Assembly: GCA_016720655.1 (NCBI GenBank) | Contig: JADKKE010000032.1 | Location: forward strand, 182,383 to 246,382 | Length of the DNA stretch: 64,000 nucleotides | Direction of reading: 5' to 3' | Source of the DNA: Bacteroidota bacterium | GTDB lineage: Bacteria > Bacteroidota > Bacteroidia > AKYH767-A > 2013-40CM-41-45 | In this document: positions 1 to 64,000 of the stretch, one piece after another | How positions within the stretch are numbered: position 1 is the first letter of the stretch | Layout of the letters: every line of letters starts with the position of its first letter | Notes under the pieces: model-generated | The model's input: only the letters and a program-made list of their open reading frames with translations | What the model was told of the DNA's origin: nothing | Databases searched by the model: none | Made by a program: the position numbers and the translations under genes

Positions 1-1
1 G

Positions 2-763
2 CCTACCATATTCGATAAACTCAATGAAGCAGGGAAATCCAGGACTGATCTGGCACTTTGCATTATTGTTCAAACGCGTGGCTCTACTCCCCGGGAGACC
101 GGAGCCAAAATGCTTGTTTATACTGATGGAAGTATTTCAGGAAGCATTGGAGGCGGAGAACTGGAAAAAAGTGTGATTACACAAGCTCTTGGTGTTTTGA
201 AAACCGCTAAGGCTGCAATTTTCCGTCACGATCTCTTGCATCAGCACAACATGTGTTGCGGAGGAAGTGTGGATGTATACATCGAACCTGTTATGAAAAA
301 GAAACGTCTGTATATTTTTGGTGCCGGACATACCGGTCATGCACTGGCGAAACTAGCTATCGAATTGGATTTTGAAATTTACATCATTGACGATCGAAAA
401 GATTATCTCGATCCGATTGTTATCGATGGAGTTAGCAAAATGCATTTGCATTATGCACAGGCATTGCCACTTTTGCCCTTCGACGATCAAACATACATCA
501 CCATCATGACTTACAGTCATCCCTACGATCGCGACATCCTTGCGTTCTGTTTAAAGAAATCACATGCTTATCTTGGAATGATCGGCAGTCAGCGCAAAGT
601 GGAGATGACAAAAAAAATGTTTGAAGAAGGAAAAATTGCATCTGCATCCGAACTCGATGCAGTAGATATGCCGATGGGAATTCAAATAGGAGCAGAGACG
701 CCGGAGGAAATTGCAGTGAGTATACTTGCGAAATTGATTTCAGTCAAGAATCAGTGGTTGTGA
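2..763 (+). CDS. xdhC: Xanthine dehydrogenase accessory factor, XdhC/CoxI family (5' partial; N-terminus lies upstream of the window)
   Basis: The reading frame is open from base 2: ...VQTRGSTPRETGAKMLVYTDGSISGSIGGGELE, then GGSVDVYIEP and a Rossmann-like IFGAGHTGHALAKLA motif, both typical of XdhC. No start codon is present inside the window, and the rest of the purine cluster lies nearby. Confidence 0.75.
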   Translation, partial: PTIFDKLNEAGKSRTDLALCIIVQTRGSTPRETGAKMLVYTDGSISGSIGGGELEKSVITQALGVLKTAKAAIFRHDLLHQHNMCCGGSVDVYIEPVMKKKRLYIFGAGHTGHALAKLAIELDFEIYIIDDRKDYLDPIVIDGVSKMHLHYAQALPLLPFDDQTYITIMTYSHPYDRDILAFCLKKSHAYLGMIGSQRKVEMTKKMFEEGKIASASELDAVDMPMGIQIGAETPEEIAVSILAKLISVKNQWL

Positions 764-773
764 TTAACTGAAA

Positions 774-974
774 TTTGGTTATTTGGTTATTTGGTTATTA
801 TGTTATTAAGTTATTGAGTTATTTAGACATTCCTTAGAATGGATATTGAGTTTATTAATTAACAGATTCTCTTGCCTAATAACCTAATAACAAAATAGCT
901 CCATAGCTCAATAACTTAATATTGAAAACAATTGCTCTTCCAACCCAAGCCGCCAGTCCAATAACCTAATAATG
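774..974. repeat. Intergenic heptamer tandem-repeat arrays. GGTTATT/AGTTATT run on the left (774-826) and the inverse complement AATAACC/AATAACT on the right (876-974), forming an imperfect long inverted repeat between the convergent xdhC and esterase genes
   Basis: Direct reading: ttggttatttggttatttggttattatgttattaagttattgagttatt, then cctaataacctaataac ... tcaataacttaat ... ccaataacctaataatg. Confidence 0.85.
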
Positions 975-1020
975 TTGTGGCAATGCGGTATTATCGGCTG
1001 CCCTTTTGTTTTTCAAAGTA

Positions 1021-2319
1021 TTATTTTTTAATTACTGGAATTGCTCTTTGAGTAATATTTACAAAAATTATTGCATCAAAATTATCTTTTGGTCTGATAC
1101 CCGATAGATGTTTTGGTTTTGTTAAAAAAACAGCACCGTACTCGTACATTTTTTGGAATCTTTTGTAAATTGGATTGGAAGAATTTCGTAAGTCAACAAA
1201 AAAAGAACTGAAATTAGTTTTAAAAAAATCGTCAGCAAGTTTGTGTTTTCGGTTAGCATCAACATGAAATTCTTGTAGTTTGTTGTCTTTAATAGCTTGA
1301 AAATTCCCTTCTTTAAAAACGAAACCGATGTTGTAATAATCCATATCAAAAAAACCATACAGGTATTCTCCCATACTTTTATAAACAGGAATTTTCATCG
1401 TTCTTAAATATGGAACTTTCGCAATATGTCCATTGTGTGCCCACACAAAAACCTTTGTATTTTCAAGTTCGGAAATCCATTTTATATTTTGAGCCATACA
1501 ACTGTCTCTAATATTTGGATTCGGGTTTTGAGTCATTGAAATTTGAAATAACAATAAAGTCTGTTTTAGGTTTTCAATGTTGTATTTTGCAATTAGATAT
1601 TTTTGCTTTCCACTTTTTTCGATATACAAATGTTCATTCTCTGTAAACCATGTGTCTAGAAAAGTAATTGATTGATTTATTTCTAAATCTATTTTCGAAT
1701 TTTCGCCAACCTTATCAATATTTGAAAAGTAGCTAGCAGTGCTATCATTGAGAATAGAAATTCCTTTTTTAAAGATATTGATGTTTACGCTGTCAACAGC
1801 AGTAACATAATCAGTTAAAGAATTACTCGCGCCCTTGAATGACTGGCAATCGAAGCCATAAAACTTTAATTTGTCGTTTTCAGCTTTTTGTGTATTGTAT
1901 TGTTTTATCCATTCAATAAGATCTCTTAATTCTTCTGTGTCCCAAGTCCAGAATTCCATTCCTTTCATTGCGCTTAAAACATCACCCTTACCATACAATA
2001 CATAGTCGTTTATTTTCAATGTCCCACCATAAGTCGCTTCTATGGAAAAGACTTTGTAACCACAATAGGTTGCAAGGAATTTAAACATTTTAGCTTTCAT
2101 GTTAAAAAACTCCTTTGTACCGTGTGTTGCTTCGCCCATTCCAATAACTTTTTTCTCCTTGAAGAATTTTTCAAGTGGAATTAATTCATCGATGTTTTGA
2201 GTTTCATTTGGATGAAGTGAATAGATTGTATCGCTGTGCCCTTTGATTTGAACTACAACTTGTGAAAAGCATTGACAAGAAATAAAAGCAAGAAATAAAA
2301 TGAAGAATAAAAATTTCAT
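1021..2319 (-). CDS. Erythromycin esterase (Ere/ChaN-like) family protein with signal peptide
   Basis: GMGEATHGTKEFF motif of PF05139-type esterases. The N-terminus is hydrophobic (MKFLFFILFLAFISCQ). The ORF extends to 2388, but the likely start is the internal Met at 2319. Confidence 0.55.
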   Translation of the reverse strand: MKFLFFILFLAFISCQCFSQVVVQIKGHSDTIYSLHPNETQNIDELIPLEKFFKEKKVIGMGEATHGTKEFFNMKAKMFKFLATYCGYKVFSIEATYGGTLKINDYVLYGKGDVLSAMKGMEFWTWDTEELRDLIEWIKQYNTQKAENDKLKFYGFDCQSFKGASNSLTDYVTAVDSVNINIFKKGISILNDSTASYFSNIDKVGENSKIDLEINQSITFLDTWFTENEHLYIEKSGKQKYLIAKYNIENLKQTLLLFQISMTQNPNPNIRDSCMAQNIKWISELENTKVFVWAHNGHIAKVPYLRTMKIPVYKSMGEYLYGFFDMDYYNIGFVFKEGNFQAIKDNKLQEFHVDANRKHKLADDFFKTNFSSFFVDLRNSSNPIYKRFQKMYEYGAVFLTKPKHLSGIRPKDNFDAIIFVNITQRAIPVIKK

Positions 2320-2385
2320 TAGTTGAATTTCTTTCTTTAAGATAATTGAATAAATAGAATGAAAGTGAATAGCGATAAAGGTACC

Positions 2386-2434
2386 CAATAACCTAATAAC
2401 TCAATAACTCAATAACTCAATAACCTAATAACTA
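2386..2434. repeat. AATAACY heptamer tandem array (about 7 copies), upstream of the esterase-like gene
   Basis: cccaataacctaataactcaataactcaataactcaataacctaataact. This is the same unit as at 876-974 in the same orientation, and the complement of the array at 774-826. Confidence 0.85.
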
Positions 2435-3859
2435 TTTCCTCCGTCCTTTAAGGATTCGATAAAACGACCTACTCTGAATTTCTTCCAGAGTCAGTCCGGT
2501 TACAAGTGCTTCTTCTTCCGTTATTGCTCCTGAATTCATGGCACGAAGGAAATAATTTAAAAGTCCTTGTCCGGTTGCGGCATCGTCGAAAATATCTCCG
2601 GAGAGAGTGGCTTGTGCCGCTTTGTTCACGAAATGGAAAAGTCGTGCCGCTGCATCTTCATAACTTTCGAGAAAGAAAGTATAGACAGCAGCGTAACGCA
2701 TCGGTAACTGCGCAGGATTAAGATCCCATCCCTGGTAAAAACCGTTGCGTAAAGAATGCATGGAATGTCCATAGCAGAGTTTCCATGCACGGTGAACGAT
2801 CATTTCATTTTCCTCTTGTTGTGCTAGCGTGAGCGCATCACCTTTGTGTGGACCGATCGGCATTACATTCGTTGCTCCGTCACTCAGAAAAATTCCTGTT
2901 CCTGCAAGCGCAACTTTCGTCATGTGATGAGCGAAATCACAAACCGGATGATCCATGGTTTGATATTTTGCAGTGATATTACAGGATGCTGTATAATCAT
3001 AAGTCCCAAAATGTGCAGCAACACAACGACCATTTCCAGCCATGATCAGGGAACGAAGTGGATTGATACCATCTTTGTCCATGATGGCTTGGGTTGCTTC
3101 CACCATCATTTCCATTTTCAAAATGCCGGGTGCAAGATTAAATTCTTGCTCAATAATTTCAAAAAGAGAAACAAGCGCCTGCATTTGTTCAGGGATAGTT
3201 ACTTTAGGTAACATCACCACGAAGTTCTCAGGTATTTTCCCTCCGGTTTGCTCCAATAATGTACTGAGAAAAATGTCCAGAGTTCGAATCCCTCTTTGTT
3301 TCAAATCTTCTGTGAAGGGCTTAATACGAATTCCAATGAAAGGAGAAATGGTTTTTTCTTTCATTCCTTTTGCGAGTTCCATAGCAGCAGTGACAGCTGT
3401 TGCATCTTCCTCTTCATCGGGACGATTCCCAAATCCATCTTCAAAATCAATACGAAAATCTTCAACAGCTTCGCGTTCAAGTTTTGCAATAATTTTTTTG
3501 TAAACAGTATAGGACAGCCAGGCCGGATGTTTTTTTCTTTCAGCTTCGCTCATTTTATCCAAAGTCGCAGTCAAAGCAGAAATTTTTACAGCTTCTGTTG
3601 GTAAAGTTTCATAACCTGTCAGTTCAAGCACGCGTGCAAGTACAGTAAAATCCGGAGCATAAGACTTCAAACTGCGCAAAGCAATATCTCCCATTCTTTT
3701 GGTCGAATCGGACTTAAAAAGATTCGCTCCGCCATAGACCGTGTGCACAGGTTGTCTGTCAGGTCGATCACCGGGATATGTTTTTTGAAAAACTAAATTC
3801 GCTGCCTGAAGATCGTTGAGTATTTTTTCTTTGGCTGTATTCGGGATGGAGGTTTTCAT
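2432..3859 (-). CDS. HpcH/HpaI-CitE (citrate-lyase beta / malyl-CoA lyase-like) TIM-barrel family protein, function unknown
   Basis: A D-x-E-D metal-binding-like motif (RIDFEDGFG) and an MEMMVEATQAIMDKDGINPL...AGNGRCVAAHFGTYDYTAS stretch resemble the HpcH/CitE fold. The assignment is by motif only. Confidence 0.3.
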   Translation of the reverse strand: MKTSIPNTAKEKILNDLQAANLVFQKTYPGDRPDRQPVHTVYGGANLFKSDSTKRMGDIALRSLKSYAPDFTVLARVLELTGYETLPTEAVKISALTATLDKMSEAERKKHPAWLSYTVYKKIIAKLEREAVEDFRIDFEDGFGNRPDEEEDATAVTAAMELAKGMKEKTISPFIGIRIKPFTEDLKQRGIRTLDIFLSTLLEQTGGKIPENFVVMLPKVTIPEQMQALVSLFEIIEQEFNLAPGILKMEMMVEATQAIMDKDGINPLRSLIMAGNGRCVAAHFGTYDYTASCNITAKYQTMDHPVCDFAHHMTKVALAGTGIFLSDGATNVMPIGPHKGDALTLAQQEENEMIVHRAWKLCYGHSMHSLRNGFYQGWDLNPAQLPMRYAAVYTFFLESYEDAAARLFHFVNKAAQATLSGDIFDDAATGQGLLNYFLRAMNSGAITEEEALVTGLTLEEIQSRSFYRILKGRRK

Positions 3860-3890
3860 TGAGGATGTTTAAAATCTTGTAGTAATCTTG

Positions 3891-3950
3891 CCTGGTACTT
3901 GGTACCTAAGACCTGGTACCAAGTATTAGGTATCAAGTACCAGGTGTCAA
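3891..3950. repeat. Palindromic low-complexity intergenic repeat (ggtacc / gtattaggtat / aagtaccaggt motifs)
   Basis: cctggtacttggtacctaagacctggtaccaagtattaggtatcaagtaccaggtgtc. It shares the gtattaggtatNaagtaccaggt core with the 176-bp repeats at 42685-43240. Confidence 0.8.
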
Positions 3951-3967
3951 ATCTAAGCAAATAGTTA

Positions 3968-4678
3968 TTATCTGATTAAAGAATATCCTTTCAGAAAATC
4001 CAAAAAGGCTTGACTATTTAATAACTTATAATCCTGTTCCATTCCGGGATGGGTCATGAGTTCGATGGAGTCTCCGTTGATTGTTGGATTTACAACCATA
4101 AATTTTTCCAGTCGGGCGAAATTTGGAATGTGGTTCAGTGGATTACTATGTTTTTTGAAATAGTTATTTAGTAAAGAGCGATACACTTGTTTGTGAAAAG
4201 CACTGGGATAAAGCACATTTCCCGCGACACGGATGCGAACTCCACCGAATTTTTTGGCGAGGCGCACAACAATTTTTGCAACGGGCCAATTGGTATGTTT
4301 GTGATGATGTAAATCGATGTGATGCAAAGCAATTCCGGAATTGATCAGTTTTTGAATTTGTGCATCCAGTTCTTGTTCGAGAATTTCGAGATATTTTTTA
4401 TCTGCTGTTAATCGTCCGCCGGGATAGAAAAGTTTTTTATCGCCATAAGCAGTGCGAAATGCATCCGAAACTGGTTTCCCACCATCGAGGTCAAGATGTA
4501 TTCCAAGTTTTGGTTCCAGACTTTGTCTTTTATACCATTGAACAGCTTCTTCAAAACCCGGCATTGTCACCATGACAGAAGTAGAGGAGATCAGTCCTTT
4601 TTCATAACAATCCGTGATCCTCTCGTTGGTGAGTGAATCTATTCCAAGATCGTCGGCGATGATGAGAATTTTTGTCAT
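3968..4678 (-). CDS. ChbG/HpnK (YdjC) family carbohydrate deacetylase
   Basis: N-terminal IIADDLGIDSLTNERI, an HLDLDGG motif and a paired-His motif match the YdjC-like fold. A 4-bp overlap (ATGA) with the upstream DltD-like gene suggests co-transcription. Confidence 0.55.
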   Translation of the reverse strand: MTKILIIADDLGIDSLTNERITDCYEKGLISSTSVMVTMPGFEEAVQWYKRQSLEPKLGIHLDLDGGKPVSDAFRTAYGDKKLFYPGGRLTADKKYLEILEQELDAQIQKLINSGIALHHIDLHHHKHTNWPVAKIVVRLAKKFGGVRIRVAGNVLYPSAFHKQVYRSLLNNYFKKHSNPLNHIPNFARLEKFMVVNPTINGDSIELMTHPGMEQDYKLLNSQAFLDFLKGYSLIR

Positions 4679-5763
4679 GGCTTATTGACGTCCGGCCGGG
4701 AATTACTTAGAACAAGTTTATTAAATTCTCTCGCAAGATATTTTGTATACAAAACAGCACCTTGTTCATTGAGATGTGTTTCATCGGAAGCATTTTCTAC
4801 TGCATACAAATCCGGATATTTCCTGGAATCAGCGATTTCAATTCTGTAGCGTGGATCGATATTATAGAAGACGGTTAGAATTTCTTTGTACTGCCGTGGA
4901 TCAGCCCTTGGATTCATTACGAATACAGGATAAATTCCGTTGGCAAGCAGATTCTGAATGGTAGAATTGATCTGATCAAGATAAACATGATTGTAATTCC
5001 GAATGAGCTCCGGATTTTTCTCCAGTTCTTCAAATGCTTGAGCTGAATTTATTTTCCGTGTTGTCAAACCACTCGTGTCATTCAGGAAATGAGCAAGTCC
5101 GGCATCTTCATGGGCTTCTTTCCCACTGTAACCAGCATATGTGTTGTCCATTCTAGCGATGGAATCTGTTACCATTGTTTGCCTTTTGTGATAATCATTG
5201 CGGTCGCTGATGGATCCTGCATTGAGTAAATGATCGATGTAACCAATAGTATGCGAAGAAAGAGCAGCGACTTTTACAGTTGGGGGAGAAGGGGAAGAAA
5301 GAATAGAAGCGATTGTGAATTTGAAATCGGACCAATTGTACCAATAGATCGCCCGTGCTGTATGCATGTTCTGGTAATCGATGATTTTTATTTTCGAGAG
5401 TTCGATGAAAATGTAACGTGTACCTTCTGTGTTTTCTTTGAGCACATGATCGAGCATGTAATACACTTCCGGGAAACCCATCCAATCAACACCGTAATTG
5501 AATGAATGAATGGCTAAAGTCGAATCTGTGTTCTCATTGAATACCTGAGGAACAAATCCCCGGCGCGTTGAACTGGATCCAATGAAGAGCAAATTGAATT
5601 GTGCCGGATGGGTTCGTAAATATTCCCGCTTCAAATGCAATGCATCAAAGCTATAGGACCAGGGCATTTCTCTTTCCGGTGAACGCAGGATTTTTCTCAC
5701 CGGGATGCTGAGTGCCAGTGCAAGTAGTGCAAAAAGAAATAATTTCAGGATCAGCTTTGCCAT
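4675..5763 (-). CDS. DltD/AlgX-like SGNH-fold protein with signal or anchor peptide, partner of the MBOAT
   Basis: N-terminal hydrophobic segment, LLFIGSSSTRRG (block-I-like Ser) and C-terminal DETHLNEQGA (DxxH block). It lies immediately downstream of the MBOAT, as dltD does in dlt operons. Confidence 0.45.
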   Translation of the reverse strand: MAKLILKLFLFALLALALSIPVRKILRSPEREMPWSYSFDALHLKREYLRTHPAQFNLLFIGSSSTRRGFVPQVFNENTDSTLAIHSFNYGVDWMGFPEVYYMLDHVLKENTEGTRYIFIELSKIKIIDYQNMHTARAIYWYNWSDFKFTIASILSSPSPPTVKVAALSSHTIGYIDHLLNAGSISDRNDYHKRQTMVTDSIARMDNTYAGYSGKEAHEDAGLAHFLNDTSGLTTRKINSAQAFEELEKNPELIRNYNHVYLDQINSTIQNLLANGIYPVFVMNPRADPRQYKEILTVFYNIDPRYRIEIADSRKYPDLYAVENASDETHLNEQGAVLYTKYLAREFNKLVLSNSRPDVNKP

Positions 5764-5766
5764 CGT

Positions 5767-7194
5767 CTAAAATTGAGCATAGATAAATCCTTTTCCTCCG
5801 AGGATGCCGAGGTTGAGAATGACGAGTGCAATGATTCCATAAACAGACCAGCGAATAAATGCGGGCTTACTTGTTAGTGCCTGACTGAAATTAATTTTTG
5901 GTTGATAGAATTGTAAAATTAAAAGCAACAACACGCCGCAACATGCCAGTATAAATTCAAATGGATCCAAACCAAGACTATAAAAAGAGACTAGTTTGGA
6001 TTGGTCAAGGAGATGTGTGATCACATACCAGCCTTCGCTTACTGTATTTGCTCTAACAAATGTGAAGCTTAGCAGTGTGAAAATGAACGTGATCGTCATG
6101 GTCAGGTATTTCGCTGAAAGCGGAGACATTTTCTTGAAAAATTTCTTTCTCCACTTTGCAGTTCTCAATTCATAACCCATGGCCAGACCATTAATTAAAC
6201 CCCAGGTCATAAATGTCCAGCCGACTCCGTGCCATAAGCCACTGAGGAAAAATGTAATGAAGATTGCGAAGACCATTCCCCAGTTTCCAAGATTCCTCCA
6301 TTGCAATGAAATGGGATTGTAAACATATTCATACAGCCAGGTAGACAATGAAATATGCCAGCGTTTCCAGAAGTCAGTTACCGAAGTTGCTGCAAATGGA
6401 CGATTGAAATTCTGCATGATTTCAATTCCAAGGATTTGTGAAACACCCAATGCGATGTCCATATATCCTGAAAAATCAGCATAGAGTTGCACCATGTAAA
6501 ACAAACCGGCGACCAGGAGAATGATTCCACTGTATTGTCCTGTATGATCATACACCTGACTTACGACAATTGAAAGCCTGTCGGCAATCACCAGTTTTTT
6601 AATTAATCCCCATGCAATTAATTTCAATCCGGAAACAACTCTATTGTAGTCAAACTTTTTACTCTCATACAATTGAGGAAAAATATTTCTTGGTCGGTCA
6701 ACCGGTCCCTGGATGAGTTTTGGGAAATACAGAAAATAGGTTGTGAAGACGAGAAAGTTTTTTTCTGCAGGTTCCATTTCTCGTTGGATATCTACGTTGT
6801 ATCCTATCGCCTGAAGAATGAAATAAGACAAACCAACAGGGACTAACAAATGAAGCACCGGAAGCGGATTGTGAATCCCTATACCGTTTAGAAATGAAGA
6901 AAATTCAAGGTTAAAGAAGTTGTAATATTTGAAAATAAACAATGCTCCGAGGTTGACAAGACAGCTCAGCAACAACACTGCATTTTTTCTAAGTGTTTTT
7001 TCAATCCAGATTCCGGTAAAGTAATTGCAGATGATCAGCGCAGAAAGAATTCCCAGCCCTTTAAGACTGTAAAAAGCACAAAAGACAATGGAACCAAGGA
7101 GTAACCACCAAAGCTGCAATTTTCCTTTCATCCTGAAATAAACGAGAGCAAAAAGTGTGAAGAAAACCAGAAATGTAAAGGAATTGAATACCAT
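5767..7194 (-). CDS. MBOAT family O-acyltransferase (DltB/AlgI-like)
   Basis: Multi-pass membrane protein carrying the conserved FWRRWHISLSTWL...YNP motif with the catalytic His of DltB/AlgI. Confidence 0.8.
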   Translation of the reverse strand: MVFNSFTFLVFFTLFALVYFRMKGKLQLWWLLLGSIVFCAFYSLKGLGILSALIICNYFTGIWIEKTLRKNAVLLLSCLVNLGALFIFKYYNFFNLEFSSFLNGIGIHNPLPVLHLLVPVGLSYFILQAIGYNVDIQREMEPAEKNFLVFTTYFLYFPKLIQGPVDRPRNIFPQLYESKKFDYNRVVSGLKLIAWGLIKKLVIADRLSIVVSQVYDHTGQYSGIILLVAGLFYMVQLYADFSGYMDIALGVSQILGIEIMQNFNRPFAATSVTDFWKRWHISLSTWLYEYVYNPISLQWRNLGNWGMVFAIFITFFLSGLWHGVGWTFMTWGLINGLAMGYELRTAKWRKKFFKKMSPLSAKYLTMTITFIFTLLSFTFVRANTVSEGWYVITHLLDQSKLVSFYSLGLDPFEFILACCGVLLLLILQFYQPKINFSQALTSKPAFIRWSVYGIIALVILNLGILGGKGFIYAQF

Positions 7195-7205
7195 TCTGAG
7201 ATTTA

Positions 7206-7454
7206 CTAAACCGAATGAAGTTTAGAGTGAATCATGTTAACCATGTCGCCGACATTTTTGAAACTCAAGACTTCTTTCAGTTTAAATTTTACATTGAAAT
7301 GTTTTTCCACTTCCACGATCATGGATGTATGCGTAAGCGAATCCCATCCATCAACATCGTTGGCAGTTGTATCCATTTGCAATATCACCGCATCATTCTC
7401 AAATATTTTTTTAAAAATAATAGTCAACTGATTCAAAATTTCGTTCTTATCCAT
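7206..7454 (-). CDS. Acyl/D-alanyl carrier protein (DltC-like, 82 aa)
   Basis: Small acidic protein with a DGWDSLTHTSMIVEVE phosphopantetheine-attachment motif (DSL). It sits between the adenylating enzyme and the MBOAT. Confidence 0.65.
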   Translation of the reverse strand: MDKNEILNQLTIIFKKIFENDAVILQMDTTANDVDGWDSLTHTSMIVEVEKHFNVKFKLKEVLSFKNVGDMVNMIHSKLHSV

Positions 7455-7456
7455 TT

Positions 7457-7492
7457 CTAATTTCTAATTTATAACTCATAACTCATAACTCA
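7457..7492. repeat. ATAACTC heptamer tandem repeat in the dltC-dltA intergenic spacer
   Basis: tttctaatttataactcataactcataactcactt. Confidence 0.8.
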
Positions 7493-7493
7493 C

Positions 7494-8987
7494 TTACAAA
7501 CCCGCTTGCTGCATCAACACTTTCCGATCTGTTTTTCCATTTGAATTCAAAGGGAAAACTCCAGTTCCAATAATTTTGGCAGGCAACATATAACCCGGAA
7601 TCGTGTCTTTCAGATGTTGCATCAAAGCACTGGTATTTTCTGAATAATTTTCAATAAACAAATAAATCTGCCACACGGTAGCTTCATTTTGTTTTGCAAT
7701 GGCGACGACTGCATGTGTTTTTACAAATTCTCTTGCATGCATTTCGATTTCACCAAGTTCAACACGAAACCCCTGGATCTTCACTTGAAAATCAATCCGT
7801 CCACTATAACTGATATCTCCATCTTTATCCGCAAAACAAAGATCACCTGTTCGGTAATACCGTTTCGAGCGATAGATGAAGAATGCTTCTTTATTTTTTT
7901 GTTCGTTTTTCCAATATCCCGGAGTCACTTGTCTGCCATGCAAACAAAGTTCGCCTTTTTCCATTGCATCAGCGGGTTTTCCTTCATCATTAAAAATTTC
8001 CGCTTTCATATGATTCATCTCTTGTCCAATGCAAAGAATTCCGTTCAGAGATTTATTTCCACCTTCCCGATTGATGGGATATGTTGTGCAAAATATTGTT
8101 GCTTCTGTTGGTCCGTACACGTTCAGTAATTCAGCATTTGGAATACACTTTGCCCATTCCAATGTGACATCTTCATACAACGCTTCTCCACAGAACAAAG
8201 AGTATTTCATTTTCTCCAAATGAATTTCTCCGAAGTAAGGACGCAAATGCGTAATGATGGATGGAACAAGCAGAGCAAAAGTAATTTCATGTTCTTCCAT
8301 CAGCTGATAAACCTGCATGTATTTTATTCCCTCAAAAGGAACTGTATATACACAAGCACCAATACACAGAGGAGCCATATAACTCATGATCGACAAATCA
8401 AATGTCATGTCGAACATTTGAATGAATCGATCACCTGATTCGATATCAAAACCCAAATCAAAGAATGCACTAAGGAAGGATTCAAGATTTTCAATAGTCA
8501 ATGGCACACCTTTGGGTACGCCGGTGCTTCCGGAAGTAAATAATATGTAAGCATTACGATCCGGCTCCTGTTCAATAAATGCAGGAACGGAACTTGTATC
8601 TGCAGGCAGATTCGTTTTTATCACCATTGTTGACGTGGAGGAAAAAGCATCCGCTTCTTCTTCCATTTTGCTGCTCAACAACACACGAATTTCCGCTTGT
8701 TCAAGGATGGATTCATTCCTGGATTTCGGATGCAATGGATTTATCGGAACGAATGTGTGTCCACTAAAAAGGATTGCAAACACTGAAGCATACGTTTGCA
8801 AGTCATCGTATGTCAAAATTCCGATGTTGCAATTTCCTTCAAGGCCTTTGGATTGAATCTGCTGTTGGATGTTGGCAATACAAGCTCCCAATTCTGCATA
8901 CGAATAATGAGTTCCGGCAATGCAAAAAGCCGGCTTCTCCCGTTCAACCAAAATGTTACGCAGGATTTCCTCCAGAGGATGATTCAT
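7494..8987 (-). CDS. AMP-binding adenylation enzyme (DltA-like carrier-protein ligase)
   Basis: LFTSGSTGVPKGV (A3 core), YGPTE, YRTGD and C-terminal GKTDRKVL motifs. At 497 aa it is stand-alone adenylation-domain size. Confidence 0.8.
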   Translation of the reverse strand: MNHPLEEILRNILVEREKPAFCIAGTHYSYAELGACIANIQQQIQSKGLEGNCNIGILTYDDLQTYASVFAILFSGHTFVPINPLHPKSRNESILEQAEIRVLLSSKMEEEADAFSSTSTMVIKTNLPADTSSVPAFIEQEPDRNAYILFTSGSTGVPKGVPLTIENLESFLSAFFDLGFDIESGDRFIQMFDMTFDLSIMSYMAPLCIGACVYTVPFEGIKYMQVYQLMEEHEITFALLVPSIITHLRPYFGEIHLEKMKYSLFCGEALYEDVTLEWAKCIPNAELLNVYGPTEATIFCTTYPINREGGNKSLNGILCIGQEMNHMKAEIFNDEGKPADAMEKGELCLHGRQVTPGYWKNEQKNKEAFFIYRSKRYYRTGDLCFADKDGDISYSGRIDFQVKIQGFRVELGEIEMHAREFVKTHAVVAIAKQNEATVWQIYLFIENYSENTSALMQHLKDTIPGYMLPAKIIGTGVFPLNSNGKTDRKVLMQQAGL

Positions 8988-9136
8988 ATCCCTGCAATAC
9001 GTTCAAAAAAGGGCATTGTTTCGCAGGAAAGGAAGAAAATAGCAGGAAAATTGACTTAAAAGATGCTGGATTCAGAGCTTAAGGGAAGAAAGACTCGATT
9101 TGGCTCCAAATCTATTTCTATTCTGAATGAAACCAA

Positions 9137-9478
9137 TCAACTTCCCCGATACGTTGTAAATCCATATGGACTCAGCAACAGTGGAATGTGATAATGTTTG
9201 CCATCAGAAATTTCAAAAACCAATTGAACATATGGGTAAAACCCTTTCAGTTTTTGTCGGGAAAAATAGTCGGCTGTCTCAAAAGTCATTCGGTAAATTC
9301 CGGGTGAAAGGATCACATCTGTTTTGAGTAAATCAGAAACGCGACCGTCCGCATTTGTAACTCCATTGCCTAGTGCAATCCATTCATTCAACCCCGAAAT
9401 GGTTTCAAATGTAACTTTGATTCCTTGTGCCGGACTTCCTTTTGAAGTGTCCAATACATGTGTAGTAATCTGACTCAT
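9137..9478 (-). CDS. uraH: 5-hydroxyisourate hydrolase (transthyretin-like)
   Basis: 113 aa with the HVLD... motif and the C-terminal YRGS signature. Located within the purine-catabolic cluster. Confidence 0.9.
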   Translation of the reverse strand: MSQITTHVLDTSKGSPAQGIKVTFETISGLNEWIALGNGVTNADGRVSDLLKTDVILSPGIYRMTFETADYFSRQKLKGFYPYVQLVFEISDGKHYHIPLLLSPYGFTTYRGS

Positions 9479-9978
9479 GAAAGTAATTTTTCTAAACGTA
9501 ATCGTGTTATTTTGCCTTGTTCAATGGCAGCAATTTGCAATTCTGTTTCCCGTGTATTGTGAATGCGTGCATTCAGAAGTTCGAGCATTTCTTCAGCACT
9601 TTTCCCTGTTGCACAAACGATGAAAATAAATCCAAATTTTTGCTCGTATGCTTCATTGCCACCGGCAAGCTGTTCGAGCGTTTTTTGAGAAGCGGAATTT
9701 ACTGCTGCTTGTTCATTTCCGGCTAGTTTACTGGTACTGGCAAATTTTTGTTCCAGACTTTTCAAATCGCCGATTTTAGGATGATGAGAAAATGCCTCGA
9801 ACCAATCCAGTTCAGTGGTCTCAGACCAGATTGTATCTGCTTTTTGAAATAAATCAGCCGAGCTTTTGAAGGGTGCTGATGCAAGCATTTTATCCACCCA
9901 TGCTGAGGAGCCACAGCATTTCATTAATTCTTCTTTTAACTGATCTTGTGCTAAATAATTGAGTTCTTGTAAATTCAT
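9475..9978 (-). CDS. uraD: OHCU decarboxylase (2-oxo-4-hydroxy-4-carboxy-5-ureidoimidazoline decarboxylase)
   Basis: Conserved CCGSSAW, HP(K)IG and ...LNARIHNTRETELQIAAIEQ motifs. The ORF extends to 10032, but the likely start is the MNLQELN Met at 9978. Confidence 0.85.
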   Translation of the reverse strand: MNLQELNYLAQDQLKEELMKCCGSSAWVDKMLASAPFKSSADLFQKADTIWSETTELDWFEAFSHHPKIGDLKSLEQKFASTSKLAGNEQAAVNSASQKTLEQLAGGNEAYEQKFGFIFIVCATGKSAEEMLELLNARIHNTRETELQIAAIEQGKITRLRLEKLLS

Positions 9979-9988
9979 AATGAGAAAA

Positions 9989-10999
9989 TCAGCGAATTGT
10001 TCCGAATAATCGTAAGCGACTGATACCACCATCCGGATACATGAACAATCGGATGTGTGTTATCCCATCATGGGGTAAAATTTCTTTTTCAAAAATATGT
10101 TCGTGATCCGCAGAAAGTTTTTGCCTGGGAAGAAGTTCGTTCCATGCGAATTTCCCTGACAAAATATTTTTCTCTTCGGCTTTGTAAATCGTGCAGGCTT
10201 CGATCGAACAGGAGTCAGGATAATTTCCTTTGAAATGGCAAGTGTCAACAAGGATTTTTGAAAGAGTCCCGGCATGTGCCAGACGAATAATTACCCAGTC
10301 TTTGTTGTTTGGAGTCCGGTTACGTTTTGTTTCCCAGCCATCACCCATATTTACTCCTCTTCCGGGCATCAGAAGATTGTCCATGTGTGAGAAAAACATA
10401 TCGTTGCATAAAATTGCTTTGGCTCCATTCACTGCCGAAGCAAGGTCAAGGACTTCATCTTTCTTCACAAGCGACCAGTCTTTGTGTACTTCACCATAAA
10501 CTTTTAGTCGTGCAACTCCACCATCGGGATAGATGTGTAGCTTGATGTGAGTAAAAATATCTTCTGAAGAACAAGCATAAAAATTCTGACTTCCGGGATT
10601 CAAAGGAGATTTCACGAGAATTTCTTTCCAGGAAATTTCGGATGCATCAGGATCTTTTCCTGAAGGGATGTTACATGCTTCTATGCTTGCAAAAGGAGGA
10701 TGATTCCCGAGAAAAAAATTCGTGTCGATATCGAATCCACGGATGAGTCCGGGAGTACCCAATTGTATAATACACCAGTCGTGACCTTCTATCCGTTTTC
10801 TTCTGGATTCCCATCCATCCATCCATTTGCCGCGGTCTGTGTATTTATCAGCAATGAAAATTCCTCTACCGGGTTTTATAAGATTTTCTTTTTCCGCGAA
10901 AAAATCATCGGTGCATGCTATAGCTTTTGCGCCAAGTTTCTCGGCCGCTAGATTTATAAGCTGCGTAAATGCAGGAGCATTTAGAATTTCGTTCGTCAT
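9989..10999 (-). CDS. alc: Allantoicase
   Basis: Two allantoicase repeats (DGWESRRKR... and GDGWETKRNR...) in 336 aa. Confidence 0.9.
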   Translation of the reverse strand: MTNEILNAPAFTQLINLAAEKLGAKAIACTDDFFAEKENLIKPGRGIFIADKYTDRGKWMDGWESRRKRIEGHDWCIIQLGTPGLIRGFDIDTNFFLGNHPPFASIEACNIPSGKDPDASEISWKEILVKSPLNPGSQNFYACSSEDIFTHIKLHIYPDGGVARLKVYGEVHKDWSLVKKDEVLDLASAVNGAKAILCNDMFFSHMDNLLMPGRGVNMGDGWETKRNRTPNNKDWVIIRLAHAGTLSKILVDTCHFKGNYPDSCSIEACTIYKAEEKNILSGKFAWNELLPRQKLSADHEHIFEKEILPHDGITHIRLFMYPDGGISRLRLFGTIR

Positions 11000-12351
11000 A
11001 ATTTATTTAAAATCACTTGTCCTGTCGGCGAAGATACTAAGGATCCTTTATCGTACACTTTGATTCCGCGAACAAAAGTTTGTTCGACCAGTCCGCTGAG
11101 CATTTGCCCTTCGTAAGGAGTAATCGGATGGCGGAAACGAATATTGCTTCGTGAAACTTTTAGTTTTTTCTCCGGACTCCAGATCACGACATCCCCATCT
11201 GCACCAATTTCAAAACGTCCTTTGTTTTTTAATCCTAAAAAGTCGGCGACATTCCGACTCATCCAGTTGGATACATCTGCAATTGGAGTTTTATCACGCA
11301 AAGCGACTGTCCAGACGACGGGTAATGAAAATTGAATGGAAGAAATTCCTCCCCAGGCTTCTTTCAAATTCCCGGATTCAATTTCTTTGATTTCCGGAGG
11401 CGCAGGAGAATGATCCGTGACAACAAAATCCAACACGCCATTTTTCAATGCCTGCCATAATTTTGCATTGTTTTCTTTTTCACGAATGGGAGGAGTGCAT
11501 TTGTAACGGGTATCGCCATCGGGAATTGATTCTGCATCAAAGAATAAGTAATGCGGACAAGTTTCTACAGTGAACGGAAGTCCTTTTGTACGTGCGGCTG
11601 CTATCTGTGCAATCGAATCTGAAGAAGAAAGATGAACTACATGCACACGAACTTTTGTTTTCTCACACAATGCAATCAATTCTTTCACAGCCTCATCTTC
11701 CCAAGTACGCGGACGAGAGGCAAGAAAGGCTTTGTACGATTCAGGATCTTCATCAAATGCTTTCAGCCCATTGTGTTTAGTGTCGAGCTCTGCATGAGCA
11801 AGCAAGGGTAGATTGAATTTTTTTAGAATGGCAGCGGATTTTTCAAGATCCTTCAAACTGGTATTCGGAAAATCCTCAATACCGGAATGGGTGAGAAATG
11901 CTTTGAAACCCATGACACCGGCATTTATCAAAGGCTCGAGATTGCTTGTGTCGCCGGAAACAATTCCTCCCCAGAAACCACAATCGACATACAATTTACC
12001 TGCAGCAGCATCGAGTTTTGCTTTCAGGTTTTTCACTGTTGTGGTCACAGGAGTTGAATTGAGAGGCATATCCACTAATGTGGTAATTCCTCCGGAAGCT
12101 GCGGCACGTGTTGCTGTTTCAAATCCTTCCCATTCGGTACGACCGGGCTCGTTGATATGTACATGTGAATCGACAAGTCCGGGCATTACGACCGAGTCTT
12201 TAACTTCTTCAAAAGATAGCGCAGATTTCAGATCTCCTTTTCCTTCTTTTATTTCTACTATTTTTCCTTCGTGGATGTACAATGTTGCATCTTTCATTTC
12301 TCCGTTGAGAAGAATTCTTTTACTATGTATTGCCAGATCTGGAAGTGACAT
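10996..12351 (-). CDS. allB: Allantoinase (cyclic amidohydrolase superfamily)
   Basis: DSHVHINEPGRTEWEGFETATRAAASGGITTLVDMPLNS metal-binding motifs. 451 aa, with a 4-bp overlap onto alc. Confidence 0.85.
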   Translation of the reverse strand: MSLPDLAIHSKRILLNGEMKDATLYIHEGKIVEIKEGKGDLKSALSFEEVKDSVVMPGLVDSHVHINEPGRTEWEGFETATRAAASGGITTLVDMPLNSTPVTTTVKNLKAKLDAAAGKLYVDCGFWGGIVSGDTSNLEPLINAGVMGFKAFLTHSGIEDFPNTSLKDLEKSAAILKKFNLPLLAHAELDTKHNGLKAFDEDPESYKAFLASRPRTWEDEAVKELIALCEKTKVRVHVVHLSSSDSIAQIAAARTKGLPFTVETCPHYLFFDAESIPDGDTRYKCTPPIREKENNAKLWQALKNGVLDFVVTDHSPAPPEIKEIESGNLKEAWGGISSIQFSLPVVWTVALRDKTPIADVSNWMSRNVADFLGLKNKGRFEIGADGDVVIWSPEKKLKVSRSNIRFRHPITPYEGQMLSGLVEQTFVRGIKVYDKGSLVSSPTGQVILNKL

Positions 12352-12425
12352 CGTTGGTTTTCCTTAAAAATTAGAATGATAAAAAAATCAGTAAATCAAA
12401 AATACGGAATTACAGAAAATTAATA

Positions 12426-13745
12426 TTAGTCAGTAATCTTTGCACCCTGATCAATCCAATGACCAATCAGTTCGCGTTCCGGATCAGTTATTCCTGTTTT
12501 ATTTCCCTGAGGCATTGTCTTCGTTTGAACAGCTCTCACCAAAATTCGTTGGGCCATTTTCTGAATTTGTTCAGGTGTATCAAAGACGACACCACCAGGC
12601 GCAATTTTCTGCAAATCATCAGTAGGGCTTGACGAATGACAGCTTATGCAACGGCTCTTAAAGATAGGCTGAACCTCCTTAAAAGAAACCGTCTTGTTGT
12701 ATTTGCTATTCGTTGATACAGGTGCAGTTACGATGATCAAGGCCAGTAAAGCAATCACAGCGAAGGGGATAATCCACGCTGCATGCTGACCTTTTTCATG
12801 CAAATTGATGTAGTGACGAACGGCAACACTTCCAAGTGTCAGCCCGGCAAGTACGGCCCAGTTGAAAGTATTTCCAAATGTTGCCGGGAAATGATTGCTG
12901 ATCATCACGAAGATGACAGGTAATGTCATGTAATTGTTGTGCAGCGAGCGCAGACCTGCATATTTACCCAGGTTTGGATCGAGTGGTTTTCCAAGTTTGG
13001 CTGCTTTCACCATTGCTTTTTGTGCGGGGATGATCACGAAGAAAACATTCCCGGCCATGATTGTCCCAATCAATGCGCCGATATGAATGAATGCAGCACG
13101 GCCACTAAATACATGGCTGAGAAAAAATGAAATCAATGTAAGGATGAAAAATCCAACAAGAGCAAATGTTTTCTTTTTCTGAATCAGTGATGTCCGGCAT
13201 AAAATATCATAGAGAAACCAGCCTCCAATAAGAGTTCCGGATCCGATACAGATGGCTGCTGCTGATGAAATATTCGCTATGGCAGGATCAATAAGGAATG
13301 TTTTCGCATTGAAATAATACACCAGCATTAATAAAATGATTCCAGTAAGCCAGGTAAAATAAGCCTCGTATTTAAACCAATGCAGTTTCTTAGGCAATTC
13401 ACCGGGAGCAATTTTGTATTTCTCAATGTAGTAGAATCCGCCACCATGAATAGCCCATAAATTTCCTGCAAGTTCATCGCGCAGATTTTCTGTCCGGTTC
13501 AAACTGTTTTCCAGAAAAATAAAATAGAAGGAAGCACCGATCCAGGAAATTCCGAGAACAACATGTGCCCAGCGGAAAACAAGATGAATCCAATCCATGA
13601 CATGTGACCCCATGCCATAATAGTTCACCAGAAAATAAATTCCGTATCCGAAAATGATGGTAATCAATACCCAGGCGATGACTCTTCTGAAAAGGGAAAT
13701 TTCCTCGATAGTTTCTTTTATTTCGTCCAGGTCAGATTGATTCAT
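12426..13745 (-). CDS. puuD: Membrane urate hydroxylase PuuD-like (polytopic membrane domain plus C-terminal cytochrome c)
   Basis: About 9 TM segments and a single C-terminal CISCH heme-binding motif. Its position between xdhB and allantoinase fills the urate-oxidation step that is otherwise missing. Confidence 0.55.
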   Translation of the reverse strand: MNQSDLDEIKETIEEISLFRRVIAWVLITIIFGYGIYFLVNYYGMGSHVMDWIHLVFRWAHVVLGISWIGASFYFIFLENSLNRTENLRDELAGNLWAIHGGGFYYIEKYKIAPGELPKKLHWFKYEAYFTWLTGIILLMLVYYFNAKTFLIDPAIANISSAAAICIGSGTLIGGWFLYDILCRTSLIQKKKTFALVGFFILTLISFFLSHVFSGRAAFIHIGALIGTIMAGNVFFVIIPAQKAMVKAAKLGKPLDPNLGKYAGLRSLHNNYMTLPVIFVMISNHFPATFGNTFNWAVLAGLTLGSVAVRHYINLHEKGQHAAWIIPFAVIALLALIIVTAPVSTNSKYNKTVSFKEVQPIFKSRCISCHSSSPTDDLQKIAPGGVVFDTPEQIQKMAQRILVRAVQTKTMPQGNKTGITDPERELIGHWIDQGAKITD

Positions 13746-13778
13746 TGAAGAGAGAAAGGAATGATATTTTTGTCAAAA

Positions 13779-16123
13779 TCAAGATATATTTTGTTTTTTC
13801 CGGATGTCTTCGATGGAAAGAAGAATCACTTCGTTGGTTGCAGGCAAACTAAAATGTGGTTCATATTCGTGGTTTCCTACAGCCGAAATTGCGTCCTTAA
13901 TGGCAAGCCATGAGCTGAAAGCCAGCATCAGTGGCGGCTCCGCAACGGCCTTGCTTTTCCGGATTGCATTCGGGTTCGGTGCATTTTGCAACAACTGAAC
14001 TCTGAAATCTTCCGGGATGTCCTGAACAGAAGGTATTTTGTATGTATCCGGAGAATGATTCAGTAAATTACCTTTTGCATCCCATTTGATTTCTTCTGTC
14101 GTACACCAGCCCAAGCCCTGAATAAAACCACCTTCAACCTGACCAATATCAATTCCGACATTGATCGAATCACCAACATCGTGTAATATGTCTGTGCGAA
14201 GATTTTTTACATAACCGGTAAGCGTATCCACCAGCACTTCACTCACAGCCATTCCAAAGGAGTAATAATTAAATGGTTTTCCCCAGCCTTTTGTTTGTCC
14301 CAACCGATGTTCGGTGTCGCATAGAAACCGGTTGCGCTCAGACTCACTTGTTTTAAATTAGCGAGTAACATTGCTTCAGCAAAATGCATGTTCCGATCGG
14401 GAAAACTGAGATCTGTAATAATGTCATTCTCAATCACGATATCTATTTCCCTCGAAGGAAAGTCAGGATCGATTTTGCTAAATTCATCGCACATGAGTTT
14501 CACAATGCGTTCGCGAAGCTTATCGATCGCATTTTTCACAGCCATTCCGTTCAAATCTGTACCTGCGGATGCTGCTGTAGCAGAAGTGTTCGGAACTTTC
14601 GAAGTATTGGTTGCATTGACTTTAATCCTGTCAAGGCTAACACCCAATTCAGCTGCAGCAATCTGAGCGATTTTGGTGTTCAATCCCTGACCCATTTCCG
14701 TACCGCCGTGATTTACGAGAATGGTTCCGTCTTTATAAATATTAACCAGAGCACCAGCCTGGTTGAGAAAGGTTGTAGTAAAGGAAATTCCAAATTTTAC
14801 AGGCGTAAATGCAAGACCTTTTTTGTAAAACTCATTCTTTGCGTTGAATGTATTGACTTCAGTTCTGCGTTTTGAATATTCAGAAGAAGCAGAAAGTTGA
14901 TCATACAAAACATGCAACCTGTTCAGTTCGACTTCCTGTCCGTAATGGGTGATGTTGTCTTTATCAATTCCGTAAAAATTGGTTTTGCGTACCAATGCAG
15001 CATCAATTTTTAAAAAACGTGCAATCCTGTCGATCACAGCTTCCATTCCGGCCATTCCCTGTGGTCCGCCAAAACCTCTGAAAGCCGTATTGGACGGGAG
15101 ATTGGTACGATAGGCTTTGCCAATCACCTGCATGTTGGGAATGAAATAAGAATTGTCGGCATGCAACATGGCTCGCTCAAGGATTGCCATGCTTAGATCC
15201 GTTGCACATCCGGCATCTGCATTTTGTTCAAACTTCAGTGCTACTATTTTTCCCGATGCATCAAAACCCGCTTCGTATTTGATCAGATAGCGGTGACGTT
15301 TCCCTGTGATTTTCTGGTCATCATCACGAAACAATCGAATGCGTACCGGACGACCTGTTGCATTGGCAAGCAGTGCGGTCCATGCAGCAGTATGATTGGC
15401 TTGTGTTTCTTTTCCACCGAAAGCACCGCCCATGCGACGAATTTCCACAACGACTTCGTTTTTTGGAATACCGAGAACTTCTGCAACAATCGCCTGGGTT
15501 TCGGATGGATGCTGAGTAGATGAATAAATATTCATTTCACGGCCTTCACCGGGTACAGCCAGACAGGATTGTGTTTCAAGGTACCAGTGTTCCTGCGCTC
15601 CTGTTTCCAGTTCGCCCTTGATGGTGTGCGGAGAAGTAGCAAGCGCTGCGTCAGCATCCCCTCTTTGCATCGCGCGGGGAGGAGCAAGCAGTGTTCCTTT
15701 TTCTATAGCAGTGCGAATGTCAAGCACAGGTTCGAGTATTTCGTATTCGATGACAACAAGTCTTGCGGCAGCTCTTGCCAGTTCTTCGTTTTCTGCAGCG
15801 ATCAGTACAATTGCATGACCTACACAGAGCACTTCTTTTTCAGCCAGACAAGGTTCATCGTGAATCACCGGGCCCATTTGATTGTGACCGGGAATGTCTT
15901 TGGCTGTAATCACAGCATATACACCGGGAAGCTTTTTTGCTGCAGAAGTATCAATCGATTTGATGCGTGCATGCGCATGCGGACTATATAAAATATGTCC
16001 ATGCAGGAGTTGCTCATTCACGAGCATATCGTCGATGTATACCGACTCGCCACTTACATGTTTACTTGCGCTATCGTGAGGAATATTTGTCATGAAAGGT
16101 TTAGTACCCAAATGGGCGATCAA
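13779..16123 (-). pseudogene. xdhB: Xanthine dehydrogenase molybdopterin-binding subunit XdhB, interrupted by a 1-nt frameshift in a poly-A run (may be a homopolymer sequencing error)
   Basis: ORFs 14243-16123 (626 aa) and 13779-14303 (174 aa) are consecutive parts of one about 800-aa Mo-cofactor subunit. Adding one A at 14289-14292 yields ...NIGWDKQKGWGKPFNYYSFGMAVSEV, as in intact XdhB. Confidence 0.8.
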
Positions 16124-17562
16124 TGTTGATGGGTTTCATCCCAGAATTTCAATACAAGGTTTCTTGCTGCCAGTCTGCGGAACTCCGCGCCGGATCGGGC
16201 ATCTGAGAGAGGAGTGTATTCTGAATAGACAAACTCACCAGCTTTTTCAGCATTTTCTCTTGTCCATTTTTTACCGATCAGAAATGACTCCGCAGATGTA
16301 GCTCTTTTTGTCTTCTCGGCCATACCACCATAAGCAAGAATGGCCTCTGAGATTTCATCGTTTTTAAATTTCAAACTAAATCCACTGCTGACTGTGGAAA
16401 TATCCAGGTCTTTGCGTTTGGAAACTTTATAAGATGATATTATTGAATCTTTATTCATTTTAGGAATAATGACAGCTGAAATAATTTCATTCCCTTGTTT
16501 CTGTGTCTTTCGGTAACCGATCACAAATTCGTTCATCCGAATTTCTCTTTTGCCACTAAGGCTCTGAAGTTCGATGCGGGCATTGAGCGCCATCAGTACC
16601 GGGAGTGTATCTCCAATTGGAGAAGCGCTACCCAGATTTCCTCCTAATGTGGCCAGCGAACGGATCTGACGGGAGCCAAAAACTGCTAGCATTTTATACA
16701 ATGCAGGAAAAGTGTGCTCAGTATTTTCTTTCACTGCTTCCAGACTCATACCGGAACCGAACACCATTTCATTGCTCTTATCTTGTAATGTTTTCAGTCC
16801 GCTTACTGCCGACAAATCCAAAATTTTCGGCAAGACTTCATGTTTCTTGGTTACGCGTAAAGCCACATCTGTAGCACCTTGTATCAGCAATGCATCCGGA
16901 TGCTCAGAGAGTAATTTCAAAGCTTCCTGTATTGATGTTGGTTGAAAATAGCTTTGCTCAGAGGAAGTATGGGAGAGCGCATTATTTTCCGAATGTATTA
17001 GTTTCAGTTTCTGAATCACCTCATATTCCATTTTTGAAAAATGATCAGTGTTTCCCTGAGCGCAGGCAGAGGAGGCCGCTTCGATGATGGGTCTATAACC
17101 TGTACAACGGCAAAGGTTCCCGGTGAGGGCATCACGGATGTCGTCCTGACTTGCCTGTTTATTTTCTTTAAAGAGCGCAAACAGTGACATCACAAAACCG
17201 GGAGTACAGTAACCGCACTGACTGCCATTTTTATCAACCATTTCCTGCTGAACCGGGTGGAGTTTCTCATCAGCTTTCAGGTTTTCCACTGTGAGCAGTT
17301 GTTTCCCATGCAACATAGGCATGAATACCAAACAGGAATCGATAGCGGTGTATTTCAGTTTGTTTGTTTCCGCGATTTCAGCAATCACAACCGTACAAGC
17401 TCCACAGTCTCCTTCGGCGCAACCTTCCTTGGTTCCTTTGTGATCTGATGAATTCCGGAGATAATTCAACACAGTGGTAGTAGGGTGAATCCCATTTGTG
17501 CCAATGGAAACCCGTTTGATTTCGCCGTCCTGTATAAATACGATTTCTGAGTTTTCCTTCAT
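16120..17562 (-). CDS. xdhA: Xanthine dehydrogenase small subunit (2Fe-2S ferredoxin plus FAD-binding domains)
   Basis: GCAEGDCGACTV, CGYCTPGFVMS and NLCRCTGYRPI iron-sulfur motifs, then an FAD-binding domain (ATLGGNLGSASPIGD). 4-bp overlap with xdhB. Confidence 0.85.
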   Translation of the reverse strand: MKENSEIVFIQDGEIKRVSIGTNGIHPTTTVLNYLRNSSDHKGTKEGCAEGDCGACTVVIAEIAETNKLKYTAIDSCLVFMPMLHGKQLLTVENLKADEKLHPVQQEMVDKNGSQCGYCTPGFVMSLFALFKENKQASQDDIRDALTGNLCRCTGYRPIIEAASSACAQGNTDHFSKMEYEVIQKLKLIHSENNALSHTSSEQSYFQPTSIQEALKLLSEHPDALLIQGATDVALRVTKKHEVLPKILDLSAVSGLKTLQDKSNEMVFGSGMSLEAVKENTEHTFPALYKMLAVFGSRQIRSLATLGGNLGSASPIGDTLPVLMALNARIELQSLSGKREIRMNEFVIGYRKTQKQGNEIISAVIIPKMNKDSIISSYKVSKRKDLDISTVSSGFSLKFKNDEISEAILAYGGMAEKTKRATSAESFLIGKKWTRENAEKAGEFVYSEYTPLSDARSGAEFRRLAARNLVLKFWDETHQH

Positions 17563-17807
17563 AGTTTGGATTGCTTCAAATTTAAGGAAAGAAATGAGAA
17601 CAAATTGATTACAGAAGCGAATCTTTAAAACAAGGTATACATTTATGCTTTACCTTTATTGTATGTTAGCGGTAAGTCAAATTATACATTGCCATATTTT
17701 TAATTTTTGAATTTGTTTTTTCAAACAATGGATTCTCCCAGGCATCAGCCGGATTCAAAGCAGGTGGTGGCTTATTCAATATCAATTCCGCCTTAAAAAG
17801 TGAAGCA

Positions 17808-18260
17808 TTGCCTTCCTGGGAAGCAGGATTTTTTTCGGTGGCGGATATATCGGAACATGTTATTCTTCAACCGGAGATTGACTATTCTGACAAAGGAGGA
17901 AAGGTAACATTTGAAGACACTGTTTGTAATGTCCATCTTCAAAGTGCAAATGTTCGGATACTTGTTTCCTACCTTTTCAACGACAGATTTTCACTCGGTG
18001 CCGGTCCGTATTTTTCATACATGTTCAAAGCCAGTCAGAGTAAAGTGATTGTTCCTAAATCCTGGTATTCTCCTTTTGGAGTTGGTTTCAATGCCGCTGC
18101 ATCCGTCAACGCCGGACTCTGGATTTTTTCTGTTCGTTACGATCAAAGTCTGACACTCCTTACCCGCGACGGGGACGTAGAAATTTCAAAAAGTATTAAT
18201 CCTTTGAAATCCTCACATGTAAGTGGGTTCTCTTTGGTAGTGTGTGTGGGATTTGATTAA
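17808..18260 (+). CDS. Outer-membrane beta-barrel (OMP_b-brl-like) protein fragment. It begins at TTG with no signal peptide and is possibly 5'-truncated
   Basis: Alternating beta-strand pattern with aromatic-rich C-terminal strands. The same frame is open upstream (…AGFKAGGGLFNINSALK) but contains no Met or signal sequence. Confidence 0.3.
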   Translation: MPSWEAGFFSVADISEHVILQPEIDYSDKGGKVTFEDTVCNVHLQSANVRILVSYLFNDRFSLGAGPYFSYMFKASQSKVIVPKSWYSPFGVGFNAAASVNAGLWIFSVRYDQSLTLLTRDGDVEISKSINPLKSSHVSGFSLVVCVGFD

Positions 18261-18261
18261 A

Positions 18262-18390
18262 GGGGGGACGAGGGACGATGGGACGGGGGACGTTAGGCGA
18301 GAGCAATTGGCGGGATTCGAACATTGAACACGGAACCTTGAACACGGAACCCGGAACAACATTAAACCTTGAACTTTGAACCTTGAACTA
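18262..18390. repeat. Low-complexity intergenic repeat block: gggacg four times, gaacacggaac twice, ccttgaac three times
   Basis: gggggacgagggacgatgggacgggggacg...gaacattgaacacggaaccttgaacacggaacccggaac...aaccttgaactttgaaccttgaac. Confidence 0.8.
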
Positions 18391-18453
18391 TTTTTTCAAT
18401 CCATGAACATTATTTCAAAGTAGCATAGGGGTAAATCGTTTCTCAGTTGTCAT

Positions 18454-19071
18454 TTGAATACTAATGCTTTCGTAACTTGGCCCCGGAAAAGTAAAACGGT
18501 GGTCAACGAAGACACAAATATCTTACAGGCCTTAAAAAAAGGAGATGGAAAAGCCTATGAATCCTTATTCAGAAGCTATTACCAGCGACTTTGCAGCTAT
18601 GCCAATACATTATTGAATGACCCCGATGAATCCGAAGAAGTTGTACAACAGGTTTTTATTCAGGTTTGGGAAAGGAGGGAGGCGATGGAAATAAACATTT
18701 CTATTCAGGCCTACCTTTTTAAAGCTGTCCGAAATTCCTGTTTGAATAAATTGAAACACGGAAAAGTGCGGCAAATTTATGCGGAAGAAGTCACAGCTCT
18801 TGCCGGACAATCAGAACCTGCCAGTCAAATTACTTTGCAAAATGAATTGCAGGAACAAATCCATCGCGCCATTGAAAGTCTGCCTGAACAATGCCGGATC
18901 ATTTTCAAATTGAGTCGATTTGATGAACTAAAATACGCAGAGATTGCAGAACACCTTGGCATCTCAATTAAAACAGTAGAAAACCAAATGGGTAAAGCCT
19001 TGAAAGTAATGCGGGAGAAATTGAAGGACTATTTACCCTTACTCATATTTTTAATTTCATCATGCCTCTGA
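18454..19071 (+). CDS. RNA polymerase sigma-70 factor, ECF subfamily
   Basis: Region 2 (VQQVFIQVWERREAM) and region 4 HTH (ISIKTVENQMGKALKVMREKL). The next gene is FecR-like. Confidence 0.85.
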   Translation: MNTNAFVTWPRKSKTVVNEDTNILQALKKGDGKAYESLFRSYYQRLCSYANTLLNDPDESEEVVQQVFIQVWERREAMEINISIQAYLFKAVRNSCLNKLKHGKVRQIYAEEVTALAGQSEPASQITLQNELQEQIHRAIESLPEQCRIIFKLSRFDELKYAEIAEHLGISIKTVENQMGKALKVMREKLKDYLPLLIFLISSCL

Positions 19072-19075
19072 TCGC

Positions 19076-20081
19076 TTGAAAAACAAATTCGAAAATATCG
19101 AAGACCTGATAGCTAAATTCCTTGCAGGAGAAGCTAGTTCTGAGGAAATCCATATCCTTGAGGAGTGGAAGAATCTGCATGCCGATAATCTTCGGGAGTT
19201 TAATCAAATGAAGATGTTATTTACAGAAAGCGCGACATTGAAGCCCTTGCTTTCTGTGAATAGCGACAAAGCCTGGCTTGCAATTCAGCAAGCAATTCAA
19301 CTTGAGAAAGGAAGAGTGGTTCAGCTTCACAAACGAAGCAATTTGCAAACGGCACTAAGAATCGCAGCGATTTTCATTTTTATGGCAATGATTGGTGCGG
19401 TGATATATTTTATGACGAGTCCACTTGCCGGATCGGAACATGAAATTGCAACGGGTGATAGTATACAAAAAAAGTATGTTGCCGGATGGCAGCGAAATTA
19501 CATTTAATAAACACAGTTCAATTCAATATGCTTCAAATGCATATTCAAAAAAACGTGTTGTGAAATTAAAAGGCGAGGCTTTTTTTGACGTGAAACACAA
19601 TGAAACGGTTCCATTTATTGTTGAAGCAGGCGCACTTCAGATTCAGGATATCGGAACAGCTTTCAATGTGAAAGCACAGCAAAATTCCGGAATCATATTT
19701 GTTTCGGTTGTGTCCGGTGAGGTAAAAATAATAACTGCGGAAGATAAATCAATTCTACTTTCTGCCGGAGAAGCAGCATCCTATAATAGCGCAACCATGG
19801 AATTGAAAAAATCCGAAGAGATTGATAGAAACGCCTCTGCTTACAAGGATAAGATATTTATTTTTGAAAATGCAGAGTTAATCCACGTACTGAAAACCCT
19901 GAATGATATTTATTACTCAGACCTTCGAATAGGAGATGATAAAATTAGTTCATGTCGGATAACTGTTTCATTCAACAATGAGAAAATTGAAGATATCGCA
20001 GATGTCATTGCACTGACTTTAGGTCTCTCACTTCAAAAAAGTAATGGAACTATAACTTTTCATGGAGATGCATGCAAGTAA
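19076..20081 (+). pseudogene. FecR-family anti-sigma factor, split by a 1-nt frameshift in an A7 run
   Basis: ORFs 19076-19507 (N-terminal cytoplasmic part plus TM) and 19425-20081 (FecR domain LPDGSEITFNKHSSIQY...LKGEAFFDV...IGTAFNV). Adding one A at 19467-19473 gives ...GDSIQKKSMLPDGSEITF. Confidence 0.75.
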
Positions 20082-21883
20082 ATGTTCTTTGTATTTTCTG
20101 ATTCTTGCCCTGTTTTTGTTTTCCAATGAAATAAAAGCACAGATTCCTTTTCTGGAAAAGAAAATATCTGTGCAGGTCAGGAATTTACCTGTAGACGAAC
20201 TGTTGAAAATTATCTCTCAAAAAGGAGAGTTTACATTTTCTTATAGCACTCAATTAATACCGGAGTCAAAAACAGTTTCTGTACAAGTTCAAAATAAAAG
20301 TGTGCGTGAAATATTGGACCTTGTTTTTGAAGGAAAAGTGGCTTACAAGGAGAGAGGTAAACACATCATTCTACAAAAAGCTGAACTCTCAGCTCTTGGT
20401 AAGGAGCCTGAATACATCATTGTAAGCGGATATGTAAAGGATGCAACAAACGGCACCGAGGTTTCTCAGGTTAGTATTTTTGATAAACTCAGCAGGGTTT
20501 CAGCACTGAGTGATCAGTACGGATTTTTTACACTTAAAATAAAAATAAAGGATAAGTTCAGAGATGTGACCTTGTTTGTAAACAAAGAAAATTATCAGGA
20601 TACAATTGTGTATATTAATCAGAGCGGGCACTCTGTTCTTAATATAACAATGTATCCGGACGAGAAGATTGTGACCTACGTGGATTCATCTGCTATCCGG
20701 GATAGTATTTTTACAGTTAATCGACTGGCACTGGTGAACATGATATTAAGTGAGCAGGAGCAGGCCAATACGCGAAATATCAAAGATACATTGTATCGGA
20801 AGTTCCAGGTTTCATTCCTTCCCTATCTTGGTTCTAACCTGAAGTTGAGCGGAAATACTGTGAATGATTATTCATTGAATATTTTAGCGGGTTATTCAAT
20901 GGGAACAAAAAAACTGGAAATCGGAGGGCTGCTTAATCTTGATCGTGATTCAGTAAAGGTTGCGCAGATCGCCGGACTGATAAATATCACCGGAGGTCCT
21001 GTGCAAGGCGCTCAGGTTGCCGGTTTGATAAATTACAATCTGCGGCCTGTAAAATGTGTGCAGGTAGCCGGATTGGTCAATACGAATATGGATTCGGCCC
21101 GGGCGGTTTCCATAGCAGGATTACTCAATGTAAATCTCTCTCCCGCCAAAGGATTTCAAGTCGCAGGTCTTATGAATTTTAATCTGAAAACATCAAAAGT
21201 TGCGCAAGTAGCAGGCTTGATAAATGTCACCGCAAAGGGAATTCAGGGAGTACAGATTGCGGGTTTGATGAATGTTTGTCTGGATACGATTAAAGGCGGA
21301 CAAGTGGCCGGATTGTTAAACATTTCCAAAACAGTGATCGGATCCCAAGTTGGCTTTCTGAATATTTCAGATACATGTTCGGGAATTCCTGTCGGCTTTC
21401 TAAGTTTTGTCCGAAAAGGTCTGCATCAGTTGGAGATTTCTTCCAATGAGGTTTATCCACTCAACGTTTCTTTCCGTACCGGTGTACGACAATTCTACAA
21501 CATTTTCGAAGCGGGAATGCAATTCAAAACTCCGGAAGACCATACCTGGTATTTGGGTTATGGTGTGGGTACTGCCTTGTCGCTTAGTAATAATTGGCAA
21601 CTGGATTTTGATTTCACAATGAATCAACCGATCCGGGGCAATCGTTTCAATGAGTTTAATTCGTTAACAAAAATTAACATTGCAGCAGAGGAAAAAAATT
21701 GGGAAAGGATTTTCTATCGCTGCTGGACCAACATTAAATATATTATACGCAAATACTTCTGATCCTGACTACGAAGGCTATCTGAATCGTATTTCACCCG
21801 GAAGCTTTTCAAGTTCAAGTATTTCCGGGGATTACAAGCGAAGCATTTGGTTAGGTGCTAAAATAGGTTTGAGATTTTTCTAA
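20062..21883 (+). pseudogene. STN-domain outer-membrane protein with a CarboxypepD_reg-like domain, about 9 tandem approximately 20-aa AGL(I/M)N repeats and a C-terminal beta-barrel-type ending. It is split by a 1-nt indel in an A7 run
   Basis: Signal peptide, STN motif (ISVQVRNLPVDELLKIISQKGEFTFSY) and repeats VAQIAGLINITGGPVQGAQVAGLINYNL... The C-terminal piece (21680-21883) ends ...KIGLRFF. One fewer A at 21692-21698 gives ...AAEEKIGKGFSIAAGP. Confidence 0.5.
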
Positions 21884-21961
21884 AAAAATACTTCTTCACA
21901 TAGGGGTGATGCTGGTTTTGGTTGTCTTGAGTATATACAATAAAAGACAAATACCAACCCC

Positions 21962-22678
21962 ATGAAAACAATTAAAAATTCTTTCATCTTCGCAGCGGTA
22001 CTTCTACTTGTTGGAACATCCTGTAAAAAAGATTGGAATGGCGTTCGCGGTACTGGCGCTATCATTATTGAAAATCGTCCACTCTCCGGTTTTACAGGTG
22101 TGGATTATCACCTCGACGGTCGCGTGAACATTGTTCATGATTCAGCTTTCTATGTACTGGTTATTACGTATGCAAATTATCAACCCCTGATACATTTGCA
22201 TGTCGAGAATGGTAAATTGATTGTGGATTCCTATAAATCTTTGCGTGACGATGAAATCACATTAGAAATTCACATGCCTGTTCTGGAGTCAATGTATATG
22301 GCGGGATCTGGACGCATGTATACTTCCGGAATTTTTTCAAATGTAAGTTTAGTTGCACAAATGAGTGGCTCTGGTTCGATTGATTATTTTGGAAATGTTC
22401 AATCTGTCAACGCAAAGATCTCCGGTTCCGGAAATATCACCTTGAATGGTTCTGCACAGTCAGCAAAAATGACAATAAGTGGATCCGGAGACATTCATGC
22501 ATATGGAATGACGTGCGAAAGTAACGAGGCGACGATCAGTGGATCAGGGACGATTGAAACGACGACCAATATCTCTTTAACAGGAACTATTTCAGGAATC
22601 GGAACCATTCGTTACCGTGGTACCCCTACGGTTACTTCTCACATATCGGGTTCAGGACATATCGTACATCAGAACTGA
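21962..22678 (+). CDS. DUF2807 (GIN-domain, putative auto-transporter-adhesin-head-like) lipoprotein
   Basis: Lipoprotein signal (LLLVGTSC) followed by reiterated ISGSG(D/N/T)I beta-helical repeats, characteristic of DUF2807. Confidence 0.55.
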   Translation: MKTIKNSFIFAAVLLLVGTSCKKDWNGVRGTGAIIIENRPLSGFTGVDYHLDGRVNIVHDSAFYVLVITYANYQPLIHLHVENGKLIVDSYKSLRDDEITLEIHMPVLESMYMAGSGRMYTSGIFSNVSLVAQMSGSGSIDYFGNVQSVNAKISGSGNITLNGSAQSAKMTISGSGDIHAYGMTCESNEATISGSGTIETTTNISLTGTISGIGTIRYRGTPTVTSHISGSGHIVHQN

Positions 22679-22799
22679 ATCGAAAACATCCGTTTGCTTC
22701 CGTAGAAAAAAATCACGGTTGAATTAATCGCAAAAATAAAATCAAAAAACATTCACCAAGGGAAATCTCTTGCATGGTTTACCATTTTAAAACACTCAA

Positions 22800-25166
22800 A
22801 TGAAACTTCGCCCATCTCTCTTCCTATTTATATTTCTTTATCTGACAAATGTTCTCGCACTAAAAAGTCAATCACTCACGCAAACAGTTCGTGGAACCGT
22901 AGTTGATCAAATTTCACAGTCTCCACTTCCTGGCGCAAATGTTATTTTGCTGAATTCTGATCCTTTCAATGGAACAGCAACAGATATGGATGGCAATTTT
23001 AAACTGCAGAATATTCCTGTAGGTAAACAACATTTCAAAATTACTTTTCTAGGATACAAAGAATTCATTCTTCCAAATGTTACAGTGACTTCCGGGAAAG
23101 AAGAAGTCTTGACAATTTCACTGGAAGAAAATGTGATCCTTGGAAAAGAGGTAACCATTACTGATAAAATTGAAAAAAACAAACCCTTGAATGAATACAG
23201 CGCAGTGAGTGCTCGTACATTTTCGGTTGAAGAGACACAAAAATATGCAGCTGCAGTGAACGATCCCGCGCGTATGTCGACATCGTATGCCGGTGTTGTA
23301 TCGACAGATGATGGTAATAATGCAATTACGATCAGGGGCAATTCACCGAATGGTTTGTTGTGGAGAATGGAAGGCGTTGAAATTCCTAATCCGAATCACT
23401 TTAGTAATGTCGGCACAGCAGGAGGAGGAATTTCGATTCTGAGTTCGCAAGTTCTCACCAATTCCGATTTCATGACAGGAGCATTTCCTGCAGAGTATGG
23501 CAATGCACTTTCCGGAGTCTTTGATTTGAAGTTACGTCGGGGGAATAATCAGAAAAGCGAACAGACTATACAGGTTGGATTCCTTGGAACTGATCTCGCT
23601 GTGGAAGGCCCGTTTAAAAAAGGATACGATGGTTCCTATTTGGTGAATTACAGGTACTCAACACTTTCGATTCTTGGTAAACTCGGTGTGAATATCGGTA
23701 CAGCAACTACCAATTTTCAGGATCTCTCTTATAATTTCTACTTGCCTACTAAAAAATCAGGAACATTTACTTTATTCGGATTCGGCGGACTCAGTTCGCA
23801 GTTTGCCGATGCGGATAAAGACTCAACGAAATGGAACAGTTTCTATGATAAGTTCAATTGGGACTTTACATCCAATACAGGAGCCGCCGGACTGACCCAT
23901 TTTATTCAACTGAACAACAGGACATATTTGAAAACATCCCTTGTCGCATCCGGAACCGGTAAAACCTATAGTGAAGAGGAGCTGGATACAAACTATGAAG
24001 GCATTCCTCAAGGCGAGTTGAATTATGGTGAGAAAAAAGTAGCCTTGAATTCTATTCTTACGAGAAAGATTAATTCCAGGCATAGTTATAAAGCAGGAAT
24101 TATTGCTACAGAAATTTTCTATAATCTCTTAAACACAGAATTGGTAAAGGAAAGTGGTAGTATTGAAACCCGGATAAATGAAAAAGGTGAAACAATGACC
24201 CTTCAGTCATTTGCACAATGGAATTTCCGAGCAAGTGATAATGTAACGTTCAACGCCGGTTTGCATTACCTGGTTCTTACTTACAATAAAACGTTTTCTC
24301 TCGAGCCACGGGCTTCCATTAAGATTGAATTGAGTCCGAAGCAGTCGATTAGTTTAGGCTATGGATTGCATAGTCAGCTGCAACCGATTGGTGTGTATTT
24401 TGCAAAAAATAGAAATCCCGATGGATCAATCTTTCAACCAAACAAAGAGCTGGGACTTACAAAGGCGAACCACTATGTGCTGAGCTATGATCATTCCCTT
24501 TCGGATTTTTTACATTTTAAACTTGAAACATATTACCAGCAATTGTTTAATGTACCGGTGAGCATGGATCCAACGAGTACTTTTTCAATCCTGAATAGTG
24601 AAGGCGGATATACGAATGAAGCACTTGACAATAATGGTAAGGGTCGAAACTATGGAGTGGAATTAACATTCGAACAATTCCTGCATCATGATTTCTATTT
24701 TCTGCTCTCTTCTTCTGTTTTTGATTCAAAATATCGGGCAACAAATGGAAATTGGTACAATACACGTTTCAATGGAAATTTTGCAACGACATTTACTGCT
24801 GGAAAAGAAATTAAAACCGGACCAGGGTTTAAAAACCGTATTGTAGGAGTGAATATTAAAACGATTTATGCAGGTGGATTGAGAAATACTCCAATTGACC
24901 TGAATGAATCCAAACTTCAAGGGGAAACAGTTTACCAGGATGATGAAGCCTATTCACTGAAAGCGAAGGATTATTTCCGCACAGATGTGAAATTCAGTTT
25001 GCGCAGGAACAGACCTAAAAGTACTGTCACTTGGAGTATTGATATCCAGAATGTAAGTAATACAAAAAATATTTTCGGAGATTATTTTGATCCACTATCC
25101 GGTACAACGAAAACAAGCTATCAGGCTCCATTAATACCTATACTCAGTTACAAAATGGATTTTTAA
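22800..25166 (+). CDS. TonB-dependent receptor with N-terminal CarboxypepD_reg domain; no STN domain
   Basis: Signal peptide, TVRGTVVDQISQSPLPGANV carboxypeptidase-regulatory-like domain, plug motifs (ITIRGNSPNG...EGVE), a 788-aa barrel and a C-terminal aromatic residue (…YKMDF). Confidence 0.85.
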   Translation: MKLRPSLFLFIFLYLTNVLALKSQSLTQTVRGTVVDQISQSPLPGANVILLNSDPFNGTATDMDGNFKLQNIPVGKQHFKITFLGYKEFILPNVTVTSGKEEVLTISLEENVILGKEVTITDKIEKNKPLNEYSAVSARTFSVEETQKYAAAVNDPARMSTSYAGVVSTDDGNNAITIRGNSPNGLLWRMEGVEIPNPNHFSNVGTAGGGISILSSQVLTNSDFMTGAFPAEYGNALSGVFDLKLRRGNNQKSEQTIQVGFLGTDLAVEGPFKKGYDGSYLVNYRYSTLSILGKLGVNIGTATTNFQDLSYNFYLPTKKSGTFTLFGFGGLSSQFADADKDSTKWNSFYDKFNWDFTSNTGAAGLTHFIQLNNRTYLKTSLVASGTGKTYSEEELDTNYEGIPQGELNYGEKKVALNSILTRKINSRHSYKAGIIATEIFYNLLNTELVKESGSIETRINEKGETMTLQSFAQWNFRASDNVTFNAGLHYLVLTYNKTFSLEPRASIKIELSPKQSISLGYGLHSQLQPIGVYFAKNRNPDGSIFQPNKELGLTKANHYVLSYDHSLSDFLHFKLETYYQQLFNVPVSMDPTSTFSILNSEGGYTNEALDNNGKGRNYGVELTFEQFLHHDFYFLLSSSVFDSKYRATNGNWYNTRFNGNFATTFTAGKEIKTGPGFKNRIVGVNIKTIYAGGLRNTPIDLNESKLQGETVYQDDEAYSLKAKDYFRTDVKFSLRRNRPKSTVTWSIDIQNVSNTKNIFGDYFDPLSGTTKTSYQAPLIPILSYKMDF

Positions 25167-25169
25167 TAT

Positions 25170-25228
25170 TCACCTAATTTGGAGTAGGTGAATGTCGACC
25201 CTCTGCTGAAATTTGGCAGGGGGTTTTT
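25170..25228. terminator. Bidirectional rho-independent terminator pair between convergent genes
   Basis: Hairpins tcacctaatttggagtaggtga and ccctctgctgaaatttggcaggggg, followed by ttttt. Confidence 0.5.
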
Positions 25229-25254
25229 AGTGTCTTGATGAAAAAACATGCAAA

Positions 25255-26460
25255 CTATATTTTTACATTAAGGTGTTCAGATGCATTGTAACGGACCATA
25301 TCGTAAACAATTTTTACCCAAATCATTACGCATGGCAAAGCTTTTAGAGCATAGGGTTTCACATAAGTGACTCGTATGAATTTAGGGAAGAGATCGGTTG
25401 CTGAAAGCGAGGTCAGGATGAAAGCAAAAAGGAATAGGGCAAGATTGGTCCTTGAAAATGGAGAAGCAAAATACCAGATACAAATTCCAATCATTGCCAC
25501 AATAAAAGTTGGAGATTCGGCTTTGTGATTAAAAATAATAATCCAAATCAACACCGATGCGAGAGCAAAAATCCGAAACGTGAGTTCACGATAGTTTTTT
25601 CGAAACAAAAATGGCACAAGAAACAGTAAACATCCAGGTATTAGAACAAGGTTTTTATTGATATCAAGGTTGAACCAGGTATTGATAATGCCCACAACGG
25701 ATAAACTATAAGCGCTTTGATAATCGTTAGCTAACATATTCCCCCAGCTCTGATAGAGAAAAACCAGCTGTTGGAAACTAATGATCAGCAGTGGCAGACA
25801 GAAAAACACCATCATCCACAAGAATGAATAAAACACAGCTTTCATTTTATTCGGATAAAACAGGAATAACGCAATTCCTACGATTCCAAAAATTTTAATA
25901 TATACAGAAGCTATTATGCAAAAAGTTGCCAACAGCAGTTTGTCTTTTTCCATGAATGCAAAACTCAGAATCAGCAGTCCGGCCATCAGCGCGTTAGACT
26001 GAGAATTTTGCATCGATGTCATCAATTCAAAAATGCAAATCAATAGTGTGAGTCCTTTTTGTTTTAGATTTAGTTTTGGAAGAGAATAAACTGCAATACA
26101 CAGGATTAATGCATTGAGCAAATTCCACAAGGCTAACCCTATTGCATCCGGGAAGAATGCAAAAAAGCCCATAGCGAAAGAAAATGTAGGGCTGTATTTA
26201 TACAGGTCCCAATGTTCTTCCGGGTAGGATTTATAGATATCTTTATTAGAAGAAAGATGTTCAAATGAGTTTTTAAAAATGATGTAATTATTATAATGGG
26301 TGTACGTTTTTTGAACCTCAGGATAATACTCGCTCTTTTTGAGAATTGATTGTACTCCGGCACCGATTGCAAAGAATGAAAGGAGGAGTCCGACTAAAAA
26401 TGGTTTTGAAATGAATTTCTCGACTAAAAGATTCCAGCTGTTGGCAAAAGTGGCAGACAT
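25255..26460 (-). CDS. Polytopic membrane protein, DUF2029/GT87-like (putative lipid-linked glycosyltransferase)
   Basis: About 11 predicted TM helices over 401 aa. The fold assignment is by general similarity only. Confidence 0.35.
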   Translation of the reverse strand: MSATFANSWNLLVEKFISKPFLVGLLLSFFAIGAGVQSILKKSEYYPEVQKTYTHYNNYIIFKNSFEHLSSNKDIYKSYPEEHWDLYKYSPTFSFAMGFFAFFPDAIGLALWNLLNALILCIAVYSLPKLNLKQKGLTLLICIFELMTSMQNSQSNALMAGLLILSFAFMEKDKLLLATFCIIASVYIKIFGIVGIALFLFYPNKMKAVFYSFLWMMVFFCLPLLIISFQQLVFLYQSWGNMLANDYQSAYSLSVVGIINTWFNLDINKNLVLIPGCLLFLVPFLFRKNYRELTFRIFALASVLIWIIIFNHKAESPTFIVAMIGICIWYFASPFSRTNLALFLFAFILTSLSATDLFPKFIRVTYVKPYALKALPCVMIWVKIVYDMVRYNASEHLNVKI

Positions 26461-26627
26461 TTTCAGAAATTGACAGATAAGTGGGAAATTGATTGCTAAA
26501 AGTAGAAAATTACGGGGATTAAAGAAACCTTTACACTTTCGCTATTTATTTTGTGTTTAATGTTCCAAAATTAAAAAAGGGTTGTCTGAACATCAGACAA
26601 CCCTTTTGAATTAAAATAAGTTGATTT

Positions 26628-29600
26628 TTATTCTCGAATTAAAGTCAATCTTCCGGTTTCGATTGCATCACCACAAATAATTTTGAAGAGATATACACCA
26701 TCTGCATTTTCTTTTGCGTCCCATTTCACCAGATAAGTTTTGTCTTTTTCCATGGTTCCATCAAACAAGACTGCAACTTTCCTTCCATCCAGAGAGTAGA
26801 TTTCAATTCTGCCATTCTCAGAATCAAAATTATTTCGGAATTCAATTGTTGTGGTACTACTGAGTGGATTCGGGTAAGCAGTGACTACAAGTGCAGGCAA
26901 TGTTACTTTGTAAGTCTCACGAATGATTGTCCCTTCAGCATCTGTGATTTCAACTTCATATACACCTGGTGATGTTACATCAACCTCAGACGAAGTTTGT
27001 GAAGGGTCATTATTCCAAACGAAGGAATATGGAGCAATTCCTCCATCCACTTCTGCTGTGAGTGTCCGATCCTTTGGATTCAGTATCATCCTGCAATTTG
27101 ATCTGCATCTTGTTACTTGAACACAAGAAGTACTTGATCCGCATCCATTCGTGACTGTAACTGAATAGGAACCAGAGCAATTGACACTAATGCATCTATT
27201 GTGTGAACCATTACTCCATGTATATGAATAATTCGTACCGAGAGGAGCACACAGGGTGGTGGACTGACCAGAATTGTAACAGCGATTACCGGTGATAGTA
27301 CTTGAAGGACGTGAACCAGCTGCGATACAAATTGAAGAAGTGCTGCTGCATCCGCTACTGTTGGTTACAGTAACCGAGTAAGTTCCCGGACCATTGATAT
27401 TCAGGCAACGATTATGTGTTCCATTATTCCAGGTATAGGAATAACCTGTCCCACCGGCAACACATAAGGTTGAGCTTTGACCTGCACAAAGTGAAGCGGG
27501 CCCGGTAATGGTGCTGTTCGGTCTTGGATTGACAATAATCACTTTACTGCAAGTGCTTGAACAACCCGCTGAATTTGTCACGGTAACAGAATACGTTCCT
27601 CCGGTATTCACAGTAAGACAACGACCATGTGTACCATTGTTCCAGGTATAAGAGTAACCTGATCCGGCAGGAGCACACAAAGTAGCTGATTGTCCCTGGC
27701 AAATGGAATTGTTACTTCCGCATCCCGTTACAGATATGTTGCAAGATGGTCCAGCGCTTACATAAATTGTTTTGCTACATGTACTGCTACATCCACCAGC
27801 ATTCGTTACTGTAACACTGTATGTGCCGGCGGAAGTCACGGAAATACATTGTGTGCGCAATCCATTGCTCCACAGATAAGAATAGCCTTGTCCTGATGGT
27901 GCACACAACTGAACCGTTTGTCCCTGACAAATAGTGTTGTTGCTGCCACAACCGGTGGTGGTGATGTTGCAGGAAGGAATGGAACTTACATAAATGGTTT
28001 TGGTACATGTACTGCTGCAGCCACTGCTATTCGTTACTGTCAGCGTGTATGTTCCTGCTGCAGTAACACTGATGCACTGACTGTGCAGTCCGTTGCTCCA
28101 TGAATATGAATATCCATTTCCTGAAGGTCCGCACAACTGTACTGATCTGCCTTGACAAATAGTATTGTTGCTGCCACATCCCGTTGCTGTAATTGTGCAT
28201 GAAGGTGCCTGGCCAACTGAAATTGTTTTACTGCAAGTACTGCTACATCCGGTACCATTTGAAACTGTTACAGTGTAAGTTCCGGCCGTTGTTACGTTAA
28301 TGCATTGAGTATGCAATCCATTGCTCCAGTTATAAGTGTAACCGGAACCGGCAGGTGCACATAACTGAGCAGTTTGTCCCTGACAAATTGAATTATTATT
28401 CCCACAACCAGTAGCAGAAATTGTACAGGAAGGTACTGTCTTGCTACTAACTATTACATCAACCAAACTATCGCAATGCAGTGCAGTTGAATAGTTGTGT
28501 GAATAGGTTCCACCGGATGTGACCACTTGTCCCCATGGAAGAGTATAAGATCCACCCTGACAGAAAGAAGCAGTGCTTGATGTATGATAAGCAGCATTCA
28601 CGGTTATATTAATTGTAACGAGGCTATCACATCCTGCTTGCGAAGAATACGTGTGAGGATACGGGCCTGCACTTGTTGCTGTTCCGCCCCAAGGTAAAGA
28701 GTACGAACCACCCTGACAGATCGCATGTGATTCGGAAGTCGAATACGTTTGGTTTACGGTGATATTAATCGTTACCAAACTATCACATCCTGCCTGCGAA
28801 GAATATGTGTGTGGATACGGACCTGCACTTGTTGCTGTTCCGCCCCATGGCAATGGATACGAACCACCGTCACAAATCGCATGCGTTTCAGAAGTAGAAT
28901 ACGTTTGATTTACGGTGATATTAATCGTTACCAAACTATCACATCCTGCCTGCGAAGAATATGTGTGTGGATACGGACCTGCACTTGTTGCTGTTCCGCC
29001 CCAAGGTAAAGAGTACGAACCACCCTGACAGATCGCATGTGATTCGGAAGTCGAATACGTTTGGTTTACGGTGATATTAATCGTTACCAAACTATCACAT
29101 CCTGCCTGCGAAGAATACGTGTGAGGATACGGACCTGCACTTGTTGCTGTTCCTCCCCATGGCAATGGATACGAACCACCGTCACAAATCGCATGAGTTT
29201 CAGAAGTTCCACCGTCACAGATCGCATGTGTTTCTTAAGTTGAATATGTTTCCTTCACATCGTTATTGATCGCTTCCACACTATCACATCCTGCCTGTGT
29301 ACAGTTCGTGTGAGGATATGGACCGGCACTTGTTGCTGTTCCACCCCAAGGCAATGGATACGATCCACCGTCACAAATCGCATGTGTTTCAGAAGTAGAA
29401 TACGTTTGATTTACGGTGATATTAATCGTTACCAAACTATCACATCCTGCCTGCGAAGAATACGTGTGAGGATATGGACCTGCACTTGTTGCTGTTCCAC
29501 CCCAAGGCAATGGATACGATCCACCGTCACAAATTGCATGCGTTTCAGAAGTTGAATATGTTTGATTTACATCAATATTGATTGTTACCAAACTATCACA

Positions 29601-32600
29601 TCCTGCCTGCGAAGAATATGTGTGAGGATATGGACCTGCACTTGTTGCTGTTCCACCCCAAGGCAATGGATACGAACCACCGTCACAGATCGCATGCGTT
29701 TCTGAAGTTGAATATGTTTGATTTACATCAATATTGATTGTTACCAAACTATCACATCCTGCCTGCGAAGAATATGTGTGTGGATACGGACCTGCACTTG
29801 TTGCTGTTCCGCCCCAAGGCAATGGATACGATCCACCGTCACAAATCGCATGCGTTTCAGAAGTTGAATACGTTTGATTTACATCAATATTGATTGTTAC
29901 CAAACTATCACATCCTGCCTGCGAAGAATACGTGTGGGATATGGACCTGCACTTGTTGCTGTTCCACCCCATGGCAATAGATACGAACCACCCTGACAGA
30001 TCGCATGCGTTTCTGAAGTTGAATACGTTTGATTTACGGTGATATTAATCGTTACCAAACTATCACATCCTGCCTGCGAAGAATACTGTGAGGATATGGA
30101 CCGGCACTTGTTGCTGTTCCACCCCATGGCAATGGATACGAACCACCGTCACAGATCGCATGCGTTTCTGAAGTTGAATATGTTTGATTTACGGTGATAT
30201 TAATCGTTACCAAACTATCACATCCTGCCTGCGAAGAATACGTGTGAGGATACGGACCTGCACTTGTTGCTGTTCCGCCCCAAGGCAATGGATACGATCC
30301 ACCCTGACAGATCGCATGCGTTTCTGAAGTTGAATACGTTTGATTTACGGTGATATTAATCGTTACAAGACTATCACATCCTGCCTGCGAAGAATATGTG
30401 TGAGGATATGGACCGGCACTAGTTGCTGTTCCACCCCAAGGCAATGGATACGAACCACCGTCACAGATCGCATGCGTTTCTGAAGTTGAATATGTTTGAT
30501 TTATGGTGATATTAATCGTTACCAAACTATCACATCCTGCCTGCGAAGAATAAGTGTGAGGATATGGACCTGCACTAGTTGCTGTTCCTCCCCAAGGCAA
30601 TGGATACGATCCACCCTGACAGATCGCATCGTTTCTGAAGTTGAACACGTTGATTTACGGTGATATTAATCGTTAAGACTATCATCCTGCCTCGAATAAT
30701 GGCGGATGGACCGGCACTAGTTGCTGGTCCACCCAAGGCAATGGATACGAACCACCGTCACAGATCGCATGCGTTTCTGAAGTTGAATATGTTTGATTTA
30801 TGGTGATATTAATCGTTACCAAACTATCACATCCTGCCTGCGAAGAATACGTGTGAGGATACGGACCTGCACTTGTTGCTGTTCCTCCCCATGGCAATGG
30901 ATACGATCCACCGTCACAAATCGCATGTGTTTCAAGTAGAATACGTTTGATTTACGGTGATATTGATTGTTACCAAACTATCACATCCTGCCTACGAAGG
31001 ATACGTATGAGGGTATGGACCTGCACTGTGTGCTGTTCCACCCTAAGGCAATGGATACGATCCACCGTCACAAATCGCATGTGTTTCAGAAGTTGAATAT
31101 GTTTGATTTACATCAATATTGATTGTTACCAAACTATCACATCCTGCCTGCGAAGAATATGTGTGAGGATACGGACCGGCACTAGTTGCTGTTCCTCCCC
31201 ATGGCAATGGATACGATCCACCGTCACAAATCGCATGTGTTTCAGAAGTTGAATACGTTTGATTCACTACTAGTTCAGTTGTAATCGTACTGTCACAACC
31301 AGCTTGATTCGGAATATGAGTGACATACGTACCTGCTGTTGTCTGTGCTGTGCCCCCTGGTGGAGTATAACTTTGTCCAAGACAAATTGGAACAGTTGTA
31401 TTGCTGCTGCTGTTCGCGGTTGATAAAGTCACATAAGCGGTATCTCTTCCGATACAACCATTGAGAGGATTCGTTACTGTGAGAACATAGGTTCCGACAG
31501 CATTAACAGTTGGAGTCGCTGAATTTGGATTCAGGGAAATATTTCCATCTGTTGTCGTCCATGCAAATTGTGCATTTGCTGTGGTCGATGAACCATCCAG
31601 AGTTGTACTTCCGGCTACACAAAGGAATTGTTTATCCTGACCTGCATTTGCATTCACAACAGGTGGTTCAGAGATTGTAAAAATATTGCTCGCGGTACAA
31701 TTCCCGTTGTCTGTAACAGTCACTGTATAGGTTCCTGGTGCGAGACCCGATAGAGTTTGAGTATGATCTCCCGTATTCCAGTCATATGTGAATGGAGCAA
31801 CGCCATCTGAATGTGCAGTGATGGATCCATCGTGAGCGCCATTACAGGTAACATTGTTTACATCGGCGGTAACTGTTACAATTCTCACTGTAACCACCTG
31901 GTCAGCGGCACCGGCAAGAATACAGGCATCGCCACCAATGATCCGTCGGAAGAAAGTTTTTACATACAACTGGCCGATTGTGGCACCGGGAAGGTCTTGA
32001 GCATTGGCACCACTGATCGGATCCCAGTTTATACTGTCAGTACTAATCTGCCATTGATAGGTTGTAGCCGAAGGCAATGCAGGATAGGGAGAAGTAACAC
32101 CATGTCGAATAATCGTCGGCAGGACATACGCTGGAATGGAACCCGGTAAATCATCTGGGATAGTTCCCGCACAAATCGTCTGGTTACCCGTAATAGTATT
32201 TCCGAGCAGGTCAGGAGGATTTGCCCAAACAACTAAACCCGGTTCATATGGAGTAGTACTCACGCGAGTCGTATTGAGTGCACCTTGTGTAAGTGGAATG
32301 TTATTCGATTTGGAAGTAACAATTGTATAAATCCTGCAATTGTAAAATTTAATTCCTCTTTCTCCAACAGGATCATAATCATCACCGGCTCCACCATAAT
32401 ACGTACTGAACAAGAGTTCTGATAAGTCTGATTTTAATTTACAAAATATCTTATCATTGTTTCCAAGATTTGTTGTTTGCAATGGAACATTCGGGCTTGT
32501 TGTTACGGGAAAGTTGGTACTGTTGGTATATCCAAAAATATACACATCATTGTTCAAATCAGTATTCAATCCCATCATGTTCACTTCGTTTGCACTTCCT

Positions 32601-34516
32601 CCCAGATAGGTAGAAGAAACAAAGTTTTGATTGGTATCCATGCGACATACAAAAAAGTCATTTGTTCCGGTATTGTAACCGTTGTCATATGTACCGGAAG
32701 CTGAAATATTCGATGCTGCCAGTCCGCCTGTGATTCCACCAAAATACAATTGAGTTTTTAGTGTATTGAATTCCATGCATAGAATAGAAGTTGACTTACC
32801 ATTCGCTGATTGAAAGTAAGAAGACCACACAGTGGAACCTAAAGAATTCAATTTTTGAATAAAACCACTTTGCGTTCCGCCCAGTGTTGCTTGTCTTGGG
32901 GATGTGGTAGGGAAATTTGGTGAATCAGTGTAACCGGCCACGAAAATATCCTGGTTTGAAATATTTTGTAGCATGATTGTCGCCTGATCGGTACCGCTTC
33001 CGCCATAATTTTTCATCCATGAAATAGCGCTGAGATCCTGATTGATTTTGAACACAATCACATCAATTCCTGAATGACCATTACTTGCACCGGTAGATGG
33101 ATAGAGAGTAGAAAGATTTCCACTAGCAGTATTTCCACAAATTACTACATCTCCAGCTTCGTTGATACGTAAATCGAAGGAACCATCATCACCATCGCCA
33201 CCAATAATCGAACTCTTGATGGATTGACCATCCTGAGTGATTTTCATGATAAAAATGTTATCCGTGGCCTGATTGCTTTGATTAATGCTTGATCCGCTGA
33301 ATGCTGATCCGCCGATCAATGGAAAATTGGTGCTTGATGTGTATCCCGTGATGTAAAGATTTCCATCCGGTCCTTGTTCCATTGCATATGGGTTGTCATC
33401 CTGGTTTCCTCCAATATAAGTTTGCCATACGCGAACACCCGGATCACCAATAGTTCCCGGTTCTGTGTATTTCCCAACAATCATTTCAAGATTTCCGTTA
33501 GCGGATACATCAAATGCGCCTACGGTAATCTGATCTGTAGTACCTACAACACGAGCAACCATGTAGATTGCACCGTCATTTGGATCAACCCAGATACAGT
33601 GACCATGGTTGTCTCCACTTGAATTTGTGTTCACCCAGGTAGCCCAACGCAAGGCAATCGGATCGATGATCAGAGGTTGATTTTCATCGTATTCACCCAA
33701 TTGAAATTTTAGTGTATTGTGATTGGATACAACATATTTAGCTACAACTTCTTTTTGAGTTCCATTTATCTTTTGATAGACAACGGGTGAAGGGAAGTCC
33801 ACATCACCAACACTGGTATGCATAATCAAGTGTCCATTTTCCTGAACATCCATCTGTTCAATACCATCAAAACGAATTGCGATTTGTGAATTATCAAATC
33901 CTGGTTTACAAACAATGTCATACTCAAGAGTTCCTTCTGCAGAGGGATAATATCTGACATCTACATTCGGATAAACATTATTGTACCAGATTTCTCCGTA
34001 ACTGTTCACATGTGTGATCGACTGATTTCCTGAAAAGAAATTTGCAGGATCGGAGTGAACATCTTTACTGGTGATTGTCATTGATGTAGAATGATTCAAA
34101 AAATTCATCATCCAGCCATGCCCCTTCAACCCGGTTGTAAGTCTGCGATGAATGCCTGTTTCCTGCATTATTTTTTCGATCTCTATACCTTCAGCTTCCC
34201 GTGCAGCGATCGAAGCAGGATCGTATGTTGCGATCATCATTCCATCCTTTGTTGCCACTGCTTTACCGAGAGGAAAGTCTGCCTTATACAAAGTTGGCTC
34301 AGAAAATTGTCCTTTGTTCTCTGTAAAATAGATTTGCTTTCCATAGTATTTAAGCATGTCCTCGATGGCTTCGCTATGGCCATTTTGTTCCTGACTTCCG
34401 CTTTGTGCAGAAAGCTGGAGGCACTGGAGGACAAGTAAAGTGAATGATGCAAAAAATAGTTTGCAATGCATCTTTACATTCACAACTTTTTGATGAAATG
34501 TAGTTTGTGTTTTCAT
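26628..34516 (-). pseudogene. Giant (about 2600 aa if contiguous) T9SS-secreted cell-surface adhesin-like protein. Domains are signal peptide, SBBP beta-propeller repeats, SprB repeats, 18 copies of a 52-aa tandem repeat, 6 copies of a 75-aa Cys-bracketed Ig-like repeat, and a T9SS C-terminal sorting domain. The reading frame is broken in the repeat array
   Basis: N-terminus at 34516 (MKTQTTF...SFTLLVLQCLQLSAQ). C-terminus ...YPNPLSSTTTIEFRN...DGVYLFKIICGDAIETGRLTLIRE is a Por_Secre_tail. SprB repeat: VTCNGAHDGSITAHSDGVAPFTYDWNTGD...TVTVTDNGNC. The ORF fragments 31043-34516, 30682-30897, 30052-30648, 29897-30127, 29235-29972 and 26628-29165 all encode the same repeat. Confidence 0.7.
28440..31270 (-). 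repeat. Intragenic tandem array of about 18 copies of a 156-bp (52-aa) unit with near-identical DNA. The unit is PWGGTATSAGPYPHTYSSQAGCDSLVTINI(T/D)VNQTYSTSE(T/S)HAIC(D/Q)GGSY(P/S)L
   Basis: Period read directly from the sequence: gatattaatcgttaccaaactatcacatcctgcctgcgaagaata... recurs every 156 bp. The copies at 30600-31040 carry many small indels and substitutions. Confidence 0.85.
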
Positions 34517-35245
34517 GTTAAATTGAATTTACAGATTTGGGGAGTTTACACTATATATTATTGCAAAGCTTGTTCAAGCCACGCATGGGTTTCAAACAGT
34601 TCAGAATTAGTACTTAAAAATGATTATCGTTTTTTCCGGAAAAGATATAAGTGTCAGGCGTCTTTCAAACATATAGTATATATGAATTCCGGCCATTATA
34701 TCCATGTTAATCTTTCTGGAATTTTGACGAATGCATAGTTTTGCTTGGTGAATGAGGCTCTGAAGCCCTGAATTGGCGCGACTTTACAGAATTTCTACAG
34801 AATTATTGATATTTGACGAAGTGTGTAAAAATACCTTTTGGATAAAAAAAATTGCATAATAAAACGTGGTTCTCAAAACTGTAAAGCAGAAAAAACGTAG
34901 AGCTAATTATTTCTGAAATAGGTTTTCGAATTCGGGATCTGAAAATAAAAACCCTGAATCGCTTGATTGGTCGGAGTTTGAGAGAAATAGTTCATTTCAA
35001 CCTATTAATGTTGTGTTCACATTTGAGAAAATGTAATAATGCATTTGTAATACAGGATTTGAGGTTTTTGTGATGTGTAATACTCTGTTTAAATTAATTT
35101 CCTCCAATTAAATCCTTTTGTTGAACTATTCTTGAGTGTCGGAATGGTTTGGTGTGCTTCTTATACGGGACCCTGATTTTTAGGATTTCAATCAAAGGAT
35201 TTAAAGATTTTTGTCATGTCGCAAAGTCTGAAAGCTTACTAATTT

Positions 35246-36796
35246 GTGATCGTTCTAAAACCAGCATTGTTTCCCGCCACCAAAATTCTCTTTTTTACTA
35301 AATTATCGTCTATGCATACGAATGATTTATTACGTTCAAATCTTGACAAACTGAATAACAGAATGCAGGATGTAAGCAACAGCCTTAGTAATGTTTTTGC
35401 TTCAGTTCATCCAGACCAAAGCCTAAGTTGTGAAAACCTGTTGCATTATCTCACGCTCAGAAGTGAAGACATTCGATCCATGCAGGATGAATTACATATT
35501 TTAGGATTATCTTCTCTGACCAGTAGTGAAAGTCATATCAAAAGCCAGGTACAAGCTATTCTGAGACTCCTCGGGAAGGAAATTGATCCTGAACAAATTT
35601 CGAAGTGTGATTATGGTACAGGAAGAAATCTGATTGCCAGCAAATCTGCAAGATTATTTGGTGTAAAGAATGATGCATCAATTCCATTCATTATGGTAAC
35701 GTTCGATACAGATTTTGCAGATAACCATCATCTCATTCGGAAATTACTAAAAAGCGGAATGAATATCGCACGTATCAATTGTGCGCATGATGATCTTGAA
35801 ACGTGGGAGAAAATGATTGGCTTACTAAAAGCATCATCTGATGAGCTTGGCATTCCGTGCAGGATATATATGGATCTGGCCGGGCCAAAACTTCGAACCA
35901 TTATTCGAGGTCGTGGAAAAAAAGAGAATAAGATTATGATTCATGAAGGTGAAATTATCTCCTTTGCTGAAAAGGATGCTGATTTTGACCCGCTTACAAG
36001 TGTGATTGGTTGTTCTGAAATTGGAATACTCCCCCAATTGAAATCAGGCCAAAGAGTGATGTTTGATGATGGATTGATAGCAACGGAAGTATTGTCAGTT
36101 GAAGATGGTATCGCAAGTTTATTGGTTCAGCGCGTTTCAACAAAAAAGTCCACACTGAAGGCAGAAAAGGGAATTAACTTTCCGGATTCTCATCTTCTGC
36201 TTCCTTCTCTAACAAAAAAAGATATTGAAATATTACCTTTTGTTTGTGAACATGCCGACTTGATTGGCTATTCATTCGTCCGGCGAGCTGCTGATATCAA
36301 GCAACTTCAGGATGAAATTGATTTTAATAATGGAAAAGGATCAATTATATTGAAAATCGAAACTCCGGAAGCAGTGGAGAATCTTCCTTCATTATTATTG
36401 CAGGGAATGCAGCGTCCGGCATTTGGTGTAATGATTGCCCGAGGTGATCTTGCTGTTGAAATAGGATTCGAACGCATGAGTGAAATTCAGGAAGAGATTC
36501 TTTGGATCTGTGAATCTGCCCATGTTCCGGTGATATGGGCAACTCAGGTTTTGGATACACTGAATAAATCAGGAATAGCAACCCGTTCAGAAGTAACTGA
36601 TGCTGCTCATGCTGCAATGGCAGAATGTGTAATGGTGAACAAGGGGGAGCATATTATTCAGGTGATAGAAACCTTACGTGATATTTTGCACCGGAGTGGA
36701 GGCCATCATGTAAAAAAGAGATATACTTTTCGTCCCATGCGAATTGCTACACGATTTTTTGACGCAATTCAATTGCCAGAACAATCGGAGGTGTAA
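35246..36796 (+). CDS. Pyruvate-kinase-like protein: A/B barrel domains only, no C-terminal regulatory domain, and an N-terminal extension of roughly 100 aa
   Basis: GMNIARINCAHDD...MDLAGPKLRT, MIARGDLAVEIGFERM, VIWATQVLDTL...ATRSEVTDAAHA. These match PK active-site blocks. The protein ends about 60 aa after the A domain. The start may be the Met at 35312. Confidence 0.5.
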   Translation: MIVLKPALFPATKILFFTKLSSMHTNDLLRSNLDKLNNRMQDVSNSLSNVFASVHPDQSLSCENLLHYLTLRSEDIRSMQDELHILGLSSLTSSESHIKSQVQAILRLLGKEIDPEQISKCDYGTGRNLIASKSARLFGVKNDASIPFIMVTFDTDFADNHHLIRKLLKSGMNIARINCAHDDLETWEKMIGLLKASSDELGIPCRIYMDLAGPKLRTIIRGRGKKENKIMIHEGEIISFAEKDADFDPLTSVIGCSEIGILPQLKSGQRVMFDDGLIATEVLSVEDGIASLLVQRVSTKKSTLKAEKGINFPDSHLLLPSLTKKDIEILPFVCEHADLIGYSFVRRAADIKQLQDEIDFNNGKGSIILKIETPEAVENLPSLLLQGMQRPAFGVMIARGDLAVEIGFERMSEIQEEILWICESAHVPVIWATQVLDTLNKSGIATRSEVTDAAHAAMAECVMVNKGEHIIQVIETLRDILHRSGGHHVKKRYTFRPMRIATRFFDAIQLPEQSEV

Positions 36797-36809
36797 TTTC
36801 TTGCCTTCC

Positions 36810-38813
36810 TTAATTCCTGCTTAATTTCTTAAATGGATTACTAAAGTTTTTGTCAGAAATAAAAACCGAATCACTAAGTGTTTTCAAAAAAGCTATAATA
36901 CTTTGCTGTTCTTCTTTGGAAAGATTTGCTCCATGTTTATTTGCAAATTGCATCTTTGAATCCAAATTCACACAGTTCTTTACACCGGAACTATAGAACT
37001 CAAGAACTTCTTCGAGGGTCTTGAATCGACCATCATGCATGTAGGGTGCTGTGAACAATAGATTGCGTAGAGATGGAATTTTGAATTTTCCGATGTCTTC
37101 TTTTTTTTCTGAAATTCCTCCTCTTCCTTTGTCAGGATAAAACTGAACATCGACAACTGAGTCAAGTCCATTGTTGCTAAAAGTTAATGTTGTTCCTAAA
37201 GCATCTCCGTCAGTGGGATGACAATGCAGACAATCGCCTTTTGTTTGATCGTTCACCAAAACAAAACCTTTGATCTCATTTTCAGTAAAATGATCTTTCC
37301 CTGCAATGACCCTGTCATATTTAGATTGATTGGATAAAAGACTTCGTAGAAATTGTGAAAGAACATTTGAAACTTTTTCGCTGTCAATTTCTCCGGCACC
37401 AAAAATTTCCTGGAACAAAGATTTGTAATAGTTGTTTTCATTAAGTCGATTGCAAAGATCTTCGGGGTGCATATTCATCTCATCCGATGCTGTGATAGGG
37501 TGAAAGACCTGATTTTCGATTCCTGTAGCTTTTCCATCCCAGAAGAATGAAGGATACCAGGCAAGATTGAACAAGGGCAATGTATTTCGCGTCATGAATA
37601 CACTGTTTTTTCCTTTACTGAATTTATTCGGTGCATCACTGAAAGCATACTTCTGCTGATGACAAGATGAACAGGATAGGGTGCTGTCTGAGCTCAGGAT
37701 GGGATCATAAAAAAGTTGTCTGCCCAAATTAATTCCCTCATCCGTGATTGTGTAATGAATTGGCAAAGGCATTTCCGGAAAGAATTTCATTTCCGGAAAT
37801 GCATGCGGACTGAGACCGGATTTAGCTCCAAGGAAAAGGAGTGAAAGTACGATCAATTTCAACCCTGGTTTCGAGAGTTGTTTGATCCTTGTAGAATTCA
37901 TCGTTGAATCAGCAAAGGGAATAGTTTCAGACTGAATATTGGTCTTGACTTTCAGGTAGTACATTCCGTTGGCGAATTTGCCGGTGTCGAACCAGAATTT
38001 AGTAGGAACATTCGTCCATTTTTTTACCAACTCTCCGGTTGAATTGATAAGTTCCATGTCTTCAATGATGTGATAGGCAAGTACTTTTCTTGCTTCAACG
38101 TGCACAATCTCTCTTGCCGGATTCGGATATACGTTTAGATAATTTGCCTGGTCCTTTTCCTTGATCGTGTGAATTAAAGTAATACTCGACCACATGTTGT
38201 CAATGAGCCATCCTTCCTTTTCACTATTGACAGAATCGCTTAATAAACTGAACCGTGCCAGGACGGTGTCAGGAAAAGTACTCATCCACGACAAATCAAA
38301 ACACAGCCAGATGTTTTTCCAACTTGAATCCGTACCACTGAATCCGATTTCTCCGGAAGGAAGTGTGTCAACATTTGCGGTATCAAAACCATAGAAATTG
38401 TAAACGTAAGCATTGTTGAATGCATTCTGCCAACTTAGGCCGTGGTCAATAGAAAATTCAATTGTTCCAAGATCACCACTAGAATCAATATCCAGTTTTT
38501 GTAACCATTGAATCGCCAATATTCCCCACCAGAACTGATTTAAAACATTGAAAGTAAACCTGCTCGTATCATTCACAGGATAATAATTCAAAGTATCTGT
38601 TACAATAGCATTTGGTGCAGTCGCTGCACTGTCAAAGATTATTTTCTGTGGATGTCCGATTTGCCAAACATTTGATACGCTTGTATCGGTTTCGATGAGT
38701 ATTGAGTTCTGTATAGAAGTATCAGCTCCATCAAAATATTGTGTAAAAAATTGAGCAGTTGAAATTTGACACGAGAAAATAAACAAGATGATAAATGTGT
38801 ATAATTTAGCCAT
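36810..38813 (-). CDS. In-frame fusion or read-through. A roughly 300-aa N-terminal module with signal peptide and T9SS C-terminal sorting domain is joined to a di-heme cytochrome c peroxidase (CCP/MauG family) that has its own signal peptide and could start at 37901
   Basis: T9SS tail NYLNVYPNPAREIVHVE...ANGMYYLKVKTNIQSETIPF at aa 225-300. After 4 residues follows MNSTRIKQLSKPGLKLIVLSLLFLGAK (signal peptide), then CSSCH, CLHCH and PSLRNLLFTAPYMHDGRFKTLEEVLEFY. There is no stop codon between the modules. Confidence 0.65.
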   Translation of the reverse strand: MAKLYTFIILFIFSCQISTAQFFTQYFDGADTSIQNSILIETDTSVSNVWQIGHPQKIIFDSAATAPNAIVTDTLNYYPVNDTSRFTFNVLNQFWWGILAIQWLQKLDIDSSGDLGTIEFSIDHGLSWQNAFNNAYVYNFYGFDTANVDTLPSGEIGFSGTDSSWKNIWLCFDLSWMSTFPDTVLARFSLLSDSVNSEKEGWLIDNMWSSITLIHTIKEKDQANYLNVYPNPAREIVHVEARKVLAYHIIEDMELINSTGELVKKWTNVPTKFWFDTGKFANGMYYLKVKTNIQSETIPFADSTMNSTRIKQLSKPGLKLIVLSLLFLGAKSGLSPHAFPEMKFFPEMPLPIHYTITDEGINLGRQLFYDPILSSDSTLSCSSCHQQKYAFSDAPNKFSKGKNSVFMTRNTLPLFNLAWYPSFFWDGKATGIENQVFHPITASDEMNMHPEDLCNRLNENNYYKSLFQEIFGAGEIDSEKVSNVLSQFLRSLLSNQSKYDRVIAGKDHFTENEIKGFVLVNDQTKGDCLHCHPTDGDALGTTLTFSNNGLDSVVDVQFYPDKGRGGISEKKEDIGKFKIPSLRNLLFTAPYMHDGRFKTLEEVLEFYSSGVKNCVNLDSKMQFANKHGANLSKEEQQSIIAFLKTLSDSVFISDKNFSNPFKKLSRN

Positions 38814-39042
38814 AAGCGTTAGTTTGATTATAAAATTATAATAAATATTAAGGCAAGAGCATTTTCCATGATATAAATTGTGAAGTATCGCTTTTTGTTG
38901 GCGAATTATACATTCATGCCATGGTTTGATTTTGTGCCTTAAACCAGGAATTCATCTTTGGCAGAATGAATAAAAATCTATTATCTTACGCTACCGGATG
39001 GATGATTTATTGTAAACTATTGTCCAATCAATAGATATTTTT

Positions 39043-40233
39043 ATGCGCAAAGTGAACCTTTTTATTTTCATTGCATTTTGCCTGACTTCTTGTCTTCAGA
39101 ACACATCGGAAAAAGTAAATACCAAAGCAAGCGCAGTAGAATCAGATGAAATGGTTCTAGCGCCGGGCAAATCCGCTATGCGTTTGCTGACAGATCGTCC
39201 TCCAAATCTGGAAACTCCTTTGCATTACTTTTTAATGGACTATACTCCCAATGATGTTTTCTTCGTGCGCTGGCACATGTCAAATCTTCCTCCTGAAATT
39301 GGAACAGATACATTTCGATTACGGGTCGGAGGACATGTAAAAAATAATGTGGAACTATCGTTAAATGATTTGAAAACGAAATTTACGCCGATCTCAATAA
39401 CTGCTCTTGCGCAATGTGCCGGCAATTCAAGGAGTTTTAATGACCCCCATGTACCGGGTGGACAATGGAAAAACGGTGCGATGGGGAATGCGAAGTGGAC
39501 AGGAGTAAGATTGTCGGACGTACTGAAAATGGCCGGAATTAAAAATGGTGCTGTTGACGTTTCGTTCAATGGCATTGATGATCCGCCATTACCCGGAACT
39601 CCTGATTTTGTAAAATCACTTCGTCTCGAAAAAGCAATGGACGGAGAAACCATGATTGCATATGAAATGAATGGCGAGCCATTGCCATTGCTCAATGGTT
39701 TTCCGTTGAAACTTGTAGTACCGGGTTGGTATGCGACTTACTGGATTGGAATGTTAAATGATATTACTGTCCATGCGGATACATTTGCCGGCTTTTGGAT
39801 GAAAAAGGCATACCTCGTTCCCCAAAATAACCGTGACGGAAATGAAAATCCGGATAGCCTTTCACAGAGCATGGAGCCGATAAACAAAATGAACGTTCGG
39901 AGTATTTTCGTCACTCCTGAGCCGGATAGTTTGATTCAGACCGGAAGTATTTGTGAAATACAAGGACTTGCTTTTGATGGTGGTGATGGGATTCAAAAAG
40001 TTGAATTGTCTGAAGATAATGGGAAGACATGGAAAGAAGTTAATCTTGATGCTGTGCTTGGAAAATATTCCTGGAGAAGATGGCGCTATTCCTGGAAAGC
40101 CAATACGGCAGGAACATATATTTTCAAAATAAAAGCAACAAACACTCTTGGAGAAACACAACCCGAGCATCATTGGAACAGAAGTGGATACATGCGAAAT
40201 GAGATTGAAGTATTAAAGCTGGAGGTAAAGTAA
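39043..40233 (+). CDS. Sulfite-oxidase-family molybdopterin oxidoreductase (SorA-like sulfite dehydrogenase catalytic subunit) with lipoprotein-type signal
   Basis: ALAQCAGNSRSFNDPHVPGGQWKNGAMGNAKWTGVRLSDVL contains the Mo-ligand Cys motif of the SO family. There is a C-terminal Ig-like dimerisation domain. Confidence 0.65.
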   Translation: MRKVNLFIFIAFCLTSCLQNTSEKVNTKASAVESDEMVLAPGKSAMRLLTDRPPNLETPLHYFLMDYTPNDVFFVRWHMSNLPPEIGTDTFRLRVGGHVKNNVELSLNDLKTKFTPISITALAQCAGNSRSFNDPHVPGGQWKNGAMGNAKWTGVRLSDVLKMAGIKNGAVDVSFNGIDDPPLPGTPDFVKSLRLEKAMDGETMIAYEMNGEPLPLLNGFPLKLVVPGWYATYWIGMLNDITVHADTFAGFWMKKAYLVPQNNRDGNENPDSLSQSMEPINKMNVRSIFVTPEPDSLIQTGSICEIQGLAFDGGDGIQKVELSEDNGKTWKEVNLDAVLGKYSWRRWRYSWKANTAGTYIFKIKATNTLGETQPEHHWNRSGYMRNEIEVLKLEVK

Positions 40234-40581
40234 ATGAGTATGAAATATGTCTTATTTATTTTTATTTTCTGGATGATGCAATCGATCTTTTGTTCTTGTT
40301 CAGAACCAACAACAAAAGTTGAGACTACTGACGGACATGATGCTGTGCTTTCTTTGAGTGATGCCGGTTATCATTTGCCCGATCGTCCGGGTTATGATTT
40401 GTTTTTATCCAATTGCGGTGTTTGTCATTCCTACAGATATATCCAGATGCAACCCAATTTCTCACGTAAGACATGGGAGAAAACCGTGGATAAGATGATT
40501 CATACTTTCGCTGCCCCAATACCGGATTCTTCCGTAATTCCTATTGTAGATTACCTCATGGCAGTTCGCGGAAAGAAATAA
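40234..40581 (+). CDS. Monoheme cytochrome c (SorB-like electron-acceptor subunit)
   Basis: Signal peptide and a single CGVCH motif in 115 aa. The start codon abuts the sorA-like stop. Confidence 0.55.
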   Translation: MSMKYVLFIFIFWMMQSIFCSCSEPTTKVETTDGHDAVLSLSDAGYHLPDRPGYDLFLSNCGVCHSYRYIQMQPNFSRKTWEKTVDKMIHTFAAPIPDSSVIPIVDYLMAVRGKK

Positions 40582-40728
40582 ACCAAAGAAAATCATTTCA
40601 CAACACAACCACTGCGATTCCGTTTTATTGAATAAAATGAGTAAAAGTTGTTTTGAAGAGAATACAAAGCATTAAAACTCTCCTATCTACACTCAGCAAA
40701 TATTAAATTCGGATCCATTTGTCTACCC

Positions 40729-40808
40729 CAACTCATAATTCTTAACTCATAATTCTCAACTCATAACTCATAACTCTCAACTCATAATTCTAAATTCATA
40801 ATTTATTT
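40729..40808. repeat. ACTCATAA(T/C)TC heptamer-based tandem repeat in an intergenic spacer
   Basis: aactcataattcttaactcataattctcaactcataactcataactctcaactcataattctaaattcataattt. Confidence 0.8.
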
Positions 40809-40827
40809 CTGCCAAGCAGAACATTGA

Positions 40828-42182
40828 ATGTCTAAAAATACCACTCCTTCCGGACTGAAACGTGAACTATCCCTTGTCCAGGCAACGGCGATTAACATGA
40901 TTGATATGGTTGGAATTGGTCCCTTCATCGTATTGCCCTTGGTGATAAAAATGATAGGAGGGCCTCATTTTATTTTTGCCTGGATTGTTGGTGCAGTGAT
41001 TTCCCTGGTGGATGGAATGGTTTGGGCAGAACTTGGGAGCAGCTTATCCGAAAGCCGGAGGGAGTTATAATTTTTTGAAGGAAGCGTATGGGAGAAAAGG
41101 AGGGAAGGTGCTTTCGTTTTTTATACGTGTGGCAGACACTAATCCAGGCTCCATTAGTTGCAGCAAGCGGAGCGATTGGTTTCGCACAGTACTGCACCTA
41201 TTTGTACCCCTTCACACCTGTTCAGCAAAAAATGGTTTCAGGGAGTATCATCATTTTATTGGTGTTCTTTCTTTACAGGAAAATTGAAACCATTGGAAAA
41301 ATCAGTGTAATGTTATGGGTTGCAGTTCTTGTGACCATTAGTTGGATGATCTTCGGAGGAATCACCTCTCATACGATTTCGAACAATTGGATTCCGGATA
41401 ATCATTCTGATTTGTTCGGCAGTTTGTTTTTCTTTGCGCTCGGACAAGCATCTGTAAAAACTATTTACAGTTATCTTGGGTATTATAATGTTTGCCATCT
41501 TGGCGGAGAGATCCGCAATCCAGGAAAAAATATTCCACGAAGTATTTTCATTTCTGTTTTCGGTATCGCTTTCCTTTATCTCGCCATGAATATCAGTGTT
41601 GTGAGCGTGATTCCATGGCAGGAAGCACAGAATTCTACTTTTATCGTGAGCACCTTCATTGAACGAATTTATGGCCATCAAGCTGCAGTAATAGCTACCG
41701 GTTTGGTACTTATTGTTGCGTTTTCCTCCTTGTTTGCTGTGTTGCTCGGTTATTCCCGCATTCCGTATGCAGCAGCAGTGGATGGACAATTTTTTCCTGC
41801 ATTTGCGAAACTTCACCCAACAAAGAATTTCCCTCATATTTCATTGCTCTTCCTCGGAGGTGCCGCATTTATCTTCAGTCTGCTTTTTAAGTTAAGCGAT
41901 GTAATTAGTGCGATATTGGCCATGAGAATTCTTGTTCAATTTATCGGACAAGCAATTGGTGTTATATTACTGCGAAAGAGAAACGGAACGGCACATCTTC
42001 CGTATAAGATGTTCTTATATCCACTCCCTGTTATCCTTGCGATTTTAATCTGGATTTTTATTTTCGTCTCAACTGGGTGGAAATTCGTACTTTCAGGGCT
42101 TACTGTGATGTCAATAGGGGTAATCGTTTACTTGCTAATGCCTCCTTTTAAGCCGGAAAGCCGGGCTGGTGAGGTAAGATAG
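40828..42182 (+). pseudogene. APC-family amino-acid permease disrupted by two frameshifts
   Basis: Three consecutive ORFs encode one permease: ...MVWAELG / AAYPKAGGSYNFLKEAYGRKGGKVLSF / LYVWQTLIQAPLVAASG.... The first shift is near 41035-41038 (an extra a in ggga). The second is an extra T in the T6 run at 41117-41122. Confidence 0.7.
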
Positions 42183-42228
42183 ATGTATTTGAACGAAGTA
42201 TTATTAGTGATTAAATTAATTTGAAACG

Positions 42229-42684
42229 ATGAATTCGAAGTACAAAATAAAACTGAAAAAATTTGCTGAAGAGATTCTCCAACAAAGAATGGAAACAGCG
42301 CAGCACGCAATGTTGCAAGCTCAGGATGCAGCAAATTCCGAAGATAAAAGTTCAGCCGGTGACAAATATGAAACGGCTCGTGCTATGGGACAGCTCGACA
42401 GGGAGATGAATGCAAAACAGTTCGAAGAAGCAAAGCGCGAACTCGCATTGTTGCAATCACTATACGTTCTTGAATCATCACCTGTTGTTATTCCCGGATC
42501 TTATGTAAAAACAGACAAAGGAGATTTTTTCATTTCCTCCGGCCTCGGAATTCATACTGTTGAAGGTAAAAAAGTTGGCTTCCTCTCCGTGAAATCTCCC
42601 CTCGCAATTCCTTTGTTAGGCAAGTCCAAAGGCGATACTTTTCAATTCAATGGCCAGCCCTGGAAGGTGGAGGAGTTGGTGTAA
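42229..42684 (+). CDS. GreA/GreB-family (Rnk-like) protein, with an N-terminal coiled-coil and a C-terminal FKBP-like Gre domain
   Basis: C-terminus ISSGLGIHTVEGKKVGFLSVKSPLAIPLLGKSKGDTFQF matches the GreA C-terminal domain consensus (SPiarALlGkkvGD). Confidence 0.45.
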   Translation: MNSKYKIKLKKFAEEILQQRMETAQHAMLQAQDAANSEDKSSAGDKYETARAMGQLDREMNAKQFEEAKRELALLQSLYVLESSPVVIPGSYVKTDKGDFFISSGLGIHTVEGKKVGFLSVKSPLAIPLLGKSKGDTFQFNGQPWKVEELV

Positions 42685-43240
42685 GGTGGTATTAGGTATA
42701 AGGTATTAAGTACCAGGTACCAGGTAGGTGGCGTGCTAATTTCTGATGCATTTTTTTTGCAATGAATTTATCTTTGCTGAATCTGCAATTTGTGGACACA
42801 TACCAACCACTAACCACTAACCACCAATTTTTCCCATTGAATTTATTGTTGCTCAATCTGCGAATAGGTATTAGGTATTAAGTACCAGGTACCAGGTAGG
42901 TGGCGTGCTAATTTCTGATGCATTTTTTTGCAATGAATTTATCTTTGCTGAATCTGCAATTTGTGGACGCATACCAACCACTAACCACTAACAACTAATT
43001 TTTCCCCATTGAATTTATTGTTGCCCAATCTGCGAATGGGTATTAGGTATTAAGTACCAGGTACCAGGTAGGTTGTGTGCTAATTTCTGTAGCATTTTTT
43101 TGCAATGAGTTTATTGTTGCTGAATCTGCAATTTGTGGACGCATACCAACCACTACCCACTAACCACCAATTTTGCCCATTGAATTTAACGTTGCTCAAT
43201 CTGCATTTTGTCCACGCATACCAAAATCTAAAATCTATTT
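42685..43240. repeat. Three tandem copies of a roughly 176-bp intergenic unit. Each contains the gtattaggtattaagtaccaggtaccaggt motif plus two internal sub-repeats of about 45 bp (gaatttatYKttgctSaatctgcaWtttgtSSacRcataccaa)
   Basis: The unit boundaries at 42685, 42866 and 43041 all begin (g)ggtattaggtat. Copies are about 90% identical and have no coding potential; the 92-aa ORF across them is low-complexity. Confidence 0.85.
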
Positions 43241-43339
43241 TCTATTTACTATCAGCAAACAATAAATATGTAAGCCCCTCCGTTACTCAGGACAGATGGT
43301 CGAACTATACGCAACCTTTTACACAAAAACAAAAACCGT

Positions 43340-43981
43340 ATGAAACGATCCATCATTCTCATTCCTGTATTGTTATGTGTTAGTATTTCTGTTCAAGCTA
43401 AATTGCTTGATTTTATGAAGCAACCCGGTTCCGGAAATTTCTCATTGGGGACACGGAACACGTTCAGTATGTTCAATGACATTCCTGAGGAAACCCGTGG
43501 ATTGGGTGTTGGCGGACAATACCGCATTCAGTTTGCAGAGCGAATTAATACAGAATGGTATTTTGATTACATCACTTCTTCCATTTTCGACAAGGCTGTT
43601 CGGAATGATTATCATATCGGCTGGTCAGTGATGTATTACCCGGGAAAGACGGTTGATTTTAGTAATCTACTTCAACCTTATTTTATTGTCGGACATTGTT
43701 TCGACTATACCAAAGTTTTCGACAAGGATAATCGCGATTACTATAGTGATCGTGTGAGCCTTGCCACACAAGGTGGTTTGGGCTTACATGTGAACATCAC
43801 GAAAAGCCTGGATATAACTTTGTCAACACAGTATATGATGCACTTTGGAAAAGAAATTGAAGTGTCACAGGAAGAAGGAAATCTTGTACTCGAGAGAAAT
43901 AAATATTCCTCGCCGGATGGACATTTATTGGCAACGGCCAGTGTCAATTTTAAATTTGGAAAATTATGGAATAGATCCTGA
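43340..43981 (+). CDS. Small outer-membrane beta-barrel protein (OmpA-like / porin family)
   Basis: Signal peptide MKRSIILIPVLLCVSISVQA, amphipathic beta-strand pattern, and a Phe three residues from the C-terminus (…NFKFGKLWNRS). Confidence 0.5.
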   Translation: MKRSIILIPVLLCVSISVQAKLLDFMKQPGSGNFSLGTRNTFSMFNDIPEETRGLGVGGQYRIQFAERINTEWYFDYITSSIFDKAVRNDYHIGWSVMYYPGKTVDFSNLLQPYFIVGHCFDYTKVFDKDNRDYYSDRVSLATQGGLGLHVNITKSLDITLSTQYMMHFGKEIEVSQEEGNLVLERNKYSSPDGHLLATASVNFKFGKLWNRS

Positions 43982-44005
43982 GCGTGGTGTAAAGACCTGG
44001 ATGGA

Positions 44006-45016
44006 TCAGATCCTGATGCCTGCAACGAGCACATCGTCTACCTGTTCGTAACGTCCGCGCCAGGATTCAAAATATTCATCCAGTGTTTTTTCTTGTTCTT
44101 TCATTGGAAGCTGATGAATTGATAAAAGGAGTTCTTTGAACTTCTTCGTCATGATCTTCTTCCCCTGTACACCCCCAAACTGATCAGCATATCCATCAGA
44201 ATAGACATAGATAATATCATTGTCCTCGATTTGTAATGTTTGTTGAGTAAACACCCTGTCTTCATCCGGACGAAACCCCCCGATCGGCAGTTTGTCAGGC
44301 TTTAAAGCATCGGCAACATTATTACGTATGTAGTACAGCGGCCTGTTGGCTCCTGCAAACGTTAGCATTTTTGTATTTAGATCAATGTAACAGAGTGTGA
44401 TGTCCATTCCGTCGTGTGAATCACTTTCTTTTTGTTTGAGTGCTTCTACAATTCCATCATTCAGCAATTCAAGAATTTTTGCAGGTTCTACCAAATGTTT
44501 TTGTCCTATAATTTGATGCAACAATGAACTCCCCACCATACTCATGAATGCTCCGGCAACGCCATGTCCGGTGCAATCAGCAATAGCCAGGATGACAGTA
44601 TTATCGATCTTGTCAAAAAAATAGAAATCTCCACTTACAATATCTTTTGGCTTGTATAAGATAAAAGCATCTTTGAAACTTTGAAGAATCGTTTCGGTTT
44701 TTGGAAGAATGGCAGTCTGAATATTTCTCGCATAATGCAAACTGTCAATAATCTCAACATTTTGCTGTGAAACAGTGAGATTTCTTCTCTCCAGTTCCCA
44801 CTTCTGGATCATCACCTGATGCGCTCGTTCGCTAAGTTTATCTGTGAGGTTTTTGTTCTCTTCTCTGAATCTTTTGTTAGCCCAACGGAAATAGAAAACT
44901 CCGCCGATTAAAATAAAGATATTGGAAAAAATCAGGAACCAGGTCAGGTCATCGCTGAAGATCTGTGCATCCGGTCCTTTGGGTACAGAAGTGTAAAGCT
45001 GAAGAAGTATGTGCAC
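44006..45016 (-). CDS. PP2C-family (SpoIIE/RsbU-type) serine phosphatase with N-terminal membrane anchor, a SiaA-like partner
   Basis: DVSGDFYFFDKIDNTVILAIADCTGHGVAGAFMS...VYSDGYADQFGG metal-binding motifs. TM helix FLIFSNIFILIGGVFYF near the N-terminus. Confidence 0.8.
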   Translation of the reverse strand: MHILLQLYTSVPKGPDAQIFSDDLTWFLIFSNIFILIGGVFYFRWANKRFREENKNLTDKLSERAHQVMIQKWELERRNLTVSQQNVEIIDSLHYARNIQTAILPKTETILQSFKDAFILYKPKDIVSGDFYFFDKIDNTVILAIADCTGHGVAGAFMSMVGSSLLHQIIGQKHLVEPAKILELLNDGIVEALKQKESDSHDGMDITLCYIDLNTKMLTFAGANRPLYYIRNNVADALKPDKLPIGGFRPDEDRVFTQQTLQIEDNDIIYVYSDGYADQFGGVQGKKIMTKKFKELLLSIHQLPMKEQEKTLDEYFESWRGRYEQVDDVLVAGIRI

Positions 45017-45139
45017 CTGAATAATAAATATTTTAGATTTGAATCATCGAACGAATCACGGAGCTGCAAAATAGTCAAGAGATTCAATATATGATACTGA
45101 TGAGAAGAAATCTTATTGGATTTGAAAAGAAGCCAATTC

Positions 45140-45200
45140 GGTGTGAGTTTGAGTGTGGGTATGGGTTTGAGTGTGAGTTTGAGTGTGAGTGTGTGGAGAG
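45140..45200. repeat. GT-rich simple repeat (gtgtgagtttgagtgtg-type) in a divergent intergenic region
   Basis: ggtgtgagtttgagtgtgggtatgggtttgagtgtgagtttgagtgtgagtgtgtggagag. Confidence 0.8.
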
Positions 45201-45422
45201 TCAGACAATTAGTTAGATACCTCTTTTAATTGCCAGTTCACAGCAGGTAAAAGCTACCCTGAAGTATTGATTTCTATGCCACCCCGTACCAACAACTAAG
45301 CACTAACAAAAACTTCGAAAGTACCCACATCCCATAGTCCTTTGAATTCACCTCCTTATAAAAAATCCATGACCCTCTTGCGAATCCTGCTTCAATCCTC
45401 TACATTTGGTTTTTGACCGTTT

Positions 45423-45977
45423 ATGGCCGATCTGAATATTTATGAACTCTTTCGGAAGATGGAGGAGGACGATATTATATTGTCTTTCAAGGGTGATATC
45501 ACCCAGGATCTGCTTGCATCTGTTTATCAGATCATGGAAGCCCGACTTGAGAGCGAAAAAGAAGAGCCTAAGCGGAAGAAAAAATTCTATCATATTTTGG
45601 TAGAATGCCTTCAGAATGTATACCACCACATGGTTGATCTGAAAGAAGAACACGGACCCGATGCGATGGAGAGTACAGCTATTTTCATGATTGGCTATGG
45701 ACCTGAAAACAGTTATCGAATCGTTACAGGGAATTTCATTTCAGTGGAATATGTGGACGGATTGAAAACAAAGCTCGAACGCATCAATAAATTATCGCCG
45801 GAAGAATTGCGTGAAGAATACCTTCAGCAATTGAGCACAACTGAACTTTCTGAAAAAGGTGGCGCTGGTCTGGGTCTAATCGACATGGCCAGGAAATCCG
45901 GACAGAAATTGGAATACAGCTTTTATCCTGTTTCTGCTTCACACTCTTTCTTCAGCCTCGGTGTTACTGTTCATTAA
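45423..45977 (+). CDS. SiaB-like small GHKL-fold protein kinase (anti-sigma-factor-kinase-like)
   Basis: 184 aa with a GGAGLGLIDMARKSG ATP-lid (G2-box-like) motif. It lies next to the DUF1987 and PP2C genes. Confidence 0.45.
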   Translation: MADLNIYELFRKMEEDDIILSFKGDITQDLLASVYQIMEARLESEKEEPKRKKKFYHILVECLQNVYHHMVDLKEEHGPDAMESTAIFMIGYGPENSYRIVTGNFISVEYVDGLKTKLERINKLSPEELREEYLQQLSTTELSEKGGAGLGLIDMARKSGQKLEYSFYPVSASHSFFSLGVTVH

Positions 45978-45997
45978 AATAAAAAATTATTTACAAC

Positions 45998-46375
45998 ATG
46001 GATCCCCTCATTATCGAAGAAAGTATTAAGACACCTTCCATTACATTTAATCCAAATACCGGTGTATTGGAGATAAAAGGAAAGTCTATCCCGGAAAACT
46101 CTCTTGAATTTTATAAGCCAATTTTTGAATGGCTGGAAGTGTATTCCAAAACTCCTGCGGCGAACACCGAAGTTCATGTTCGCCTGGATTACTTCAATAC
46201 GAGTTCATCCAAATGTCTGCTCGATATTTTTCGTCGCCTCGAACCTGCAAATAGCGGAGGAGCAAGTTCGGTGAAAGTGCATTGGTTTTACGAAAGTGAT
46301 GACGAAGACATGATGGAAGCCGGAGATGATTATCAGGCGCTCGTAAAGCTTCCTTTTACGTTGATAAAAGTGTAA
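45998..46375 (+). CDS. DUF1987-family (SiaC-like) small regulatory phosphoprotein
   Basis: 125 aa. The size, the acidic C-terminus and the position immediately after the SiaB-like kinase match the SiaC/DUF1987 arrangement. Confidence 0.45.
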   Translation: MDPLIIEESIKTPSITFNPNTGVLEIKGKSIPENSLEFYKPIFEWLEVYSKTPAANTEVHVRLDYFNTSSSKCLLDIFRRLEPANSGGASSVKVHWFYESDDEDMMEAGDDYQALVKLPFTLIKV

Positions 46376-46572
46376 AAGGATTTATTGCATTCCTGCGCAT
46401 ATTCCTTCTTTCGAACTTTTCCTCATTTCTATTTCACATTGGTTTTTGGACTAGTACATAGTCTCTTTGCATACAATTCTGTGAGTTCCTTGTAAAACCT
46501 TTGTGTGCTCTGTGTTATCAGATTGTTTTTAATAAGTTTTTCGAAAATTGAAATAATCATTTCTTTGAAAAA

Positions 46573-49500
46573 CTATTTCCTGCTGAACCTCTTCCCAACC
46601 GACAACACTTTTCTGAACCAGTCAAAGCTCAAGGCGAAATAAAGAAACAAAGTCATCGACCAGATAACCATGAGGTTGACCCAATAGGTATCACACGCTT
46701 TGCCAAAAACATTTTTTACAGGAGAGAAAAACTGGCTACGTAGAATTTTCTTGTTCGGCTCGAGAATGAAAACAGGTTCGTATCGTTGTATGACATGGTT
46801 GTTGTAAACAGCAACACGCTCTGTTGAACGACTGTTTCTCACCACTTCATCAAGCTCTTCATTCCTGTAGTTCTTTTTTAACAACTGGTAAGCCTGATTT
46901 TTTTCTTCCGTATTTGTCATCACGCCTACCAATTCCTCTTTTCGTTCATTGACTTCATTGAATTCATCGATCAGCTGATCATGAAGAGTATTCAAAAATG
47001 TTCGGGTTTCGCGAATGAGGTCAGGTGTAATTGATTCTCCATTTAATTTTTGCAAAGAAGGAAACCTTCTGGCCGGATGACTTTCGCCGTATTCAGTCAG
47101 TTCGTTTTTTACCAGTCGAATGCCGGCATCCAGTTCGTCTTTACTTTTTCCTGCAGTGAGTAAGCGTTCTGTTTTGTCCACACTTTTACGCAATTCCGAA
47201 ATCCAGTAATCTTTCCGGATTGTAGCCTGACTCATCGCTGCTTCCAGCTCGAAGAAATTCTTCTCAAACTCATTGTTTCGGAACTGATTCACAGCAAGTG
47301 CTTCAAAGGCCCAACGCGAAGCCATTATGTCACCAACGATGGGTACTTCTTTTTGCGTAGTGATCACCGGGTTTAATTTCTCAAAACGAACAATCACACC
47401 ACTCAATAGAATTTGCGGAATAATCAAAAATGGAATCAGGATGTAAATTGTAACGACAGAATCCAGAGCTGAAGAAATATTTAAGCCCAATAAATTTGCA
47501 AAACAAGAAGTTGTAAACAGGACAAGAAAATAGTCTCCCCACATTCCATGAATTCCAAGAATCAGATTTCCAATGATGAGAAAAGAAATCGATTGAATGG
47601 CAGAAAGAATAAACAACAAGGTTATTTTGGAAAATAAATAACTCTGCTTAGAAAGATTTAGGAATTTTTCACGCTGCAGGATTTTCCGGTCACGAATAAT
47701 TTCTTCAGCGCTTACTGACAGTCCAAGAAAAAGTGAAATGATCACACCGATGAAGAGATAAGCAGGTATATTCGGATTGTCGGCAAAAAAGTAATCTGAC
47801 TCCGGACGAGTGTATCGAAGAATAAAACCAAGAATAATTGCCAGAAGCGGTGCTTCGAGCAAATTGATCATCAGGTATTGTGTATTGCTCAGCTTGGAGA
47901 GAAAATCTCGCGTAAAGAATATTCCCAGCTGTTGAAATTTACTTGCTTTTTTGTTTGTTTGCGCCGGAAGAGCAGGGACTTCTTCTGTAAACGAACTTGT
48001 ATTTCCTTTTTCCTTGTACAGTTCATTCCATTCGCCCGGTGTTACTTTTCTGTTTCTTGTCTGATTTCCAAATTCATCAAGTTCCTTTAACTCCACAATA
48101 TTGAAGAGTTGTTCAGGATTGATATTTCCACACGTCGGACATTCACCTTCTTCTGCATCTGCAAGATTTGCCTGACGTTTGAAATAAATGAGTGAGTCTG
48201 ATGGATTACCAAAAAAGATAGGAAATCCACCCAGGTCCAGGAGTAACAATTTGTCGAACATTCTGAAGATGTCCGAACTGGGTTGATGGATTACCACAAA
48301 GACCAGTTTTCCGGTAAGTGCAAGTTGCTTGAGCAAATCCATCACATTCTCGGCATCCCGTGAAGACAATCCGGATGTAGGTTCATCCACAAAAAGAATT
48401 CCCGGTTCGCGCACCAGTTCCAGTGCAATATTCAATCGCTTCCGTTGTCCTCCACTGATTGTTTTGTTCAGTGGATTCCCAACTTTCAGGTCTTTAATTT
48501 CTGCCAGTCCGAGAGACTCCAGAGTGGTCATTACTTTCTGACTAATCTCAGGGTCTGATAAATCTCCGTAGACAAGTTTTGTGTTGTAAAAGAGATTCTG
48601 ATAAACACTCAGTTCTTCTATCAATAAATCATCCTGCGGAATATTTCCAATCACTCCTTCCAAATGCTCAGGATCAATATATACATCGGATCCATTGATC
48701 ATCAATGCTCCGCCGGACGGTCTTGCTGTACCATTCAATACGCTAAGCAGCGTAGATTTTCCGGCACCGCTTCCACCCATAACCCCAACGAGCTGTCCGG
48801 ATTGTGCCGTGAAATTCAAAGAGTGCAATCCTTTTTGTCCGCTCTTGAATGTATATTCAAGGTCCTTTGCCTGCATAACAAGCCGACTTTCTTCCTTGGT
48901 TTCGAGAAATGGACGGAGAACATCACTGTAATAGAGCGGTTGAATTTTTTGTCCGCGCAAAACAGCTCCTTGTGTAAAGGCAGAAACACGTTGAGTATCT
49001 ACCGGCTGACCATTGACAGTGAGCGCATCTTTTCCGGAATAGCGGAGAATAAAAATACCGGCACGTCGCAAATGTAGGAACCACAATGAACCATCAAGAT
49101 CGTGGTGATGCAATTGCAGGCAATGATGAACATCCTTGTTTTTTTCATGTTGAACCAGTAATATCTGATGTGCATCCAATTTATTCATGGAAGGCATCGG
49201 CTCAGTGATGGCCATACAATAGGCATGATCATCAGGTTCTATAGTAAAGACAGTCGCTACCGTTTCGAGAAACTCGCGTTCCGGTTCGGTAATTTGTTCG
49301 GGTGAACTATAGATAAATTCAGCGAGACGGATGAAGACAATGTATTTCTGACGGGTATTGAGCTCCTTGTTTATTTCCGTGCAAATCCGAAGGGCTTTCA
49401 CAGAACTCACTGCCAGCTTCTTCTTTACCTTGGTAGGATCAGCGACGCCTTCGAGCAGGTGCAATTGCTCATCAAACAGGGTGAGGTATTCCGGGATTCT

Positions 49501-49623
49501 TTGCAGACTGATCTGTTGCCTTAAAAAAGATTCAACGACAGAACGACTTTGTTGTGTCAATCTTTCCAGGCTGGCTCCAATTGCAAAAAGTTGCATCAGT
49601 GCGCGGAGTATTCGTTCGGACAT
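46573..49623 (-). CDS. Multidomain ABC transporter (1016 aa): N-terminal TerB-like domain, FHA-like domain, ABC ATPase, and ABC-2/ABCG-type six-TM permease
   Basis: Walker A GVMGGSGAGKSTLLSVLNG, signature LSGGQRKRLNIALELV, Walker B ILFVDEPTSGLS, then a hydrophobic permease with a long C-terminal cytoplasmic tail. N-terminus …LRRAGIFILRYSGKDALTVNGQPVD resembles an FHA domain. Confidence 0.75.
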   Translation of the reverse strand: MSERILRALMQLFAIGASLERLTQQSRSVVESFLRQQISLQRIPEYLTLFDEQLHLLEGVADPTKVKKKLAVSSVKALRICTEINKELNTRQKYIVFIRLAEFIYSSPEQITEPEREFLETVATVFTIEPDDHAYCMAITEPMPSMNKLDAHQILLVQHEKNKDVHHCLQLHHHDLDGSLWFLHLRRAGIFILRYSGKDALTVNGQPVDTQRVSAFTQGAVLRGQKIQPLYYSDVLRPFLETKEESRLVMQAKDLEYTFKSGQKGLHSLNFTAQSGQLVGVMGGSGAGKSTLLSVLNGTARPSGGALMINGSDVYIDPEHLEGVIGNIPQDDLLIEELSVYQNLFYNTKLVYGDLSDPEISQKVMTTLESLGLAEIKDLKVGNPLNKTISGGQRKRLNIALELVREPGILFVDEPTSGLSSRDAENVMDLLKQLALTGKLVFVVIHQPSSDIFRMFDKLLLLDLGGFPIFFGNPSDSLIYFKRQANLADAEEGECPTCGNINPEQLFNIVELKELDEFGNQTRNRKVTPGEWNELYKEKGNTSSFTEEVPALPAQTNKKASKFQQLGIFFTRDFLSKLSNTQYLMINLLEAPLLAIILGFILRYTRPESDYFFADNPNIPAYLFIGVIISLFLGLSVSAEEIIRDRKILQREKFLNLSKQSYLFSKITLLFILSAIQSISFLIIGNLILGIHGMWGDYFLVLFTTSCFANLLGLNISSALDSVVTIYILIPFLIIPQILLSGVIVRFEKLNPVITTQKEVPIVGDIMASRWAFEALAVNQFRNNEFEKNFFELEAAMSQATIRKDYWISELRKSVDKTERLLTAGKSKDELDAGIRLVKNELTEYGESHPARRFPSLQKLNGESITPDLIRETRTFLNTLHDQLIDEFNEVNERKEELVGVMTNTEEKNQAYQLLKKNYRNEELDEVVRNSRSTERVAVYNNHVIQRYEPVFILEPNKKILRSQFFSPVKNVFGKACDTYWVNLMVIWSMTLFLYFALSFDWFRKVLSVGKRFSRK

Positions 49624-49741
49624 AAAATGATAAAAATGAAATAAGTTTCAACTGGATAGATCGGAAGCGGCCTGGCAAATCCTTCCGGATCGTTGGTCAA
49701 TTCTTCAGCGTTGAAAGTAAAAATAATAATTAAGAAGACAT

Positions 49742-49777
49742 AAAAAAACCATGAACGAGCAGTTCATGGTTTTTTAT
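49742..49777 (-). terminator. Rho-independent terminator after the lipoprotein gene (perfect 9-bp stem, T-run)
   Basis: aaaaaaaccatgaacgagcagttcatggtttttt: accatgaac and gttcatggt are perfect inverted repeats flanked by A and T runs. Confidence 0.55.
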
Positions 49778-49794
49778 AATGGTTAAATTTTCTC

Positions 49795-50655
49795 TTACTG
49801 AATCATTTCAGCTCGTACCTTGGCAACGGCAGTGGAAAGTCCGGCCATCGTTGCTTTGTTCAAATCGGCAGGAGATTTCACGGCATCAAAAGATTTTTTC
49901 AATTCTATCAATTGAGTTTGCAGTGTTTTCGAGCTTTGGTATTTTTTCAATTCATCAAACAAACTGATCAGGTTTTCGAGATACAGTTTCTGATTATAAA
50001 TTTTTTCAAAGATGGCAGCATTCGCTTTAGTCGGATTCTCGTTTTTCATCAGTTCAATACTTAGGAACTGAACTTCCATAATGCTTCCTGCAAGCACGTG
50101 TGCAGCTACTTCAAGACGGTGGTTGCTTCGCAAATAGGAATCTGTTTCAGCATATGCGCGATCGATCATGGAAACCAGAGAATCTTTGTTATCCGCATTT
50201 TCACGAAAGCGTTGTGTAAATGTGTCAAAGGTTTCCTGCACATTCAATTTCTCAGACAGTTTTCGAGTAGTTGAGTAATATTCGAGCAAGTCCTGATTTT
50301 GTCCATAAAAGGCTGCATAGGCCATGTCAATTCCGTAAATTCCATAATTGACAGCTTTCTTATAGGCAGTATTGTATTTTTCTTCATTGCTCGGTGAATT
50401 CAGCATTTCCTTATTAAAAGGAACCTCATTCTGATAGATCGCATTGATCATTTCCATTGGAGAAGGTAAATTCGCAATGGTGTAAAAGAATTTGAAATCC
50501 AGAATTTCTTTCGCCTTTTTCGTCGCGGAATCTTCCACCAATACAGTTGAATCAGGCATCTGGTTGCTTTCCGATTCAGCCTGTTTATTATCACTGCTGC
50601 AGGAAGAAAAGAATAACAAGCCTGTGAGGGCAATCGGGAAGAGTACCTTTTTCAT
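49795..50655 (-). CDS. Hypothetical lipoprotein
   Basis: Lipobox MKKVLFPIALTGLLFFSSCSS, then a mainly helical acidic protein with no recognisable catalytic motif. The ORF extends to 50700, but the likely start is the Met at 50655. Confidence 0.4.
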   Translation of the reverse strand: MKKVLFPIALTGLLFFSSCSSDNKQAESESNQMPDSTVLVEDSATKKAKEILDFKFFYTIANLPSPMEMINAIYQNEVPFNKEMLNSPSNEEKYNTAYKKAVNYGIYGIDMAYAAFYGQNQDLLEYYSTTRKLSEKLNVQETFDTFTQRFRENADNKDSLVSMIDRAYAETDSYLRSNHRLEVAAHVLAGSIMEVQFLSIELMKNENPTKANAAIFEKIYNQKLYLENLISLFDELKKYQSSKTLQTQLIELKKSFDAVKSPADLNKATMAGLSTAVAKVRAEMIQ

Positions 50656-50946
50656 GGATAGAGATTTGATGCAAAAATAATAATGATAGCCATATTTCAA
50701 AGTTTTTGCTTGATCTGGAATTCTTCTGTTTGGTGTCTTAAATGGTCAGGCTCAAGGTATTCCATTAAAATGGACTTGTTCTTCAATTTATTTTACCGAA
50801 TGGATTGACAAGCCACTGACAATCACGGCATAATTCCGCTCTTTTACGGCTGATTATCCCACCCGGGTTCTTAGTGAAACCAGGCGATGTTGTTCATCCG
50901 CAAGATCATTTCTTTCGGCTTTCTTGTATCTTTGCAGATCAAAATT

Positions 50947-51414
50947 ATGCATAGCCCAAGCTTCGATGAAATTTATATGGGTCTCGCCAAAAACCTGGCG
51001 AACAAATCTCATTGTGTAAAGATTAAAGTAGGAGCAGTCCTGACCAAAGACACACGAATCGTTTCCCTCGGATACAATGGTCCACCCGCAGGGACACACA
51101 ATTGTGATCAGGAGTGGCCCGAAACCGGTTGTCCGCGCGACAGCAAAGGCAGTTGCTCCCTCGCTCTGCATGCCGAACAGAATGCCATTTTGTATGCTTC
51201 AAAAAATGGAGTTCCGATGGATGGCTCGACACTCTATGTGACCCTTTCTCCATGTCTTGCATGTGCAAGAATAATCTATACCATGGGCATTAAAAAAGTC
51301 CTTTATCTCGAATCGTACGCTTCCTACAAAGGTATAAAGAGCGATGAGGGTGTCGATTTTCTCAAAAGATTCGGAGTGGAAGTGATGCATTATTCCCTGC
51401 CGGAAGTGGTATAA
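50947..51414 (+). CDS. dCMP deaminase (CMP/dCMP deaminase zinc-binding family)
   Basis: HAEQNAI(L) and SPCLACA zinc-ligand motifs. A possible -7 box TATCTTTG lies at 50927-50934. Confidence 0.85.
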   Translation: MHSPSFDEIYMGLAKNLANKSHCVKIKVGAVLTKDTRIVSLGYNGPPAGTHNCDQEWPETGCPRDSKGSCSLALHAEQNAILYASKNGVPMDGSTLYVTLSPCLACARIIYTMGIKKVLYLESYASYKGIKSDEGVDFLKRFGVEVMHYSLPEVV

Positions 51415-51546
51415 GCTCTCTTTTGTCTTTCCATCCGTTAATAATTCTTAAATCAACGAGAATAGAGTCGCCCGGAGACAACAATTTATTGAAAATGGAG
51501 TTTAAACATCAGACTCTTCAGAAATTTACTTAAGAAATCCGAAACC

Positions 51547-53172
51547 GTGAATAAATTCAAACTCTGGCTTCCTCTTATTTTTGCAGCACTTTTGGCTGCC
51601 GGGATTTATGTTGGAATGCGACTCAATGAACCATTCAAAAACAATCGTTCATTTTTTTCTTTTCGTACCGGGCAATTCAACAAGCTCAACGACGTCATCA
51701 ATTACATCAACAATGAATATGTAGATACCGTGAATCAGAAAAAACTGGTGGAATCTACTATTGAAGATATGCTCCATCAACTGGATCCCCATTCGGCATA
51801 CATACCTTCCGATGAGCTTCAGGCTATGAACGAACCACTGGAAGGGAATTTTGATGGTATTGGTGTCGAATTTCATATTCAGGAAGATACAATCATGGTT
51901 GTTTCTGCTGTAACTGGAGGTCCATCGGAGCTCTTGGGTATTCAGGCGGGCGACCGGATTATCAAAGTAGACGATAAAAATGTAGCACATATTAATATCT
52001 CCAGTTCCCAGGTAATGCAGGCTTTACGCGGGCCCAGCGGAACCAAGGTGAAAGTCACAATATTCCGCAAAACGAATGGTCAGACGAGAGATTACCAGAT
52101 TGTTCGCGGTAAAATTCCGATTTACAGCGTTGATGTTGCATACATGCTTAATAAAGAGACCGGTTATATTAAAGTAAGTCATTTCGCAGAGAGGACCTAC
52201 GAAGAATACCTCGATGGTTTTATGAAGCTGAAAGAAAAGGGAATGAAAAATCTTGTTCTCGATCTGCGCGGAAACCCGGGTGGATATTTGAAAACAGCAA
52301 TTCAGATTGCTGATGAATTTCTTCCGGATAAAAAACTTGTTGTTTATACCCAGGGAAGGTCTCGTTCAAAGGAATCATTCTATGCCAGTGAAAGAGGCTT
52401 CTTTGAAACCGGAGCACTTGTTGTAATGGTGGATGAAGGCAGTGCTTCCGCAAGCGAAATTGTAGCGGGTGCACTCCAGGATTGGGATCGTGCAACAGTT
52501 GTTGGTCGAAGATCTTTCGGTAAAGGTTTGGTGCAGGAACAAAGTGAATTTCCCGATGGTTCAGCAATTCGCCTGACCATCGCCAGGTATTATACACCAA
52601 CCGGGCGTTGCATCCAGAAATCGTACGAAGGTGGGTATGAGAATTACGAAAATGAATTGTATGAACGATTGAAAAAAGGCGAGTTGTTGTCGTCCGACAG
52701 TATTCATTTTGCTGATTCACTAAAATTCAAAACTCCGGGAGGAAAAATTGTATACGGCGGCGGAGGAATTATGCCGGATGAATTCGTTGCGATGGATACT
52801 ACAGGGAGTTCTGTGTATTATGGAGATGTAAACAGCAGAGGACTAATCAATCAGTTTGCATACAACTACCTCGATAAAAACAGATCGGCATTCGAGAAAT
52901 TCAAAACCTTTGATGAATTCAACAGTCAGTTTACTACCAATGATCAGATCTTCGATCAGTTTTTGTCTTTTGCCGGAAAGAATGGTGTGCCCTTGGATGA
53001 TAAAGGAGCAAACATTTCCGGTGCAATTATTCGTGTTCAAATCAAAGCACTGATCGCAAGACAGATCTGGAAAAATGATGGATTCTATCCTGTGGTACAC
53101 ACACTTGATGTTGCATTGCGAAAAGCTTTGAACATGGTTGAGATGAAGCAGGTAGCCGTGAAAGGGAATTGA
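51547..53172 (+). CDS. Carboxyl-terminal processing protease (S41 family, Ctp)
   Basis: N-terminal anchor, PDZ (LGIQAGDRIIKVD), catalytic LVLDLRGNPGGYL Ser and downstream Lys (…RRSFGKGLVQE). Confidence 0.85.
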   Translation: MNKFKLWLPLIFAALLAAGIYVGMRLNEPFKNNRSFFSFRTGQFNKLNDVINYINNEYVDTVNQKKLVESTIEDMLHQLDPHSAYIPSDELQAMNEPLEGNFDGIGVEFHIQEDTIMVVSAVTGGPSELLGIQAGDRIIKVDDKNVAHINISSSQVMQALRGPSGTKVKVTIFRKTNGQTRDYQIVRGKIPIYSVDVAYMLNKETGYIKVSHFAERTYEEYLDGFMKLKEKGMKNLVLDLRGNPGGYLKTAIQIADEFLPDKKLVVYTQGRSRSKESFYASERGFFETGALVVMVDEGSASASEIVAGALQDWDRATVVGRRSFGKGLVQEQSEFPDGSAIRLTIARYYTPTGRCIQKSYEGGYENYENELYERLKKGELLSSDSIHFADSLKFKTPGGKIVYGGGGIMPDEFVAMDTTGSSVYYGDVNSRGLINQFAYNYLDKNRSAFEKFKTFDEFNSQFTTNDQIFDQFLSFAGKNGVPLDDKGANISGAIIRVQIKALIARQIWKNDGFYPVVHTLDVALRKALNMVEMKQVAVKGN

Positions 53173-53209
53173 TTTTTCTGAATGAATTCCGGTATGTAAA
53201 GGCATTTGG

Positions 53210-53938
53210 ATGAAGTTTGTTATTCCCTTCCTCTATCTCTTACTATTTTTTCGTGCTCTGCCACAAGGGCTGGCACAAACTCCTTTCCAGGTTCGAACAC
53301 CACAAGAGTATTTCATTGGTGGCGGATTGCTGGGGTTAAATTTTGGTGGCAATGCATTGTATCGTCACAAGCAAGGATTGTCGGAGGAAACAATTGCTTC
53401 CTTGAATCACAATTCAATAAACAAATTCGATCGCAGCGCCACACATCAGTATTCTGTTTCTGCAGCGCATTGGAGTGATCGCTTCCTCTTAACCTCTTTA
53501 TTTCTTCCTGCGGCATTGATGGCAGGAACAGAATTCCGGAAAGATTCTCTGGTGGTTCCTGTAATGGCAATTGAATCGATCCTCCTGACTGCTGCAGAAG
53601 TGCAACTGGTCAAAGGACTGGTAAAACGAATCCGGCCCTTTGCTTATAATTCACGTGCACCTTTGTCGGCAAAAAAAGAAGCGGACGCGACGGCATCTTT
53701 TTTCTCAGGACATACTGCATTGACAGCAACAACTGCCATGTTTACCGCAGCAGTTTACACGCAAACTCACCCAAACCGCACGCGTGATCCCTGGATTTGG
53801 GCAGGAGCTGCGGCATTGCCTCTGACTACGGGATATTTGCGGTATCGTGCAGGAAAGCACTTTCCCAGCGACATCCTGGCCGGACTGATCATCGGTAGTT
53901 TGAATGGTCTGCTCATTCCATACATCCATAAACGATAA
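53210..53938 (+). CDS. PAP2-superfamily phosphatase
   Basis: KRIRPF (KxxxxxxRP), FSGH (PSGH-like) and RYRAGKHFPSD (SRxxxxxHxxxD-like) motifs. Membrane protein. Confidence 0.75.
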   Translation: MKFVIPFLYLLLFFRALPQGLAQTPFQVRTPQEYFIGGGLLGLNFGGNALYRHKQGLSEETIASLNHNSINKFDRSATHQYSVSAAHWSDRFLLTSLFLPAALMAGTEFRKDSLVVPVMAIESILLTAAEVQLVKGLVKRIRPFAYNSRAPLSAKKEADATASFFSGHTALTATTAMFTAAVYTQTHPNRTRDPWIWAGAAALPLTTGYLRYRAGKHFPSDILAGLIIGSLNGLLIPYIHKR

Positions 53939-53963
53939 AATTTTTATCCGGTCGAATGGAAAT

Positions 53964-53990
53964 TTGTGACTGAATAAAACCCTAACTTTG
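53964..53990 (+). promoter_or_regulatory. Candidate Bacteroidetes sigma-A promoter for the SOD gene (TTG 17 nt from a TAACTTTG -7 box)
   Basis: ttgtgactgaataaaaccctaactttg ends about 30 nt upstream of ATG 54020. The -7 consensus is TAnnTTTG. Confidence 0.3.
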
Positions 53991-54019
53991 CTTTTGTTTA
54001 ATTTTAAAATCTATAGACC

Positions 54020-54631
54020 ATGTCATTTGAACTCCCAAAACTCAGCTATGCATACGATGCTCTTGAGCCACATATCGATGCACGCACGATGGAAATCCAT
54101 CACACCAAACATCACCAGGCATATGTCACAAATCTGAACAATGCAATTGCAGGCACTGATGCCGATAAATTGAGCATTGAAGAGATTTGTAAAAATATTT
54201 CCAAATACCCGATGCCGGTGCGTAACAATGGTGGCGGTCACTACAACCATAGTCTTTTCTGGACATTAATGAAAAAAGGCGGCGGTGGTACACCTTCAGG
54301 TGCTTTGGCCGATGCAATCAACACTGCCTTTGGAACTTTCGATGAACTCAAAACGAAATTCAATGCTGCCGGTGCTACACGATTTGGCAGCGGTTGGGCA
54401 TGGCTTACTGTTGGTTCTGATAAAAAACTTGTAATCAGTTCGACTCCGAATCAGGACAATCCACTCATGGATATCGTCGATGTGAAAGGTGCTCCGATTC
54501 TTGCTCTGGATGTCTGGGAACATGCTTATTACCTCAACTACCAAAACCGTCGCCCGGATTACATGACTGCCTGGTGGAATGTTGTCAATTGGGAGGAAGT
54601 GGCCCGCTTGTATTCAATCGCTTCGAAGTAA
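54020..54631 (+). CDS. sod: Fe/Mn superoxide dismutase
   Basis: [32 protein letters not shown] ... [18 protein letters not shown]: full set of metal ligands (H, H, D, H). Confidence 0.95.
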
Positions 54632-54648
54632 CCGAAAAGCAATATTGA

Positions 54649-54702
54649 CGCTTTAATCCGCCGGAAGAAATGATTTTTATCCGACGGATTAAAGCGTTTT
54701 TT
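54649..54702 (+). terminator. Rho-independent terminator downstream of the SOD gene
   Basis: cgctttaatccgccgg ... ccgacggattaaagcg (16-bp stem, 1 mismatch) followed by tttttt. Confidence 0.6.
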
Positions 54703-54743
54703 CTGAATTGCCAGAACACATTCCGCTTCGTATCTTGCCCCTC

Positions 54744-55523
54744 ATGGAAGCATCAGGAACGGAAAATATCAGCCTGCATCCGAATTTATATTACCTGCGA
54801 ACCTATAATTTCGCAGTGGTGATTCCTATGGCCAATGAAGAGCCTGATTTTTTCCCATTCGTTGAAGCACTTACGCAGGTTCTCGATTTTTTGCAATCCG
54901 GTAAAGTATATTTTGTCGTGGACAATGTGTCGAAGGACAAAACCAGAGATTTGTGTACTACTTTATCCAGTAATGATCCTCGTTTTGTAACTGTCTGGGC
55001 TCCTGAAAATAAAAATGTGGTTGACGCTTACATGCGTGGTTACCGGGAAGCTTTTCCACATCACGATTTCATCATTGAAATGGATGCGGGCTTATCCCAT
55101 GATCCCCGCGCTATTCCAATGTTTCTCCGGGTACTGAATGAAGGAAATGAGTGTGCTTTTGGTAGCCGTTTCATGAATGGTGGTTCGATCTGGCAATCTT
55201 CATTCAAACGGATATTTCTTTCGCGAATCGGTACTGTACTTTCAAATATTCTGCTTGGGTCACGACTGAAAGACATGACTTCAGGATTTCAGGGTTTTCA
55301 CAACACTGTGGTAAAGGAACTTCTGGATTATCATCTGTTATCCCAGGCACATTTTTATCAAACGGAAGTTCGCTATCTCCTGAGGAAAAAAAGGTACATC
55401 GAAGTTCCTATCCATTACCGGGCTCCTTCCCCAAGTGTTTCCGGCAAAGCGATTCGGAATTCGATTTCTGTTTTGCTTCATTATTTTATCCAACGCCTGA
55501 TCTTTCAGGCAAAATCTCTGTAG
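54744..55523 (+). CDS. Family 2 glycosyltransferase (dolichyl/polyprenyl-phosphate sugar synthase-like)
   Basis: FAVVIPMANEE at the N-terminus, a DxD-like (V)VDNVSKD motif, FGSRF and membrane-free GT-A features. The ORF call starts at TTG 54708; ATG 54744 is more likely. Confidence 0.6.
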   Translation: MEASGTENISLHPNLYYLRTYNFAVVIPMANEEPDFFPFVEALTQVLDFLQSGKVYFVVDNVSKDKTRDLCTTLSSNDPRFVTVWAPENKNVVDAYMRGYREAFPHHDFIIEMDAGLSHDPRAIPMFLRVLNEGNECAFGSRFMNGGSIWQSSFKRIFLSRIGTVLSNILLGSRLKDMTSGFQGFHNTVVKELLDYHLLSQAHFYQTEVRYLLRKKRYIEVPIHYRAPSPSVSGKAIRNSISVLLHYFIQRLIFQAKSL

Positions 55524-55529
55524 GTAATT

Positions 55530-56528
55530 ATGCAAACGGCTCTTGTCATTACATCCATTGCAGCATCGAATCATCCGGTTCTGAATTCATATGCTTCGCA
55601 TTGCAAAAAAGAAGGCATCCCTTTTTACATGATTGGTGACAAATCCTCACCGGCAGAATTTGAACTCGAAGGTTGTGATTATTACAGTCTGCAGCGCCAA
55701 AGAGAACTGGATCTTTCAATTGTGAAATCGCTTCCGGAAAAACATTATGGCCGGAAAAATATCGGATATCTTCTAGCCATCCGGAATGGTGCAGATCAAA
55801 TTCTGGAAACGGATGATGATAATTATGCGCATCCTGAATTTTGGTTGGAACGAAAAAGAAAAGTCGCTGCAAATCATATCAAAGAAAAAGGATGGGTAAA
55901 TGTTTATGAATACTATACAAAGGCCCGCATCTGGCCAAGAGGATTTGCACTCGAAAAATTGCAGGATCCCTTGCCTCCGCTGAACGATTTTCCAATTCAG
56001 GATTGCGATTGCCCAATCCAGCAGGGATTAGCAAATGAAAATCCGGATGTTGATGCGATTTACCGGCTGATTCTTCCTTTGCCTTTGGATTTTGAAGGGG
56101 ATTCGAAAATTGCCCTCGGAAATAATACCTGGTGTCCTTTTAACAGCCAGAATACTACATGGTTTAAAGACGCATTCCCATTAATGTATCTTCCTTCGTA
56201 TTGCAGTTTCCGGATGACTGACATCTGGAGAAGCTTTATTGCACAGCGAATCGCATGGGAAAACAACTGGAATATACTTTTTCATTCCGCAACTGTTTGG
56301 CAGGAAAGGAATATGCACAACCTGATGCGGGATTTTTCTGATGAAATATCAGGATACATGAATAACCTCAAAATCGCTCAAACCCTGGAAGGATTGGATC
56401 TTCGCTCAGGATTGAGTCATTTGGGAACGAATTTGCTCCGTTGTTATGAAGCCATGGTCAATCTGAACCTGGTGGATGCAAAGGAAATTCCATTGGTAGA
56501 AGCCTGGTTAAGGGATCAGGGCAAATAG
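55530..56528 (+). CDS. Hypothetical protein, possibly a glycosyltransferase-associated or DUF288-like enzyme
   Basis: ETDDDNY acidic (DxD-like) motif. It abuts the GT2 gene (6-bp gap), suggesting a shared operon. No confident family assignment. Confidence 0.3.
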   Translation: MQTALVITSIAASNHPVLNSYASHCKKEGIPFYMIGDKSSPAEFELEGCDYYSLQRQRELDLSIVKSLPEKHYGRKNIGYLLAIRNGADQILETDDDNYAHPEFWLERKRKVAANHIKEKGWVNVYEYYTKARIWPRGFALEKLQDPLPPLNDFPIQDCDCPIQQGLANENPDVDAIYRLILPLPLDFEGDSKIALGNNTWCPFNSQNTTWFKDAFPLMYLPSYCSFRMTDIWRSFIAQRIAWENNWNILFHSATVWQERNMHNLMRDFSDEISGYMNNLKIAQTLEGLDLRSGLSHLGTNLLRCYEAMVNLNLVDAKEIPLVEAWLRDQGK

Positions 56529-56753
56529 ATTTTCCCCTCTGTGATGGAAAGGAAATTTATTTTAAATTTTCCGGAACCAGATTTTTTTTTCTGCGTAAGG
56601 GATTGGATTTTCATTTTTCTTCGGAACCGGTTCGTGAAAACAATCCTTGAGATCAGCAACATATCATTTCTTGCTGCGTAAATACAAGCTCGAAGAATAA
56701 ACCTTGTGGAATTTACGGCTTTGCAAGGTTTCGGTCTTTAGAAATTTCTTCCT

Positions 56754-59330
56754 GTGATGGAAGGCAATAAATTGAAAGACTCTCCCGTTAAACAAAAGAT
56801 GTCATCCCGAATTAAAAACGCGGCCCTGTTTTTTCTAAAACTAACAGGAATTGTTTTGGGTGGATTCGTCTCCCTCGGACTGATCATTGGTTTTTTCTAT
56901 GGCGGTGAAATCAAACGCATGATGCTGGAACAACTCAATCAGCATCTTGCTACAGAAATTAAAGTAAAAGAATTTCACTTCTCAGTATTAAAACATTTTC
57001 CTTACGCTTCCTTCGATATGGAAGAAGTAATGGCCCAGGAAGTGTGCGACAAGAAAGAGAAAGACACTTTGTTGTACGCGAAAAATATTTCTTTCTTATT
57101 CAATATCATGGCAGTGTTTGACAAAAACATTGCAGTGAAGAAAGTACTTGTAAAAGACGGGTCTGTAAATATTCACATTGATAAGAACGGCAAGAACAAT
57201 TATCATTTCTGGAAAAGTACAGGCGATTCAACAGGGAGTTCTTCTTCTGTGGATGTGCAACAAATTACCCTGAAGAACATCCGGATTCGATATTTCAATG
57301 AACACGATTCTCAGGATTATCTTTTTGTATCAAAAGAATCTTCTTTGAATGGAAAATTTTCGGAAGATCAGTTTACCCTGAATACAGATGCAAATCTGTT
57401 CGTGAATCATTTTTATGTCAACAAGATAAATTATGTCATTGAAAAGCCGGTCATCATTCATTCAGGATTAGCTGTGGACACACGTACAGGGGCGTATAAT
57501 TTTGGGAAAAGCTCGGTTCGGATCGCAGAGTTTCTTTTCGATATTGAAGGTTCAGTTTTGAGTAGCAAAGAAAAGACTAATCTGAACCTCGCGATCACTT
57601 CTCATGAAGCCGACCTGGAAGCATTTATAAGCATGTTGCCTCCGGTATATGTGAAGTATTTCGATGCATACAAGAGCAAAGGAAAATTTGTATTCAAGTC
57701 AGGCATCCATGGCGATGTGAGTCACACCCGGAATCCGGAATTGGCTGTTGCCTTTTCAATTCGCGATGGATCAGTTGCGTCAAAAGACAATGATATTTCT
57801 TTGCAGCAATTAAATCTTACGGGGACTTACCTGAATCATTCCGTGAACGGAAAGGATGAATTGGTGATTCCATCACTCACTGCATTGCTCGGCGGTCATG
57901 CAATAAAAGCAGATTTGCGCCTTGCAGACTTGTCCAACCCATTTCTCACCTTGCACGCTGCTGCAGACCTTGATCTCTCGCAATTGCAGCATTTTATCAA
58001 AAAAGATACACTCGAATCCTTGTCAGGAGAAATGGGATTAAAGATTGCTTTCGCCGGGAAAGTGAAAGACCTGCCGAGTCTGAGTTCAGGACAACAATAC
58101 CAGGTAAAAGCTTCGGGGACTATTGACCTTAGAAACGTAGCATTTCAATTGAAAAGAAATCCCCTGGTCTTTAAAAACATCAATGGCAGTTTCACTCTGC
58201 AGGATAATGATATTGCAGTGAATACACTTACAGGCAATATCTCTTCCAGTGATCTTAAACTCAGTGGCAGGTTCAATAATTTTGTCAATTTTATCCTTAT
58301 TCCTAATCAGCCGGCATTGTTTAATGCGAAGCTCACAAGCACATTGCTCGATCTGGATGAGCTGATGGCGAACAAAGCAACGACCACAACAGGTGATACT
58401 TCTTATATTCTGAAGTTCAATCCACGGCTGGTCAGTGATCTTGATGTGTCTGTTGGAAACATTCGTTTCCGCCAATTCAGAGCCACACGAATGAATGGCA
58501 GCATTCATCTCGATCACCAGGTAATTACCGGCAAAGGATTGACCTTTGCCGCTATGGATGGAATGGTATACATGGATGCTACCATCAATGCTTCCAGGAA
58601 GGATAGTGTATTTATGAATTTCGATTCGAAGATTGCCAGGTTGGATGTCACCAAATTATTTATCCAAATGGAAAATTTTGGTCAATCAACAATGACCGAC
58701 CAAAATGTCAAAGGAGTGGTAAGTGCAGATGTGCAATTCAAATCAGCATGGTCAGTGGATTTGAATATCGATTCTCGCAAAGTAAGGTCTGTCTGTGACA
58801 TCACAATTGAAAATGGTGAGCTCCATAATTTCACTCCAATTCTCGCGCTTTCAAAATACCTGAAAGTTCCGGATCTCAACCACATCCGTTTCTCAACCCT
58901 GAAGAATCAGATCTCCATTTCCAACCAGGTTATTTCGATTCCAAGCATGGTAATCAACTCTTCCGCAATGAACATCACAGCTAGCGGAACACATAATTTC
59001 GATAACATCGTTGATTATCGTTTGCGTTTATTGCTGACAGATGTTCTGGGTAAGAAAGTACAATCCAATTCTGAGTTCGGAGAAATTGAAGACGATGGTC
59101 TTGGCAGGACTCAACTTTTGATAAGCATGAAAGGACCTGTTGACAATCCGCATTTTGGATATGACAAGAAAGGTGTCAAAGAGAAAATCAAGACAGATAT
59201 TGTTCAGGAAAAGAAAAACCTGAAAAAAATCCTGAAGGAAGAATTTGGTATGTTTAAGAAAGATACGAGCCGGGTAGAATCGAGAAAGAAGCGGGAGGAG
59301 CTGCAAATTGACTGGACCAGTAGCGAGTAA
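56754..59330 (+). CDS. AsmA-family protein (outer-membrane assembly / TamB-like)
   Basis: A single N-terminal TM anchor and then about 800 aa of beta-rich repetitive sequence with a charged C-terminal tail. This is the typical AsmA architecture. Confidence 0.6.
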   Translation: MMEGNKLKDSPVKQKMSSRIKNAALFFLKLTGIVLGGFVSLGLIIGFFYGGEIKRMMLEQLNQHLATEIKVKEFHFSVLKHFPYASFDMEEVMAQEVCDKKEKDTLLYAKNISFLFNIMAVFDKNIAVKKVLVKDGSVNIHIDKNGKNNYHFWKSTGDSTGSSSSVDVQQITLKNIRIRYFNEHDSQDYLFVSKESSLNGKFSEDQFTLNTDANLFVNHFYVNKINYVIEKPVIIHSGLAVDTRTGAYNFGKSSVRIAEFLFDIEGSVLSSKEKTNLNLAITSHEADLEAFISMLPPVYVKYFDAYKSKGKFVFKSGIHGDVSHTRNPELAVAFSIRDGSVASKDNDISLQQLNLTGTYLNHSVNGKDELVIPSLTALLGGHAIKADLRLADLSNPFLTLHAAADLDLSQLQHFIKKDTLESLSGEMGLKIAFAGKVKDLPSLSSGQQYQVKASGTIDLRNVAFQLKRNPLVFKNINGSFTLQDNDIAVNTLTGNISSSDLKLSGRFNNFVNFILIPNQPALFNAKLTSTLLDLDELMANKATTTTGDTSYILKFNPRLVSDLDVSVGNIRFRQFRATRMNGSIHLDHQVITGKGLTFAAMDGMVYMDATINASRKDSVFMNFDSKIARLDVTKLFIQMENFGQSTMTDQNVKGVVSADVQFKSAWSVDLNIDSRKVRSVCDITIENGELHNFTPILALSKYLKVPDLNHIRFSTLKNQISISNQVISIPSMVINSSAMNITASGTHNFDNIVDYRLRLLLTDVLGKKVQSNSEFGEIEDDGLGRTQLLISMKGPVDNPHFGYDKKGVKEKIKTDIVQEKKNLKKILKEEFGMFKKDTSRVESRKKREELQIDWTSSE

Positions 59331-59568
59331 GAAGTCTAAGCTGTCTATTTTGATCGAGAGCGAATTTTTAAATGGCTGATTTACATTTATTTACATAAAA
59401 ATAAATCCAGGAATGAGAATACGTCCGGCGGTAAAAAATTAATCGTCAGCTTTTTTAATTTAGTATTGATTCTCATTTCCCATTTCAAGGAAATCTTTCA
59501 TCTTTGTACTCATCTACGCAGGAAATTTCATCGAAATCCTGCGTTTTTCTTAAAACACGCAACCTGAC

Positions 59569-60717
59569 GTGAACATTTATACCCAAAAACAACGCTGGAA
59601 ACTACTGCTCTTGATTGCAGCATTGCTTATTGGGGCTGCCTCCCTCTGGTATACCAACAAACTCGTCAACAAGTTAGCCAACGAAGAACACAAGAAGATT
59701 GAACTCTGGGCGAAAGCAACCAAAAGACTGGCGGATGTTTCAGAAGTAAATACAGATATCAATTTTCTTTCGAGTGTCATCAGTAATAACAACACCATTC
59801 CTGTTATCTGGGCAGATGAAAATTTCAAAGTAATCTCGTATCGGAATCTGGATTCACTGCGTGCTCTTGATACACTTTTTCTGAAAAAGCAAGTCGTCAT
59901 CATGCGTGAACAACATGAGCCGATTGAAATAAAGATTGCACAAAATTTTAAGCAATACATTCTGTACAAAGACTCTGATTTGCTTATTCGTCTTCGGTAC
60001 TATCCCTATTTCCAACTCGCAGTAATCGCATTGTTTTTATTCGTCTCCTATCTTGCATTCAGTACGAGTCGAAAGGCTGAACAGAATCAGGTATGGGTGG
60101 GAATGGCCAAGGAGACCGCACACCAATTGGGAACTCCATTGTCATCATTACTTGCCTGGCTGGAATTATTGAAAATGAAAGGCACAAGTCCCGAGTATAC
60201 AAATGAAATTGAGAAAGATTTACAAAGGCTGCAGACAATTACCGATCGTTTTTCCAAGATAGGTGCTGCGCCTGCTCTTAAAAAAGAAGATGTGTATGAT
60301 GTACTTCGGCATTCCGTTGACTACATCCGCAACCGGACCTCTGATCAGGTGAGTTTTCACATAGACAAACCCAATCATGAGCTTTTTGCACCAATGAATG
60401 TTCCTTTGTTCGAATGGGTAATCGAGAATATCCTGAAAAATGCCTTGGATGCAATGAGCGGAGCCGGGAAGATCACGATTTTGATCACGGATCAACAGCA
60501 ATTTGTGTACATGGACATTAGCGATAACGGTAAAGGGATCCCCAAATCATCGTATAAAACCATCTTCAAACCGGGCTATACCACCAAAAGCCGGGGATGG
60601 GGACTTGGATTGTCATTGAGTAAAAGAATAATAGAAGACTACCACGACGGACAAATATTTGTAAAAAGCTCAGAAATGGGCAAAGGAACCACATTCCGCA
60701 TCGTACTGAAAAAATAA
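59569..60717 (+). CDS. Sensor histidine kinase (HisKA + HATPase_c), orphan
   Basis: H-box ETAHQLGTPLSS, N-box ENILKNALDAM, G1 DNGKGIP, G2 GWGLGLSLSKRI. Two N-terminal TM segments. No adjacent response regulator. Confidence 0.85.
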   Translation: MNIYTQKQRWKLLLLIAALLIGAASLWYTNKLVNKLANEEHKKIELWAKATKRLADVSEVNTDINFLSSVISNNNTIPVIWADENFKVISYRNLDSLRALDTLFLKKQVVIMREQHEPIEIKIAQNFKQYILYKDSDLLIRLRYYPYFQLAVIALFLFVSYLAFSTSRKAEQNQVWVGMAKETAHQLGTPLSSLLAWLELLKMKGTSPEYTNEIEKDLQRLQTITDRFSKIGAAPALKKEDVYDVLRHSVDYIRNRTSDQVSFHIDKPNHELFAPMNVPLFEWVIENILKNALDAMSGAGKITILITDQQQFVYMDISDNGKGIPKSSYKTIFKPGYTTKSRGWGLGLSLSKRIIEDYHDGQIFVKSSEMGKGTTFRIVLKK

Positions 60718-60864
60718 ACAGGCATCCCCGGCCTGTTTCACCATATTCAAATGTGGGAGCTCCCTCTGGTTCCCGAATGCGCTTTTCCCATTTATTCATC
60801 TGCGAAATGTGGGATAAATATTATCTTTATTGCTCAACAGTAAACCTGCGAGAAACTCTGCACC

Positions 60865-61989
60865 ATGCCCGGTCTCTATCTTCACATTCCCTTTTGCAAG
60901 CAAGCTTGTAATTATTGCGATTTTCATTTCTCGACAACCCACAATACCAAATCTGCTATGTTGGAAGCAATGCGGAAGGAAATTGGTTTAAGAAGTGATT
61001 ATCTCGGCACAAATCAACTGAACACAATTTATTTTGGTGGTGGCACACCATCACTTCTTACAGGAGATGAGTTAAAGGGAATATTCGAAACCATTCATAG
61101 AAATTTTTCTGTTGATCCGGATGCTGAAATTACACTGGAAGCAAATCCCGATGACATCACCGCTGAGCGTCTCGATGAATTCAGAATTGCCGGTATAAAC
61201 CGATTAAGCATTGGAATACAAAGTTTCTCTGATGAAGATCTCAAATACCTAAATCGTGTTCACTCGGCACAACAGGCAATTGATGCAGTGAAACTGGCAC
61301 AAGCGCATGGATTTAATAATATCAGTATTGATTTGATTTATGGGATCCCAACACTTTCCGAAGAGCAATGGGAACAGAATATGGAAACTGCATTCTCCTT
61401 GAATGTAAATCATCTTTCCTGCTATTCACTTACAGTGGAACCACGCACTGCTTTGGCCAAGCTCATCAAAGACAGAAAAGTAACTGAAGTGGACGATGAA
61501 ATGTCAGCCATTCATTTCGCAATGCTGATGGACCGCGCATCGTGGGCCGGATACGAACATTATGAGATTTCCAATTTTGCAAAACCCGGACATTACAGTC
61601 GGCACAACACTTCGTATTGGAATGGTGAACCGTATCTTGGAATAGGCCCTTCTGCACATTCTTATAATAAAGTAAGCAGACAATGGAATATCTCTAACAA
61701 TCCTCAATACATCCGTTCTATTGACGAAAGCATAGTTCCTTTTGAAAGAGAAGAGTTGACTGACACAGAAAAATTCAATGAGTATATTCTTACTTCACTT
61801 CGAACAATTTGGGGGATTAGTCTGAGAAAACTTTTTCTTGAGTTTGGTGAAAAATCTGCAATGGAATTTCAACGGAACATTATCCCTTTGCTGGATGATG
61901 AACAAATAGAATTGCAGGGAGAAAACCTGGTGTTGACACGGAGAGGAAAATTCTTTGCTGATCGGATTGCAGCAGACTTGTTTCAGTGA
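60865..61989 (+). CDS. hemW: Radical-SAM heme chaperone HemW (coproporphyrinogen-III-oxidase-like)
   Basis: CNYCDF (CxxxCxxC) at the N-terminus with LYLHIPFC. 374 aa with a HemN_C-like tail. Confidence 0.85.
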   Translation: MPGLYLHIPFCKQACNYCDFHFSTTHNTKSAMLEAMRKEIGLRSDYLGTNQLNTIYFGGGTPSLLTGDELKGIFETIHRNFSVDPDAEITLEANPDDITAERLDEFRIAGINRLSIGIQSFSDEDLKYLNRVHSAQQAIDAVKLAQAHGFNNISIDLIYGIPTLSEEQWEQNMETAFSLNVNHLSCYSLTVEPRTALAKLIKDRKVTEVDDEMSAIHFAMLMDRASWAGYEHYEISNFAKPGHYSRHNTSYWNGEPYLGIGPSAHSYNKVSRQWNISNNPQYIRSIDESIVPFEREELTDTEKFNEYILTSLRTIWGISLRKLFLEFGEKSAMEFQRNIIPLLDDEQIELQGENLVLTRRGKFFADRIAADLFQ

Positions 61990-62034
61990 TCGATTTCCGA
62001 CTCTCCGCGAATACGAAAAAACACTTTTTCCGGT

Positions 62035-63265
62035 TTAATTAAAAATCGAAATTTTTGCTGTTGAGTGAAAATTATCAGCTTCAATTTCCAGTGCATAAAT
62101 TCCTTGTGGAAATTGCCATGTAGAAATAACCAATTCTTTTTCCTGAATTGATTCCGAATGGTAAATCGTTCTGCCTTGTAAATCGATTAAACGTATGAAG
62201 GTATGATTACCGGGTTGCTCCCTGAAAAGTATTGTGATCGTTTTTGAATCGGGGAGATAATTCCAGGATAAAACTGTAGTGTTGTTCTTCCTGCAGGCAA
62301 GTGTCTTGCTGTGAATTTACAGTGCCGTCAAAATCTGTTTGGGATAAGCGATAATACGTAATTCCATTCTCAGGAAATGGATCTGAATAAGAATATTCCC
62401 TCAGTGAAGAACTGTTTCCGGCACCTTCCACCTGAGCGATTTTCTGAAAATCATTTTCATCCTTTCCGCGTTCAAGCGTAAAGTAATCGTTATTTATTTC
62501 TGTTTCAGTGACCCAACGCAATATTGTTTCGTTTTCGTGTACATCTGCTGTGAACGATAATAATTCAACCAACCAAACTATTCCTGGAGTAATTGAAACA
62601 TCATCGATGTAATAATAGGATCCGGTTGTTCCGCTGCCAAGAAGACTGATACTTGTAGCCGCATTGGTTCTGAAATTTCCAATCGTGATGTATTGGTCTG
62701 CTGATGTAGGAGTATACAAAAAGCTAAGTTTTTGCCATGTTGTCGAAAATAAAATAGCGGAAGATTCCAGTTGTGGAACATAAGAAATGGGTGTGCCTCC
62801 ACTTTGTGTCAAAGGCACAGCTGAAAAAGCTATTCCGAAATTATTGCAACCGTAACCATGGATAGTACTTACTCCATTTGTATACCACAATGAAACTGTG
62901 TACACCTGACCGATTGTGAGCGGAGTACTTAATTGTCGGGCGATATATTCTCTGTAATTTCCGGAATACCAGGCTGCAAATCCTTCCATTCCTGCTCCAC
63001 TATGCGGCGTAACTGTTGCCCACCAGGTTGTCGGAGGTTTACATCCACCGGTTCCACCGGTATTGTAATAATCAGGACTGCCTGTACCTACAATCAAAGC
63101 ACATGCTCCGCTTGGACTGGACCAACCGTTTGCATAACAAACCTGAGCGTAATTATTTGGAAGTGTAGTATATGTATCGAAATCTCCGTTGGTACATAAA
63201 TTCTGTCCAACCAGCGTTCCGGAAATTAGCAACAGAATAATCAGTTGCCCCGCAATAAATTTCAT
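62035..63265 (-). pseudogene. T9SS-secreted hypothetical protein (signal peptide plus T9SS C-terminal sorting domain), frameshifted near 62281-62292
   Basis: ORF 62207-63265 ends ...NDHNTFQGATR. The +1 frame continues ...NNTTVLSWNYLPDSKTITILFREQPGNHTFIRLIDLQGRTIYHSE...QGIYALEIEADNFHSTAKISIFN, a Por_Secre_tail, to the stop at 62035. Confidence 0.55.
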
Positions 63266-63344
63266 GGCCCCGTAATGAACCTCTAATATAACCTTTGATC
63301 TTGTAAATATTCTGAAGAATGGCTCTTTTCGGGAAAAGAAAAAT

Positions 63345-64000
63345 TTATTCCTCTTCGTCTTCTACTTTGGAAGAACCACTTCCGGCAACAACGATCACAA
63401 TTTCGCCTTTGATAGTTTTTGCTGAAAAATGCGTAAAACATTCCCGAAGTGTGCCGTGAAAATTTTCTTCGTGGAATTTACTCAGCTCACGCGAAACACT
63501 GGCAGGACGGGAAGGATCGAAATATTCACAAAACTGATCCAGAGTTTTTACCAATCGGAAAGGGGATTCGTAAAAAATCATAGTCCTTTCTTCTTCTTTC
63601 AATTTCGTTAATCGGGTATGTCGGCCTTTTTTTTGTGGTAAAAATCCCTCGAAGCAAAAACGATCGCAAGGAAGCCCGGAATTGACCAGCGCAGGAATCA
63701 AGGCCGTAGGCCCTGGCAATGTTTCGATGGGCACATTTTGTTTCACACATTCACGCACAATTAAAAAACCGGGATCCGAAATTCCCGGCGTGCCGGCATC
63801 CGTAATCAATGCGATTTTTTCTCCCGCTGCAATACGGGATACAATGTCTTCGACTACTTTATGTTCGTTGTGCGCATGATAGGATTGCATGCGTTTTTCT
63901 ATTCCCAGATGTTTCAGCAGAAATCCACTGGTGCGGGTATCTTCTGCAAGAATCAGATCCACCTCCTTGAGTATCCGGATCGCACGCAATGTGATATCTT
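63345..64000 (-). CDS. rsmI: 16S rRNA (cytidine1402-2'-O)-methyltransferase RsmI (5' partial; N-terminus lies beyond the window end)
   Basis: …DITLRAIRILKEVDLILAEDTRTSG, ITDAGTPGISDPG and FEGFLP motifs. The reading frame is open to base 64000. Confidence 0.85.
   Translation of the reverse strand, partial: DITLRAIRILKEVDLILAEDTRTSGFLLKHLGIEKRMQSYHAHNEHKVVEDIVSRIAAGEKIALITDAGTPGISDPGFLIVRECVKQNVPIETLPGPTALIPALVNSGLPCDRFCFEGFLPQKKGRHTRLTKLKEEERTMIFYESPFRLVKTLDQFCEYFDPSRPASVSRELSKFHEENFHGTLRECFTHFSAKTIKGEIVIVVAGSGSSKVEDEEE

Follow-up and report, generated by a model that had tools for sequence, protein, structure and literature searches.

Bacteroidota DNA from wastewater carries short tandem repeats in about a quarter of the intergenic spacers of the window analyzed here (the whole stretch of ~64 kb), and these arrays are probably lineage-enriched simple-sequence repeats with 7- or 8-nt units that are resized by slippage in the manner of variable-number tandem repeats, with selection against frameshifts excluding them from genes and any role in regulation a secondary matter. 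Repeats of this kind are already known from cyanobacteria, Xanthomonas, Beggiatoaceae and a few Bacteroidetes, and the arrays are not new in kind.

Results

The window contains 21 arrays of period 7 or 8, against 3.8 ± 2.1 (maximum 9) in 100 block-wise dinucleotide shuffles, and these arrays cover 532 bases against 67 in shuffled sequence. Under strict criteria (at least three copies, at most 10% mismatch) there are four arrays of period 7, three of period 8 and none of periods 9-13 in the window, and periods 4-6 stand at background level. Strict heptamer arrays number four in these 64 kb and seven in 163 kb of close relatives, compared with zero in distant Bacteroidota and unrelated metagenome contigs totaling 1.02 Mb, which bears out a sequence-only reading of this DNA that had called the density unusual. 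Sequence reading and Tandem Repeats Finder recovered every repeat block listed there; its "at least nine spacers" is corrected to eight, nine being the number of sequence blocks. On a curated gene map, these eight are drawn from 31 spacers of at least 30 nt, and array DNA makes up ~1.06 kb of 6.0 kb of intergenic DNA. All arrays in the window lie outside long ORFs, as had been proposed, but the stricter claim that they sit exactly between stop and start codons fails at two codons: the stop TAG of gene 2432-3859(-) forms part of the first unit of an octamer array, and the ATG of gene 7206-7454(-) falls in the last, degenerate heptamer of another. Where a spacer has an upstream stop codon, the array usually starts within 10 nt of it (five of seven spacers), a placement also seen in sister species L126, and six of the eight array-bearing spacers separate co-directional genes. 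Scans of the whole window found no Rfam families or tRNAs.

Tandem Repeats Finder and sequence reading define two octamer systems at the left end of the window. In the convergent spacer 764-1020, an array of ~6.5 units (ATTTGGTT / GGTTATTW; 773-824, +) begins 9 nt past the XdhC-like gene 110-763(+) stop codon. It supplies the left arm of a hairpin built from inverted arrays; the right arm consists of complementary AATAACC-type blocks at 875-975(+), namely (CCTAATAA)x2, (AATAGCTC)x3.5 and AATAACCTAATAA at 960-973. The arms include inverted repeat I14 (804-831 versus 894-921), and the RNA fold of the spacer reaches -54.6 kcal/mol (z = -2.5). Seen from the minus strand, the right-hand blocks become GGTTATT words located in the 3′ region of the Ere-like gene 1021-2319(-). 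Positions 985-1010 form a separate hairpin that resembles a terminator and has a T-run. The second system, six units of GTTATTGA (sense strand GTTATTAG; 2383-2433, -), begins with the stop codon of the DUF6986 gene 2432-3859(-), lies ~65 nt upstream of the Ere-like gene ATG (2319) and is unstructured as RNA (z = +0.5). The spacer between the YdjC-like and DUF6986 genes, which had been listed among the tandem or low-complexity repeats (3891-3950), holds no tandem array but chiefly a near-perfect palindrome of GGTACC / GGTATT words at 3891-3944 (inverted repeat I7, 27-nt arms, 89% complementary) that folds into an RNA hairpin of -34.4 kcal/mol (z = -5.7).

Heptamers dominate the following spacers. 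ATTTCTA x3 and ATAACTC x3 on the plus strand fill the whole 39-nt spacer 7455-7493(-; blocks from 7453) between the AMP-binding, DltA-like gene 7494-8987 and the carrier-protein gene 7206-7454; its sense strand reads TAA-GT(GAGTTAT)x3(AAATTAG)x2 AAATG and is nearly free of structure as RNA (-3.5 kcal/mol, z = 0). By Tandem Repeats Finder and sequence reading, (GGGACGA)x4 occupies 18262-18292(+), beginning 2 nt past the stop of the OMP beta-barrel gene 17808-18260(+), and its segment 18262-18289 is the one canonical G-quadruplex motif that a regular expression matched on both strands of the whole window. It is followed at 18319-18388(+), upstream of the ECF sigma factor gene 18454-19071(+), by GAACACG/GAACCTT/GAACCCG units with a 14-nt super-period and then (AACYTTG)x3.4. 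The same methods place AACTCAT / AATTCTC heptamers, with 14- and 21-nt super-periods, at 40729-40808(+); this array ends 20 nt upstream of the amino-acid permease gene ATG (40828) and is wholly unpaired in the minimum-energy RNA fold.

At 42685-43252(+), a 172-bp composite repeated three times (Tandem Repeats Finder; repeat families D7, D10 and D12) starts 1-3 nt past the stop of gene 42229-42684(+). Each unit contains (GGTATTA)2-3, (GTACCAG)2, a 45-nt core, (AACCACT)3 and another core related to the first; AAAATCT/ATTTTCT units close the composite, and six copies of the core motif GAATTTANNNTTGCTNAATCTGC are present against zero expected. The SpoIIE-like gene (44006-45016, -) diverges from the DUF6272 gene (45423-45977, +), and the spacer between them carries a GTGTGA/GTTTGA hexamer array with an 18-nt super-period at 45141-45193, again located by Tandem Repeats Finder and in the sequence.

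At ~98.7% identity, the window locus recurs in 10 or more independent assemblies, which come from NCBI MAGs, ENA short-read assemblies, JGI and Logan. Genes that are frameshifted in the window are intact in other strains, which suggests indel errors typical of long-read assemblies and had left room for the arrays to be assembly, sequencing or synthetic-linker artefacts; the presence of the same arrays in these independent assemblies, and of related ones in sister species, refutes that explanation. The copy-number comparison between strains that the sequence-only reading had suggested revealed differences of whole 7- or 8-nt units, and slipped-strand mispairing is favored as the resizing mechanism for this reason. 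The octamer array at 2383-2433 has 6, 6, 7 and 8 units in different strains, in 8-nt steps, and the composite has two or three copies. The spacer between the DltA-like and carrier-protein genes measures 24, 45, 52 or 108 nt in other assemblies (eight of ten readable), where it is built of GAATTAA and GAAATTA units. Strains L036 and L037 have a different sequence in place of the 773-824 block. Other arrays change little, 40729-40808 being identical in nine of ten strains with one extra AACTCAT unit in L032, and 45141-45193 being invariant in 10 strains. An earlier appeal to a specific generating mechanism or function is supported in part, and nothing observed here points to a dedicated function.

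At a given spacer, arrays come and go on the time scale of species divergence. Relatives were seen as ~20-kb loci; arrays occur in the window species, the sister species (L003, L126, L132), L004 and L008, and more distant Bacteroidota mostly lack them; the arrays mark a lineage. None occur in the 21 kb each of L128, L130 and L131. Orthologous spacers of sister species usually lack arrays, and the same words stand there at non-orthologous loci. Arrays were not found in orthologous spacers of L090, L126 and L132/L133 (for the last pair, spacers 7 and 8 of the eight counted along the window): in L090 (85%) and L126 (88%) the sequence between the DltA-like and carrier-protein genes is unique, and L126 lacks the 3891-3944 palindrome. 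At the composite locus, a sister species has a 145-nt spacer without the repeat, with homology limited to the promoter-proximal 120 nt (43223-43342), and the hexamer array is missing from the sister species' orthologous 244-nt spacer. The equivalent permease spacer of the sister species (45 nt) contains (CACTCTT)x3.4.

The vocabulary itself is small, as first noticed, and recurs both between spacers (families D8, D11 and D13) and in related species. The 19-mer AACTCATAACTCATAACTC is common to 40729-40808 and 7471-7492 (D11), and the word string of 3891-3944 recurs at 42687-42718 and its repeats (D13). Matches between species at non-orthologous loci (BLAST E 3e-6 to 2e-5) include 3891-3944 with L003 18589-18617 (93% over 29 nt, E = 3e-6) and 18319-18388 with the L008 array 3456-3475 (20 nt exact, E = 2e-5); L003 18647-18678 holds the same GGGACNN x4 block, and GAAACAC-type arrays are present in L003 and L126. 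Window 11-mers reach 23-218 per kb in relatives' array spacers versus a background of 1-3 per kb. The word-bearing L003 spacer is flanked by genes for a TP_methylase and a T9SS protein, unrelated to the genes flanking arrays in the window.

Identical 19- to 29-nt word strings at unrelated loci could alternatively reflect spread by a mobile or repair process, with REP/REPIN- or MITE-like elements served by a transposase elsewhere, or junction "filler" DNA, leaving arrays as recombination scars or hot spots. Several junctions fit this explanation: the Ere-like gene 1021-2319, missing from L126, L128, L130 and L131, is bracketed by direct AATAACYY arrays (D8; 875-921 versus 2384-2430, 85% identical) with an inverted copy at 786-831 beside it, the 3891-3944 palindrome borders a five-gene dlt-like cluster missing from L128, L130 and L131, and the L126 DUF6986/XdhC junction consists of 378 nt of arrays. 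A role in rearrangement has also been suggested for such repeats in Gramella (PMC4679880). We nevertheless consider it improbable, as spacers 6, 7 and 8 gained or lost arrays inside a region fully syntenic with the sister species, size changes involve whole units as in slippage, and the arrays are not bounded by terminal inverted repeats or target-site duplications. Protein-family scans of most, not all, window ORFs found no transposase, integrase or reverse transcriptase, and the inspected sister-species loci likewise gave no transposase. The 172-bp composite was apparently amplified locally, with a tail that shares homology with the ancestral spacer and a core bearing a weak resemblance to the sequence just past the stop codon.

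RNA folding separates direct arrays, which are essentially unpaired (z -1.2 to +2.0), from inverted arrays, which form long hairpins (z = -2.5, -5.7 and -7.3), and two species have hairpins at convergent junctions. Shine-Dalgarno sequences are ignored by Bacteroidota ribosomes, which rely on A-rich leaders free of structure. The arrays might be selected RNA cis-elements, serving as binding platforms or as unstructured landing sites that adjust translation initiation or uncouple adjacent ORFs, with copy number as strain-level tuning and inverted arrays or the G-quadruplex as 3′-end stabilizers or terminators. Consistent with such a role, arrays either take up the whole spacer or end close ahead of a start codon (spacers 4 and 6, and the sister-species permease spacer), co-directional flanking genes predominate, and the vocabulary is kept across species while positions shift, the pattern expected from a trans-acting binder. 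Initiation in Bacteroidia depends on how the mRNA folds and on which nucleotides lie upstream, and not on Shine-Dalgarno pairing (PMC6847099), and binding of S1, Csp or CsrA was proposed by MacGregor for TAACTGA repeats (PMC4679880). Selection for regulation is nonetheless an unlikely primary explanation: strand orientation relative to genes is inconsistent (GT-rich words on the sense strand in spacers 2 and 4, their complements in spacer 6), close relatives keep the genes with orthologous spacers free of arrays, the flanking genes have no common function, and one operon's spacer ranges from 24 to 108 nt within the species with no sign of a preferred state. Published studies likewise found no regulatory role (PMC4692102).

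Discussion

Under the slippage-driven explanation that we prefer, arrays gain and lose whole units, as slipped-strand mispairing or unequal recombination would produce. Neither 7 nor 8 is a multiple of three, so an array within a gene would shift the reading frame, and selection would restrict arrays to spacers, where they would accumulate under the lowest constraint, right after stops or across short operon spacers. The same few words stand at non-homologous loci and in sister species, and arrays are therefore probably seeded or overwritten from one another by ectopic conversion, unless certain words amplify preferentially. Physical consequences would then be by-products that selection could sometimes use: direct arrays without G or C on one strand would yield structure-free RNA tracts from stop to next start, inverted arrays long hairpins at 3′ ends, and (GGGACGA)x4 a predicted G-quadruplex motif, and copy-number change would alter the stop-to-start distance of an operon.

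Slippage in its pure form sits poorly with several observations. Unrelated loci share the same words, as do species with 78-88% amino-acid identity, GAGTTAT units in one strain face GAATTAA units in others, and some arrays are stable (45141-45193 and 40729-40808). The permease spacer carries an array in both species with differing units, which could indicate selection for an array there. Slippage also gives no reason for the 7-nt preference, for which a polymerase footprint has been proposed in the literature.

Heptamer repeats elsewhere share the non-coding bias, the co-directional ORFs, the proximity to stop codons and the length variation between close relatives (PMC4692102, PMC4679880, PMC2670836). 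Long simple sequence repeats, in the account of Mrazek et al. 2007 relayed by PMC4679880 and PMC4692102, have 5-11-nt units with heptanucleotides dominant and are described there for Burkholderia, Xanthomonas, cyanobacteria and actinobacteria. As relayed, they resemble the window arrays in head-to-tail 7-nt units in great excess over chance, a sporadic distribution specific to lineages, lengths that vary between close relatives, with slippage proposed, and a strong non-coding bias of units that are not multiples of three. The window differs from that account in its host, an uncultured Bacteroidota lineage outside the groups it names, in its prominent 8-nt units (three strict arrays) and in spacers that place different words side by side.

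Phase-variation repeats of Haemophilus, Neisseria and Campylobacter also have short tandem units whose number shifts between strains by slippage. Their 1-5-nt units lie in ORFs or between promoter hexamers of surface-antigen genes and switch expression on or off, whereas the window arrays lie between a stop and the next start beside ordinary metabolic genes and contain no Bacteroidetes -7 promoter motif.

G-quadruplex-forming GGGAATC / GGGGA(C/T)T heptamers were described in Xanthomonas and Nostoc (Rehm et al. 2015, PMC4692102), and 18262-18289 resembles them in its four G-tracts and four units on the sense strand, a few nt from a stop and between co-directional ORFs. Its unit sequence differs, and such arrays number one in 64 kb plus one in L003, with the G-quadruplex predicted only. 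MacGregor 2015 reported intergenic direct repeats of TAACTGA and other heptamers in Beggiatoaceae, cyanobacteria and five Bacteroidetes (PMC4679880). These share with the window arrays the position near start or stop codons, "assemblages" of several heptamers per spacer (in Gramella, Aequorivita and Elizabethkingia), the lack of an array in the closest relative's same spacer and contigs that often break inside (PMC4679880). The window vocabulary is different, with TAACTGA in single copies only, and the unit-by-unit polymorphism between strains documented here is not in PMC4679880.

The classic STRR words of cyanobacteria are CCCCAGT, TTGGTCA and CAACAGT, and none occurs in tandem in the window. 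The window is not cyanobacterial DNA, as it has no HIP1 sites and encodes Bacteroidota proteins with T9SS domains, and it thus differs from the STRR of Nostoc, Anabaena and Calothrix in host phylum. Both have intergenic 7-bp tandem units, a small vocabulary common to related taxa and some copies able to form hairpins between genes; for STRR, a role in transcript stability or translational coupling has been suggested (PMC2670836). We regard the window arrays as the Bacteroidota counterpart of cyanobacterial STRR and long simple sequence repeats.

Heptamer and octamer arrays occupy gene spacers

All repeat blocks listed by the sequence-only reading are reported by Tandem Repeats Finder. With 100 block-wise dinucleotide-preserving shuffles as the chance baseline, the window contains 21 period-7/8 arrays covering 532 bases, whereas the shuffles gave 3.8 ± 2.1 arrays, never more than 9, and 67 covered bases. 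Under a strict definition of at least three copies and at most 10% mismatch, we counted four arrays of period 7 and three of period 8, with periods 4–6 at background and no strict arrays of periods 9–13 in the window. Beyond the 64-kb window, the same definition identified seven heptamer arrays in 163 kb of close relatives, covered as ~20-kb loci, and none in 1.02 Mb of contigs belonging to distant Bacteroidota or to unrelated metagenome sequence. Long ORFs across the whole window are free of period-7/8 arrays and genes hold only weak period-9 and period-12 matches, a restriction to non-coding DNA that selection against frameshifts could maintain.

Of the 31 spacers that measure 30 nt or more on a curated gene map, 8 are occupied by arrays, which take up ~1.06 kb out of 6.0 kb of intergenic sequence. 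Repeat-filled spacers were rightly recognized, and their number is eight, not the nine first proposed. Four spacers share an ATAAC(T/C)(C/T) word family used as both 7-mers and 8-mers (spacers 1, ~764–1020; 2, ~2383–2433; 4, 7455–7493; and 6, ~40729–40808). GGTA(T/C)(T/C)A and GGTACC words occur in spacers 3 (~3891–3944) and 7 (~42685–43252), the latter also carrying AACCACT words, and spacer 5 (~18262–18388) combines GGGACGR with GAACNNN and AACYTTG; the remaining array-bearing spacer, spacer 8, lies at ~45141–45193. The block at 3891–3944, first listed among the short tandem or low-complexity repeats, consists mainly of a palindrome whose arms are 27 nt long. Co-directional gene pairs flank six of the eight spacers, and the array begins within 10 nt of the upstream stop codon in five of the seven spacers having one, a position that may reflect low constraint there. 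The description of repeats as running exactly from stop to start codon can be taken almost at its word: the 39-nt spacer 7455–7493 between the carrier-protein and DltA-like genes is repeat throughout, with the start codon ATG in its last degenerate unit, and the stop codon TAG of the DUF6986 gene is part of the first octamer unit at 2383–2433.

Independent assemblies corroborate the arrays in a Bacteroidota host

The window has a G+C content of 40.5% and encodes typical Bacteroidota proteins, including T9SS C-terminal sorting domains, a SprB-like giant adhesin, TonB/STN proteins and an ECF sigma factor, together with a urate-degradation and xanthine dehydrogenase cluster and a DltA/carrier-protein/MBOAT-like cluster. 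The closest species representatives are uncultured Flavobacteriales/Bacteroidia MAGs with 79–82% amino-acid identity across one 858-aa protein. No tRNA, no Rfam family at gathering threshold and no HIP1 site (GCGATCGC) occurs in the window, and a cyanobacterial origin was ruled out by the lack of HIP1, the lack of cyanobacterial STRR words and the Bacteroidota character of the proteins.

The locus was recovered at ~98.7% nucleotide identity from many independent assemblies (NCBI MAGs, ENA short-read, JGI and Logan), one of which is labeled as a wastewater metagenome. MAGs carrying it include GCA_016704735.1, GCA_016718015.1, GCA_016718125.1 and GCA_963852685.1, and the sister species is represented by GCA_046329995.1. 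These assemblies exclude the concern that the repeats are assembly or linker artefacts. Several window genes are broken: an amino-acid permease gene at 40828–42182(+) is frameshifted, whereas eight other strains encode an unbroken 450-aa product, MauG-like and T9SS-tail genes at 36810–38813(-) form one 667-aa fusion and stand apart elsewhere as 363 and 304 aa, and the xanthine dehydrogenase Mo subunit gene at 13779–16123(-) is split. These breaks are probably long-read indel errors of the source assembly, and they leave the arrays, which other assemblies corroborate, unaffected.

Two further features of the locus concern coding repeats and rearrangement. The giant SprB/DUF7948-like T9SS adhesin gene at 26628–34516(-) contains a 156-bp (52-aa) coding tandem repeat in 17 copies at 28596–31264 and a second, 228-bp repeat in three copies at 27634–28317; in the window its frame falls into four ORFs, and other strains show breaks at other points. 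Two strains (L029 and L035) carry an inversion of segment 49753–53943 (hyp286, deaminase, S41 peptidase and PAP2 genes; region 48665–53943) and a shortened ABC-G transporter gene encoding 693 aa instead of 1016 aa.

Arrays change by whole units between strains

We compared strains using ten independent assemblies for the arrays at 40729, 42685 and 45141 in the right part of the window, and further assemblies for the left part, of which up to 8 of 10 span the arrays. Copy number differs between strains by whole units. The octamer array at 2383–2433 has 6, 6, 7 or 8 units in exact 8-nt steps, the array at 40729 has one additional AACTCAT unit in a single strain, and a 172-bp composite repeat in spacer 7 is present in two or three copies per strain; the array at 45141–45193 is identical in ten strains. 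The DltA-like/carrier-protein spacer varies in length, measuring 24, 39 (window), 45, 52 or 108 nt and containing from one to ~15 units of GAATTAA and GAAATTA. In the window strain these words are replaced by (GAGTTAT)×3(AAATTAG)×2, and two strains have unrelated sequence in place of the block adjoining the XdhC stop codon, (AATAACCA)×3 in the window. Addition and removal of entire units is the hallmark of slipped-strand mispairing or unequal exchange; substitution of one word for another is not. The arrays are best explained as a VNTR-type system of heptamer/octamer simple-sequence repeats driven by slippage.

Direct arrays are unstructured and inverted arrays form predicted hairpins

Predicted RNA structure of direct arrays does not exceed that of shuffles and is near-unpaired in absolute terms. 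RNA folding yields -7.5 kcal/mol for the 136-nt region around 40729–40808, with the array wholly open, and -3.5 kcal/mol for spacer 7440–7500; a 143-nt (ACCTAAT)×20 array in the sister-species locus L126 folds at -1.7 kcal/mol, weaker than 200 of 200 shuffles. Most units contain only G or only C of this base pair on a given strand, which prevents G–C pairing inside an array. Inverted arrangements behave differently. Where the XdhC-like and Ere-like genes converge, facing arrays at 773–921 form a long predicted hairpin (z = -2.5), with a separate terminator-like stem and T-run at 985–1010; the palindrome at 3891–3944 reaches -34.4 kcal/mol (z = -5.7), and inverted arrays directly past the DUF6986 stop codon in L126 reach -44.9 kcal/mol (z = -7.3). 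The sequence GGGGGGACGAGGGACGATGGGACGGGGG at 18262–18289, (GGGACGA)×4, is the sole canonical G-quadruplex motif, (G3+N1–7)×4, on the two strands of the 64-kb window; it lies on the sense strand, 2 nt past a stop codon.

These properties bear on the proposal that the arrays are regulatory elements, which could influence translation, termination or mRNA stability. The conserved vocabulary speaks for such a role, as does the way Bacteroidia initiate translation, which depends on unstructured leaders and not on Shine–Dalgarno pairing (PMC6847099). Array orientation is inconsistent, however, the flanking genes are miscellaneous and orthologous spacers can lack arrays altogether, and we consider a regulatory function doubtful. 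Arrays as promoters were ruled out by a sigma-70 scan that detected no excess, and none of the arrays holds the Bacteroidetes -7 motif TAnnTTTG, which occurs only at 42769 and 42940, within the 172-bp unit's non-repeat core. This core, GAATTTANNNTTGCTNAATCTGC, occurs six times within 42764–43204 and includes the partly palindromic sequence TTGCTGAATCTGCAA; two copies also hold a Bacteroidetes-type -7 motif, TATCTTTG, which points at the downstream OMP gene. With its partial palindrome and oriented -7 motif, the core may be a duplicated promoter or operator.

Array positions turn over between species as their vocabulary persists

We reached orthologous spacers of related species via the DUF6986 and OMP proteins and via a metagenome scan. 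Scanning with the DltA-like protein returned mostly distant homologs (31–56%) without synteny, with the related-species locus L090 (85%) alone informative; the DltA-like/carrier-protein spacer is unique sequence both there and in L126 (88%). The palindrome is missing from the YdjC/DUF6986 spacer of L126, and the sister-species orthologs of 42685–43339 and 45017–45422 measure 145 and 244 nt and lack arrays, the former spacer being alignable only over its promoter-proximal 120 nt. The permease-upstream spacer carries an array in both species with different units, CACTCTT compared to AACTCAT/AATTCTC. No arrays occur in 21 kb each of three related loci at 79–83% identity (L128/L129, L130 and L131).

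The same words recur at non-orthologous loci. A 560-nt spacer between TP_methylase and T9SS protein genes in the sister-species locus L003, non-orthologous to the genes flanking arrays in the window, contains GGTAYTA/GGTACCA strings, a GGGACNN ×4 block and GAAACAC and GGTTGNT arrays. In L126, a 378-nt DUF6986/XdhC spacer combines (TGGTTGA)×4 facing (AACCAAC)n, GTTTCGT units and (ACCTAAT)×20, and the more distant locus L008 (52%) carries (TTGAACY)n with a 20-nt identity to window 18365–18388 (E = 2e-5). In these three spacers, 11-mers of window array spacers match at 23–218 per kb compared to 1–3 per kb elsewhere, and 11-mers of the window's non-array spacers match at background level only, demonstrating that the vocabulary outlives individual arrays. 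Under the slippage-driven system, ectopic conversion or preferential amplification could account for this common vocabulary. The combination of conserved vocabulary and non-conserved positions may also reflect a dedicated, lineage-encoded process that writes particular 7–8-nt words into free DNA ends or gaps, with templated telomerase-like or primase-polymerase/reverse-transcriptase slippage synthesis in break repair, or sequence-specific conversion, as candidate activities. We regard this as a long shot; if true, Bacteroidota heptamer arrays, and by extension STRR, would record the activity of a repair or insertion enzyme not yet described, and not passive slippage.

Viral sequences also contain these words. 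(AACYTTG)×3 matches 72 viral stretches (28 non-redundant groups for all four variants), several of which commonly fall on one phage contig, and exact (AACCTTG)×3 occurs in 39, compared to 25 and 15 for permuted control heptamers; (GGTATTA)×3, the octamer and (AACTCAT)×3 occur in 9, 2 and 19. The permuted controls rule out TTGAACY as a universally favored word, and together with the exact count they make AACYTTG at most ~twofold special. The viral scans do not discriminate between mechanisms, and heptamer arrays seem common in some phage groups. Some IMG/VR phage contigs (among L152, L159, L179 and L185) carry the same heptamer cassette at no fewer than three intergenic sites per genome, in the order GTTCTAT ×2, GTTCAAC, GTTGAAC and (CTTGAAC)n. 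Other viral contigs with 57–67% G+C place (AACYTTG)n immediately upstream of a Shine–Dalgarno sequence and ATG.

Arrays at gene-content junctions

Several arrays coincide with changes in gene content. The erythromycin-esterase-like (Ere-like) gene at 1021–2319(-) is missing in 4 of 4 related loci inspected (L126, L128, L130 and L131) and is bracketed in the window by AATAACYY arrays, with 875–921 and 2384–2430 direct and 85% identical and 786–831 an inverted copy. A five-gene DltA/carrier-protein/MBOAT/hypothetical/YdjC cluster at 3968–8987(-) is missing in L128, L130 and L131, and the palindrome at 3891–3944 sits at its edge. The Ere-like gene and the dlt-like cluster are accessory insertions into a conserved purine-catabolism neighborhood, and the arrays at their junctions fit the proposal by MacGregor that heptamer repeats are linked with rearrangement (PMC4679880).

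These junctions are also what a reading of the arrays as mobile or filler DNA accounts for. That reading leaves the syntenic cases unexplained, as spacers 6–8 are collinear with the sister species and their arrays were gained or lost in place, and we judge it improbable. Arrays as general marks of gene insertion were likewise rejected, since the relationship holds at spacers 1–3 and fails at spacers 6–8. Fixed ends and target-site duplications, hallmarks of REP, REPIN and MITE elements, were not found, nor was a transposase in the window ORFs scanned. The palindrome, 42687–43062 and L003 have a 25- to 32-nt word string in common. Comparison of the 172-bp core with the ancestral spacer gives scores of 24–25 against a shuffle mean of 18.6 ± 3.4, a result no more than suggestive of the core deriving from that spacer; the composite may have been amplified locally. 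Separately, the L131 locus, from a species without heptamer arrays, has approximately nine REP-like hairpins at 9100–9900 in one 900-nt spacer upstream of the DUF6986 gene, each consisting of CGACCCC-N4–6-GGGGTCG followed by AATATTTATA-like tails.

Significance

Why some bacteria gather 7-nt tandem repeats, and whether the repeats act, has been a question since STRR, and published surveys close with the words "function remains to be elucidated" (PMC4692102). The lineage described here suits this question: it is abundant in wastewater plants, dozens of near-identical strains have been assembled, and it exhibits unit-by-unit length polymorphism within an operon, where the stop-to-start distance ranges from 24 to 108 nt. 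Existing long-read and metatranscriptome data could therefore yield direct measurements of slippage rate, of word turnover and of any effect on translation in a phylum without Shine–Dalgarno initiation. In practice, the arrays offer ready-made VNTR markers with which strains can be tracked, and they are likely sites of contig breaks or mis-assembly.

Comparison with known repeat classes

STRR were first described in 1990 and have the consensus heptamers CCCCAGT, TTGGTCA and CAACAGT, none of which occurs in tandem on either strand of the window. STRR of filamentous cyanobacteria are 7-bp intergenic repeats of unknown function, some of them hairpin-forming (PMC2670836), and the window likewise has intergenic tandem units of 7 bp, some predicted to form hairpins, in a Bacteroidota host instead of a heterocystous cyanobacterium. 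MacGregor (2015) described TAACTGA repeats and heptamer "assemblages" in Gramella, Aequorivita, Elizabethkingia and Flexibacter that are missing from the same spacers of closest relatives (PMC4679880); TAACTGA has 11 single sites and no tandem occurrence in the window. For G-quadruplex heptamers, Rehm et al. (2015) reported extensive length variation among close relatives and no identifiable regulatory role (PMC4692102). The four-unit G-tract heptamer of the window similarly provides four G-tracts, with the unit GGGACGA in place of GGGAATC or GGGGA(C/T)T. Phase-variation loci have their repeats inside an ORF or between promoter elements, where unit changes switch a gene on and off; the window arrays instead run from a stop codon towards the following start codon and lack TAnnTTTG. 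A CRISPR array, with repeats of 23–50 nt set apart by unique spacers of similar length, was ruled out by the contiguous 7–8-nt units and by the 172-bp ×3 repeat, which has no unique spacers.

The closest match is the heptanucleotide class of long simple sequence repeats (LSSRs) with 5–11-nt units. The Mrazek survey, as summarized in two other papers (PMC4679880, PMC4692102), describes LSSRs as phylogenetically sporadic with heptamers most abundant and credits this to polymerase slippage. The window arrays share head-to-tail units above chance, strict only at periods 7 and 8, a preference for non-coding DNA among units whose length is not divisible by 3, and whole-unit shifts in copy number between close genomes; the class is defined per genome and the excess here derives from the 64-kb window and ~20-kb loci. 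Membership in STRR proper, the TAACTGA family and the GGGNATC family fails on host or unit sequence, and every testable feature of the generic heptamer simple-sequence repeat class is present. The arrays belong to that class, adding to a known kind and not constituting a new class of element, with octamer units, a dense strain-level record and a vocabulary that outlives individual arrays as their local particulars.

Follow-up and report, generated by a model that had tools for sequence, protein, structure and literature searches.

A five-gene cassette within a Bacteroidota purine operon, predicted to encode a carrier-fed MBOAT-SGNH relay for aminoacyl esters

We identified a cassette of five closely spaced minus-strand genes at positions 3968-8987 of the 64,000-nucleotide stretch of DNA from an uncultured Bacteroidota bacterium analysed here (hereafter the window), and confirmed its ORF coordinates. 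Its products are an amino-acid adenylating enzyme followed by a carrier protein of 82 aa, an MBOAT, an SGNH-fold protein anchored in the membrane and a deacetylase of the YdjC family (Table 1). We favour, with moderate confidence, the reading that these genes encode a carrier-fed MBOAT-SGNH acyl relay, by which a small alpha-amino acid would be ester-linked to an envelope glycan exposed to the periplasm. The cassette is a five-gene operon that mixes parts from two known acylation systems, and it is apparently unstudied experimentally. Between the adenylase stop and the carrier start lie 39 nt, between the carrier stop and the start of the MBOAT gene 11 nt, and between the MBOAT and SGNH genes 3 nt; the 4-bp ATGA overlap of the YdjC and SGNH genes, described in an earlier note on this DNA, was confirmed. 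That note had also recognized the Dlt logic in four of these genes, namely activation, loading of a carrier, membrane crossing through an MBOAT and handover to an SGNH protein, and this was reproduced. The HMM checks it proposed (Pfam and NCBIfam) matched the AMP-binding, PP-binding, MBOAT and YdjC domains and left the Dlt equivalogs below cut-off.

Table 1. Features of the cassette and its leader (coordinates are positions in the window).
Feature	Coordinates	Strand	Evidence
YdjC-family (carbohydrate de-N-acetylase family) protein, 236 aa, no signal peptide	3968..4678	-	Pfam YdjC PF04794
SGNH-fold protein with N-terminal membrane anchor, 362 aa	4675..5763	-	
MBOAT, 475 aa	5767..7194	-	Pfam MBOAT 86.8 bits
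Carrier protein, 82 aa, phosphopantetheine attachment site Ser39 in WDSL	7206..7454	-	PP-binding 24.8 bits vs cut-off 20.8
Stand-alone amino-acid adenylating enzyme, 497 aa, DltA/AlmE-like	7494..8987	-	Pfam AMP-binding 200 bits
Conserved leader, 10-codon mini-ORF MPFFERIAGI*	8984..9016	-	Directly 5' of the adenylase gene

The A3 and A8 cores claimed for the adenylase can be read in its translation (A3 FTSGSTGVPKG and A8 GRIDFQVKIQGFRVELGEIE), as can A10 (NGKTDRK). Its score against the amino-acid adenylation model TIGR01733 (309.8 bits) falls just below the cut-off of 317.4, and neither the DltA equivalog TIGR01734 (276.2 bits against 559.85) nor NF003417 (290 against 476) reached its threshold; fatty-acyl ligase models score much lower. 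The best single-domain PDB matches are LgrA module 2 (192 bits) and DltA 3e7w (191 bits), and the pocket segment by itself is closest to the glycine-specific AlmE 4OXI and then to DltA. Asp197 and Lys485 occupy the Asp235 and Lys517 positions and are conserved in all homologs, so that, with AlmE, LgrA module 2 and DltA as top matches, the enzyme is most likely an amino-acid adenylase and not the fatty-acyl ligase that the earlier note had named as the outcome against its reading. The predicted pocket code, DLMLLCVIFK (D197, L198, M201, L239, L264, C266, V290, I298, F299 and K485), is invariant in the cassette clade and present in 95 of the 120 homologs. In the register assigned in this analysis, six of its ten residues match AlmE (D, L, L278, C, I and K). 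Presumably six of the ten match DltA as well, whose pocket residues were taken in part from a review (PMC11253843). At one position the enzyme has, in our register, an AlmE-like Leu where DltA has a smaller Thr, thought to admit the methyl group of D-Ala (PMC11253843). Based on these ten pocket residues, the predicted substrate is most likely glycine, otherwise D- or L-alanine. JGI pipelines label homologs of the enzyme 'D-alanine--poly(phosphoribitol) ligase'.

The carrier exceeds the PP-binding cut-off, and its Ser39 is invariant among the eight orthologs, which bears out the DSL attachment site previously read in this protein. All NCBIfam ACP and DltC models scored below cut-off on it (NF003464, 23.4 bits against 68). 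A profile of the carrier family scores 87 bits against PDB 2lml, a structural-genomics NMR structure described as a 'putative acyl carrier protein', and aligns its WDSL site; this places the two in the same carrier family, and no DltC is found among the PDB matches of this profile at E<=1. Judged by these profiles, the carrier is a member of a distinct family, and not DltC. Its 288 metagenomic relatives nearly always have an MBOAT neighbour. The cassette itself is without a phosphopantetheinyl transferase gene.

The MBOAT carries the WHISL motif attributed to it earlier, since its RWHISLS and GLWHG segments align with the two DltB histidine motifs. The DltB-like core, with both motifs, covers approximately residues 117-389, and the PDB alignment to DltB 6bug ends at residue 389. 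It is followed by a C-terminal extension of about 85 residues, in which two hydrophobic helices, like the topology of the MBOAT as a whole, are predicted from the sequence and the published description of PatA, and the protein ends in GKGFIYAQF, the last six residues being F470-I-Y472-A-Q-F475 (codons 5770-5787). This FIYAQF tail is kept in all orthologs, and a FxYxxF-like tail occurs in 50 of the 56 carrier-linked MBOATs. The Tyr of the FXYXXF motif has been experimentally shown to be acylated in PatA and DltX (PMC12148441). On the DltB equivalog TIGR04091 the protein scores 144 bits against a cut-off of 375. A separate DltX microprotein was sought among ORFs of 20 aa or more near 8900-9200; neither there nor in the 149-bp region 5' of the adenylase gene or the rest of the cassette was a hydrophobic candidate found. 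By its motifs, the MBOAT is of the fused-shuttle type (PatA/AlgI-like) instead. PatA/AlgI-type acetyltransferases are described as acyl-CoA users without a carrier protein (PMC12148441). Unlike in these carrier-free MBOAT-SGNH relays, a carrier and an adenylase are encoded immediately upstream of the MBOAT here and are co-inherited with it, and the cargo is therefore predicted to be aminoacyl rather than acetyl.

The fourth protein, previously described as SGNH-like and signal-anchored, indeed has an SGNH fold and an N-terminal anchor. Candidate catalytic residues are Ser64 in block I (GSS) and Asp327/His330 in block V (DETH); the Ser and the His are invariant. It found no match among curated HMMs and PDB sequences, and does not reach the DltD family (Pfam PF04914). 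A word-index homolog search returned only six relatives, the exhaustive profile search exposed a large family, and an alignment of seven sequences scanned against genomes yielded ten loci. The protein is a member of a large family that has no curated model and is not DltD, and it is a predicted periplasmic acyl acceptor and transferase. An SGNH4-family HMM found no matches among the partner proteins of three further loci (L099-L101), indicating that the partners there belong to other families.

The YdjC protein matches its Pfam family at 127.4 bits (cut-off 29.7), and stays below the cut-offs of the ChbG (94 against 227) and HpnK (73 against 233) equivalogs. YdjC-family enzymes act on GlcNAc-type sugars according to the family annotation. 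The context comparison suggested in the earlier note bears out YdjC as a conserved partner only within the close clade of the window (L001, L002, L006, L007 and L008); it is absent from L003, L009, L010 and L016-L095, none occurs in the 80 metagenomic loci, and in L003, L009 and L010 a GNAT stands in its place. We thus regard YdjC as a clade-specific fifth gene whose product is predicted to be cytoplasmic; a role in the periplasmic transfer is speculative.

The genes flanking the cassette belong to purine catabolism, in agreement with the earlier description of a cassette wedged into a purine-catabolic cluster, and the operon is found elsewhere without it. At one such locus (L098) the same purine operon runs from HIUase over a 276-bp gap to DUF6986, and this empty site supports an insertion of the cassette. 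A comparison of both junction spacers with the empty site gave only weak AT-rich local matches (scores 25-28) and no direct repeats that would mark insertion scars. Conversely, the adenylase-carrier-MBOAT-SGNH core is kept in L003, L009, L010 and L018, all outside a purine context. In the reading we favour, the five genes are a mobile unit, placed by insertion between HIUase and DUF6986 and probably co-transcribed with the purine operon. The CitE/HpcH-like and erythromycin-esterase-like genes, formerly taken as continuing the cassette, lie on the same strand and are not members: the former (DUF6986) is a conserved purine-operon gene that directly follows HIUase where the cassette is missing, and the latter is variable, being absent from L006 and L008. 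The cassette hence counts five genes, not seven.

The TGA stop of the leader overlaps the adenylase ATG. Some 40 nt at this site hardly vary among the window, L001, L002, L006, L007 and L008, whereas the remaining intergenic sequence has diverged, and L003, L010 and L018 lack the leader. No Rfam family matched positions 3700-9400 at E<=1, and the leader folds no better than its shuffles (z = +0.98). We rejected a CCTGC/GCAGG hairpin in the window, which is not conserved in the relatives. A scan for sigma-70 promoters and terminators gave chance-level counts and is uninformative for Bacteroidota. The leader is counted here only as a possible regulatory part.

From the observed domain identities, motifs, fold, conservation and insertion we infer the chemical steps, the amino acid and the acceptor of the relay as follows. 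The cytoplasmic adenylase would activate the amino acid and transfer it to the carrier, where the phosphopantetheine arm on Ser39 would bind it in thioester linkage. The MBOAT, via its conserved histidines, would then carry the aminoacyl group through the inner membrane to its own Tyr472, the fused FIYAQF motif standing in for the separate DltX microprotein of Gram-positive Dlt systems, and the membrane-anchored SGNH protein would take the group on Ser64 in the periplasm and pass it to a hydroxyl of the acceptor. The acceptor would probably be a GlcNAc-containing glycan, such as a surface polysaccharide, an LPS sugar or peptidoglycan. In the window's clade alone, the cytoplasmic YdjC, translationally coupled to the SGNH gene, may act on a precursor of the acceptor or on a GlcNAc compound related to it. 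An envelope glycan as the target, one of the two suggested in the note, is consistent with the contexts of relatives: in Aquimarina megaterium a Wzx/Wzy-type polysaccharide locus surrounds the cassette, and the SGNH partner at L101 carries fused LysM domains. Both point to a glycan acceptor, although these hints may not transfer, since neither the Aquimarina nor the LysM-locus partner is in the SGNH family of the window. Upstream of the L009 cassette, sugar aminotransferase-like, acetyltransferase-like and oxidoreductase-like ORFs were assigned by sequence inspection. The window's own neighbourhood offers no clue to the acceptor.

The strongest of the alternatives, though still unlikely, keeps the relay as proposed and replaces the glycan by a lipid, either lipid A or LPS core, as in the Vibrio AlmEFG system, or the head group of a membrane lipid. 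No solved adenylase is closer over the pocket than AlmE, AlmEFG glycylates lipid A, and a diacylglycerol kinase gene adjoins the cassette in L003 and L010. However, the five cassette products include no AlmG-type lipid A acyltransferase, the transferase module being MBOAT plus SGNH; characterized MBOAT-SGNH modules act on polymers (peptidoglycan, alginate, cellulose and teichoic acids; PMC12148441); and a polysaccharide locus, LysM domains and the GlcNAc-type sugars of the YdjC family all lean towards a glycan. It is very unlikely that the MBOAT and SGNH proteins form an ordinary acetyl-CoA O-acetyltransferase of the PatA/PatB or AlgI/AlgJ type beside an unrelated adenylase and carrier. The architecture of the MBOAT is indeed that of acyl-CoA users (PMC12148441), and in L011, L012, L013 and L015 the same SGNH family stands beside fused-motif MBOATs with neither adenylase nor carrier. 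The short spacers on both sides of the carrier gene argue against such a chance neighbourhood, as do the joint travel of the four genes across differing genomic contexts and the 80 loci found via the carrier alone, in which almost every sufficiently long contig has an adjoining MBOAT.

We give very little credence to a true Dlt system, acquired horizontally and adding D-alanine to a teichoic-acid-like or LPS polymer exactly as in Firmicutes, as has been reported for Dickeya and Pectobacterium. The gene order matches an A-C-B-D-like arrangement, the best NCBIfam scores include those of the DltA and DltB models, the pocket residues D197, L198 and C266 are common to DltA, and the pipeline name of the adenylase homologs speaks for it too. 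Bacteroidota are diderms and are not known to have teichoic acids. The Dlt analogy of the earlier note holds for the logic but fails for membership, as all Dlt equivalog models score far below their cut-offs. Mentions of dlt genes extend to a few Gram-negatives (PMC5541007). Least probable of all is another small acid as cargo, with the adenylase acting as a generic acyl-carrier ligase. The near miss on TIGR01733 would fit such an enzyme, and the same carrier class elsewhere uses FkbH-like loaders or a different AMP-binding enzyme, and is thus not restricted to amino acids. Here, however, both the Asp that binds the alpha-amino group and the Lys of A10 are conserved, the pocket is AlmE/DltA-like and the fatty-acyl ligase models fall far behind.

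Across loci of this carrier class the loader varies: A-domains with four or more different pocket codes occur, as do FkbH-like glyceryl loaders and other AMP-ligases. We tentatively propose that the cassette typifies a widespread uncharacterized class in Gram-negatives, in which an interchangeable loader, a 2LML-type carrier, a fused-Tyr MBOAT and an SGNH-like transferase may decorate polysaccharides or peptidoglycan with aminoacyl, glyceryl and further esters other than acetyl, a chemistry so far unreported for these organisms, and which here may be wired into a purine operon via the 10-codon leader, coupling envelope charge to purine/nitrogen availability. If the relay we favour is correct, many Bacteroidota, Ignavibacteria and other diderms would place positively charged aminoacyl esters on their envelope glycans; where known, aminoacyl modification of the envelope bears on resistance to antimicrobial peptides, on phage adsorption and on immune recognition. 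From the strictly conserved pocket code follows a substrate prediction that can be tested directly, Aquimarina megaterium being a cultured carrier of the cassette. Automated 'DltA' annotations are also corrected by this analysis, and DUF6986 is placed in purine catabolism. In the literature searched, whose coverage is incomplete, we found nothing on dlt-like loci in Bacteroidota or on loader-carrier-MBOAT cassettes. MBOAT-SGNH systems have been divided into Dlt, with a carrier donor and a separate DltX, and all others, with acyl-CoA, a fused shuttle and no carrier (PMC12148441). Since a carrier donor and a fused shuttle are combined in the cassette and in dozens of related loci, this dichotomy appears incomplete.

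The cassette thus stands between known systems. With the Dlt system of Firmicutes (DltX-DltA-DltB-DltC-DltD) it shares a stand-alone adenylase that would load a small amino acid on a dedicated carrier of about 80 aa, a similar gene order, an MBOAT with the same two histidine motifs and a predicted relay from the FXYXXF Tyr to a membrane-anchored SGNH protein. It differs in that the shuttle motif is fused to the MBOAT, with its extension of about 85 residues, rather than carried by DltX, that its SGNH protein and carrier lie outside the DltD and DltC families, that its pocket leans to AlmE (Gly), and that it has an extra YdjC gene and a diderm host. PatA/PatB, AlgI/AlgJ/AlgX and WssH/WssI resemble it in an MBOAT with the conserved His and a C-terminal FXYXXF and in an adjoining anchored SGNH partner, but they are described as using acyl-CoA and no carrier (PMC12148441), whereas the cassette adds an adenylase and a carrier. 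AlmE-AlmF-AlmG of Vibrio cholerae, which places glycine or diglycine on lipid A, aminoacylates a Gram-negative envelope, as is predicted for the cassette, and also pairs a DltA-like adenylase with a small carrier, but its AlmG is a lipid A acyltransferase of the cytoplasmic face, it has no MBOAT or SGNH protein, and its acceptor is the lipid A acyl chains.

The cassette is composed of five tightly spaced ORFs on the minus strand (positions 3968-8987 of the window; table), with spacers of 39, 11 and 3 nt and an ATGA overlap between the last two genes, SGNH and YdjC. The account of the DNA itself in the earlier note is thus correct. The best NCBIfam model for the adenylase is TIGR01733 (amino-acid adenylation; 309.8 bits versus a cut-off of 317.4), which outscores the DltA models, and fatty-acyl ligase models score far lower. 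When the MBOAT was compared with solved structures, DltB was its sole match, aligned over residues 117-389 including both histidine motifs. The last ~85 residues of the MBOAT form two hydrophobic segments and end in GKGFIYAQF, and its orthologs all terminate in FIY(A/L/F)(Q/R)F.

Coordinates of the features in the window and in related loci (L numbers)
Feature	Locus	Position	Strand	Remarks
Adenylase	window	7494-8987	-	497 aa; Pfam AMP-binding, 200 bits
Adenylase-carrier spacer	window	7455-7493	-	short tandem repeats GTTATGA GTTATGA GTTATAA ATTAGAA ATTAGAA
Carrier	window	7206-7454	-	82 aa; above PP-binding threshold
MBOAT	window	5767-7194	-	475 aa; Pfam MBOAT
SGNH protein	window	4675-5763	-	362 aa; no Pfam, NCBIfam or PDB-sequence match
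YdjC-family protein	window	3968-4678	-	236 aa; Pfam YdjC
Mini-ORF leader	window	8984-9016	-	MPFFERIAG(I/V), then stop; 10 codons; TGA overlaps adenylase ATG
TTAGATTTG box (TAnnTTTG)	window	~3947-3955	-	right after YdjC stop; about 96 nt upstream of DUF6986 start
DUF6986	window	2432-3859	-	HpcH/malate-synthase-like TIM-barrel
Ere-like gene	window	1021-2388	-	far below EreA/B/D cut-offs
DUF6986	L096 (Paraflavisolibacter sp. H34)	9001-10437
DUF6986	L097	9001-10434
DUF6986	L098	9001-10428
GNAT gene	L003	5669-6334
GNAT gene	L009	4561-5226, 5532-6197
GNAT gene	L010	5563-6234
GNAT gene	L018	~1621-2268
GNAT gene	L058	~6333-6977
GNAT gene	L101	10510-11166
FkbH_N proteins	L031, L039, L046, L049			immediately upstream of carrier at ~7001
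Other loader/upstream gene	L040	5226-6989
Other loader/upstream gene	L095	5172-6988
Adenylase, in two pieces	L001	6766-8257		380 + 139 aa
Aquimarina megaterium cassette	L099	8001-12144
SGNH partner fused to LysM domains	L101	12925-14679

We collected relatives of the SGNH protein by exact-protein look-up and a genome scan, followed by tblastn mapping. The five close relatives (L001, L002, L006, L007 and L008; at least 73% identity) harbor, wherever the contig reaches, the purine genes, adenylase, carrier, MBOAT, SGNH, YdjC, DUF6986 and XdhC, always in this order. The closest of these loci, L001 (Bacteroidetes MAG GCA_016718125.1), is 98-100% identical to the window; its adenylase is called as two pieces, which is a frameshift or assembly error in the MAG, the ORF of the window being intact. 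Relatives with 40-49% identity (L003, L009 and L010, plus L018 from the metagenome scan) retain adenylase, carrier, MBOAT and SGNH in different genomic contexts, without YdjC, DUF6986 or purine genes. Since these four genes stay together across contexts, the four-gene core is the functional unit, and YdjC is a clade-specific addition to it. The more distant cassettes also contain a conserved GNAT acetyltransferase of ~220 aa between adenylase and carrier, the GNAT-carrier pair being present twice in L009, and this enzyme may act on the carrier-bound amino acid by N-acylation or extension; the window clade has no GNAT, and instead has YdjC, of a deacetylase family, at the opposite end. At 20-31% identity (Bacteroidetes, Microscillaceae, Phycisphaerales and Anaerolineae), the MBOAT-SGNH pair occurs alone with the C-terminal motif kept in the MBOAT, and the SGNH family thus also works with MBOATs that are presumably fed by acyl-CoA.

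The two downstream genes, which the earlier note had described as continuing the same strand run, do not belong to the cassette. DUF6986, the CitE/HpcH-like gene, is highly conserved in Bacteroidota, has thousands of highly conserved homologs and lies directly downstream of HIUase within the purine-catabolic clusters of three cassette-free genomes; it is named 'phosphoenolpyruvate kinase' or 'citrate lyase beta' in some sources, and may carry out a step of ureide or glyoxylate metabolism that has gone unrecognised. The erythromycin-esterase-like gene is present in L001 and missing from L006 and L008, and is therefore a variable neighbour; its start is probably the internal MKFLFFILFLAFISC..., which has the look of a lipoprotein-type signal, and not the upstream TTG. 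In L098, the order is XDH, urate oxidase, allantoinase, allantoicase, OHCU decarboxylase, HIUase, a 276-bp gap, DUF6986 and XdhC. Apart from the Ere-like gene and the five genes of the cassette, all absent from L098, the window has the same order. The cassette has thus been inserted between HIUase and DUF6986, and comparison of the window with this empty site revealed no recognisable insertion scar at the junctions.

In the purine-inserted clade alone, a segment of ~40 nt next to the adenylase ATG is nearly unchanged among genomes, and the remaining spacer has diverged. This segment reads as a mini-ORF leader found at the same position in all five close relatives, whose few substitutions are CCC to CCT (synonymous), ATA to GTA (Ile to Val) and GCA to GGA (Ala to Gly); it has no Rfam match, and its folding energy is not unusual. 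Instead of this leader, the more distant Bacteroidota cassettes carry an upstream TAATTTTG box, which resembles the Bacteroidota -7 promoter consensus TAnnTTTG. The conserved TTAGATTTG box after YdjC, also found in L006 and L007 and likewise similar to the -7 consensus, is followed in the window by an inverted repeat, CCTGGTAC...GTACCAGG, and is possibly a promoter from which DUF6986 is again expressed despite the insertion.

Among single-domain matches in PDB, the adenylase scores highest with module 2 of LgrA (192 bits), the glycine-activating module, and with DltA (191 bits). For its pocket segment, the best PDB match is 4OXI, the Vibrio cholerae glycine adenylase AlmE with Gly-AMP bound (PMC11253843). 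We read the ten specificity positions in GrsA numbering, with the register checked on alignments with AlmE and TycA, and obtained the code D-L-M-L-L-C-V-I-F-K, in which Asp235 and Lys517 indicate an alpha-amino acid substrate. The code keeps the D, L and C that make the C-alpha/methyl contacts in AlmE (D247, L248, C316) and DltA (D197, L198, C269) (PMC11253843). Where AlmE has a Leu beside L248, DltA has the smaller Thr, giving space to the methyl group of D-Ala (PMC11253843); because the window has Leu (L239) at this place, taken as position 278 on our register, we would favour glycine as the substrate, or else D- or L-alanine. All cassette orthologs, of which the most distant are 58% identical, have this same code, as do 95 of the 120 top-ranking homologs in the database, which argues for a single conserved substrate. 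Other carrier-linked cassettes keep the Asp and Lys with differing codes (DMQSFALIYK, DFAPYCFVFK and DVASITFVWK). Automated pipelines label many of the adenylases 'D-alanine--poly(phosphoribitol) ligase'.

Ser39 of the carrier, in W(D/T)SL, is invariant. Against PDB, the carrier-family profile matched 2LML with 87 bits, followed by weak generic ACP matches only, and DltC gave no match at E<=1. 2LML, deposited by structural genomics as a 'putative acyl carrier protein', clearly belongs to the family, so that the carrier component already has a solved structure. Used as a probe on metagenome contigs, the family recovered 288 relatives, from which we retained 80 loci; the MBOAT adjoins the carrier in nearly all of those contigs that are long enough, and, counting every fetched locus, 50 of the 56 complete MBOAT ORFs have an FxYxxF-like tail. 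The loader upstream of the carrier varies among the same A-domain type (38-58% identity), a much more divergent AMP-binding enzyme and an FkbH_N protein. Where loci other than those with the A-domain type have the carrier next to a fused-motif MBOAT, the genes ahead of it encode FkbH-like loaders, a different AMP-binding enzyme of 587 aa, or a polysaccharide deacetylase together with an AT3 acyltransferase. FkbH enzymes put glyceryl units onto ACPs. These results suggest a modular class made of a loader, a carrier, an MBOAT with FxYxxF and an SGNH-like partner, which may carry non-amino-acid cargo too. Our literature search found no description of such a class, and an earlier mention is possible. 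The SGNH protein of the window belongs to a family of 2666 cluster representatives at E<=1e-3 in an exhaustive profile search, which is covered by no curated model; its members show weak, scattered matches to DUF459, SGNH, GDSL_2, DHHW and DUF1574, which are families of the SGNH clan, and none to DltD.

Since the neighbourhood in the window is uninformative as to the acceptor, we took hints from relatives. A polysaccharide locus of the Wzx/Wzy type surrounds the cassette of the cultured flavobacterium Aquimarina megaterium (GCA_000520975.1), which consists of an adenylase ortholog (50% identity; code DLVLLCVIFK), a carrier, an MBOAT ending in TFIYFQF and a 310-aa protein. The SGNH partner in L101 has LysM domains fused to it, and such domains bind glycans that contain GlcNAc, peptidoglycan among them. 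In L100, the adenylase adjoins an enzyme of the MR_MLE family and a peptidase of the NlpC/P60 type. By family annotation, YdjC enzymes deacetylate GlcNAc-type substrates, and the YdjC protein of the window scores below the cut-offs of the ChbG and HpnK models. Taken together, these hints favour a GlcNAc-containing envelope glycan as the putative acceptor; they are indirect, because the partner proteins in the Aquimarina, L100 and L101 loci belong to other families than the SGNH protein of the window, and lipid A or another lipid, as for AlmEFG, is a live rival to the glycan. The Aquimarina and LysM loci could help to find the acceptor and to set up an experimental system.

The observation holds, and the functional intuition of the earlier note, which had proposed a Dlt-like cassette, was largely right, but the Dlt label fails by every membership criterion that we tested. 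The most fitting description of the locus is an MBOAT-SGNH aminoacylation cassette of the fused-shuttle type, fed by a carrier protein, which has a clade-specific YdjC and is inserted in a purine operon, and our literature search found no experimentally characterised member of this type. In the Dlt system, D-Ala goes from DltC to the FXYXXF tyrosine of a separate microprotein, DltX (PMC12148441), and the window contains no DltX-like ORF. In PatA, AlgI and other bacterial MBOATs, FXYXXF is part of the MBOAT itself, where two additional TM helices carry it at the C-terminus; in PatA its Tyr is auto-acetylated from acetyl-CoA, and these systems 'lack a similar carrier protein' (PMC12148441). The FIYAQF tail of the window MBOAT is of the PatA type (FIYANF in NgPatA), but, unlike in that type, adenylase and carrier genes lie ahead of the MBOAT gene.

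Follow-up and report, generated by a model that had tools for sequence, protein, structure and literature searches.

Eight single-base indels break eight genes in the unique (non-array) sequence of the 64,000-nucleotide stretch of DNA analysed here (the window), and a large adhesin gene is fragmented as well. Our results make it highly probable that these frameshifts are residual consensus errors of a long-read metagenome-assembled genome (MAG), most likely one built from nanopore R9.4.1 reads. The breaks are present in the sequence, but each of the genes is intact in independent assemblies of that species, and the broken forms are therefore almost certainly consensus errors and not biology. 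The organism almost certainly has intact xdhB, OMP, fecR, STN, adhesin, T9SS-tail/peroxidase, permease and T9SS-cargo genes. The first-pass annotation had counted six or more disrupted genes in 64 kb, which held up with eight genes outside the array plus the adhesin, and had ascribed them to systematic homopolymer miscalling. The artefact of an error-prone platform is supported, but this wording is too restrictive, since long homopolymers do not account for five of the eight indels in unique genes or for most of the breaks in the array. The indel sites outside the array are 14289, 17676, 19467, 21690, 37914, 41035, 41117 and 62314.

The xdhB gene (xanthine dehydrogenase molybdopterin subunit; 13779..16093, minus strand) is split into ORFs of 616 and 174 aa, and Pfam MoCoBD_2 covers it as profile positions 2-191 and 190-283 on two separate ORFs. 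The break falls in the A-run where it had been placed before: the run at 14289..14292 (minus strand) is T4, or A4 in the gene sense, one base short of the T5 of eight relatives. Addition of one T at 14289-14292 gave a continuous MoCoBD_2 match, and the repaired ORF has the relatives' length of 771 aa, with 766 residues identical. The fecR-type anti-sigma gene (19076..20081, plus strand) is split into ORFs of 143 and 218 aa, and the A7 run previously blamed for it (19467..19473, plus strand) indeed holds a one-base insertion, being A6 in 10 relatives; the repaired ORF reaches the relatives' 334 aa. The STN/CarboxypepD_reg outer-membrane protein gene (20068..21883, plus strand) ends at 564 aa instead of 604. 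Together with the permease described below, these genes had been reported as four cases of homopolymer indels, and all four are frameshifted, but the STN indel adjoins its A7 run (21692-21698) and is not inside it. That run has an equal length in all eight relatives, and the extra base is a G just before it (21690..21691, plus strand; GG vs a single G in 8/8 relatives). The repaired STN protein matched P0001 (604 aa) over the full length and was identical to that of L002 at 603/604 residues. One more break, absent from the first-pass annotation, is an extra G at 17676 (TAAGTCA vs TAATCA) in the OMP beta-barrel gene (PF13568; 17645..18260, plus strand); it lies outside any homopolymer, and its repair restored the relatives' length of 204 aa.

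The 667-aa ORF at 36810..38813 (minus strand) artificially joins two genes, one for a 304-aa T9SS-tail protein and one for a 363-aa cytochrome-c peroxidase; this break too had been overlooked. The fusion site (37914..37919, minus strand) reads AAAGGG and has one base too many; the relatives compared have AAGGG in seven cases and AAAGG in one (L014). At 38019, a T6 vs T7 frameshift allele is common to two short-read assemblies, and real frameshift alleles do occur in the population. The APC-family amino-acid permease gene (40828..42182, plus strand) is broken over three frames, and both frameshifts proposed for it were found. The first is one extra base at 41032-41035 (CTTGGGA vs CTCGGA); over 41032..41037 (plus strand) the window reads CTTGGG and relatives read CTCGG or TTAGG, and the extra base adjoins a synonymous polymorphism. 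The second is the T6 at 41117..41122 (plus strand), which is T5 in 13 relatives. The repaired permease covered Pfam profile positions 1-409 and had the relatives' length of 450 aa. The gene for a T9SS-secreted protein (62036..63265, minus strand) ends at 352 aa instead of 409. It is broken as had been claimed, at position 62314 and not at about 62285: the window has AA at 62314..62315 (minus strand), and 10/10 relatives have a single A (GAATTT vs GATTT). Its repaired ORF is again as long as in the relatives, at 409 aa.

The comparison with independent assemblies, which had been proposed as a check on the artefact explanation, was run with ENA MEGAHIT/SPAdes, Logan and JGI assemblies and NCBI MAGs, giving 8-14 relatives per site, and every frameshift proved private to the assembly of the window. 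At every indel site the gene was intact on about 55 contigs of independent origin from the same species (nucleotide identity 96-99.5%), and none of the 8-14 relatives per site shared a frameshift. Each of the eight one-base repairs produced an ORF without internal stops that is exactly as long as in the relatives and 96-99.8% identical to them at the amino-acid level. In a collection of 15 billion proteins, five truncated or fused proteins (STN, xdhB, fecR, T9SS cargo and the 667-aa fusion) were found on a single contig only, a 1,052,241-bp contig of an NCBI MAG (MBL0258576-MBL0258613, locus tags IPQ03_*), and intact versions of the tested proteins were found on up to 51 contigs. The search of genome contigs with XdhA gave only a 75%-identical contig of 3.4 kb that ended short of the xdhB site, and exact look-ups of XdhA, a 439-aa urate-oxidase-like protein and a DUF2807 protein matched no contig. 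Private coding frameshifts number 8 in 54.7 kb of the window, a rate of 1.46 per 10 kb, vs 0.11 per 10 kb in short-read contigs (3 in 264.8 kb; P = 7e-5), where all three were alignment-end effects. In the sibling MAGs with long contigs the rate was 0-2 per 10 kb, with the private frameshifts at sites other than those of the window; a single sibling reached 16 per 10 kb.

It was also considered whether the frameshifts are real pseudogenes of one strain, made by recent single-base indels, for example in a mismatch-repair-deficient mutator lineage. The window comes from a strain of its own, with 0.5-4% divergence from each of the relatives, homopolymer indels are the commonest frameshift in nature too, and the allele at 38019 in two short-read assemblies looks natural. 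Against this, eight independent and very recent inactivations would be required in 54.7 kb, in genes that are unrelated, with two hits only 82 nt apart within the permease; sibling long-read MAGs carry similar private frameshifts elsewhere, and 265 kb of short-read contigs carry effectively none. Nor is selection relaxed. Window-private substitutions gave a pN/pS of 0.081 where genes are intact; in the broken genes the value was 0.124 on the upstream side of the breaks and 0.072 on the downstream side. Fisher tests for relaxed selection in broken vs intact genes were not significant. Downstream of the breaks there were 16 synonymous and 4 non-synonymous changes vs the neutral 1:3.45 (P = 8e-8), with xdhB supplying 15 of the 16 synonymous changes. 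These data show that the window-private substitutions are under purifying selection even past the breaks, a result with which very recent real mutations are compatible. Nonsense codons were absent from the unique genes, and in-frame stops were confined to the repeat array. We therefore regard real pseudogenes as very unlikely, with broken genes no more relaxed (0.07-0.12) than intact ones (0.08). We give slightly less credit still to the proposal that the indels mark a recent mismatch-repair-defective mutator strain of this uncultured activated-sludge Bacteroidia (order AKYH767-A, midas_s_300); if true, such a strain would be shedding genes of purine catabolism, iron signalling, transport and adhesion via single-base indels. 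A decaying genome, which the first-pass annotation had listed as a less favoured option, fails because of the same pN/pS values, the lack of nonsense codons in unique genes and a coding density of 91%.

The second of these less favoured options was slipped-strand phase variation, in which A/T tracts would switch surface or regulatory genes such as fecR, STN and the adhesin. The products of fecR, STN, OMP, the adhesin and the T9SS cargo gene do have envelope or surface functions, and A6/A7 tracts are involved at two sites. As in simple-sequence contingency loci, the changes are one base in length and touch A/T tracts and envelope genes. In contrast to such loci, no tract is longer than a mere 7 nt, non-surface genes are hit too, and xdhB and the permease would be atypical phase-variable genes. 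The STN change lies outside its tract, as do five of the eight indels with respect to any tract. Phase variation fails because tract lengths are uniform among the 8-14 independent assemblies at every site, and we consider it highly improbable.

The bias toward homopolymers is real and limited. Only three of the eight indels (xdhB, fecR and the permease T-run) fall in A/T runs of at least 5, which make up 3.6% of the coding bases (P about 0.002); four more lengthen runs of just 1-2 bases, and the last lies outside any run. It had been suggested that long A/T runs might be under-represented in intact genes. No such depletion was seen, because among the 33 coding A/T runs of at least 7 in the window only the fecR run disagrees with the relatives; the match of the other 32 also speaks against phase variation. 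Insertions account for seven of the eight indels in unique genes; nanopore errors in homopolymers, by contrast, are usually deletions. Window-private changes of intergenic homopolymer length were seen at 42923, 43321, 43325 and 45308. Those who favour real pseudogenes may note that these could be true variation.

Programmed ribosomal frameshifting or transcriptional slippage could in principle keep the affected genes functional, and A7 runs are able to support low-level transcriptional slippage. Programmed frameshift sites, however, are shared by related genomes. Here the frameshifts are absent from every relative and most of the sites are without a slippery sequence, so that this explanation has next to no probability.

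The densest errors were found in the adhesin gene, where the claim of frameshifts in the repeat array was confirmed with at least six breaks, to which three in-frame stops (W->*, Q->*, S->*) are added. This SprB/SBBP-type T9SS adhesin (26628..34516, minus strand) would be one large gene of about 2,629 codons and is now at least six ORFs. Each homologue is encoded by one ORF (1,700-2,000 aa) and has a Por_Secre_tail domain, and in a sibling MAG the gene is called at 2,364 aa. The tandem array (28596..31264, minus strand) has 17 units of 156 bp (52 aa). Its breaks, at 30933, 30086, 29936, in the patch 30630-30734 and elsewhere, are mostly 1-2-nt deletions outside homopolymers, and the patch lacks about 13 nt. 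Among the relatives, only the sibling L048 overlaps the array, in part, and it is itself error-prone; it has bases that are absent from the window and CAG vs the window's TAG at 30994. Some of the array differences, such as a stop and a 33-bp duplication near 29230, may be genuine. When the adhesin N-terminus was used to search for homologues, no same-species full-length protein was obtained (best match, 76% identity), and look-ups of the GT87 and cytochrome genes yielded, besides one error-prone sibling, only short-read contigs that stop at the array. Nine short-read contigs end at the array edges (28695-29003 and 31220), and the window spans the array, which implies long reads.

These features resemble tandem repeats that cannot be polished in hybrid assemblies, as the densest and most varied errors lie in the 17 x 156-bp array where short-read contigs stop; the likeness differs in that the array was compared with the one error-prone relative, over part of its length. 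The frameshifts as a whole also resemble the consensus indels of nanopore R9.4.1 assemblies (the 'IDEEL' problem), in which single-base indels split conserved genes, are enriched in homopolymers, worsen at low coverage and do not appear when the population is assembled from short reads. The sibling MAGs from a documented nanopore pipeline behave in this way too. The window differs in that its unique-sequence indels are mostly insertions with three of eight in runs of at least 5, and in that several of them lie at or beside strain polymorphisms (37914, 41035), which may point to mixed-strain polishing artefacts over pure homopolymer miscalling.

The cause of the errors is inferred, and so are the platform and the coverage, which are taken from the sibling MAGs and the accession series. 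Two sibling MAGs belong to the set of Singleton et al. 2021, which was assembled with CANU on nanopore reads and polished with Racon, twice with medaka r941 and once with Racon on Illumina reads. Their coverage was 12x nanopore with 6.3x Illumina and 11x nanopore with 3.7x Illumina, and the sibling with the lowest Illumina coverage had the most indels. It was reported that below about 40x, indels in the nanopore consensus fragment gene calls (PMC9262707). The source MAG probably had low coverage of a mixed-strain population with only partial short-read correction. The errors left in unique sequence would be single-base indels that fall partly in A/T homopolymers and partly next to strain polymorphisms. 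Short reads cannot be uniquely placed in the 2.7-kb array, so that the raw consensus there would keep all types of error: 1-2-nt deletions, substitutions and spurious stops.

The value of this finding is practical, and no new biology is revealed. The public annotation of the MAG carries truncated or fused proteins (MBL0258576, MBL0258580/81, MBL0258582, MBL0258593 and MBL0258613), including the artificial 667-aa fusion annotated as a 'T9SS sorting domain' protein. The broken genes should not be taken as pseudogenes, as fusions, or as loss of xanthine dehydrogenase or FecR signalling. The case also shows that hybrid-polished nanopore MAGs of low coverage hold residual errors beyond long homopolymers; these errors concentrate in tandem repeats and perhaps also where strains are polymorphic.

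The indels are also clustered, with two in the permease 82 nt apart, three within 4 kb (17.6-21.7 kb) and a dense patch in the array, which is consistent with a locally low-quality consensus. The surroundings of the frameshift sites were dense in SNPs at nominal significance (P 0.01-0.03), an association that we treat as weak because two sites (17676 and 41035) drive it. An extra T at 18492 near the start of the sigma-factor gene, first counted as a frameshift, was rejected since it is common to two Logan assemblies and lies upstream of the conserved protein. Paired indels at 62571-62581 cause no disruption and form a net-zero substitution cluster.

The window (about 40% G+C, coding density 91%) contained same-strand ORF pairs in places where one gene was expected. 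About 55 same-species contigs were retrieved with exact-protein look-ups from ENA MEGAHIT/SPAdes, Logan and JGI metagenome assemblies and NCBI MAGs; they were 96–99.5% identical to the window and spanned almost all of it except a repeat array. All alignment gaps were mapped to window coordinates and private indels were listed. This comparison with independent assemblies, a check that the first-pass annotation had proposed, gave eight coding indels, all private to the window. Single-base repairs at the eight sites produced ORFs of exactly the relatives' lengths (xdhB 771, OMP 204, fecR 334, STN 604, T9SS-tail/peroxidase 304 + 363, permease 450 and T9SS cargo 409 aa), with no internal stops and 96–99.8% identity. 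We consider it very probable that the frameshifts are an assembly or sequencing artefact and not a biological feature.

The homopolymer breaks reported earlier in xdhB, fecR and the permease were confirmed. In xdhB, the window has T4 at 14289–14292 where relatives have T5, and Pfam MoCoBD_2 was cut at profile position ~190 between ORFs 14243–16123 and 13779–14303; one added T made the domain continuous (profile 2–283). For fecR, where relatives have A6 at 19467–19473, shortening the window's A7 by one base united the N-terminal and FecR-domain ORFs. The permease lay in three reading frames, and deleting one base at 41035 (CTTGGGA; relatives CTCGGA) and shortening T6 at 41117–41122 to the relatives' T5 restored an APC permease spanning Pfam profile 1–409.

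The disruptions described in the first-pass annotation are real, with some details imprecise. The gene of the STN/CarboxypepD_reg outer-membrane protein is frameshifted as claimed, but by an extra G at 21690 (GG versus a single G) beside the A7 run, which is unchanged in relatives. After correction there the protein is longer and ends in "...RFF", as outer-membrane barrels typically do, and the repaired 606-aa sequence matched the 604-aa protein P0001 end to end. In the T9SS cargo gene, the shift is at 62314 (GAATTT; relatives GATTT), not at about 62285, and the Por_Secre_tail-like C-terminus sits in another frame. Two sites were new. An extra G at 17676 (TAAGTCA; relatives TAATCA) deprives an OMP beta-barrel gene of its start and signal peptide, and an extra base at 37914 (AAAGGG; relatives AAGGG, or AAAGG in one), 13–16 nt ahead of the stop of the T9SS-tail gene, joins it to the overlapping cytochrome-c peroxidase gene.

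An extra T at 18492 was rejected as a private frameshift and treated as a real polymorphism, since two Logan assemblies have it too and it is located upstream of conserved sigma-factor sequence. At 38019, two independent short-read assemblies (L011 and L017; ENA k141_34864, JGI Ga0070403_11069) share T6 where the window has T7, and in both the T9SS-tail gene call has 286 aa instead of 304; T6 may be a real frameshift allele that occurs naturally in the population.

Systematic homopolymer miscalling, as first proposed, describes this pattern in part. Three of the eight indels fall in A/T runs of true length at least 5, a class of run that accounts for 3.6% of coding bases (P = 0.002); four of the other five extend runs of 1–2 bases and one is outside any run. 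Among the window's coding A/T runs (33 of at least 7, 99 of 6), the fecR A7 and permease T6 alone were discordant with relatives. Homopolymers are therefore over-represented among the errors, while any one homopolymer is seldom miscalled. The AAAGGG at 37914 looks like the AAGGG and AAAGG alleles of a SNP written in tandem, and 41035, 21690 and 17676 fit likewise. The pattern is suggestive of polishing artefacts at strain polymorphisms in a mixed-strain population, an idea to which a neighbourhood SNP-density test was weakly favourable. Seven intergenic indels were also private to the window (35114, 42923, 43004, 43321, 43325, 45308 and 60761), and are either errors or real variation. Four of these shorten A/T runs with a true length of at least 5 (42923, T8 to T7; 43321, T5 to T4; 43325, A6 to A5; 45308, A7 to A5); the intergenic indels lean to deletion, whereas the coding ones lean to insertion.

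Private coding indels of length not divisible by three numbered 8 in 54.7 kb of the window (1.46 per 10 kb), against 3 in 264.8 kb (0.11 per 10 kb) of short-read contigs (P = 7e-5), all three being alignment-end effects. Long-contig sibling MAGs showed 0–2 per 10 kb at positions different from the window's, and JADJDN, with the lowest Illumina coverage, 16 per 10 kb. The breaks were clustered (the permease pair 82 nt apart, three within 17.6–21.7 kb, a dense patch in the array), as would be expected of local low-quality consensus. Real strain-specific pseudogenes are improbable: pN/pS of window-private substitutions was 0.081 in intact genes, 0.124 upstream of breaks and 0.072 downstream, where 16 synonymous and 4 non-synonymous changes (neutral 1:3.45, P = 8e-8), a signal dominated by xdhB, indicate purifying selection even past the breaks, and no nonsense codons were found in the window's unique genes. 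Phase variation would put tract-length differences among relatives; none occurred at any of the sites, which makes it very unlikely. Programmed frameshifting is more improbable still.

The truncated STN (MBL0258582), xdhB (MBL0258576), fecR (MBL0258580) and T9SS cargo (MBL0258613) proteins and a 667-aa fusion (MBL0258593) were found in NCBI by exact look-up, with locus tags IPQ03_* and the annotation "MAG: ... Bacteroidetes bacterium". A 1,052,241-bp contig is the only one that carries them, and the intact counterparts are on up to 51 contigs. Sibling MAGs share the tag and accession style of the IPQ03 MAG. Two of them, JADIZO and JADJDN, are listed by Singleton et al. 2021 (Supplementary Data 3) in species cluster 169_1 (Bacteroidia order AKYH767-A, midas_s_300), with Illumina/nanopore coverage of 6.3x/12.2x and 3.7x/10.8x; their nanopore reads passed through CANU, Racon, two rounds of medaka (r941 model) and one of Illumina Racon. 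We infer that the IPQ03 MAG was sequenced on the platform of this pipeline. According to Sereika et al. 2022 (PMC9262707), indels in a nanopore consensus lead to gene calls with frameshifts; they put the requirement at ~40x coverage or polishing with short reads. Frameshift errors differ from one public MAG of this species to the next: JADJDN (GCA_016702675.1) has indels throughout, with xdhB in six pieces, and in GCA_963852685.1 an indel cluster at window 16560–16834 splits xdhA.

The minus-strand ORFs at 26628–34516 are fragments of a single SprB/SBBP-type T9SS adhesin, whose homologues are one ORF each of 1,700–2,000 aa (2,364 aa in a sibling MAG call). Every break lies in a tandem array of 17 x 156 bp (28596–31264, minus strand), and unit-against-unit comparison bore out the frameshifts noted there earlier: a 2-nt deletion at 30933, single-base deletions outside homopolymers at 30629, 30086 and 29936, a G4 to G3 deletion at 30734, about 12 nt absent at 30675–30707, and three in-frame stops. 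The sole relative overlapping part of the array, a contig of the error-prone JADJDN (L048), retains bases absent from the window at 30630–30734 and 30934, and reads CAG for TAG at 30994. Nine short-read contigs end close to the edges of the array, a few hundred bases away at most (28695–29003 and 31220), so the window assembly must presumably rest on long reads. A 33-bp partial duplication at 29214–29246 (ETHAICDGGTS/ETHAICDGGSY), after a divergent unit and an in-frame stop, could be a real sub-array junction or a misassembly.

The minus strand at 9137–17562 carries a complete-looking purine/uric-acid catabolism cluster (xdhA, xdhB, Urate_ox_N protein, amidohydrolase, allantoicase, OHCU decarboxylase and transthyretin-like HIU hydrolase), and an XdhC gene lies at 110–763. 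In xdhA (16120–17562), 45 synonymous and 20 non-synonymous substitutions private to the window (65 in 480 codons), a density several-fold above neighbouring genes, may mark a recombination tract; a net-zero indel cluster at 16711–16721 is absent in 7 of 9 relatives. In the ABC transporter region (48665–53943), the two assemblies with T6 at 38019 (L011, L017) carry 49753–53943 inverted and joined at ~48665, with the transporter shortened to 693 aa and PAP2 adjacent, as a result of either a rearrangement at strain level or a misassembly common to both. Two NCBI MAGs (GCA_017988015.1, GCA_020051655.1) align at 48810–48933 with a 124-nt overlap and ~100 unaligned bases, which may reflect local duplication or misassembly in those records, and their ABC-transporter gene is split into 787 + 271 aa.

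Follow-up and report, generated by a model that had tools for sequence, protein, structure and literature searches.

Which outer-membrane protein reports to the anti-sigma factor when the STN signalling domain is not part of the transporter? In Bacteroidota no signalling devices are more abundant than ECF sigma/FecR systems, which are assumed to act via STN-bearing SusC-like transporters, and the sigma/anti-sigma pair is normally followed by the gene for such a transporter. The window examined here (the whole 64-kb stretch of Bacteroidota DNA that was analysed) departs from this pattern, as five genes at 18426-25225 encode, in order, an ECF sigma factor, an anti-sigma factor of the FecR type, an STN protein of 606 aa, a lipoprotein with DUF2807 and a TonB-dependent receptor (TBDR) that lacks STN. 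This layout had been proposed in the initial annotation and profile searches showed it to be essentially correct. We consider it reasonably probable that the first three genes form a regulatory module in which a protein dedicated to signalling, and not a TonB-dependent transducer, is the outer-membrane partner.

Gene content and integrity of the locus

The features of the locus are as follows.

18426-18451, plus strand: putative promoter P1 (TAGGGGTAAATCGTTTCTCAGTTGTC) of the sigma-fecR-stn operon; GGGGT-N15-TGTC, at an equivalent position in related loci
18454-19071, plus strand: ECF sigma factor of the Bacteroidetes FecI-like type (TIGR02985 at 1.1e-54; Sigma70_r2 and Sigma70_r4_2)
19076-20081, plus strand: FecR-type anti-sigma factor, 334 aa after repair (Pfam FecR 2.9e-15, FecR_C 1.6e-9)
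20062-21883, plus strand: outer-membrane protein with STN, NTE, beta-helix and 8-strand barrel, 606 aa after repair (profile searches, AF2 model)
21901-21926, plus strand: putative promoter P2 (TAGGGGTGATGCTGGTTTTGGTTGTC) of the DUF2807-TBDR unit; motif and spacing as in P1
21962-22678, plus strand: DUF2807 ('Toastrack'/GIN-type) beta-helical protein (PF10988 at 3.7e-34, 118.5 bits)
22800-25166, plus strand: TBDR with N-terminal CarboxypepD_reg (NTE), TonB-box-like EVTIT, plug and 22-strand barrel
25197-25225, plus strand: terminator-like hairpin at the end of the DUF2807-TBDR unit (13 pairs, then a T-run; consensus scan, a pattern match only)

The unit is slightly larger than the interval 18454-25166 first marked out, as it runs from P1 (18426) to the hairpin (25225), and the gene 3' of the TBDR encodes a convergent GT87 glycosyltransferase. 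Both members of an ECF sigma/FecR pair are present. The sigma factor has regions 2 and 4 and its true start probably lies at about 18477-18500, while the protein after it consists of an N-terminal anti-sigma region, one transmembrane helix and periplasmic FecR and FecR_C domains, with the hydrophobic segment ALRIAAIFIFMAMIGAVIYFM in the repaired frame. The end of fecR overlaps the start of the STN gene by about 14-20 nt.

Two of the genes are interrupted in the window. FecR is split into ORFs at 19076-19507 and 19425-20081 by a +1 frameshift in an A7 run (19467-19473), and the STN gene carries a +1 frameshift in another (21692-21698); each was repaired by removing one A from the run. The joining of the 20062-21883 product that the initial annotation implied is thereby borne out, and the FecR split had been overlooked there. 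In addition, the 5' end of the sigma gene has a 1-bp insertion at 18492 relative to the related locus L087. Three +1 insertions in A-runs of a single operon, with none in the next 7 kb aligned to L087, might be read as a decaying pseudogene cluster in which the module is non-functional or locked 'on' by truncated FecR, but this is very unlikely. All three are homopolymer errors of the same kind as one found in an unrelated xanthine dehydrogenase gene in the window, and other disabling mutations were not found. Moreover, all three are missing from L087, a short-read contig that is 99.4% identical and has intact genes (FecR 334 aa, STN protein 604 aa), and P0001 (19 member sequences, 100% identical) is intact as well. 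Because the insertions are absent from L087 and the xanthine dehydrogenase gene has a homopolymer frameshift too, assembly error is likelier than pseudogenisation, and the frameshifts of both interrupted genes probably arose in this way.

The two genes of the downstream unit also match their first description. The DUF2807/Toastrack assignment is clear (cut-off 24.2 bits; profile positions 2-181 of 181), and the signal sequence of this protein ends in ...LLLVGTSC, which points to a probable lipoprotein with a lipobox. It has no detectable homology to the beta-helix of the STN protein. In the TBDR, Pfam finds CarbopepD_reg_2 (4.8e-17), a Plug match under the cut-off (1.3e-3) and no STN domain. 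The TBDT fold was confirmed by AF2 and Foldseek, with ~22 strands in the model, low pLDDT in the plug region and matches to PqqU, FemA, Fiu, SusC and BtuB at E~1e-15. At 57-84% identity, its homologues bear the name TonB-dependent receptor, and several of them match PF00593 and PF07715. The NTE, TonB box, plug and 22-strand barrel of a SusC/RagA-type receptor are therefore all present; no SusD/RagB partner adjoins the TBDR and no SusD-like gene occurs in related loci.

Architecture and predicted topology of the STN protein

The AlphaFold (AF2) model of the STN protein (pLDDT 90.3) and the profile searches divide it into the following parts, all encoded on the plus strand.

Residues 1-26: signal peptide
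Residues 30-108 (20149-20385): STN domain
Residues 118-200 (20413-20661): Ig-like NTE
Residues 201-244: helical linker
Residues 245-450 (20794-21411): beta-helix of 16-aa repeats, 11 rungs in the model
Residues 451-606 (21412-21883): 8-stranded, OmpA-like barrel

As first suggested, STN and CarboxypepD_reg lie on a separate protein of about 600 aa. PF07660 matches residues 57-106 (E 1e-10, 41.6 bits against a 28.4-bit cut-off), and this region also matches a PilQ N0-like fold. The CarbopepD_reg_2 match (2e-5) is under the Pfam cut-off and is backed by the model and by a PDB NTE match. In the profile search of the joined product, neither Plug nor TonB_dep_Rec was found even at E<=10.

The repeats were originally described as AGLxN units of 20 residues. 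The motif stands and the period does not: ten consecutive [AG]G[LF]xN motifs are spaced exactly 16 residues apart, with a last step of 14, at residues about 281-445. The repeat, GxQxAGLxN, forms a Gly/Gln/Asn ladder in a predicted beta-helix whose fold resembles adhesin passengers, and the number of rungs is moderately variable across homologues (mostly 9-12). For the repeat body the searches gave no match to a known family unrelated to signalling, and the beta-helix/barrel module has no model in Pfam or NCBIfam, leaving two thirds of the protein uncovered. The C-terminus, which ends in ...GLRFF, had been suspected to be a beta-barrel without a plug, and this agrees with the model, where OmpA, NspA, OprF-N and OmpW are the best structural matches to the barrel and where the plug and 22-strand barrel of a TBDR are absent.

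In an alignment of 93 homologues, the stretch from the NTE to the beta-helix lacks a conserved TonB box ('DEKIVTY' is present in the closest relatives only), so the canonical TonB-driven movement of the STN domain is unavailable. Of the defining parts of a TonB-dependent transducer, then, the protein has STN and lacks the TonB box, plug and 22-strand barrel; the proposal that the STN carrier is no transporter is supported. The topology, taken from the secondary structure of the predicted model and not from coordinates, points the same protein inward. The DSSP connections of the barrel alternate (4, 2, 7, 4, 8, 2 and 26 residues), and since short periplasmic turns alternate with longer surface loops, the barrel N-terminus and everything before it would be periplasmic. 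The STN domain, NTE and whole beta-helix are thus predicted to lie in the periplasm with ~45 residues in surface loops, which makes the 'cell-surface' sensing initially attributed to this protein doubtful.

Conservation and synteny of the module

The module architecture is not confined to the window and is widespread in Bacteroidota. FecR is encoded immediately 5' of the STN-beta-helix gene in all 80 related genome loci, where the two genes overlap or abut in the same operon, and a sigma gene was found in each of the 72 loci with enough upstream sequence. A canonical STN-SusC follows FecR in none of the 80, and ~1.4 Mb of flanking loci contain no canonical STN transducer. The five-gene order was seen again in independent assemblies, although the downstream part is less constant: of the 67 loci that extend far enough downstream, 31 have the TBDR next to the module, so that about half lack it. 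In Ohtaekwangia the sigma-FecR-STN triad is followed by convergent, unrelated genes. The co-occurrence expected from the first description therefore holds for the triad, and its claim of a split or alternative signalling architecture stands as regards an STN carrier distinct from the transporter, less so as regards the adjacent TBDR.

The beta-helix/barrel module itself comprises at least 4,500 50%-identity clusters. There are also STN-less paralogues with their own signal peptide. One of these, P0212, stands alone with no sigma or FecR, so STN tracks with FecR adjacency. The persistence of the module without STN, the adhesin-like helix and the weak Pfam scores for CarbopepD_reg_2 and, in many homologues, for STN could also indicate that the protein is a mere regulon member or degenerate remnant, structural or adhesin-like with a vestigial SusC N-terminus, while FecR senses alone or via an unlinked canonical transducer. 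We judge this improbable given the tight linkage to fecR and the lack of a canonical transducer in the flanking loci. Moreover, all domains are conserved across the 93 homologues (mean identity 43%, against 19% for the signal peptide), STN at the same level as the rest of the protein, and a barrel of 8 strands whose N-terminus is periplasmic is unable to export a passenger.

Promoter motif and putative regulon

A motif of the ECF promoter type, ATAGGGGTAAA-N11-TTGTC, lies 5' of the sigma gene in 66 of 72 loci. The form GGGGT-N15-TGTC occurs at 111 sites in related loci compared with 5.9 expected by chance, and exact motif matches number two in the whole window. P2 lies 36 nt 5' of the DUF2807 start codon, and 30 of 37 loci have an equivalent site in the interval from the STN stop to the TBDR start. 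Of the 45 sites not linked to sigma genes, 38 lie 5' of one of these two kinds of gene, 24 of a TBDR orthologue and 14 of a DUF2807 gene, and in L085 a TBDR orthologue without a nearby sigma gene also has the motif. On the strength of the motif, P1 is a putative ECF sigma-dependent, autoregulated promoter and P2 a putative sigma-dependent promoter of the DUF2807-TBDR unit, from which we infer that the sigma operon, DUF2807 and the STN-less TBDR would be under common control.

This putative shared control bears on a more specific version of our main explanation, which was also the reading of the initial annotation. Here the STN-beta-helix protein would dock on the STN-less TBDR, through barrel-barrel contact or through the beta-helix/NTE touching the periplasmic face of the TBDR or TonB, and relay its substrate-loaded, TonB-engaged state to FecR; signalling would remain substrate- and TonB-dependent, over two polypeptides. 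The TBDR lies directly 3' in the 31 loci noted above, has the same motif, is unusually conserved (57-65% identity), as for a specific substrate, and, like the STN protein, carries an NTE domain. Other beta-helical proteins, either DUF2807 or STN-less beta-helix/barrel paralogues, are encoded between these two genes, which suggests that these beta-helical proteins work with the TBDR. Yet about half of the loci have no adjoining TBDR, L082 has an STN-less paralogue with no TBDR nearby, and the STN protein has no conserved TonB box, so that this relay is best regarded as possible, at rather less than an even chance.

Proposed mechanism

In the mechanism favoured here, the 8-stranded barrel would anchor the STN protein in the outer membrane and suspend a rigid periplasmic beta-helix (~11 rungs, roughly 5 nm), the linker, the NTE and the terminal STN domain toward the inner membrane. 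By analogy with FoxA/FoxR in Pseudomonas, in which the isolated STN domain protects FoxR from proteolysis (PMC11637429), the STN domain would bind the C-terminal, STN-like domain of FecR and shield it from periplasmic proteolysis. A stimulus that loosens this contact could then lead to FecR degradation and free the sigma factor; it would most likely be tied to the co-regulated TBDR, through its substrate or its activity, or alternatively to a change in envelope state. The freed sigma factor would transcribe its own operon, the DUF2807 lipoprotein and the STN-less TBDR from promoters of the type described above, and the additional STN protein made from its own operon would provide negative feedback. 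The variable presence of the TBDR, as in the Ohtaekwangia triad, and the lack of a conserved TonB box in the STN protein count against this main reading.

A rather unlikely variant takes the envelope itself as the signal, with the TBDR and Toastrack as outputs and not the signal source. The anchored rigid stalk and FecR would form a trans-periplasmic bridge, broken by changes in inter-membrane distance, outer-membrane integrity or peptidoglycan. RcsF-IgaA, to which this may be likened, depends on periplasm size. The wholly periplasmic predicted topology with minimal surface loops and no TonB box would suit such a bridge, as would the structural Gly/Gln/Asn ladder of mostly 9-12 rungs. The co-regulated Toastrack domain has been linked to PSP/Lia envelope stress (bioRxiv 10.1101/2020.09.24.301986), and in Bacteroides the Dma anti-sigma factors join an outer-membrane barrel of 8 strands to an anti-sigma domain (PMC10927553). 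Against this, a TonB-dependent transporter of high conservation is the chief member of the regulon, which is more usual where nutrients exert the control, and Mla genes lie beside the module in 2 loci only.

Comparison with known systems

The locus resembles FecA/FecR/FecI, FoxA/FoxR/FoxI and the Bacteroides SusC-like transducers in its ECF sigma and FecR-type anti-sigma factor with FecR_C (PMC9249621, PMC11637429, PMC2709373), as well as in the STN-bearing outer-membrane protein at the same locus, the TBDR as a regulated gene and the apparent autoregulation. In contrast to these transducers, the STN carrier has no TonB box, plug or 22-strand barrel and so cannot transport, the transporter has no STN, and next to none of the carrier is predicted to be exposed on the cell surface. 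The domain order may also differ, as STN precedes NTE here whereas, according to Gray et al. (PMC7782687), NTE precedes STN in SusC transducers.

The nearest precedents are Pseudomonas VreA and the Bacteroides Dma anti-sigma factors, and the module is read as a new form of cell-surface signalling. VreA (P. aeruginosa PUMA3, VreAIR) is a non-transporter STN receptor (PMC2729926) that likewise lacks a transporter barrel and whose gene accompanies those of an ECF sigma and a FecR-like regulator. VreA is ~23 kDa, mostly soluble and periplasmic, with a TonB/TolA-like C-terminal domain, whereas the 606-aa protein is anchored in the outer membrane and has an NTE, a beta-helix and a barrel. Phylum and gene order differ, the VreA regulon consists of TPS/virulence genes in place of TBDR and Toastrack, and the two proteins have no sequence relationship beyond STN. 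Assignment as a VreA-type receptor was rejected, the C-terminal part being beta-helix and barrel with no TonB_C match.

Dma proteins are also Bacteroidota-specific and link an 8-stranded outer-membrane barrel across the periplasm to an anti-sigma factor controlling an ECF sigma (PMC10927553), but they do so in one polypeptide with a disordered linker and an ECF21 sigma. Here there are two proteins, presumably joined non-covalently by STN-FecR_C, with a beta-helix and Ig spacer and a FecI-like sigma. A Dma-type single polypeptide does not fit: the barrel protein starts with a cleavable signal peptide and lacks an anti-sigma domain, and FecR is separate. Type Va autotransporters and TPS passengers (Ag43, TibA, EtpA, HMW1) and the beta-helical antifreeze protein MpAFP show 4-13% identity, which amounts to no sequence similarity. 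The barrel has ~8 strands and not the 12 of autotransporters, the helix is predicted to be periplasmic, the N-terminus bears STN and NTE, and the repeat is the 16-aa GxQxAGLxN. The autotransporter barrel 3aeh matched at a probability of 0.25 only, and this class was likewise set aside.

Conclusions

The combination of a periplasmic beta-helix on an 8-stranded barrel, as predicted by the model, would be a new fold combination for an outer-membrane protein. In a family of at least 4,500 50%-identity clusters, all uncharacterised, the STN-FecR interface appears uncoupled from transport and TonB. If the model holds, the module would offer a natural test of the proposal that STN domains protect anti-sigma factors from proteolysis, and would define a clean predicted regulon whose motif could be used for genome-wide target annotation. 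More tentatively, and at well below an even chance, it may represent a phylum-wide, previously undescribed TonB-independent device in which an anchored beta-helical stalk presents STN to FecR as a bridge or ruler, whose integrity (inter-membrane spacing, outer-membrane state) or occupancy by a periplasmic ligand sets ECF sigma activity and so controls the TBDR and Toastrack lipoproteins. Were this true, STN would serve generally as an 'anti-sigma clamp', transferred in the course of evolution from transporters to a scaffold dedicated to sensing.

Gene content and integrity of the locus

Five genes on the + strand lie between 18.4 and 25.2 kb of the window and are listed here with two copies of a candidate promoter motif (P1 and P2) and a downstream hairpin.

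Features of the locus (window coordinates)
18426-18451: P1, motif match just upstream of the sigma gene
18454-19071, +: ECF sigma factor of the Bacteroidetes type (TIGR02985, 1e-54; Sigma70_r2 and r4_2)
19076-19507 and 19425-20081, +: FecR anti-sigma factor in two ORFs, with FecR and FecR_C domains
20062-21762, then in another frame to 21883, +: STN protein, joined across a frameshift
21901-21926: P2, motif match 36 nt upstream of the DUF2807 gene
21962-22678, +: DUF2807 protein (PF10988, 3.7e-34) with a lipoprotein-like signal sequence
22800-25166, +: TonB-dependent receptor (TBDR) of 788 aa, with CarboxypepD_reg, a weak Plug match and no STN
25197-25225, 3' of the TBDR gene: strong terminator-like hairpin (pattern match)

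No Rfam or riboswitch elements were found at E ≤ 0.1 between 17000 and 27000. The fecR and STN genes are both interrupted in the window. FecR becomes a 334-aa protein with one TM helix when a single A is taken out of the A7 run at 19467, and the same repair to the A7 run at 21692 yields an STN protein of 606 aa ending in ...GLRFF. Relative to L087, a 10.5-kb short-read metagenome contig with 99.4% identity, the window carries exactly three 1-bp insertions, all in A-runs (18492, 19467 and 21690), and L087 encodes intact FecR (334 aa) and STN (604 aa) proteins. Furthermore, an intact and 100% identical protein (P0001) has 19 member sequences. Elsewhere in the window, a homopolymer frameshift truncates the large subunit of xanthine dehydrogenase (~14243-14300, -), which reads ...GENHLIITPLEWL* where ...GKPFNYYSFGMAVSEV... 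is expected. Because of the intact L087 genes, the intact P0001 and the xanthine dehydrogenase case, the frameshifts in the sigma-fecR-STN genes are treated as assembly errors, with real inactivation as an unlikely alternative. As several +1 frameshifts fall in A/T homopolymers, homopolymer assembly errors are indicated, and other split ORFs of the window are to be read accordingly.

The OMP_b-brl_2 match of a short ORF just upstream of the sigma gene (17808-18260, +) is confined to the C-terminal two thirds of the family, and the ORF may be a truncated or frameshifted gene for a small outer-membrane protein. OMP_b-brl_2 is a family of 8-stranded outer-membrane proteins, and the same Pfam family as the barrel of the Dma proteins, Bacteroides anti-sigma factors joined to such a barrel. 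On the other side of the locus, a very large, repetitive protein of surface type, rich in Cys, Ser and Thr (26628-34516, -), is split into several ORFs; it contains ~52-aa repeats (PWGGTATSAGPYPHTYSSQAGCDSLVTINITVNQTYSTSE...) and ~75-aa repeats, and DNA repeats at 84-94% identity make this region assembly-prone.

Architecture of the STN protein

In canonical cell-surface signalling (CSS), the STN domain sits on the transporter. The initial annotation had placed it here on a separate protein without a plug, and a domain search of the joined product agrees, with STN (1e-10) and CarbopepD_reg_2 (2e-5) as the only Pfam matches. Residues 240-606 have no Pfam match even at E ≤ 10, NCBIfam gave no match for either the joined protein or the DUF2807 protein, and the family profile, searched against PDB sequences, matched the NTE only. 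Similarly, Foldseek against the PDB returned domain-level matches (a transthyretin-like domain, small barrels and the PilQ N0 domain) and no whole-chain structural analogue. The predicted order is therefore a signal peptide, then STN, an Ig-like NTE, a short helical linker, a beta-helix of ~11 rungs and an 8-stranded barrel.

The AGLxN repeats described earlier are real, with a period of 16 rather than 20 residues: ten consecutive [AG]G[LF]xN motifs are spaced exactly 16 residues apart across residues ~281-445. No DNA-level tandem repeats occur within this region, so the repeats are ancient. The hhalign comparison of the family profile with the DUF2807 protein found no relationship (probability 0.1), and the beta-helices of the two proteins are therefore not detectably homologous.

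In the structural model, eight long C-terminal strands are joined by connections of 4, 2, 7, 4, 8, 2 and 26 residues. This pattern fits the usual layout, in which short turns in the periplasm alternate with longer loops at the surface, and would place the N-terminus of the barrel in the periplasm, consistent with STN and NTE as periplasmic domains. The whole beta-helix would then be periplasmic as well, and only ~45 residues would be exposed at the surface.

Known classes were compared and rejected. As a TonB-dependent transducer, the protein should have a plug and a 22-strand barrel, which are both absent, and a TonB box, which is not conserved after the NTE among homologues. As an autotransporter, it has 8 strands rather than 12, and the predicted location of its beta-helix is the periplasm. 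The closest match in function is VreA of the PUMA3 system, the single CSS receptor described as lacking a transporter (PMC2729926), although the protein here has no TonB/TolA-like domain and is not soluble. Conceptually it is closest to the Dma proteins, whereas the anti-sigma factor here is a separate polypeptide. The domain order also differs from the one published for SusC transducers, where Gray et al. place the NTE before STN (PMC7782687); here STN comes first.

Such an architecture could belong to a TonB-independent periplasmic or envelope sensor. The predicted rigid periplasmic stalk, the minimal surface exposure of the model and the missing TonB box all point in this direction, as do the Dma precedent (PMC10927553) and the co-regulated DUF2807 protein, a 'Toastrack' domain otherwise tied to the PSP/Lia envelope-stress systems (bioRxiv 10.1101/2020.09.24.301986).

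Distribution and conservation of the family

Among the candidates scored, more than 2,300 are homologues of the full-length STN protein, and every named one belongs to Bacteroidota. Searched exhaustively with HMMER, residues 240-543, from the beta-helix/barrel module, yielded 4,541 clusters at 50% identity for E ≤ 1e-3 and 1,188 for E ≤ 1e-30. Most homologues are 580-700 aa long and most have 9-12 rungs, and a minority of ~400-450 aa lack STN and NTE and pass directly from their own signal peptide to the beta-helix and barrel. Beta-helix and barrel thus form a module in its own right, to which STN and NTE have been fused. Conservation is similar across all domains of the fused form, with mean identities to the window protein of 43% (STN), 54% (beta-helix) and 44% (barrel), against 19% for the signal peptide. 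Full-text literature searches found no paper describing this family and a single occurrence of the NCBI product name, in an expression table.

Gene order was compared in 80 loci from species-representative genomes, comprising Cytophagales (such as Chryseolinea, Ohtaekwangia, Chryseosolibacter and Cyclobacteriaceae) and many uncultured Bacteroidia, by searching their ORFs with the window proteins. In 80/80 loci the gene directly upstream of the STN gene is fecR, and the two ORFs usually overlap; an orthologous sigma gene is present in all 72 loci with enough upstream sequence. A canonical STN-containing SusC always following the ECF/FecR pair elsewhere would have argued against a distinct arrangement; a family-built STN HMM detected no STN-bearing SusC or other STN protein in ~1.4 Mb of loci and window, so this objection does not apply. 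The FecR-STN pairing recurs throughout and the receptor in part: an orthologue of the window TBDR (E 1e-280 to 0) lies no more than 3 kb downstream, in the same orientation, in 31 of the 67 loci with enough downstream sequence. In Ohtaekwangia koreensis (DSM 25262), for example, the sigma, fecR and STN genes form a triad on their own, and the genes that come next are convergent and belong to lipid metabolism; a Chryseolinea chromosome (OZ245870.1) is another that carries just the triad.

The DUF2807 gene lies between the STN and TBDR genes in the closest relatives and after the TBDR gene in others. In several loci, the slot between them holds an STN-less beta-helix/8-strand-barrel paralogue (L021 10164-11486; L081 6001-7335; L091 4025-5302; L092 3670-4989), which suggests that interchangeable beta-helical envelope proteins accompany the TBDR. 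Another STN-less paralogue, in L082, has no sigma or fecR gene nearby. In O. koreensis (L040 14932-16948, -), a second ECF sigma gene is followed by a 466-aa protein with CarbopepD_reg_2 and TonB_C, a further unusual case in which an NTE-type domain is combined with machinery that spans the envelope.

A shared promoter-like motif

The motif ATAGGGGTAAA-N11-TTGTCATAACC was found by k-mer enrichment upstream of the sigma genes and scanned for with the core GGGGT-N15-TGTC (longer written form ATAGGGGT-N14-TTGTC). It has the two-block layout of an ECF promoter with a GTC-containing -10 element, and would function as one. In 66/72 loci a site lies where expected upstream of the sigma gene, and 30 of 37 TBDR-adjacent loci have a second one in the interval from the STN stop to the TBDR start. 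In 1.26 Mb, 111 sites were observed against 5.9 expected from base composition, with only 14 unassigned. The sites that do not lie upstream of the cognate sigma gene number 45; 24 of them stand before a TBDR orthologue and 14 before a DUF2807 gene, and just 6 have nothing recognisable downstream, close to the number expected by chance. P1 and P2 are the only two matches in the 64-kb window. L085 has a TBDR orthologue and no sigma gene within 8 kb of it; the motif lies ~90 nt upstream of this orthologue, suggesting that genomes with the triad alone may keep the target elsewhere.

Directly upstream of P1 lies a low-complexity stretch (18261-18400) of G-rich 7-mers (GGGACGA x4), continuing with GAAC-rich 7/14-nt tandem repeats (GAACCTTGAACACG x2.4, AACCTTG x3.4); GAAC, as repeated here, is similar to generic ECF -35 elements. 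L087 begins at window position 18417, 3' of this stretch.

The associated TonB-dependent receptor

The TBDR family is strikingly conserved, with 57-84% identity among the best 120 matches; homologues are named TonB-dependent receptor, and some match PF00593 and PF07715. The model shows a good NTE, a barrel of ~22 strands and a poorly predicted plug, and a TonB-box-like EVTIT follows the NTE. The plug region (23133-23549, residues 112-250) has an AlphaFold pLDDT below 50 and is the most conserved part of the alignment, dense in invariant columns; the low pLDDT is probably due to an alignment that is shallow and low in diversity, and not to disorder.

Foldseek matched many TonB-dependent transporters (PqqU, FemA, Fiu, SusC, BtuB and OprC) with E values around 1e-15, and no substrate class clearly stood out as the best; the TBDR has no SusD partner gene, and neighbouring genes gave no robust substrate clue. 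Mla genes and multicopper oxidase were rejected as conserved neighbours, the former flanking the TBDR in only 2 loci (MlaE/MlaF(/MlaD), directly 3') and the latter found close to the sigma gene in no more than a few related loci, with DUF3347 and a CopA-like ATPase also present in L083 (L083 10647-13181, 14421-18370; L093 928-2444; L003 4472-6196; L004 835-5229; L095 245-1570). They may hint that lipids or copper are involved, but the family as a whole does not conserve them.

The receptor's adjacency and shared regulon, the NTE domains on both proteins and the clustering of beta-helical proteins with the TBDR would fit a split transducer, with the STN protein docking on the TBDR to report substrate or TonB state. 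We rank this slightly above the TonB-independent envelope sensor.

Proposed signalling mechanism

The most economical reading is that the outer-membrane-anchored STN protein would be the cognate partner of FecR, and it seems fairly probable, by analogy, that it controls the sigma factor in this way. In the Pseudomonas Fox system, an isolated STN domain binds FoxR's C-terminal domain and guards it against Prc-dependent proteolysis (PMC11637429). Here, the STN domain would clamp and stabilise FecR, and release of the clamp would lead to FecR proteolysis and free sigma factor. The split transducer and the envelope sensor would be competing versions of what triggers this release. The sigma factor could then activate P1, and with it its own operon and hence more clamp protein, as well as P2, driving the DUF2807 and TBDR genes. 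The system is widespread among Bacteroidota and well defined by comparative genomics.
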